This document shows, piece after piece, positions 1 through 34,299 of a DNA stretch of 34,299 bases. Origin of the DNA: Basidiobolus meristosporus CBS 931.73 (taxonomy: Eukaryota; Fungi; Basidiobolomycota); assembly GCA_002104905.1 (NCBI GenBank), contig MCFE01000805.1:1-34299 (forward strand). Reading direction: 5' to 3'. The notes beneath the pieces are model-generated. The model did not search any database. It saw nothing but the letters and a program-made list of their open reading frames with translations, and was not told the DNA's origin. The translations under genes were made by a program, and so were the position numbers. The number at the start of each line of letters is the position of its first letter. Positions within the stretch are counted from its first letter, which is position 1.

Positions 1-1882
1 CAAGCCTCTCTGGGCATTATTGCAGCTGTATGGCAATCTACAGCTTGTTTGGTATGATGCCACTATACCAATCTACCAAGTGGTATTTTCTTTTGCAATT
101 TCCCCTTATGCAATTAATATATTCCACTGTAGAATCACCCCTCTTTATTTTCTGACCCACTACTACCTTAGGTATTGCACATATAGCTTGAATCAAAAAA
201 AAACTATGGCCTCCTGCTCACCAACCTCAGCAAATGCACACACCTGCCATGATTGGCATACTTCTATGACATCAACATTATGGCTTTTTAGTGTGATACT
301 TGCAAAGTTGCTATGTACCTTGTATTGCTGGAAACATGTACATATTGCAACTATATGCTTGGCTGCTGCCACTTTTGCCATGTACACCTCCTGAATATCT
401 GCAAAGAACACTTTGGTATTTAAACACTATATTTCTACTCCCTTCTAGATTCTACTCCCCCTTATAGATGAGTTCTGGCTCTTGTCTATGTGAACTCTGT
501 ATTGAATGGTGTAGGAATTGGCTTGTGACCAAGAGAAATCTGATAACCTTGCTAGAGTTTTTGTAATAAAGATTAGTTGCATGTTGCAGCCAACCCTACT
601 TTGCATTATATAACTGATTACCCACACATAGGGGCTGCTCAGCTTCTTAATGCCATAGGTATAGATATATCCATGTGCAGATCTGTCTTCAGTTTTTTTC
701 CAACCCTTCCTGGCTGTCCTCCATGTGCTAATGCATCAAATCCATGACAGACTTCAAAGTAATATTCTTGTTGGCATTGGGATATAGCGGTACCTGCAAG
801 TTGACTTGTGTTCCTATCTCCCCACACATTGCTCCATAGGAAACTCCCATAAGGTGAAGCAAGGTCCAGTATTCTCCATACACTTTGTAAGATGGCATAG
901 TAAATGGATACAGTGGTGGCAGAGATTTACTCATTTGGCTTTATTTTGTGGTTTAGCCACTCAAATCCTGTCACTAACTCTTTGCACAAAGTTGTTGGTC
1001 CACCATATTGGCATTGATTATCCGCTTCTGGATTAATATTTTACAATGACTACATATGACTCCCAATGCTTCCAATGTGCACTTGGTAGAAATGGCTTCA
1101 GAATGCCACTTGAATAAGTACATATCCAGTTGATCCAGTCTTTGCATTTGTATTGTTGCATATGTGTATGAATGTAGGTTGGAGCCTGTAAGAAGTACTA
1201 AGGGTAGCAGATATTCTGCAATATCTTGCAAATTCTTTCAAATTTCTCCGGTATCTCAAAGTGCACATTTAGCTTGAAATGCCCAATGTACAACTTGGTT
1301 ATCAGTATAGAGATATTGCTGAAATGCAAATACATTGCTCCCAGTGGAATGTTGTTGCTCCAACAGATACCCTCTATCTTAAGTATCTCCTGTTTCTGAT
1401 TGATTCCATATTCTGGCCAAGGGCTTATAGCTTGCCAATTTTGCTGCAATTGCATGCTTACTTCTGTACATTCTCTCTGTGAAAAGATGATGTTTGTAGT
1501 GCTGGTGTTTGGGTAATAATAATGTGTGTGAGTTATGAAGTAAATCCCCTGGATCTCACACATTTGACAGCAATACCATCCATTATGCCCAGAAAAACCT
1601 GCTATCTTGCTGATGGCTGAGGTATCTCCAATGCAGATAATAATATGCGCTTTTACATGACAGCCATTTACCATTATCCTGCTGGAAAGCATACAAAATT
1701 CATCCAGTAATAGATACAGGTAGCTATCCAGGTTGGACAGTGATTTAGGCCTAGATACCAGTGAGACTACCATCCAATTATTGCTCTGATACTGCAAGAT
1801 GGGTGGCAGATTCAGATTGATGAGAATCAGTGGCCAGAAGGATTTGCTAGTAGAGTACCTGTTTAATGAGAATCCATCAAGC
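1..1882 (-). mobile_element. Degenerate CMC/EnSpm (CACTA-like) transposon, copy A: 3' half of transposase plus downstream region; runs off the window start
   Basis: Minus-strand ORFs 1198..1797 (YLYLLLDEFCML, IGDTSAISKIAGFSGHNGWYCCQMC) and 974..1231. DNA is the reverse complement of about 10850-13440 (e.g. 585-660 vs 12040-12125). Many stops and frameshifts. Confidence 0.85.
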
Positions 1883-4349
1883 GTATGAATATTAATTGGA
1901 GCCTGTGAGAAGTACTTAGGGTAGCGGATACTCTATAATATCTTGCCAATTTTTTCAAATTTCTCCAGTATCTCAAAGGGCTCATTTGGCTTGAAATGCC
2001 CCAGGTACAACTTGGTCATCAGTATAGAGATGTTGCTGAAAAGCAAATGCATTGCTCCCAGTGGAAACTTTTGCTCCAACAGATACCTTCTATCTTAAGT
2101 ATCTCAGGTTTCCAATTGATTCCATATTCTCGCCAATGGCTTATAGCTTGCCAACTTTGCTGCAATTGCATGCTTACTTCTGTATGTTCTCTTTGTGGAA
2201 AGATGAGTTCTTAGTGCTGGTGTTAGGGTAATAACAATGTGTGTGAGTTATGAAGTAAATCCCCTAGATCTCACACATTTGACAGCAATACCATCTATTG
2301 TGCCAGGAAAAACCTGCTATCTTGCTGATGGCTGGGGTATCTCCAATGCAAATAATAATATGCACTTTTACATGACAGCCATTTACCATTATCCTGCTGG
2401 AAAGCATACAAAATTCATCCAGTAATAGATACAGGTAGCTATCCAGGTTATACAGTGATTTAGGCCCAGATACCAGTGAGACTACCATCAGATTATTGCT
2501 CTGATACGGTAAGATGGGTGGTAGACTCAGATTGATGAGAATCAGTGGCCAGCAGGATTTGCTGGTAGAGTACTTGTTTAATGAGAATCCTTCAAGTGCT
2601 AAAGCAAAGGCATGGTCATACATAGCTTCATAGTGCCCTTGCTTCCTTGCTTTTTGTAATCTTTGACATTGAATGTATTGGATATGTTTGTGCTTGATTG
2701 ATACTGAGTGTGGTACTTTTTAGCTTCACATTATTTGTTTGACTTCATGAGCTTCTTTAGACAGGCTATTACCGGAATATACTCAGAGTAAGAACAATGT
2801 TCTGCCACAATTGTGGTAAATTCCTGACAAGTTGGACAATATGCAATGGTAGTATTTTCTGATGTGAAAGCCATGCAACTGTTAGCAAATGATGGAATCA
2901 GGACAGTCTCTGGGTCAATTGTTGCAGCCACATAACAGTTGTCCATTTATAGCATGTACATGGTAAGTTGCATCCCAGGATGATTTTGGCATGAAGTAGT
3001 AATAGTTCCTCAAAGCCCCCATTACTGATATTAGTGGATATGTGCCACTTATCTAGCCCCAACAACACATCATTCAACAATAGTTGGACTACTGGGCTCA
3101 CTTGACTCTATAAAGTATCCTTGGCAATTTTTCCATAGATGTTGTCATTGCATAATGCAATTTTATTGGGCTCATGCAGGGTACTGTTGCAGGCAAAGAT
3201 GTGCACACAATCCATCAGTGAGCATGCTTCTTCAGAGCTATAACACTGCATGCCATATTAGGAAGGCCAGGGTGAGCCCAAAGACATCACAAATGCACCT
3301 GACTCAGCTTGTGCATGGTGAAAAGTATGGCTGGGTGCTGTTATAAAACTTTCAAGTGCCAGTAAGATACTGTTGGTACAGTAGTGACTGTTGAATGGGC
3401 AAATAGTACTTGTGTGGCAAAACACTGGCTGCAATCCTTGTAGTACTTTTATGCTGTCTGTGCACTTCATAGCTGAGAGGCTTGCTACAATAACCACATG
3501 GTCTTTTTGTCTTCTCTTAGAGTATCAAATCAGAGTAGTTTTATCCATGGAGCTAAAAGTTTGAAACTCTACTATGTAACACTATTATATCACTTTTTGT
3601 CAACACTCATGTCAATGTAAGACAGTCTTGTGGTTGAGACATTGCACCTACATGAATTTAAGATTCAATGATGACCCAGCATAGTAAGCATTATAAATAA
3701 AATTATGGCACCACATACAGATGTATATGTAGCACCATTTCCCCTTTGGTTTGACTCACTTCCATATATATGCCACCAAAAAACAAAGTAAAGTTGCCTG
3801 GTTTCCAACCAAACCCCACTGCTAACCACAGCAGAAGAATGGTTGGACAACAGCTTGCTTCCACGTTCAGTGCAAAAGTGGGGCTTTGCTCAAAAAGACC
3901 CTGTGGACAGTGTGCCCACTAAAGGTAATATTGTGGGCTCCTCAGGCTCTCAGTTGAGTAGGCAATTAGGAATCACTGTGGAGCCACAAGCTGACTATAA
4001 TGCTGAGGCAGATATGAATGTAACAATAGCAATACCTGCAGTTGAAGACCTTCAAGTGGCCATCATAACATCATGACCACCCATATTAGCAAGTATGCTG
4101 TCAGCTCATACCACAGTATTAACAAGGCAATTAGGGCCAGTGGCTGAAAGGATCCATGCAATGGCCCAGAGAAGTCAGGAAATAGTCCAGAAAAGCTGAT
4201 GAGCAGAAAATATTGGTAGAGCAATCAATATACCAGGAAGAGAAAGCAGTACCTTTGCTGCAAAGAAGGGACTCAAGTAGCTTAATGTGAAAGCAATAAT
4301 TGAGCCATTTGATAGTGTAGCAGCAGAGGAACAACATACAATATTTGAA

Positions 4350-5755
4350 TGTTTTGCATCAACACTTAAACTTGACCTATTTTACTCTGATATAAAATAG
4401 ACTTGTTCCGTTGGATAGTGGCACATTGAGCCATGAGTGCCAAATAGTGCCATAATGTGCCTGAAAGTCATAGTAGACCTAAACTTGGCCACAGAGTGTG
4501 ACATATAGTTGTGCATATTCATGCAAAGTAGCCCCTGTGTTTCATGTACTGTGCAGGAGAAAATCAATTTTTTAACCTTTTTTTTGGGATCAAAATTGTG
4601 CATGATGTAAAAGAGCACAGACAGACTGAAGATATGCATCTGGTACACAATATTCATGGCACTCTAAATCTAGCCCCACAGGCTTGTAGAATGTCACAAA
4701 AATGCATGGCACTATCTTGGTCCACTGGTACTATCTGGCACTATAAGTGCTTTGTATAGGTTCTACTTTAGGGCTAATATTTAAATACAGTGCCAGATAG
4801 TACCAGTGGACCAAGATAGTGCCATGCATTTTTGTGACATGCTACAAGCCTGTGGGGCTAGATTTAGAGTGCCACGGGTATTATGTACCAGATGCATATC
4901 TTCAGTCTGTCTGTGCTCTTTTACATCATGCACAATTTTGATCCCAAAGAAAAGGTTAAAAAATTGATTTTCTCCTGCACAGTAAATGAAACACAGGGGC
5001 TGCTTTGCATGAATATGCAGAACTATATGTCACACTCTGTGGCCAAGTTTAGGTCTGATATGACTCTCAGGCACACTATGACACTATTTGGCACTCAAGG
5101 CTCAATGTGGCACTATCCAACGGAACAAGTCTAATATAGTACCCTAACTGATTTTCCCTAACCCACACATAACTAATCCCAGTTATGGTTTATGTTAACA
5201 CTTCCCAGAATCTATTATTAACTGTCACACCTGATCAATTTTAATGTGGTCATTGCATCCTCAACTGATCTGCTAAACCTTTCCAGGTGATTAGTCATCT
5301 GAGATCTATCCAACAACTTAGCAGTTGCCAAGACATCAGCTGATTAATGATGCAATGTCACATCTATCTCATGCACCTATAAACACCCCAACATATCAAA
5401 GAAACTAGACCAGTCTTTTGGCACTTACTAATTGAACTTGATCCGAAAAATATAAATAAAGTTTACTGAACCTTTGGGTTGAGTGTTTCTCAACAAATTT
5501 AAGATTGTACCTCAGCAAAATTAAGCATATAACAATTCCTTTCTAGTTTCCACCCAAGCCTAGCATATATAGCATTCCTAAGAACACCAAGCCTAGCCTA
5601 TATAGCAAACCAACTCTGATGCCTTTGTAGCCCAACTCAACTATATACATAGCCAATATCAGACCAGAACTTCTCTGCTAATCTTCACTTAGATGTCACT
5701 TAGGTTCAGTTAACTCATTTAAGAGCTTTATTACACTTTTCTCTTGGATACAACA
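4350..5755. mobile_element. Solo LTR (669 bp after removing the nested fold-back element); family distinct from the 349-bp Copia LTR
   Basis: Termini TGTT...AACA. 5-bp TSD TTGAA (4345-4349) / TTGAG (5756-5760). Reconstructed empty site aligns without gaps to copy C ORF2. Confidence 0.75.
4399..5132. mobile_element. 734-bp fold-back / MITE-like element, copy 1 (347-bp inverted arms, 40-bp spacer)
   Basis: AGACTTGTTCCGTTGG...CCAACGGAACAAGTCT. Arms 4399-4745 and 4786-5132. Flanked by AAT/AAT. Confidence 0.92.
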
Positions 5756-6131
5756 TTGAGGCATAGCAACAGCGCCCAAAGACAAAGTCCCACAGAAAAA
5801 CCTGTCACAGCATGGGAGGGTGAAAATGTAGTGATTATACCAATGCCAAAAAATCAAATGATATTGAAGATCTGTGAAGCCAAAACAGCTGTTTCTCAAG
5901 TGTAGAAAGCGCAGCCAGTTAAGCTACACTCTAGTGAGGTAGATGAGTTTGCAGAGAAAAGCCATTTGTCTACTACTGCCTCTATGTCCTCCATTGTAGA
6001 CAGAGTGGAGATTCCACTGATAGACAAAGTAGCATTGACAAGAACTCCCAAGGTTAGCATCAATGCCTATAGTGATATATTGGAACATCAATAGGTATTC
6101 TACAAAGTTGCAGCACTTCTTCAAGAGCAGT

Positions 6132-7069
6132 CCATATGAAAAATTTTTGTGATGATCCCATCAAAAGACTGTCACAGATTTGAAGTCCCATGACCAAGAG
6201 GTACTGATCCTGTCAGGACACTGTATAGAGACCATTGAAAATAATTGTGCCCCAGATTTCACAAAAAAACATAGGCATAATTCTTTATAATAACCATATA
6301 TAAGTGGCTTTTAAAAGATTCTCTGCCAATTCACTCACTTTCTGATCCCAGACACTCCATCACCTCCTACATATGGGTGCATTGATTGGCTATTGCCTCT
6401 TTTTCACACTCCTTACTTCCGGACTCAACTATTTATCTTACTTGTCACGCATACAAATTGATTTATTTCCATTAAAACTTTGGTTGTACCTCAATTGCCA
6501 ATTGTATTGACCTAAACCAGTCCCTATACCCTACACTAACCTTAAGCCCAACCCTACATTCAACAAGTAACTCCATTAAAGTCCACCATTCAATAAGTAT
6601 TTATGCTGTAATGTTCTGTTTCCTGGACTTTGGCAGTAACCCAACAGCTTTATGCCACTATTCATTCACTGGTTCCCTTATATCTTGGTCTTCAGCAAGC
6701 ACTGAAAGGTCAAGCACCTCATCTGCCAATCTTTACAATAAGTCCTTAAGATACTCAAGTTTGTTTTCTTGAGCACTACTCTTGAAGAAGTGCTGCAACC
6801 TCCTGGTGTGCCTGTTGATGTTCTAAAATTCCACTGAAGGTGTTGTGATAGTATTGTAAGCTCTTGATGTTATAGCCTTGTCTGTTGGTAGGATCTCCAC
6901 TGTGTCAGCAATGGACAATATGGAGGCTGTGGTAGACAAAATGCCTTTTTATACAAACACATCTACCTTGCTGGAGTGTAGCTCCACTGGCTGCACTTCC
7001 ACCTCTTGTGAGATCAGTTGTTTTGTTGTTGCTGGTTGGCCTTGGCTATAATTGGATTCAGTCTGTTCC
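6132..7069 (+). mobile_element. Left end of the CMC element (left TIR CCATATGAAAAATT..., subterminal region, ORF2 3' part in antisense)
   Basis: Colinear with 16924-17405 and 25361-26252. 6770-7030 is the reverse complement of 5880-6131. Confidence 0.8.
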
Positions 7070-8185
7070 GGTGCAGTGGGGTCACAGTGACACCCAATGA
7101 CAGATGTGCTCATTACTATATCTTCTACTTCCCTACTTCTCTACTACCCTTATTTTAGCTTTATCCCATTTGTTGTACTTGATCAATACTATCCCATAAG
7201 CTGGCTGACAATCACAGCTGCTTACCTTATTGCATAAATTATCCCTTGCCTTATGTAAGATAACTAGCTATGAGTGCTTCTATATTAGGCAGGTACCCAC
7301 GCCAGTACCCATGACACAATACCAGTCTGTGTCACCATCCCTACCATTTTTATACCATATATGGTACCCCTATATTACACAGGTTTCACAATTCTGATTC
7401 CTGATTGATTGAATGTGCTGTGCCTCTTGGAATCTTCCTGCACATACTCAGAACATTCTTACATCATTCCAATGTCATTAAGATTTCTATTGATATCCAT
7501 AACCTTCTGGAACACCATGATTAGTAATCACTTAGTCAGTAAGAAAAGTATATAAGGGAGGCTATCCCTTATCAGTGAATCATCATCCCTTTTATCAATA
7601 TACTGACTTGTTGATTAGTGTGATCACTCCTACCTGCTGCTACCTGAGCTTCCAACCCCAGACCACAGGACACTCCCAGGAAACCATGCTGACAGCCAAC
7701 TAACCTTGGAGGCACTACTTGTGAGGAATACTCAGAGTAGGTATCTTTTATTATATTTGATTCTTTCCCAAGTTTGTTCTTGTACAAGCAAAGATACTCT
7801 TCTGTCTTTGTGACTATTGACCACAGCTGCATTCTTATCAATTCCCTGCTGGTGGAGTTTACAGTTGTGTTGACTCTGGAAGCTTTACAACATTATCATC
7901 TCAAAAGAATGCTGAACCCAGCACATACTTTTGTTAAGATGCCAACTGTGTTGGGGATTGTAGCTCAGTAGTTTTCCCTTGACAAGCTTGTGGCTTTATT
8001 CCCCATCACATTAGATCAAAGACAGAACCCAAGTATTCCTAGCAAGCTTTTGCCAGAGGTTATTGCACCCAGTGAACATCCCAATCACAAAACACTTGAG
8101 AAGTATTGGACATGTCTCTCCCTTGGACCTATACACCACCACATTGGGCTTATGGCATTGATTGGCTAAAACTGCAGTTTTTTCC
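7070..8185 (-). mobile_element. Right-end (3') region of the CMC element, inverted, lacking the terminal ~110 bp
   Basis: Reverse complement of about 13610-15150 with a single copy of the 443-bp unit. Confidence 0.85.
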
Positions 8186-9638
8186 TCATACTTCCCTGTC
8201 TCTGGCTTGGGTAGACATTTTCCCTTTACCTTTTCCTTTATCACTGCCAGGTCTTTCACTGCTGCTTTGTCTGAGTGCTTCTTGTAGCAAACTAAGTTTT
8301 TCCCATGATAAATTATGCTCAGATGCATTTATTTTGGCCTTTTTGGCCCTGGCTGGCACTCTTCTGGCAACCTGATATTTCTTTTCTGCTTGTGTTGAGC
8401 TATCAACTGTAGTTGTTGCAGGCTCCTGAGAAAGCTGCTGGTTTTTATCACTGCCAGGTCCTTCACTGCCACTTTGACTGAGTACCTCTTCAGTGGTACC
8501 ATGCTTTTTGTTTGATAAATATTGTGCTGGTGCATCCATGTCTGCCTGCTTGTCCTGTGCTGAAGAGTTGGTGCCTGCCTACTTGACTCTGATTGAAGCT
8601 CTTCCAGCTACCTGACATCTCTTTGATGCTTGTTTGGGTACTTGGCCCTGCTTGTAACCATCTCTTGAGGCAGCCTCTGCTTTTAGCCATGGCACCCTTG
8701 TTCTTCTGCATTTGATAGTTTCTGCTACTCTAAAGACACTTTCTGAGCATACAAATGCTGGCACAAAATCTGTGTGCCAGTATGAATCCTGGATAATGCT
8801 CATTGAGCAAGTCAAGTGCATTCTGCTTGGCCTTGAGTTCCTGATGGTCCTATGAAATGCCAGCCTTAAGGTGCTGACATGCTACACTTCTGACAGCCTC
8901 TTTTATATTAGCTTACTCTTCATCATTGCACTCAATGGCTTCACAGATCTACAATGTCTTTTGACTTTTAGGCTTTGATATAAACACCGCATTGTATCCC
9001 TCCACATGCTGTGATAAGTTTTTCTGTGGGCTTATCTTTGAGCACTGTTGTTGTGCTTCAAAGACTGTACAGTGTTCCTCTGCTTTTGCATTGGAAAATG
9101 GCTCAATTCTTGGCTGTGACATTAAGCTACTTGAGTTCCTTCTCTGCAGCAAAGATACTCCTTTCTCTACATGGGATATTGATTGCTCCAAGCAAATTAT
9201 CTGCTCATCTAGTTTCTGGACTATTTTGTGAATACTTGGGGCCATTGCATCTATCCTATCAGCAACTGCACCTAATTGCTTCATTAATGCTTTGGTATGA
9301 GCTGACAACATACTTGCTAATATAGGTGGTGGTGATCTTATGACAGCCACTTGGAAGTCTTCTACTGAGGGTACTGTATTTGCTGCATTGTCCTCTGCCT
9401 GAGTATAAAGGTCAGCTTGCCACTCTGCAGAGGTTCTCAGTTGCTTACTTGACTGAGAGCCTAAGGAGGCTGCATTATTACCTTCAGTGGGTACACTGTC
9501 AACACAGCCTTTGTTGAATATAGCCTCACTTGTTGCACTGAATGTGAAAGCAAGCTGTTGCCCACCCATTCTTTTGCTGCCATTGGTGGTGGGGTTTGGC
9601 TGGGAACCAGACAAGTTTGCTTTATTTTTTGGCGGCAT
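8186..9638 (-). pseudogene. Transposon accessory ORF2 (copy C); 229-aa open part, continuing in frame through stops into 8490..8711 and a low-complexity region
   Basis: MPPKNKAN... start shared with copy B. Coiled-coil-like stretch (LMKQLGAVADRIDAM...LEQSISHVEKG). No family recognised. Confidence 0.6.
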
Positions 9639-9739
9639 ATATAAAGCAGCAAGTCAAACAAGAGGGGAAGCAGTGTTACACATTATGAGTATGTGGTGCC
9701 ACTGCTATATTTATAGTACTTACTATGGTGGGTCATCAT

Positions 9740-12120
9740 TGAATCTTACATTCATGTAGGTGCAATGTCTCAAATACAAGACTGTCTTAAGTTTGCATGA
9801 GTATTGACCAAAAAGTGATGAAATAGCATTACATTTTTGAAGGTCAAACTGTTTGCCCCATGGACAAGACTACTTTGATGCAATGCCTTTAGAGAAGGGA
9901 AAAAAGACCATGTAGCTATTGTAGCAAGCCTCTCAGCCATGAAGCATGCAGACAGCATAGGAAGTATTACAAGGATCACAGCCAGTGTTTTGCCACAAAA
10001 GTCATATTTGACCATTCATCAGCTACTACTGCATCAACATTATCTTTCCAGCTGGTTGATACTTCTATATTGGCCCTGCCTGTCTTTGTCACCTTGCACA
10101 AAGTGAGTCAGGTGAGTTTGTGGCACCTTTAGGCTCACCTCAGCCTTCTGAATATGGCATACAGAGTGAGAACTCCAACACAGAAGGCTCACTGATGGAC
10201 TGTGACCCTATCTCCCCTAACAACAGTACCACACATAAGCCCAGTCAAATCCCAATATGCAATGAGACAACACCAATTGAGCAAATAGAAGGATATTTTA
10301 TGGAGCCAAGTGAGCCCAGTAATCCATCTACTGGTGGGTGATGTAATGTTGTGGCCAGAGAAGTGACACATTTCCACTAATATTAATAATGGGGGCTTTG
10401 AGGACTCATTACTACTTCTTGCAAAAATCATTACCGGATGCAACTTACCACATACATGGTATAAGCAGGAAACTTGCATGCAGCTGGCAACATGTGACCC
10501 AGAGACTGTCCTGATTCCAGCATGTGTTAACAGTTGCATAGCATTTATATCCAAAAATGACACAATTGCAACATGTCCAATTTGTCAGGAATCCACCACC
10601 ATTGAGCAAAAACATTGTTCACACTCCAAGTATATTCCAGTAATACTACATCTAAAGAAGCTTGTTCAGTCCAACAAATACTGTGAGGCTATGAAGTTCC
10701 CCACTCATTATCAATCAAGCACAAACATATCCAATACATTGTATAGCAAACATTGCAAAGAGCCAAGCAGCAAGGACTACTTTGAAGATATGTATGGCCA
10801 TGCATTTGCCTTAGCACTTGATGGATTCTCATTACACAAGTACTCTACCAGCAAATCCTGCTGGCCACTGATTCTTATCAACCTGCATCTGCTGCCTATC
10901 TTATGGTATCAGAGCAAAAATTGGATAGTAGTCTCACTGGTATTTTGCACTAAATCACTGTCTAACCTGGATAGCTACTTGTGTCCATTACTGGATGAGT
11001 TCTGCATGCTTTCTATTTGGATAACAGTAAATGGCTGTCATGTAAAAGCTTTTATTATTATGTGCATAGGAGATGCCCCAGCAATCAGCAAGATAGCTGG
11101 CTTTTCTGGGCACAGTATACAATATTGCCATCAAATGTGTGGGATCCAGGAGATTTACTCCATAACTTACACACATTATTATTACCCAAACACCAACACT
11201 AAGAGCAGCATTTTCCACAGAGAAAACATACAGAATTCAGCATGCAATTGCAGCAAAGTTGGCAAGCTATAAGCCATTAGCCAGAATATGTAATCAATTG
11301 GAAACCAGAGATACTTAAGACACAGGGTATTGGTTGGAGTAAAAGCTTTCCACTGGGAGCAATGTATTTGCTTTTCAACAATATCTCATACTGATGACCA
11401 ATTTGTACAAGGGGCATTTTACGCTCAATCAGCCCTTCAAGATACCCAGGAAATATGAAAGAATTGGCAAGATGTTACAGCATCTGCTACCCTAAGTACT
11501 TCTCACAGGCTCCAATCAATATTCATACCCAAATGAAGCAATGCAAATGCAAAGACTGGATGAGCTGTATATGTATTTATTCAAGTGGTCTTCTGAAGCC
11601 ATTCCTAATAGGAGTATATTGGAAGTATTGGGAGTCATATGTGGACATTGTGGGAATATTTATCCAGAAGGAGATCATCAATGTCAACTTGACACATGTA
11701 CAGCTGTTGTGTGAGGAGTTTGTAACAGGATTTAAGCAGCTACACTACAAACATAAAGCTTCATGTGTAGATCTCTACTGCTACTGTATTCATTCTCTAC
11801 TCCATCTTGCTTGGTGTGTGGAGAACATTGGGCCTTGCCTCACCTTTTGGGAGTTTCCTATGGAGCAGATGTGTGGGGAGATAGGAAGACAAGTCAAGTT
11901 GTAGGTAATACCATATCATAATCTCATCTAGAATATTATGTTCAAGTTTGTCATGGATTTGATGAGTTGGCACATGGAGCACAGTCAGGAAGAGTTAGAA
12001 GATACTGACAACAGATGTGTACATTGAGAGACCTATGCCTATGGCATTAAGAAGCTAAGCAGCCCCAAAGCATGGGTAATCAGCTAAGTAATGCAAAGTT
12101 GGGTTGGGTGCAATAAGCAA
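9740..12120 (+). pseudogene. CACTA/EnSpm-type (Transposase_21/Tnp2 plus DUF4218-like) transposase pseudogene; decayed coding-like sequence continues after the fold-back insertion to about 13280
   Basis: Motifs C-N-C...CPIC, LALDGF...SCWPLILINL, LDSYLCPLLDEF, IGDAPAISKIAGFSGH, and HSLLHLAWCVENIGPCLTFWEFPMEQMCG, all typical of EnSpm transposases. Start is approximate. Confidence 0.85.
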
Positions 12121-12126
12121 CTAATT

Positions 12127-12860
12127 AGACTTGTTCCGTTGGATAGTGCCACATTGAGCCATGAGTGCCAAATGATGCCATAGTGTGCCAGAGAGGCCAA
12201 TTGAGCCTCTACCTGGCCACAGGGTGTGAAACATAGCTCCGCATCTTCATGCAAAGCAGCCCCTGTGTTTCACCCATTGTGTTGGAGAAGATCCATTTTT
12301 TGACCTTTTTTTTTGGATCAATATTGTGCAGGATATGTTAAAGCACAAGCAGATTGAAGATAAGCATCTGGTACCCAATACCCTTGGCACTCTGAATCTA
12401 GCTCCTGTAGCTTGTATCATGTCACAAAAATGAATGGCACTATCTTGGTCCACTGGGACTATCTGGCACTGTAAGTGCTTTGTATAGATTCTACTTTAGG
12501 GCTAATATTTAAATATAGTGCCAGATAGTCCCAGTGGACCAAGATAGTGCCATTCATTTTTGTGACATGATACAAGCTACAGGAGCTAGATTCAGAGTGC
12601 CATGGGTATTGAGTACCAGATGCATATCTTCAGCTCTCCTGTGCTCTTACACATCCTGAGCTACATTGATCCACAAAAAAAGGTCAAAAAATGGATTTTC
12701 TCCTGGGCAATGGGTGAAACACAGGGGCTGCTTTACATAAAGATGCAGAGCTATGTTTCACACTCTATGGCCAAGTATAGGCTCACTTGACCTCTCTGGC
12801 ACACTATGGCATCATTTGGCACTCATGGCTCAATGTGGCACTATCCAATGGAACAAGTCT
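12127..12860. mobile_element. 734-bp fold-back / MITE-like element, copy 2
   Basis: Arms 12127-12473 and 12514-12860, same 40-bp spacer as copy 1. ATT/ATT TSD. Empty site visible in paralogs at about 16558 and 585. Confidence 0.92.
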
Positions 12861-14000
12861 ATTTTTATTAGGAAAACTCTGCCAAGGTATGCCAGATTTT
12901 TCTTGATCACATGCAACTTCTACACCTTTCAATCTGGAGCTCACACAAACAAGAGCCAGAGCAAACATATATGGGGGTCCAGTGTCCAGCAGGGAGAATG
13001 AATATATTGGCTAAATACCAAGAAGTTCTTTGCAGATATTCAGGAGGAGCTCATGGCAGAAGTGGTGGCAACCTGGCATATGTTTGCAAGATGTAAATGT
13101 CACCAGCAATACAAGGTATATGGCAGCTTTGCATGTATCACACTAAAAGGACATAAAGTTGAGGTGATAGAATCATGTCAACTGTGGCAGGTGTGTGCAT
13201 TTGTAAAGGTTTATAAGCAGGAGGCCATAATTATTTTAGATTTTAGCTATATGTGGAATACCCAAGGTAGTAGTGAGTAAGCAAATTAAATAGAGTGATT
13301 CTACAGTAAATATATGAATTGCACAAGGGGAAGTAAAAAAAAGAAACACCATTTGGTAAATTGGTACAGTAGCACTATATTTAAACTAGCTCTAGGCCAC
13401 CATACTGCCATGATAATGCCATCAGAAACTTGCATTGAGGCCATCAAAATACTGTCAAGTGTTTTGCCATATAAGGCTACTGGATGTACTGGCAGTTTGC
13501 ATCCACTTAAATCAGGTGTGGAGTGAATCAAGACTGCAACAATGCCATGCAATTATTGTCACAGCACCAATCAAACCCAGTCAAGTTTTATTACTTTATT
13601 TGGCAGTAAATTAGAAAAACTCTATTGTAATCCCATTGTGGTGGTGTATAAGTCCAAGGGAGAGATACATTCTACACTTCTCAAGTGTTTTGTGTGTGGG
13701 GTGTTTGCTGGGTGCAATAACCTCTGGCAAAAGCTTGCTAGGAATACTTGGGTTCTGTCTATAATCTAATGTGATGGGGAATAAAGCCACAAGCTTGTCT
13801 AGGGAAAACTATTGAGCTACAATCCCCATCTTAGTTGACGTCTTAACAAAAGTATGTGCTGGGTTCAGCATCCTTTGAGATGACAATGTAGTAAAGCTTC
13901 CAAAGTCAAGATAACTGTAAACCCCACCAGCAGGGACTTGATAAGAGTGGAGCTGTGTCAATAGTAACAAAGACAGAAAAGTATCTTTGCTTGTACAAGA

Positions 14001-14905
14001 ACAAACTTGGGAAAGAATCAAATATAATAAAAGATACCTACTCTGAGTATTCCTCACAAGTAGTGCCTCCAAGGTCAGTTGGCTGTCAGCACAGTTTCCT
14101 GGGAGTGTCCTGTGGTCTGGGGTTGGAAGCTCAGGTAGCAGCAGGTAGGAGTGATCACACTAATCAACAAGTCAGTATAATGATAAAAGGGATTGCTACC
14201 CTTATATACTTTTCTACTGGCAAAGTGATTACTAATCGCAGTGTTCCAGAAGGTTCTGGTGGTCAATAGAAATCTTAATGACATCAGAATGAGCTATAAG
14301 TACTTGAGGTAGGTACCAGAAGGTTCTAGGAGGCACAGCACATCCTACCAATCAGGATTCAGTACTCTGAAACCTGCGTAACATAGGGATACCATATATG
14401 GTATGAAAATGGTAAGGATGGTGACATGGGTTGATCATGTGTCACAAACTTAGGAGGGAATCAAATATAATAAAAGATACCTACTCTCAGTATTCCTCAC
14501 AAGTAGTGCCTCCAAGGTCAGTTGGCTGTCAGTGCAGTTTCCTGGGAGTGTCCTGTGGTCCGGGATTGGAAGTTTAGGTAGCAGCAGGTAGCAGTGATCA
14601 CACTAATCAACAACCTGTTATATTGACAAAAGGGATGATGATTTGATGTTGAGGGATAGTCTCCCTTATATACTTTTCCCCTTGGCTAAGTGATTACTAA
14701 TCATAGTGTTCCAGCAGGTTCTGGAGATCAATAAAAATCTTCAGGACATCAGAATGAGCTAAGAGTATTCTGAGTAGGTGCCAGAAGGTTCTAAGAGGCA
14801 CAGCACATCCAACCAGTCAGGAATCAGTACTCTGAGACCTGTGTAGCATAGGGATGCCATATATGGAATGAATATGGTAGGGATGATGATGCGGTTTGCT
14901 CATGT
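14001..14905 (+). repeat. Diverged tandem duplication, 443-bp period, in the transposon 3' region
   Basis: ACAAACTTGGGAAAGAATCAAATATAATAAAAGATACC at 14001 recurs at 14444. The paralog 7070-8185 has only one unit. Confidence 0.85.
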
Positions 14906-15270
14906 GTTAAGGATACTGGCATGGTTACCTGCTTGATACAGAAGTACTTACAGCTAGTAATTGTACATTAAGTGAGGGATAACATATGCAATAGGATAAG
15001 CAGGTGTGATAATCAGCCAACTTATGGGATAGTAATTTTCAAGTAAGACAATTGGGATAAAACTAAAATGAGTGTAGTAGAGAAATAAGGAAGTAGAAAA
15101 TATAGGAATGAGCACATCTGTCAGTGAGTGTCACTGTGACCCCACTACACCATCATAAGATTGTCAAGAGGGTCACTAATTCCAAGCTGCTGGTATTATG
15201 GTGGTCTGCAAATGGGATCCTGATGGCTGATCCAGATTGGTCCCACCTGCTGACCAAATTATTTTTCATA

Positions 15271-16923
15271 ATGGACTGTGCCTTTGCCTTGGCATTTGAT
15301 AAATTGTCACTGAACAAGTACTCTACCAGTAAATCCTGCTGGCCACTGATTGTTATCAACCTCAATCTGCCCCTAGCACAAATGGTTTCAGAGCAGAGAT
15401 TTGATGGTAGTCTCACTGGTATCTAGGCCTAAAGCACTGCCTAACCTGGACAGCTACCAGTACCTGCTGCTAGATGAATTTTGTATGCTTTCCAGCAGGA
15501 TACTTAATGATGGCCATTATAGCAAAACTCATATTATCATCTGCATTGGAGATACCTCACCCATCAACAAGATAGCTGGCTTTTCTGGGCACAATGCATG
15601 GTATTATTGCTGAATGTGTAAGTTCCAGGAGACTAACTCTAGAACTCACAAACATTACTAGTATCCAAACATAAACACTAAGAGCATCATCCTCCCACAG
15701 AGGGAGTGTACAGAAGTGAGCATGTAATTGCAGTAAAGCTGGCAACCTATGAGTCATTGGTCAGAGGATGGAGTTAATTGGAAGCCTGAGATACTTAAGC
15801 AATGCATTCTCTGTTCAGCAGTATCCCTATACTAATGGCCAAGTTGTACATGGGGCATTTCACTCTGAATGACCCCTTCAGGATACCAGAAAACCTGAAA
15901 GAATTGGCAAAATATTACCGAGTATCTGCTACACAGTGTACTTCTCACATGGTCCAATCAGTATTCATACACATATGCAACAATACAAATGTAAGGACTG
16001 GATGAACTGGATATGTGTTAATTCAAGTGGCCTTCTTAAGCTATTTCTACCACAAGTACATTGGAAGTGTTGGAAGTCATATGCTGACTTTGTAGGAATA
16101 TTTATCCAGAAGCAAATCACCATTGCCAAGTTGACACATCTACAGCTTTTATGCAAGGAGTTTGTAACAGAATTTGAGAGGCAACACCACAAGCATAAAG
16201 CTGAGCATGTATGTCTCTGCTGCTACTGTATTCATTCTCTACTCCATCTTGCTTTGTGTGTGGACAATATTGGGCCTTGCTTCACCTTTTGGGAGTTTCC
16301 TATGGAGCAGATGTGTGGGGAGATAGGAATATAAGTCAAATTGCTGGTACTACCATCTCCTAATCTCATCAAGCATATTACCTTCAATTCCATCATGGAT
16401 GCAATGAGATGGCACTTGGAGCATAGCCAGGATGAGTTGGAAAATACTAGGGACAGATGTGCATATGGAAAAACTTACGCCTCTAGTATTAATAGGCTAA
16501 GCAGCCTTAATGCATGGGTAATCAGGCAAGTAATGCAAAGTTGGGTTGGGTGCAATAAGCAGCTAATTTGTATTAGGACAACTCCACCAGAGTATTCCAG
16601 GTTTTCCTGGTCACAAGCCAATTTCTACACCATTCAAAACAGAATGTGCACAAGTAAGAGCCTGAGTGAACCTATATGGGGGACTAGAATTCAGCAGGGA
16701 GAAGGAATATATTGGTTAAATACCAGGAGGTTCTTTGCAGATATTCCGGAGTTATTTATTGCAAAAGTGGCTGCAATCATGCATAGGTTTGCAAGATGTA
16801 TTTGTTACCAGCAATGCAAGGTATATGGCAGCTTTGCAAGTATGACAATAAAAATCTGTAAAGCCAAGGCTATGGAAATGTGTCATTTTCAGCAGGTGTG
16901 CGCATATTTAGAGGTTAGTAAGC
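15271..16923 (+). pseudogene. CMC/EnSpm transposase relic, copy D (5'-truncated by the copy C right end, 3'-interrupted by a left TIR)
   Basis: ORFs 15401..15613, 15936..16334 (HSLLHLALCVDNIGPCFTFWEFPMEQMCGEIG) and 16341..16931. Confidence 0.85.
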
Positions 16924-17405
16924 CCCTATGAGAAATTATTGAGATGATCCCATCAAAAGGCCGTTACAAAGTTAAAGTCCTGTGACTAAGAAGTACTGAT
17001 CTTGTGGGGAAACTGTCCAAAGACCATTGAAAATTAATTGCACCCCAAATTTCACAAAGAACTTAGTCAAAATTTTTCCATCACAGCAATGCATAAGTGG
17101 CTTTTGATTGGTTCCCTGCCAATTTGCTCACTTTCTGATCCCAGACACTCTATTGCCTCCTATGTTTGTGTGAATTAATTGGTTATTTCCTCTTTTTCAC
17201 ACTCCCGACTTCCTTACTCAACCCTTTCTCTTACTTTTCATCCATACAAATTGATTTATTTCTGATAAAACTTCAGTTGTACCTCAATTGTCAAATTGTG
17301 CAGACCTAAACAAGTCTCTATACCCTAAACTAACATTGAGCCCAACCCCACACTCAACAAGTAACTCCATTAAAATCTACTACTCAATATGTGTTTCTGC
17401 TGTAT
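16924..17405 (+). mobile_element. Left end of the CMC element (CCCTATGAGAAATTATTG...)
   Basis: Colinear with 6132-6610 and 25361-25835. Confidence 0.85.
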
Positions 17406-17409
17406 CTGT

Positions 17410-17660
17410 AGGCTGGTGTTCTGCTGTAACAATGCCACCAGAGGTTAGTAGTCAGGCTGTTTAATTTCCATCAAGTGTCTTGCCATATTATGCAACTGGA
17501 TGTATTGTCCAACTACATTTACTCAAACAACTGAAGAGTGCATCAAGACTGCCAAAATGCCATAAAATTCCCATTAAGAGAACACTAAAACACTGCCAAG
17601 TTTTTTACTTTGTTTTGCAGTAAAATCAGAAAAAAGTCAATACAATGGCATATTAAGATT
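17410..17660 (+). mobile_element. Fragment of the CMC element 3' region (probably the resumed copy D)
   Basis: Aligns with about 13400-13630; more diverged. Confidence 0.6.
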
Positions 17661-17749
17661 GTATGGAGAGTTGAGAATTCTAAGTTGTCTGCATTATAAA
17701 TGAATTATTCTGATCTAGACTGGATCCACTTGTGGGAGCAAATTTTTTC

Positions 17750-18190
17750 TCATGAAGAGTAGAGAAAGGTGTATTCAATAGTGGATCTTCTGTCCTGTAA
17801 GCTTTGTCCCCAGTCAGCATCAATGTATCCCACAAGATCCTGTTCTAAATCCTTATAGGTGTACCTTAAGCAGATATAGGCAGCTACTTGTATGTTTCTA
17901 AAAATCCGCTAAACTGCTGCAATATTATCAGATCTATAGTTCTGATTATGCTGCCAGACATATGAGATATCTGTATGTGTTCCAAGCAAGATATATATTG
18001 GATTACTAACTATAGATTGGTAAGTGAGCTCCAGGCTTTTAGATGGCACCAAGCTCTCCAGACTAGATTGAGTTTTGACAAGCTGAAGTTTGTCTCCATT
18101 GTGGTACTTGCTGGTTTACAGTCTTCCACTTGGTGCTTCTTGAGTGAATCTTGACTATACCTGGATTGGCTTAGGGTAATAGTCTGGTGT
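17750..18190 (-). pseudogene. Decayed Ty1/copia RT-RNaseH fragment related to the full-length element
   Basis: DNA aligns with about 20890-21340 (e.g. TCCCACAAGATC, AAAAATCCGCT, GATGGCACCAAGCTCTC, TACAGTCTTCCA). Confidence 0.85.
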
Positions 18191-18605
18191 GAGTACTCAA
18201 AGTAGTACCCACTCTTTGCCCAAGAGTTTCCCAGGGTCTTGCTTAAAGTCCCTCAGTATTCTCCCTATGAATCCTTGCACATCCTTCCACCTATTCCTGC
18301 CCTTATCTAGTTAAGTCATCTACCATAACAGGAAGGTGTTCACACCCCTATTTCATAATGTACTGTCTATCACCTAAGCCCCTCCTAGTGAGATATATAT
18401 ATATATGATTGAGTCAAGATAGTCAGAAGGGTTTTACTTTGGATGTAATAAACACCAGTCTCTACTAAGTTACTGCCTTCTATTGGAAGCTATTCTGAAC
18501 CAAGTAGTACTGACTTGACCTACAGGCTCTCTCAACTACCAAGTACAGTCAGCAATAACCCACTGGTATGGTGCTGTCTCTGCAGAAATAGGCACAAGTG
18601 GGGTA

Positions 18606-19530
18606 ATGACTACTACACTAAAGCTAAAAGCATACAAAGGGAAGAGAGAGAAAGGCCTTGAGTGGTTCAGTAGGCTTGAGAGTTGTGGCTGATGCAGGAT
18701 GGGACACCAATAAGAAAGTAAGGGAGTTTGCAAAACACATGGAAGGGTCAACATGGCTATGGCATCATGGGTTGGAACTCACAATTAAACACAACTGAGA
18801 TGCACTGGAAGAAGCCTACAATACATGCTTTCTACAAGCCAAGCATACCACTATGAAGCCCTTCTACCGTCCTCACAGAAAAAAAGCAGTGAGAGCTACA
18901 AAGCCCTCACTGAACTACTTCTGCAACAAGTTTGATCTTTCCCAAATGACAAAATTGTCAAAGAACAGCTCATGAGGTTGTACATCATGGGCTTAGACAA
19001 CACAATAAGACATGGGGTATCCAAAGAGCAACAGGGATGTAAAATGCCATAAGAAAGAAAAAATTGCCTCCCCAAAAGACTATGAGATATGGTAGCTACA
19101 GCAAAAGATATAAAATCAATATTGTCCAAGAAGTCCTCAAAGAAGGCAATAAGCTCTGAAAAGCTATTGTAGATCTAAAGGCCCAAGTACAAGCCCAGAC
19201 ACAACAGATGAAATAACCACAACAACAGTATCCATGTTATGTGTGTGCAGCAGTAGGCTACTGGGCCCACAAGTGTGAAAAACCATACAGACAAGAACTT
19301 GTACTGGAAACAAAGGCAAAGAAGGTGTGGAAAACAGAGTTCTTTGCCAGGAGGCCAAGGTAACTCAATCAATTTAAGCCCTCTGGCTGGAACAGATGAA
19401 GTGCGGAAGAAGAAGCTTTGACATGATGCTTATAGAGAGGAGGCAAAGGAACCTGTAGTAGAGGTTTCATCAAAGGGAAAGAATGCAGAATTAGGTGATG
19501 AAGTACAGGATGAGCCTTGGGAGTATTGAA
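18606..19530 (+). pseudogene. Ty3/gypsy-like gag relic with degenerate zinc knuckle
   Basis: Across frameshifts it reads EWFSRLE...AGWDTNKKVREFAKHMEGSTWLW...N*DALEEAY...QKKSSESY...YIMGLDNTIR, then CYVCAAVGYWAHKC (19235-19276; CCHC with H>Y). Confidence 0.65.
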
Positions 19531-19560
19531 GCAAACAAAGAACGCTAGTATGCCCTCCCA

Positions 19561-19644
19561 TGACCTATTCCCTGCCTGCCTGGCACATTAAGGCATCATT
19601 TGGCACTAATAGCTCAATGTAGCACTGTCCAACAAAACAAGTCT
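19561..19644. mobile_element. Terminal fragment of the fold-back element
   Basis: GGCATCATTTGGCACTAATAGCTCAATGTAGCACTGTCCAACAAAACAAGTCT matches the element end and is followed by ATT. Start is approximate. Confidence 0.75.
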
Positions 19645-20142
19645 ATTGCCAAGTGCTTCAGTAATAATCCCTTTGAGAAAAAACCTAGGAGAGGAAGAGG
19701 CAATTGCTTTGAATTATTACCATGTTTCATGATCCTAACAATGCATTTTTTTGCAATCTAAATCAAGCAATTGCAAATCAATGATCACTAAATCTTTTAT
19801 ATAAGTGATATCACAATTGTCTTGTATTTGAGAAAGAGCCCCTATAGTAAACCCCCTGCATATATATACACCATTTGTAGCACCAGTGCTACAATTTGAT
19901 CTGATTTGCTCCTACACAATTGGTTGCATGCTGCTATGACACCAAGCCCAATCACTAAGGTCAGGGATTTACTTGCTCAATGGGCAAAATGGAATATCTG
20001 ATGGTAATTCAGGTAGCTTATGTGTTAGTCAATAAGCCAATTGGGTGCTAACAGGATCAATTTACTTTTACCCCAATCAACCATTAATGTACCATCCAAT
20101 TGGAGTGATGGTAACCAAAACGGTAAGTATCAGTGTAGTTTA

Positions 20143-20491
20143 TGTTGTAAGAGTCTTGGAGATATTGGAAGTGATTGGGAGAACAAGTAGATTATGTGGT
20201 TCTCACCTAATGATTTATTGAATGTAAAAGTAGTATTTATACTTTTACCTGGTCTTGGCATTGCAAACACGTAGAATAGGTTAAGAAAGGTCCCAAGAAC
20301 ATGTGTCAAAGTTTGGGGCTGTTTGGACAACTTTGAGAATTTTTCATGTTCTGGGTACCTGGTATTTTGGTGAAAATATTCTAAGTAAATCCCAACAAGG
20401 AATTTGGTCAGTATTCTCTAGGATTTGAAGGTAATGATCTAAGTGACTAAGTTTGGTGAATATTTAGGTGGAAATACAAATTTTTACAACA
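20143..20491 (-). repeat. 3' LTR of the Copia element
   Basis: TGTTGTAAGAG...TTTTTACAACA. 11 substitutions plus two 1-bp indels versus the 5' LTR by manual alignment. Confidence 0.97.
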
Positions 20492-20501
20492 CTCCCACTC
20501 A
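20492..20501 (-). other. Polypurine tract (TGAGTGGGAG)
   Basis: Lies between the pol stop codon (20503-20505) and the 3' LTR. Confidence 0.85.
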
Positions 20502-20502
20502 G

Positions 20503-23500
20503 CTAAATGTTCATACTGACTAGTCCTAATTTTGACCTAAGATATTCAAACTTGTCTCTAGCTAATGGTTTGGTAAATATGTCTGCAATCATTTCATCTG
20601 TAGGACAGTAAACTAAGCTAACTAAGTTATTCTCTATAGCTTCACGTATGAAATGATGTCTAATATCTATGTGCTTGGTTCTAGCATGAAAAGTTGGATT
20701 TCTACCTAATTGCATACATCCTTGATTATCTTGAAATAAAGTAATAGGCGTTTTTTGACATAGGCCTAAATCTGTAAACAGCTTTCTCAACCACATTGCT
20801 TCTTTTGTAGCTTCACAGGCTGCCATATACTCTGCCTCTGTGGTGGAAAGTGCTATGGTTGGTTGCTTTCTTGAATTCCATGAAATTGCTCCTTTACAGT
20901 AAAGAAAAGTGTATCCTGTGGTGGATCTTCTGTCTTCTAAATTTTGTCCCCAATCTGCATCAGAGTATCCCACAAGATCTTGTTCTGAGTCCTTATAAGT
21001 GTATCTTAAGCAGATATCAGCAGTTCCTTTTAGGTATCTAAAAATCCGCTTAACTGCTGCAATATGATCAGATCCATAGTTCTGATTATGTTGGCTGACA
21101 ACTCCCACTGAATATGAGATATCTGGACGTGTTCCAAGAATGATATACATCAGACTGCCAACCATAGATTGATAAGGAAAGTTAGGGCTTTCAGATGGCA
21201 CCAAGCTCTCTTGATTTGGATGAGTTTTGACCAAGTTAAGGTTTGTCTCCATTGGGGTAGCTGCCGGCTTACAGTCTTCCATTTGGTACTTCTTTAGTAT
21301 ATCTTGAATATACTTGGACTGGCTTAGGGTGATAGTATGGGTACTTCTGTCTATGGAGAACTGAATCCCTAAGTAGTAACTAAGTTCTCCTAAATCAGAC
21401 ATCTTGAACTCCTTAGATAGGCTGGATTTAGTTTCTTCTAATGTTTCTAGGTTATTGGCGGCTATAATAAGATCATCCACATATAGAGCTAATAGAACTG
21501 GATTTGCTCTATCTGGCTTACAGTATATACTATAGTCAGCATTACTTCTTTTGAAACTCAGAGATTCCAGATAAGAATCTATCTTGCAATTCCAGGCTCT
21601 TGGTGATTGTTTGAGACCATATAGTGACTTTTTAAGCTTGCAGACCAAATGGGGGTTATCTTGGTCAACAAACCCATCAGGCTGGTCCATATACACGTCC
21701 TCATCAAGTTCTCCATTCAGAAATGCAGTTTTTACATCCATTTGATGAATAAAAAACTTATATTTGGCTGCAATAGCCAATATTAATCTGATGGAATTAA
21801 ACTTGGCTACCGGTGCAAAGGTCTCAGTATAGTCAAGTCCTTTTGTTTGAGAGTATCCTTTGGCTACAAGTCTTGCTTTGTATCTTTCAATTGTACCATC
21901 AGCCTTGTATTTTGTCTTGAAGACCCATCTGCATCCAATTGATTTTTGGTTGATTGGTAATTTGACTAAGTCCCAAGTTTGATTTTCCATCAGTGCCTGA
22001 TATTCCTCAGTCATTGCAGATCTCCAAAACTTTGTCTGAGGGCTATTTAGGGCCTCTTTTACAGTCTGGGGTTCATCAATATTGACTGAATAGGCATAGG
22101 CTAAGTTTGTACCCTCATTGATATAGTAATTTGGGCTATTTCTTGTCCGATTTGATCTCTGGGCATTTGATGCTGGAATGATCACTTCTGGGATATTCCT
22201 GGGCACTGATTCTGGCTGAACCACAGTTGTAGAGTCCTCTGGAGTGAAAAAATTTTCATTGCTTTGCTCTGATTCAATCCTGACAATTGGTGGACTTGAG
22301 ATCATATTTTTGTCATCATCTGATGTCATTTTTTGTGAAAATTTTGAATTTTCATCAAACAACACATCCCTGGACTTGATAAGCTTCTTTGCTTTGGTAT
22401 TGTAGAGTCTGTATGCCTTACTCTCATTGCAGTAGCCCAAAAATATGCATTTTTCACTTTTTGGCTCAAATTTTGACTGATTTCCGGCCAGTTTTTTGGC
22501 ATATGCTGTACACCCAAATATTCTTAGATGTTCTGCACTTGGTCTGTATCCATATCATGCTTCAAATGGAGTAGAATCACAAAGTATTCTGTTATAACTC
22601 CTACTTTTAAGGTATACAGCAGTGGCAACTGATTCTGCCCAAAAATCATAGGATAATTTTTGATCATGGATCATAGATCTTGCCATATCAATTATTGATC
22701 TGTTAGCTTGTTCTGCTACTCCATTTTGCTGTGGGGAGTAGGGTACAGTAGTCTCTTGCTTTATCCCATGAATTTTGCAGAAGTGGATGAAGAGTTTTGA
22801 GGTATATTCTCCACCATTGTCAGAGCGTTTTTTCTTGATTTTTTCACCAGTTTCTCTCTCCACCATGGCTTTAAACTCCCTGAGCTTAGACAGAGCTTCT
22901 TCCTTTCTCTCCATGAAGTAGACCCATGTGTATCTTGTATAATCATCAATAAAAGTGATTAAATACTTCATCCCACCTAAGGATAAATTTTGCATAGGTC
23001 CACACAGATATGAGTGAATTAGATCTAATTTTTTCTTAGTTTTGATCAACCCAGAGCTCTTGAATGGTTGTCTGGCTTGTTTCCCATATATGCAGGCTTC
23101 ACAGTGCTCCAAATTAGCTGGGGGATCAATTTTCACTCCAGAAATTAGCTGATCTTTGATCATTTTACGCAAATAATCAAAATTGATGTGTCCAAATCTC
23201 CTGTGCCAAAGCATTGGTGTTTCTCCATTTAAGTTACTTTTATTGGCTTCCAAATATGATGGAATATAAGTCAACTTGTATAGATTCTGATCTCTGATGC
23301 CCAAAGCAATATGGGCACCACTTTGATCAGTGATCCTGCATCCAGAATTGTCAAAACTGAAACTGAGTCCTTCTGCTGTGGCCTTGCTTACAGAGAGTAG
23401 GATCTTGGCTATTTCTGGTACATAGAGTACTTCTTCAAAGGTCAGTGTATGGCTTCCTTCACTGCTTCTAAGGTTTACTTGGATAGTTCCTTCTCCCACT

Positions 23501-24446
23501 GCATCAAGTGTTCTATTGTCACCCATGAAAACCTTCTTAATTGGAATTTCTTGATATTGGGTAAAAAGTTCTTTTAGGTGTGTAAAGTGTTGAGATGCTC
23601 CAGAGTCAATATACCATGTCTGAGAATCCTTGTTTGTGGTCATATTTAGTGCAGATATGAATAGCCTATCTTCAGTTGTTGCAGCATTTCCATATTCAGG
23701 CTTCTTTTGCTGATAATCTCTCTTTTTGAGACACTGGTCTGATGTGTGTCCTTTCCTTTTGCAGTAGTTGCAAAACAGGTTGCTGTTGCCTTTGTAGGGT
23801 CTTGGGTACCTCCTTTGTTGGTTATCATTGCTTATTAACGCATTTTCTTCTTCCTTCTTATTGGCGCTTGATTTTCTTAATTCTTCATCCAGGAGCCTTC
23901 CATATACGTAATTTAAGGTCAAATCTTCAGTTCTGGACTCTAGGGCTGATACAAGGCCCTGAAACTTGTCTGTCAGGCTATTCAGGATGGTAACTATCAC
24001 ATCCTCATCAGTAGTTGGTACGCCCACAGATTCCATCTCATCTACCAGCAGGGTAATTCTGTTAATTAGATTTTTCATTTCTTCTCCTGGCAGCATCTTT
24101 GTAGTAAAGAATTTTCTTCTCAGATACATTTTCTTGGCAGCTGAACATGACTGGTAGGTGTCTTCTAATGCCTTCCAGGCATTCTTTGCCGTTTTTGCTC
24201 TTGAGATTGAATTAGCAATTTGTCCTTGACATTAAGGCAAATGCAGTTAAAGGCACTTTGTTTTTTCTTCTGGTACTTTAAGGCTTCCTCTCCCATGCTT
24301 TTAGGAGGGCATTCTTCTCCCATGACAATATCCCAAAGGCCTCTTTCTTGTAGCAGCATCTTCATCTTCACCTTGCACACTTGGTAGTTAGATCCATCCA
24401 ACTTTTCAGCAGAGGGAAAAATTCCAGTAATAGCAGTAGTAGACAT
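20503..24446 (-). pseudogene. Copia gag-pol polyprotein, disrupted
   Basis: KLDGSNY (gag), CNYCKRKGHTSDQC knuckle, WYIDSGAS (PR), HRRFGH...CEAC and RSDNGGEY (IN), YVDD (RT), YSDADW / ADIFTK (RH). One-base frameshift at about 24207; in-frame TGA at 22555-22557 where Trp is expected; first integrase catalytic Asp replaced (HSYLCGP). Confidence 0.95.
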
Positions 24447-24465
24447 TACAAAGAGTGACAGCTTG

Positions 24466-24477
24466 GGGCTCATAACC
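24466..24477 (-). other. Primer-binding site GGTTATGAGCCC (internal, half-tRNAiMet type)
   Basis: Directly abuts the 5' LTR. Same type as the Ty5 / Drosophila copia PBS. Confidence 0.85.
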
Positions 24478-24826
24478 TGTTGTAAGAGTCTTGGAGATAT
24501 TGGAAGTGATTGGGAGAACAAGTAGATTATGTGGTTTTCACTTAATGATTTATTGAATGTAAAAGTAGTTTTTATACTTTTACCTGGTCTTGGCATTACA
24601 AACACGTAGAATAGGTTAAGGAAGGTCCCAAAAACATGTGTGCAAAGTTTGGGGCTGTTTGGACAACTTTGAGAATTTTCATGTTCTGGGTACTTGGTAT
24701 TTTGGTGCAAATATTCTAAGTAAATCCCGACAAGGAATTTGGTCAGTATTCTCCAGGATTTGAAGGTAATGATCTAAGTGACTAAGTTAGGTGAATATTT
24801 AGGTGGAAATACAAATTTTTACAACA
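24478..24826 (-). repeat. 5' LTR of the Copia element
   Basis: Direct repeat of 20143-20491. Confidence 0.97.
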
Positions 24827-25204
24827 GTTTATAGTGTGATACGCATTGATTTGCATTTATGTTAAAGAAAATATCCAAATATCAGATTTTACCTACCACA
24901 ATAGTGGTATCTAATTACGCATGTGATGCATATATTACAAGTTGGCAAGATCATCCAAGCCAACCTCATTGTGTCAGATTGTACTATAGTGTGCAAGATT
25001 GTTCCACATAGTGCAAAATTGTCTAAGAGCAATCCTGCCCACTGGTAGCTACAATATTGCACCCAATTATTCTTTGCAATTGTAGCTTGCTCCATACACC
25101 CTGGCACAGTACAATTGAACAGGTTTATTATACTAGCCTTATTGCTGGATTCTGACAGCTGATCTAAATTGGATACACCTGTAGGACCAGTTATTCTCAT
25201 TGGG

Positions 25205-25360
25205 ATCACATAACTGATCACCCACGTATTGCAGCTGCTTAGCTTCTTAATGCCCAAGGCAAAGGTGATTTCATATGCACATCTGTGCTTAGTATTTTGC
25301 TGCTTTTCCTGGCTGTCCTCCCATTCCAATCCATCACATCCATAAGGAGCTTTAAGGTTT
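25205..25360 (-). mobile_element. Short CMC transposase 3' fragment (copy E)
   Basis: Aligns with about 610-760 (AACTGATCACCCAC...GCTTCTTAATGCC). Confidence 0.7.
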
Positions 25361-26252
25361 CCCTATGAGAAATTATTGTGATGATCCCATCAAAAAGCCA
25401 TCACAGATGTAAAGTCCTGTGACTAAGAGGTACTGATCCTGTCAGGACACCATGCACAGAATGTTGAAAAATAATTTCACCCTGATTTCACAAAATATCT
25501 AGCCAAAATTTTTCATCACAACAATATATAAGTGGCTTTTGATTGGTTCCCAGCCAGTATGCTCACTTTCTGATCCCAGACACCTGATCACCTCCTACAT
25601 TTGTGTGTATTGATTGGCTATTGCCTCTTTTCACACTCCTTACTTCCTTGCTCAACCATTTCTCTTACTTTTCATGCCTACAAATTGTTTTTCTCCATTG
25701 TAACTTCAGTTGTAGCACAATTGCCAATTGAATTGACTCATACAAGTCCCCATTCCCTACACTAACATTAAGCCCAACCCCACACTCAATAAGTAACTCC
25801 ATTAATATCCACCACTCATTAAGTATTTCTGCTGTAAAGCTCTTTTCCATGACCTTGATGGGAACCCAACAGCTTTAAGCCACTGTTTATTCACCAGTTC
25901 CCACTTGTCCTGGTCTTCAGCCAGCACTGCACGGTCTAGTACCTCATTGACCAGTCTTTTGAATAAATTCATGCAATATTCAAGTGCATTTTCTTGAGCA
26001 CTGCTCTTGAAAAAGTGCTGCAACCTCTTGGTGTGCCTAGTAATGCTCCAAAACTCCAACAAAAGCATTGTGATAGTCTTTCAAGTTTTTGATGTTGTAG
26101 CCTTGTCTGTGAGTGGGATCTCCACTCTGGCAACAATGGAGGATGTGGAGGCTGTGGTAGACAAGTTGCATTTCTCTGCAAACTCATCTACCTTGCTGGA
26201 ATGTAGCTCAACTGCCTGGGCTTCCAACTCTTGTGAATACAGCTGTTTTCTT
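25361..26252 (+). mobile_element. Left end of the CMC element with the ORF2 C-terminal region in antisense
   Basis: CCCTATGAGAAATTATTGTGATG start; colinear with 6132-7030. Minus ORF 25802..26068 (FKSSAQENALEY...VLAEDQDKWELVNKQW). Confidence 0.85.
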
Positions 26253-27132
26253 CCCTATGAAAAATAATTTGGTCCCACAGGTGGATCCAATCTGGATCAG
26301 CTGTCAGGGTCTTGCTTAGAGAACATCATAATACCAGCAGCTTGGAATTAGTGACCCTCTTAACAATCTTATAATGGGATCACAACAGTGTTTTGCTAAT
26401 TTTACAATCAAACAAATGGATAAAGCTTGACAAGATTTGATTAGTGCTGTGACAATAATTGCATGGTATTGTTGCAATCTTTTTGCGCTCTACAACTATT
26501 TTTAGTGGATCCAACTGGCCAGGACTTCCAATTGCCTTATATGGCAAGACTCCTGATGGTATTTTGACAGCCTTGCAGCAAGACTCTGATGGCATTACAT
26601 CAGCAGTATGACAGCATACAGGTAGTTCTGTATGATGCTACCAGACCAATTTACCAAGTGGTATTTCCTTTTTATACCACCCCTTGTGCAATTCATATTT
26701 TCCACTGTAGAATCACCCCTCTTTATTTGCTTACCCACTACTACCTTGGGTATTCCACATATAGCTCAAATCAGAAGAAACTATGGCCTCCTGCTTATTA
26801 ACCTCTACAAACATGCACTCCTGCCACAATTGACATACTTCTATCACCTTAACTTTAGGGCTTTTTAGTGTGATACTTGCAAAGTTGCCATATACCTTGT
26901 ATTGCTGGTAACATATACATCTTGCAAACATATGCTTGGTTGATGCCACTTCTGCCATGAATACCTCCTGAATATCTGCAAAGAACTTCTTGGTATTTAG
27001 CCAATATGTACCTTCTCCTTGATGGTTGCAGCTAACCCAACTTTGCATTGCTTAACTGATTACCCACACATTGGGGCTGCTTAGCTTCTTAAAGCCATAG
27101 GCATGGGTGTCTCCATGAGCACATTTGTCCTC
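26253..27132 (-). mobile_element. Internally deleted, inverted right part of the CMC element (right TIR, ~120 bp, deletion, then 3' region)
   Basis: 26253-26375 is the reverse complement of about 15150-15273. 26372-27132 is the reverse complement of about 12000-13640, without the fold-back insertion. Confidence 0.8.
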
Positions 27133-27473
27133 AGTCTTGGAGATATTGGGAGTGATTTGGGAGGACAAGTAGATTATGTGGTTTTCACTTAATGATTTAT
27201 TGAATGTAAAAGTAGTACTTAAACTTTTACATGGTCTTGGCATAACAAACATGTAAAATAGGCTTAGAAAGGTCCCAAGGACATGTGTGCAAAGTTTGGG
27301 GCTGTTTTGGCAACTTATCTAAACTTTAGGTTCTGAGCACCTGATATTTTGGTGAAAATACTTTAAGTAAATCCCAACTAGGAATTTAGTCAGTACTCTC
27401 TAGGATCTGAAGGTAATGATCCAAGTGACTAAGCTAAGTGAATCTTTAGGTGGATTTACAAATTTTTACAACA
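27133..27473 (-). repeat. Copia-family solo LTR missing about 8 terminal bp
   Basis: Aligns along its length with 20151-20491; ends TTTTTACAACA. Confidence 0.9.
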
Positions 27474-28232
27474 TATCTTTGATTATGACTGAGACTATTT
27501 GGTATTGATATTAGGTTGAGTGGAGTGTAGTAAGTATTGTGATCAGAACTAAATGTTCACTTAGCTTAGTCACCTAAGCCATAGTCTACAGATCTCAGCA
27601 AAGTCTGGCCAAATTCCTAGTGGGGATATACCTAGAATGTACTGTGGGAGTTTTGGAGATGTTTGAAGGGATTGGGAGCACAAGTAAATTATGTGATTTT
27701 GACTTAATGATTTATTGAATGTAAAAGTGGTTTTATACTTTTACATGGTCTTGGCAAAACAAACATGTAGAATATGCTTAGAAAGATCCCAAGCGCATGT
27801 GTACAAAGCTTATGGCTGTTTGGACAACTGAAAAAAATCTCATGTTCAGGGTACCTGATGTTATGGTGAAAATGATCCAAGTAAATCCCAATAAGGAATT
27901 TGGTCAGTATTCTCTAAGATTTGTAGGTAATGATCTAAGCAGCTAAGTTAGGTAAATATTTAGGTGGAATTACAAATTTTCACAACAGAATATTCTCTCC
28001 AAAATGTAGAGTATCTAGGATGTGAAAAATTATTGAGATGTCTAAACAGCCCCTAACATTGTACATATGTTCTAGAGATCTCCCTAAACATATTCTACAT
28101 GTATGTATTTCCAAGACCATGTAAAAGTGTAAATGCTACTTTTAAATTCAATAAATCATTAAGTGAAAACCAAACATTCTACTTGCTCCCCCCCCCTCAA
28201 TCACTTACAATATCTCCAAAACTCCTACAACA
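27474..28232 (+). mobile_element. Older related Copia relic (pol end, PPT, 3' LTR) in the opposite orientation, split by a nested solo LTR
   Basis: 27474-27639 resembles the reverse complement of about 20375-20545 (pol end, TGAGTGGAG, LTR start). 27988-28232 is the reverse complement of the remaining LTR, ending ACTCCTACAACA. Confidence 0.75.
27640..27987 (-). repeat. Copia-family solo LTR (348 bp) nested in the LTR of the relic
   Basis: Aligns with 20143-20491. Flanked by GAATG (27635-27639) / GAATA (27988-27992). Confidence 0.85.
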
Positions 28233-28771
28233 ATCACCTTCATTATGTAAGAGCATCACATATGCTTTCTAAACCACAGTTGTTACCACCAAAACTAATG
28301 ATCAGTTGATGCTCAATAAAATGGCACAGGAATGTTAGCAACCTGGGAGATCATATCATCTGCCAATGTGTTGCATATGAGAGCAATGGGTTAGAATAAA
28401 CCTCTGATGGATCATGGAGAAACCTAGGTTGCTTAGTGCCACTTGGCCATGGAGTTGACCACAAAAAATCGACAGGGATCCCTAGTTGATGATTGGCGAT
28501 CAAGTGGGGACACCCCGAAATTGTAGGGAAGCTACCACGGGCGACGGGTTTCTAGAAATTTCGGAGAAGAGAGTACAGAAGGCATATAAAGAACGGGACC
28601 CCGGTGCGAGGGAAGGGCACAAGAAAATGAATTCCGTTCAATTAGCAAGGTTGTCTGGATCCATCCTACGTGGCCTCCTTGTTACTAAACGGAATAGAGG
28701 GAATCGCCCGCGCGGGTGGACCCACCTCACCAGAGGGATGGATCCGGGTCGCAATAGGGCGGAGATTCATC

Positions 28772-28777
28772 TATAAA
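28772..28777 (+). promoter_or_regulatory. Candidate TATA box of the orphan gene
   Basis: TATAAA about 65 bp upstream of ATG 28842, preceded by GGGCGG. Position and motif only. Confidence 0.4.
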
Positions 28778-28841
28778 TTCCCCTTCCTCCTCTTTCCGGG
28801 AGGGATTCGAGAATCGATCGCAACTTCATTCAATTCGGTGT

Positions 28842-29547
28842 ATGTGCAGTGAATCTCCCTTTCCACCAGCTGGCGAGGACTTGTTTGGCCAGCGACTCCA
28901 AACGGTGCAACCGGACGCCAACCAGGTGATTTGAGGTTTGCTGCGTGAAGGATTTGGTTGGGCTGGATACTTATGAAGACCTGTTTAGAGAACGACCGAG
29001 GGGTCCGCCTGGGAAGGATTGCTTGACCAGGGGACAGATGGAAGAGGGATAAAGTGGAGGTTACAGAGTGACCAGGAGAAGCACATTAAAAGACTAGGTA
29101 ACTGGTATTGGTTGGCTGGTTGGGGCACCACTTGAGATTCACCAGGCTCACTTCCATTTTAGAGTTCCTGCATGAAAGAGCCAAATCCACCCCGAAGATC
29201 CCCAGCAACGAAGAGAGCTCAGGTAGACGGGAGAGGCCTCTCTTACGACCTTCCTCTGGCTAATACTTTGTTTAGACGAAGAACACGTCGCAGCCTACGA
29301 TTCTGAGGAAGAGGCCGACCCAGATGCCGCCAAGGTGGTGGCGGTAGACGAAGGCCTGTGGTTACTATGGAAGCATAACGACCTCAAATACTCGCCTCAG
29401 GGAGCGGAGCAAGATGCTACCGAGAACACCACCCTTATCCCCTCCAGCTCTGCACCGTCAACACCGGTCTACAAAACGGAAGGGCAGTTTTTGAGCTGGT
29501 TTGACCGACTCGGATTAGCCAACTGCTTTGGATGCTGCTCAGACTGA
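28842..29547 (+). CDS. Hypothetical protein, 174 aa, 4 exons (28842-28925, 28989-29097, 29163-29222, 29276-29547)
   Basis: Three GT-AG introns of 63, 65 and 53 bp give one uninterrupted frame: MCSESPFPPAGEDLFGQ...KWRLQSDQEKHIKRLEFLHERAK...SSDEEHVAAYDSEEE...WFDRLGLANCFGCCSD. Branch-like GCTCAC and GCTAAT occur in introns 2 and 3. The start codon is uncertain. Confidence 0.75.
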
Positions 29548-29717
29548 TTAGCGTTGCTCAACTTATCCACGAATCAATCGAAGTACACCATCTAATCACG
29601 GTGCGCATCCAGTGTTTCGTGAATCCCCTCCCGCCCATTAAAATAGTCCCATCAATTCAATGGTAGAACACTTAAATATTTCCCAATTCGCACTCGTGTT
29701 GCCGCCCCAATGTACCC

Positions 29718-30389
29718 ATGCTAGGTGGCACGACATCTCGTCTCGCTACTGAAGACCATATAAAAGACCTACCCGTCCTAGCTCACCAACATTTACGCGA
29801 GCTGATTATTCCCTTGTTTATCTCCACATCAATGACCCAAACCCGCACGGAAGAGACCACGCCCAACTGGGTGATAAACTCTGTACCGGGCGTTCGACTT
29901 CTGCTGGACCTTCTTCTATTCGCCGCCGGGCTTATTCAAGCCTTCTGGCAGTATTTCCACCAAGTCAAGCGCCACGCCACCCTTACTTCCACCATCCACC
30001 CGACTTACTCATCGCTCAACGACCAGAGTCCTTTGGGGGTGGTCGAGAAATCCCCAGACTATGCTTTGGAGGTGGTCGAGAAATCCCGAGACTATACGCT
30101 GGTCGACATACGACCCGTGCCCATACAAGAGAAGCGGCCAACGGCCATCCCATTCATGTCCTACGCACAATCTGTGTGGTCGGTGGACAATCGGATTCTT
30201 GGCCAGCTCCGACAGCTGGAGCAGGCGCAGTCGTACCTGTTCAGATCGATCAACCTCCTCATAGATAGCCATGAGGGACTGGAGGATGTGGAAGAGCTGG
30301 TGGAAACCCTCAGCTGGGAAGACGACCTCTCCAACATCTCCAAAGCAAACCCAGCCCATCTTCTCATGCACAGAGCACAAGAGAGCTGA
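29718..30389 (+). CDS. Hypothetical protein, 223 aa (or 185 aa from ATG 29832), with a probable TM segment and coiled-coil-like C-terminus
   Basis: Long ORF in CpG-rich DNA. Hydrophobic stretch LLLDLLLFAAGLIQAFWQYF; in-frame 11-aa repeat. Confidence 0.55.
   Translation: MLGGTTSRLATEDHIKDLPVLAHQHLRELIIPLFISTSMTQTRTEETTPNWVINSVPGVRLLLDLLLFAAGLIQAFWQYFHQVKRHATLTSTIHPTYSSLNDQSPLGVVEKSPDYALEVVEKSRDYTLVDIRPVPIQEKRPTAIPFMSYAQSVWSVDNRILGQLRQLEQAQSYLFRSINLLIDSHEGLEDVEELVETLSWEDDLSNISKANPAHLLMHRAQES
30032..30097 (+). repeat. 33-bp tandem repeat x2, encoding (L-G/E-VVEKS-P/R-DY) x2
   Basis: TTTGGGGGTGGTCGAGAAATCCCCAGACTATGC / TTTGGAGGTGGTCGAGAAATCCCGAGACTATAC. Confidence 0.9.
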
Positions 30390-30734
30390 TTGGTGCGTGC
30401 TCGTGACCTTGTTGGTACAACCAAAGCCGGCCCCAGCGGCGCTGTAAATTGTAGATGAGTGGCTCTCCAGCAAGCGAGAGGAACCGACCGTCTTTGTCAC
30501 ATAGTGGAGGAAATCAATCATGACCGGAAGAAATAAATCGAGGCCCATCGTTGTCAGATATGTTTAATACCGTTTGTAAATGTTGAAAATACAAAAATTA
30601 CATAGCATCACCAATGGTAGGTTTCAAACGTTATATATTTATGATGTGAATGTAAACTGGAATGAAAATGACGAGTGGTAGAAGTATGAGTGAGATATGG
30701 GGGCTAAAGTTAGTGTGGCTGGGGGAGATCAGAT

Positions 30735-32412
<1,678 letters not shown>

Positions 32413-33149
32413 GATTACAGTTGGAAATAAGCTGTAAGAACAAAGGAACGTCAAGAACTCAGCGAAATATTATCTTGATGGACAAAAATTTTGGGTGCGA
32501 GGAGAGTTGGATTGTTCCAGGGCCAGCCCATGAAATCCCCTCCTATTGGCTACAAAGACCAAGGTGAATGGGTCATCAGAAGTTGATGGGGGAACGAAGG
32601 TAAAGAATGGGGAAATCGATCTGTAAAGGGTCAGGTCGTGTGGGAAGTTTGGGGAAAGCTCATGAAGGAGAATGCCATAAATTGTGGGCCTGAAAATTGG
32701 TTGCAACTAAACGATTTGATGAAATGCTTTGTTAATTTGGCTTAGCTAAATCAGGTTGGTTAAATGCGGTTTTCTATTGCTCGGGTAGAGATTTTCGATA
32801 CCCATGTGAAATTGGTCCCCCTGGATAGTTTTTTTTTCTCTTTATAAATACATGGCAATTGGTGTGTTATCGTCATGAACCGTTTAGTAGAGTGCATTGC
32901 TCACCTCATACTGAGGATGCCATATGAGTATATGCGCTTGGCTACTAGGTCCCTGTTCCTATCGTTCTGATGGGTCCTTGGGGATTCCATTCGCCGGGAG
33001 CGGTTTTATATAAACCCCAGTTTTAATCACGGAGCTTGAGAAATTCCACTCTTGTTGCGTTTCAAGTCATGGGTACATACTACTATGCAAAATGTCAAAT
33101 TCAAGAAATTGTTGGACGGTCTGATTATTTATATTGTAATATTAAGCGT

Positions 33150-33967
33150 TCATTCGAAAAGGTATATGCGGGAGGCTATATCGCTCACAATCCAATCCAT
33201 TCCTGTCAGAAGGTTTTTTGCCAGTTACCGCACTACAGGTTAAAATGGCCCAATGATGTGCCTGGATAGAGTCTAAATCCAGGGCCTGCAGAAGTGATCA
33301 TGTGAATCTAGTGATATATGATGAATCTCAGGGATCACGTTCCTACCTCTCTGATCTCTTGTTCTGTCAAAGCACCAGCAAGGTCTTGCTTGTTGGCAAG
33401 TACGAGTAGAGTGGCACCGGAAAGCCTCTATATGGAAGTTAGTACGGTGTTACAACTATAGCAGCTACATGTACATAGATCTCCATGCCTCTTCCTTTAA
33501 CAAAGCAGCTAGTTCGTTCTTACAATCTTGCATACGTAATCTATCGGCAGAGTCGACCACCACACCAAGCCATCAGTTTGTTCGAAGTAGTTACGCCAGT
33601 ACGAACGGATGGACTTTTGGCCTCCAACATCCCATATGTTTAATTTGAATCTAAGGAGAGTCGGGTCAGCTCCATTCTCCGTTTGAGCCAAAATCATACG
33701 TTACGGTACCCCACTGTGCTCTAGAGTCTTAATATTAAAACCCAAAGTGGGAGAGATCGTGTTTATATCCTCCCCATTAATTCTTTTTGAGAATGGTCGT
33801 CTTGCCGGCATTATCTAAACCACTAGTGTCAATAAAGGCAAATGTGATTGGTCACTTCGTAAGCATGGGTCGGAAAGCGGAAAATCGAAGGTTTACTTTA
33901 CAGCATCAGCAGACGCATCTCCTTTTCCTTCTGTCTATTCTTTTTTTAGGATGGTTAGTAGACCCAT
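33150..33967 (-). CDS. ARL2: ADP-ribosylation factor-like GTPase 2 (ARL2/Alp41/Cin4 family), 5 exons; at least four 1-bp homopolymer indels in this sequence
   Basis: After correcting the indels it reads MGLLTILKK...[16 protein letters not shown]...[59 protein letters not shown]...[12 protein letters not shown]. Exons approx. 33967-33902, 33822-33710, 33650-33489, 33427-33347, 33285-33150. Confidence 0.92.
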
Positions 33968-34299
33968 GATGTATGTTGTGTCTATCGGAAGGAAGATGCC
34001 GTAAAACAGCAAACTGTTCATCAACAAAAAGCCAAGAAAAACAAGGATCATTATCACGTGTTAGCGAGGCAATCCTTAATATCATGGAAAGAGTTAGCGT
34101 AGATTTAGGTTAGCCGTATTTACACATTTGATTTTATCTCTTGTTTTTTATTCCCTTTACTATTTACAACCCCTTTTCTATATTGCCGGCTTGGCACGAG
34201 ACGCTCATACTTGGCTATTTTTGATCTTGAATAACCTAGATTCCCTTCCCTATTTTTCAAATTCGTTCGAATACCTGGAAGAACCGTGTATTGTCTCGT

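Follow-up and report, generated by a model that had tools for sequence, protein, structure and literature searches.

About 94% of CpG dinucleotides are gone from a transposon island that occupies most of a contig of Basidiobolus meristosporus CBS 931.73 (Zoopagomycota). The loss is fastest where the cytosine follows a T, and it ends sharply close to the 5' end of a transcribed gene. The best reading of this pattern, and probably the correct one, is that transposon domains underwent CG methylation of the DNMT1 type and that their 5-methylcytosine then deaminated; we infer both the methylation as cause and the identity of the enzymes that write it.

Results

Near-total CpG loss in a transposon island

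The window analysed here is the entire contig MCFE01000805.1 (34,299 nucleotides; Table 1). Positions 1–28469 contain 68 CG dinucleotides compared with 1133 expected from base composition (observed/expected ratio, O/E, 0.06), and one further CG straddles 28470/28471. This bears out the original prediction, which, counting by eye, had given 65–70 CG in 1–28465 where about 1000 were expected. The deficit is continuous, with O/E at 0.02–0.17 in every 1-kb bin when the proposed sliding check was run across the whole island. The genic part (28471–34299, 5.8 kb) holds 286 CG at O/E 0.84, and the 19 CG previously counted in 29221–29520 were reproduced exactly. Other dinucleotides of the island lie at O/E 1.41 (TG), 1.39 (CA), 1.16 (GC) and 0.82 (TA), and RIP indices computed from dinucleotide counts are negative: TpA/ApT is 0.83 (canonical RIP threshold >0.89) and (CpA+TpG)/(ApC+GpT) is 1.54 (threshold <1.03), in agreement with the earlier statement that CA and TG stay abundant and that this is not classical CpA RIP. 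The excess of NTG trinucleotides over genic DNA sums to approximately the number of lost CpGs, a tally that we did not use because it rests on an assumed likeness of genic and element backgrounds.

Self-BLAST found paralogues inside the window for 20.7 kb of the island, and DNA contigs of the source run are 10^2–10^4 times deeper there than over the single-copy flank; mapped reads show 925 variable places in the window, with a few family-level variants among the 40 listed. The Copia element retains long open reading frames, interrupted by a single in-frame stop and a single change of frame, and contains 20 CG (O/E 0.12), while the island's older portions drop to O/E 0.05. Its LTRs (20143–20491 and 24478–24826) are 96.3% identical and hold only 1–2 CG; just 1 of the 13 differences between them is of CpG type, indicating that the element was already CpG-poor when it inserted. 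Querying proteins by word search with the Copia reverse transcriptase turned up no Basidiobolus transposon proteins.

Table 1 Annotated features of the contig, in order of position
Feature	Position	Strand	Basis and remarks
Nested transposon island	1..28232	.	Open at left contig end; CpG O/E 0.06; composition
Decayed DNA transposon, tnp2 (PF02992) transposase remnant	1883..4349	-	Paralogue of 9057-11528
Fold-back element, ~750 bp	4394..5140	.	Arms 92-95% complementary; self-comparison
tnp2-type DNA transposon, second copy	9057..11528	+	Pfam PF02992 on ORF 10478-11272; self-BLAST
Fold-back element, second copy	12120-12865		Partner of 4394..5140
Copia-type LTR retrotransposon	20143..24826	-	Pfam RVT_2, rve, gag_pre-integrs, Retrotran_gag_2
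Three solo/partial LTRs, same Copia family	27133-27473; 27648-27988; 27987-28232	+; +; -	Self-BLAST
Unique stretch, last repeat to gene	28233..28469	.	0 CG; 8-9.5 expected
Transcribed, spliced region	28436..30500	+	RNA contig; 5' end ~28436; three GT..AG introns
CpG-normal gene domain	28470..34299	.	O/E 0.84; TCG not depleted
Public gene models	28842-29547 (174 aa); 29718-30389 (223 aa)	+	Within transcribed region 28436..30500
ATP2, mitochondrial F1 beta subunit	30735..32412	-	Product identical to ORX78907/ORY01543

Repeat copies lose CpGs independently and on either strand

Among aligned paralogues, 166 of 968 double differences set TG in one copy against CA in the other, more than any other kind (the runner-up occurs 43 times), and CG faces TG or CA in a further 61 pairs. 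The reciprocal decay between paralogues described in the original prediction was recovered in this way, its CATGG/CACAG example occurring four times, on the opposite strand, and the 166 reciprocal pairs indicate that much of the decay occurred in place. The two tnp2 copies, at 80% identity, account for 31 such sites. In 99 alignment columns inferred to have been CpG in the ancestor, the copies read CA 121 times, TG 119 times and CG 24 times; the loss is specific to CpG, symmetric between strands and separate in each copy. It amounts to about 0.92 per lineage after the copies diverged. The ancestors of the families are themselves estimated at O/E of about 0.4–0.5, and about half of the deficit came with element lineages that were poor in CpG beforehand.

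Outside CpG, cytosines carry no more than the common AT bias (C>T 0.076 per site vs T>C 0.037), C>T at CpA being only about 1.5 times that at CpC or CpT, and the rate of CpG loss exceeds that of other C>T changes by a factor of about 15–20. Strand-coherent mutation tracts were not found in a runs test on 13 paralogue pairs (71 runs, 71.0 expected). Young duplicates with at least 90% identity have a ts/tv of 1.67 and almost no CpG-type differences.

Loss is fastest at TCG

Counted by strand, the surviving island CpGs stand in 42 ACG, 46 CCG, 41 GCG and 7 TCG contexts (n = 136), the last rising to 9 with inclusion of the border CpG (TCGA); the corresponding numbers in the genic part are 159, 153, 91 and 169, TCG making up 30–33% in genes. 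The earlier count by eye, about 2 TCG and about 5 CGA among survivors, matches the 7 of 136 contexts obtained here, and its 11 of 38 for the genic sample 29221–29520 came out at the same value. At the level of sites, 7 of 68 island survivors are T-flanked. In the genic part T-flanked sites number 142 of 286 (Fisher p = 5e-10), a 21.7-kb genic locus from this genome has 539 of 993 (p = 2e-13), and among the ancestral CpGs inferred for these repeats there are 32 of 99 (p = 8e-4).

In those ancestral columns, the fraction remaining CG is 0.10–0.11 for the A, C and G contexts and 0.02 for T. Decay (rate × time) per strand context is 1.14 for A, 0.99 for C, 0.81 for G and 3.12 for T; C>T is therefore unequal across NCG, equality being the outcome named in advance as speaking against a context bias. 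The preference is not exclusive: ACG, CCG and GCG are each about 80–90% lost or more, TCG decays about 2–3 times faster, and CCG, the second pyrimidine context, is no faster than ACG or GCG. Nine ACGT sites survive (baseline 81) compared with no TCGA (baseline 144), so that the bias is orientation-specific, for a 5' T. Where a T flanks the site, the strand on the T side took 18 hits as against 11 (p = 0.26; underpowered), and a strand-specific, deaminase-like preference may contribute. Spontaneous decay of 5-methylcytosine in mammals is not known to favour TCG, and the 5'-T bias therefore needs an added cause.

The border lies at a gene, and gene duplicates are spared

There is a single CG in 26487–28469, followed by 33 within the next 530 bp, confirming the sharp border that had been noted by eye. 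LTR copies at 27133–28232 are the final recognisable repeats ahead of this border, and source-run depth reaches the single-copy value from about 28300; the absence of CG from the unique stretch beyond the last repeat has P ~3e-4. A distance of 34 bp separates this border from the point at which the spliced RNA contig begins (its 5' end). No Pfam match was obtained for the two public gene models when their exon-ORFs were searched singly, with exons unjoined, and close paralogues of the single-exon neighbours were not found. A barwin-like family has one more locus in CBS 931.73 and two in B. ranarum, the latter without transposons.

CpG loss is general in the B. meristosporus genome. Two further islands have O/E values of 0.00–0.35, each ending at the first gene, and about 600 bp next to solo LTRs that stand alone in a gene-rich locus have an O/E of about 0.3. 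Genes are spared, yet unique DNA lying within 240–600 bp of repeats is CpG-depleted too. Genic CpG O/E is at least 0.9 both in the five ATP2 genes, which share 84–91% DNA identity, and in a 7.2-kb segment that is 99% identical to another contig, with 4 substitutions in 5.8 kb, a pair that may be allelic or an assembly duplicate. Since these duplicates keep their CpGs, duplication alone is not the trigger. Over 27133–28470, on contigs 805 and 68, there may be a 60-fold surplus of substitutions towards the transposon side.

Discussion

We suggest that the island is transposon chromatin methylated at CG dyads, now or for long in the past, the candidate writers being a DNMT1–UHRF1–HELLS maintenance set, perhaps together with two Dim-2-like enzymes. 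5-Methylcytosine would deaminate to thymine at about 15–20 times the mutation rate of other cytosines, turning each CG into TG or CA on either strand and in every copy independently. Active element lineages would also be affected, new copies arriving at around half the expected CpG density and then losing their remaining CpGs in place. The methylated domain would overrun the repeats by a few hundred bases of unique sequence and halt at the start of the expressed neighbour gene, which would produce the sharp border. The 2–3-fold faster loss at TCG/CGA may arise because the methylase, the deamination step or T:G repair discriminates between flanking bases.

Enzymes that fit this reading are listed for the strain in an eLife 2023 source table (PMC10538959): DNMT1 (ORX99839, PCQ and ENV motifs intact in the alignment), Dim-2-like ORX98566 and ORX84408, UHRF1 (ORX90637), HELLS (ORY02995/ORX88944) and CDCA7F, whereas DNMT4/RID, DNMT5 and DNMT3 are given as undetected. 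Earlier work linked C>T of the CpG type in transposons of fungi to Masc2/DNMT1-class enzymes and 5-methylcytosine deamination (Amselem 2015, PMC4352252), and Rhizophagus transposons carry DNMT1-type CG methylation (PMC8647823). The island resembles such decay, as described for Tuber and rusts (PMC4352252), Rhizophagus (PMC8647823) and vertebrates, in its symmetric CpG loss into TG and CA, its restriction to transposon domains with genes spared and borders at active genes, and its host's reported set of DNMT1, UHRF1 and HELLS; it differs in that methylation here is deduced from the footprint and in the 5'-T bias, which is unusual for 5-methylcytosine decay. Counting against methylation, reviews describe near-undetectable 5mC in early-diverging fungi (PMC13297926). 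The eLife table leaves its 5mC entry empty for this species, and a search of sequencing runs gave DNA and RNA runs with no bisulfite or nanopore library among them.

An active RIP- or MIP-like defence, of one kind with the TpCpG hypermutation of rusts and anther smuts and so predating Dikarya, in which a DNMT1-/Dim-2-class protein or some deaminase acts at (T)CpG in repeats, seems to us unlikely. It would accommodate the fastest decay at TCG, the specificity for a 5' T (TCGA 0/144, ACGT 9/81) and the 18:11 lean towards the T strand, and the Dim-2 enzyme of Neurospora is able to drive RIP even when RID is missing. The similarly biased Pucciniomycotina likewise have DNMT1/Masc2-class enzymes only (PMC4352252, PMC12730594). 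However, VCG is almost as fully erased as TCG, unlike a strict TCG pattern; gene duplicates and the 99%-identical 7-kb duplicate are intact; unique flanks are depleted; strand-coherent tracts were not found in the paralogue pairs; duplicates of at least 90% identity show a ts/tv of 1.67 and few CpG-type differences, the LTR pair decaying ordinarily; and a 15–20-fold excess over other C>T requires no enzyme. Of the repeat-specific, context-biased C>T system originally predicted, the CpG transitions, the confinement to transposon domains and the TCG bias hold, but no sign of a RIP-like, repeat-recognising trigger emerged, in view of the spared gene duplicates, depleted single-copy flanks and missing coherent tracts, of young duplicates free of extra C>T, and of the reported absence of RID/DNMT4. 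With RID-dependent RIP in Neurospora and other Ascomycota the island shares the inactivation of repeats by C>T transitions, whereas the CpA target, a duplication trigger that includes genes, coherent tracts, TpA enrichment and RID are features of RIP with no counterpart here. TpCpG hypermutation of transposons in Pucciniomycotina was described by Horns in 2012 and, reportedly, by Hood in 2005. In that group (Microbotryum, Puccinia, Melampsora, Rhodotorula), repeats undergo C>T at CpG with a 5' T most affected and DNMT1/Masc2-class enzymes are present and RID absent, as in Basidiobolus, but there the hypermutation is restricted to TCG and spares VCG (Horns 2012, PMC3318451). The present host does lie outside Pucciniomycotina, a case that the original prediction had allowed for, and also outside Dikarya; it is of zygomycete grade, its erasure is far fuller (O/E 0.01–0.06), and the strict TpCpG pattern does not extend to it: every NCG context is at least 80–90% erased and TCG is lost only 2–3 times faster.

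We consider it improbable that the elements themselves account for most of the deficit, their lineages having evolved or inherited CpG-poor sequence by selection for evading methylation-based silencing or by prolonged mutation pressure on master copies, with little change inside the island. The nearly identical Copia LTRs, with so few CG and one CpG-type difference in 13, would suit this, as would family ancestors at O/E of about 0.4–0.5; against it stand the 166 TG/CA and 61 CG/TG or CG/CA pairs, the post-divergence loss of about 0.92 per lineage, older island parts that are poorer than the young Copia (0.05 < 0.12) and unique flanking DNA that is depleted as well, and a CpG-specific mutator or methylation would still be required to explain why CpG is disfavoured. 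For the TCG excess taken by itself, a chemical or repair cause atop methylation, such as photodimer-linked deamination at T-5mC or poorer T:G repair with no dedicated enzyme, would match a modest 2–3-fold bias laid over erasure of all contexts, and sunlight-induced dimers at pyrimidine-5mCpG are a mutation hotspot in mammals; we nevertheless regard it as highly improbable, CCG being a pyrimidine context too and decaying no faster than ACG or GCG.

CG methylation with deamination, our preferred explanation, would leave a methylation-type transposon CpG footprint of which we found no description for Zoopagomycota, and which looks like the first of its kind there. The usual picture of early-diverging fungi is one of 6mA organisms in which 5mC is nearly absent, and B. 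meristosporus is part of that data set. Near-total CpG erasure in transposon islands suggests that CG-directed silencing has been strong and long-acting here, and low bulk 5mC may reflect a substrate that has been mutated away, about 2–3 CpG per kb being left. A kingdom-wide screen for repeat-directed mutation restricted its scoring to k-mers over-represented in repeats and non-coding DNA, and reported RIP-like signatures in Ascomycota only (PMC12543289); an enrichment-only screen would probably miss depletion-type signatures such as CpG erasure. In this genome, CpG density by itself places heterochromatin borders to within tens of bases. More speculatively, and with odds that we put low, the 5'-T bias could be strand-specific and enzyme-made, the product of a RID-independent, DNMT1-/Dim-2-coupled C>T process that would act on methylated transposon chromatin in Zoopagomycota, be shared with rusts and smuts and therefore predate Dikarya. 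The 5'-T bias common to rust fungi and Basidiobolus offers a testable lead on an origin from DNMT1-class enzymes.

CpG depletion of the transposon island and its border

The island of nested transposons at window 1-28469 contains 68 CG dinucleotides against 1133 predicted from base composition (observed/expected ratio, O/E, 0.06), and CpG O/E stays between 0.02 and 0.17 in 1-kb bins throughout. From 28470 to the window end, in the gene domain, it is 0.84. The original prediction, made from sequence alone, had put the island at about 65-70 CG and a 300-bp genic sample at 19, with abundant CA and TG and no classical CpA RIP; our recounts agree, since TG (O/E 1.41) and CA (1.39) are both raised, with GC normal (1.16) and TA not raised (0.82). 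The CpG erasure is genuine, and it is also present elsewhere in the B. meristosporus genome.

Repetitive elements of the island
Element	Position	Strand	Remarks
Copia element, nearly intact	20143-24826	-	LTRs 96.3% identical
Three solo LTRs, same Copia family	adjoining the border
tnp2-type DNA transposon	including 1883-4349 and 9057-11528		several decayed copies; the two listed are an inverted pair
Fold-back element, ~750 bp	4394-5140 and 12120-12865		two copies, CpG-free but for one or two sites
Unclassified repeat families

Contigs of the source DNA run have a depth on island families hundreds to thousands of times that of the flank, which is single-copy from ~28300. The unique sequence at 28233-28469 has zero CpG, with ~8 expected. 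In X3, a sequencing run that we treated as RNA of CBS 931.73 from its behaviour, a contig with three GT..AG introns has its 5' end at 28436, 34 bp short of the gene domain's first CpG, and contigs within the island are few, LTR transcripts excepted. Summed X3 depth on the Copia LTR (24501-24900) reaches ~3,500-17,000, far above the remainder of the island. The Copia copy itself is interrupted by a single in-frame stop and a single frame change, and the family may therefore still have active members in the genome. A poly-C run (28187-28195) lies at the inner end of the LTR fragment closest to the border and differs in length among source-run contigs. In a second Basidiobolus genome bearing the same species label (runs X4 and X6; window 24501-30500), neighbour genes are ~87% identical and repeat families are shared at 80-90%.

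Mode of CpG loss

Among paralogues within the island (22.7 kb aligned), TG opposite CA led the double differences by a wide margin (166 of 968; runner-up 43), as expected from the reciprocal decay originally proposed; CG faced TG in 36 pairs, CA in 25 and CG in only 6. Under a simple two-lineage model, CpG loss since copy divergence amounts to ~0.92 per lineage, against 0.076 per site for C to T at non-CpG positions, where T to C is 0.037, an ordinary AT bias. The resulting decay of CpG cytosines is faster by a factor of roughly 15-20, which methylated CpGs elsewhere attain without a special enzyme. Loss was symmetric (CA 121, TG 119, over 99 inferred ancestral columns) and showed no strand clustering (71 runs observed, 71.0 expected). 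In the inverted tnp2 pair, both copies lost the cytosine on one and the same chromosomal strand at 23 of 31 reciprocal CpG sites (p 0.01), which suggests a chromosome-strand asymmetry, from replication or transcription, and not an element-strand one.

The Copia LTRs, with 1-2 CG each, differ at 13 positions, only one of them CpG-type, indicating that the element was CpG-poor on arrival; part of the deficit thus arose before insertion and not in the island. Inferred CpG density in family ancestors is ~0.4-0.5 of expectation.

Sequence context of decay

Erasure is heavy in every NCG context. Scored by the base 5' of each CpG cytosine (two strand contexts per site), survivors comprise ACG 42, CCG 46, GCG 41 and TCG 7, bearing out the TCG/CGA scarcity noted at the outset; the gene domain has 159, 153, 91 and 169, respectively. 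The T-flank deficit is significant whichever baseline is taken: window genes (p 5e-10), 21.7 kb of genic sequence from another locus of this genome (p 2e-13) or ancestral CpGs inferred from island paralogues (p 8e-4). With genic counts as the baseline, the fit gives a decay (rate x time) of 1.14 for A, 0.99 for C, 0.81 for G and 3.12 for T; T exceeds the others by a factor of 3.2 (bootstrap range 2.5-4.4; likelihood ratio of 61.6 with 3 df), so that C>T rates are, as had been predicted, unequal among contexts. In paralogue columns, CG persists at 2% of T-flanked strand sites and at 10-11% of the rest; with two extra islands pooled, the figures are 4.7% and 14-16% (p 5e-4), a T bias of about 2-fold. 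The effect depends on orientation: TCGA survivors number 0 (baseline 144) and ACGT survivors 9 (baseline 81). Hits at T-flanked sites fall 18:11 on the T-side strand versus the other, a lean short of significance (p 0.26). The 5'-T bias is moderate and rust-like, yet short of the strict TCG targeting of rusts: in Pucciniomycotina TCG alone is hypermutated (PMC3318451), whereas in the Basidiobolus island all NCG are erased and the T context decays faster.

Duplication trigger or methylation domain

The original prediction envisaged a repeat-specific, context-biased C>T defence. The context bias stands, at 3.2-fold for T in the fit and about 2-fold in the pooled islands; strict TCG targeting is not supported, and signs of a trigger by duplication were not seen. 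RIP indices from window dinucleotide counts are negative. At least five ATP2 genes, 84-91% identical in DNA and on separate contigs (the window and loci L001, L002, L004 and L005), show normal CpG content across their genic portions, their proteins being 98.6-100% identical across 445 compared residues; the genic part of a 7.2-kb segment shared with MCFE01000068.1 at 99% identity is likewise normal. Depletion reaches unique flanks, including ~600 bp next to isolated solo LTRs at a gene-rich locus (CpG O/E ~0.3), no unusual C>T was found in young duplicates within the island by paralogue and LTR comparisons, and two more CpG-poor islands end at the first gene (L002, beyond 14 kb; L004, 1-4.5 kb). 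Together, these observations weigh against duplication as the trigger.

Near a contig end, L004 1-3292 (MCFE01000092.1; 46% GC) retains one CpG in 3.3 kb (O/E 0.01); TG O/E there (1.63) far exceeds CA (1.14), so that the decay products are markedly asymmetric between strands. At L007, a gene-rich locus, ~520 bp upstream of a solo LTR (6934-7456) are without CpG and match none of the repeats compared, representing either an old unrecognised element or spreading over long range.

Within the shared 7.2-kb segment (window 27133-34299; L002 8118-15279, on MCFE01000068.1), substitutions number 43 in 1100 bp of LTR, 6 in the 237-bp unique gap and 4 in 5830 bp of genic sequence (p 2e-30). Derived alleles, polarised by other LTR copies, split 19/13 by contig and are mostly A:T>G:C (15, against 8 G:C>A:T), hence carry no deamination signature. 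This step could reflect a gene-conversion or LOH boundary, fast-mutating heterochromatin or a polishing artefact. Neighbour genes of the ATP2 copies are unlike, save in this near-identical pair of contigs.

Host, enzymes and likely cause

ATP2 had been proposed for placing the host: the window product is identical to ORX78907/ORY01543 of B. meristosporus CBS 931.73, and the next-ranked matches are Entomophthora, Dispira and Coemansia, placing it in Zoopagomycota, outside Dikarya. The window spans all 34,299 bp of its contig, MCFE01000805.1 of GCA_002104905.1. RIP has been seen in Dikarya only, according to an entomophthoralean genome paper (PMC10515909), and in a k-mer screen across the kingdom RIP-like signatures were confined to Ascomycota (PMC12543289). 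A published survey credits this strain with a DNMT1 whose alignment shows the catalytic PCQ and ENV motifs, and also with UHRF1, HELLS, two Dim-2-like enzymes and a CDCA7-like protein; DNMT3, DNMT5 and DNMT4/RID are not listed, and the survey's experimental 5mC entry is blank (PMC10538959). A 2026 review describes 5mC as near-undetectable in early-diverging fungi (PMC13297926). Rhizophagus transposons carry CG methylation of DNMT1 type (PMC8647823), and for transposons of fungi, CpG-type C>T has been ascribed to methylation by Masc2/DNMT1-class enzymes with subsequent deamination (PMC4352252). In the literature searched, we found no account of CpG-erased transposon islands for either Basidiobolus or Zoopagomycota. 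The most likely cause is that transposon domains underwent CG methylation of DNMT1 type and that their 5mC then deaminated; such CpG-methylation decay would be a known kind of process in a lineage new for it.
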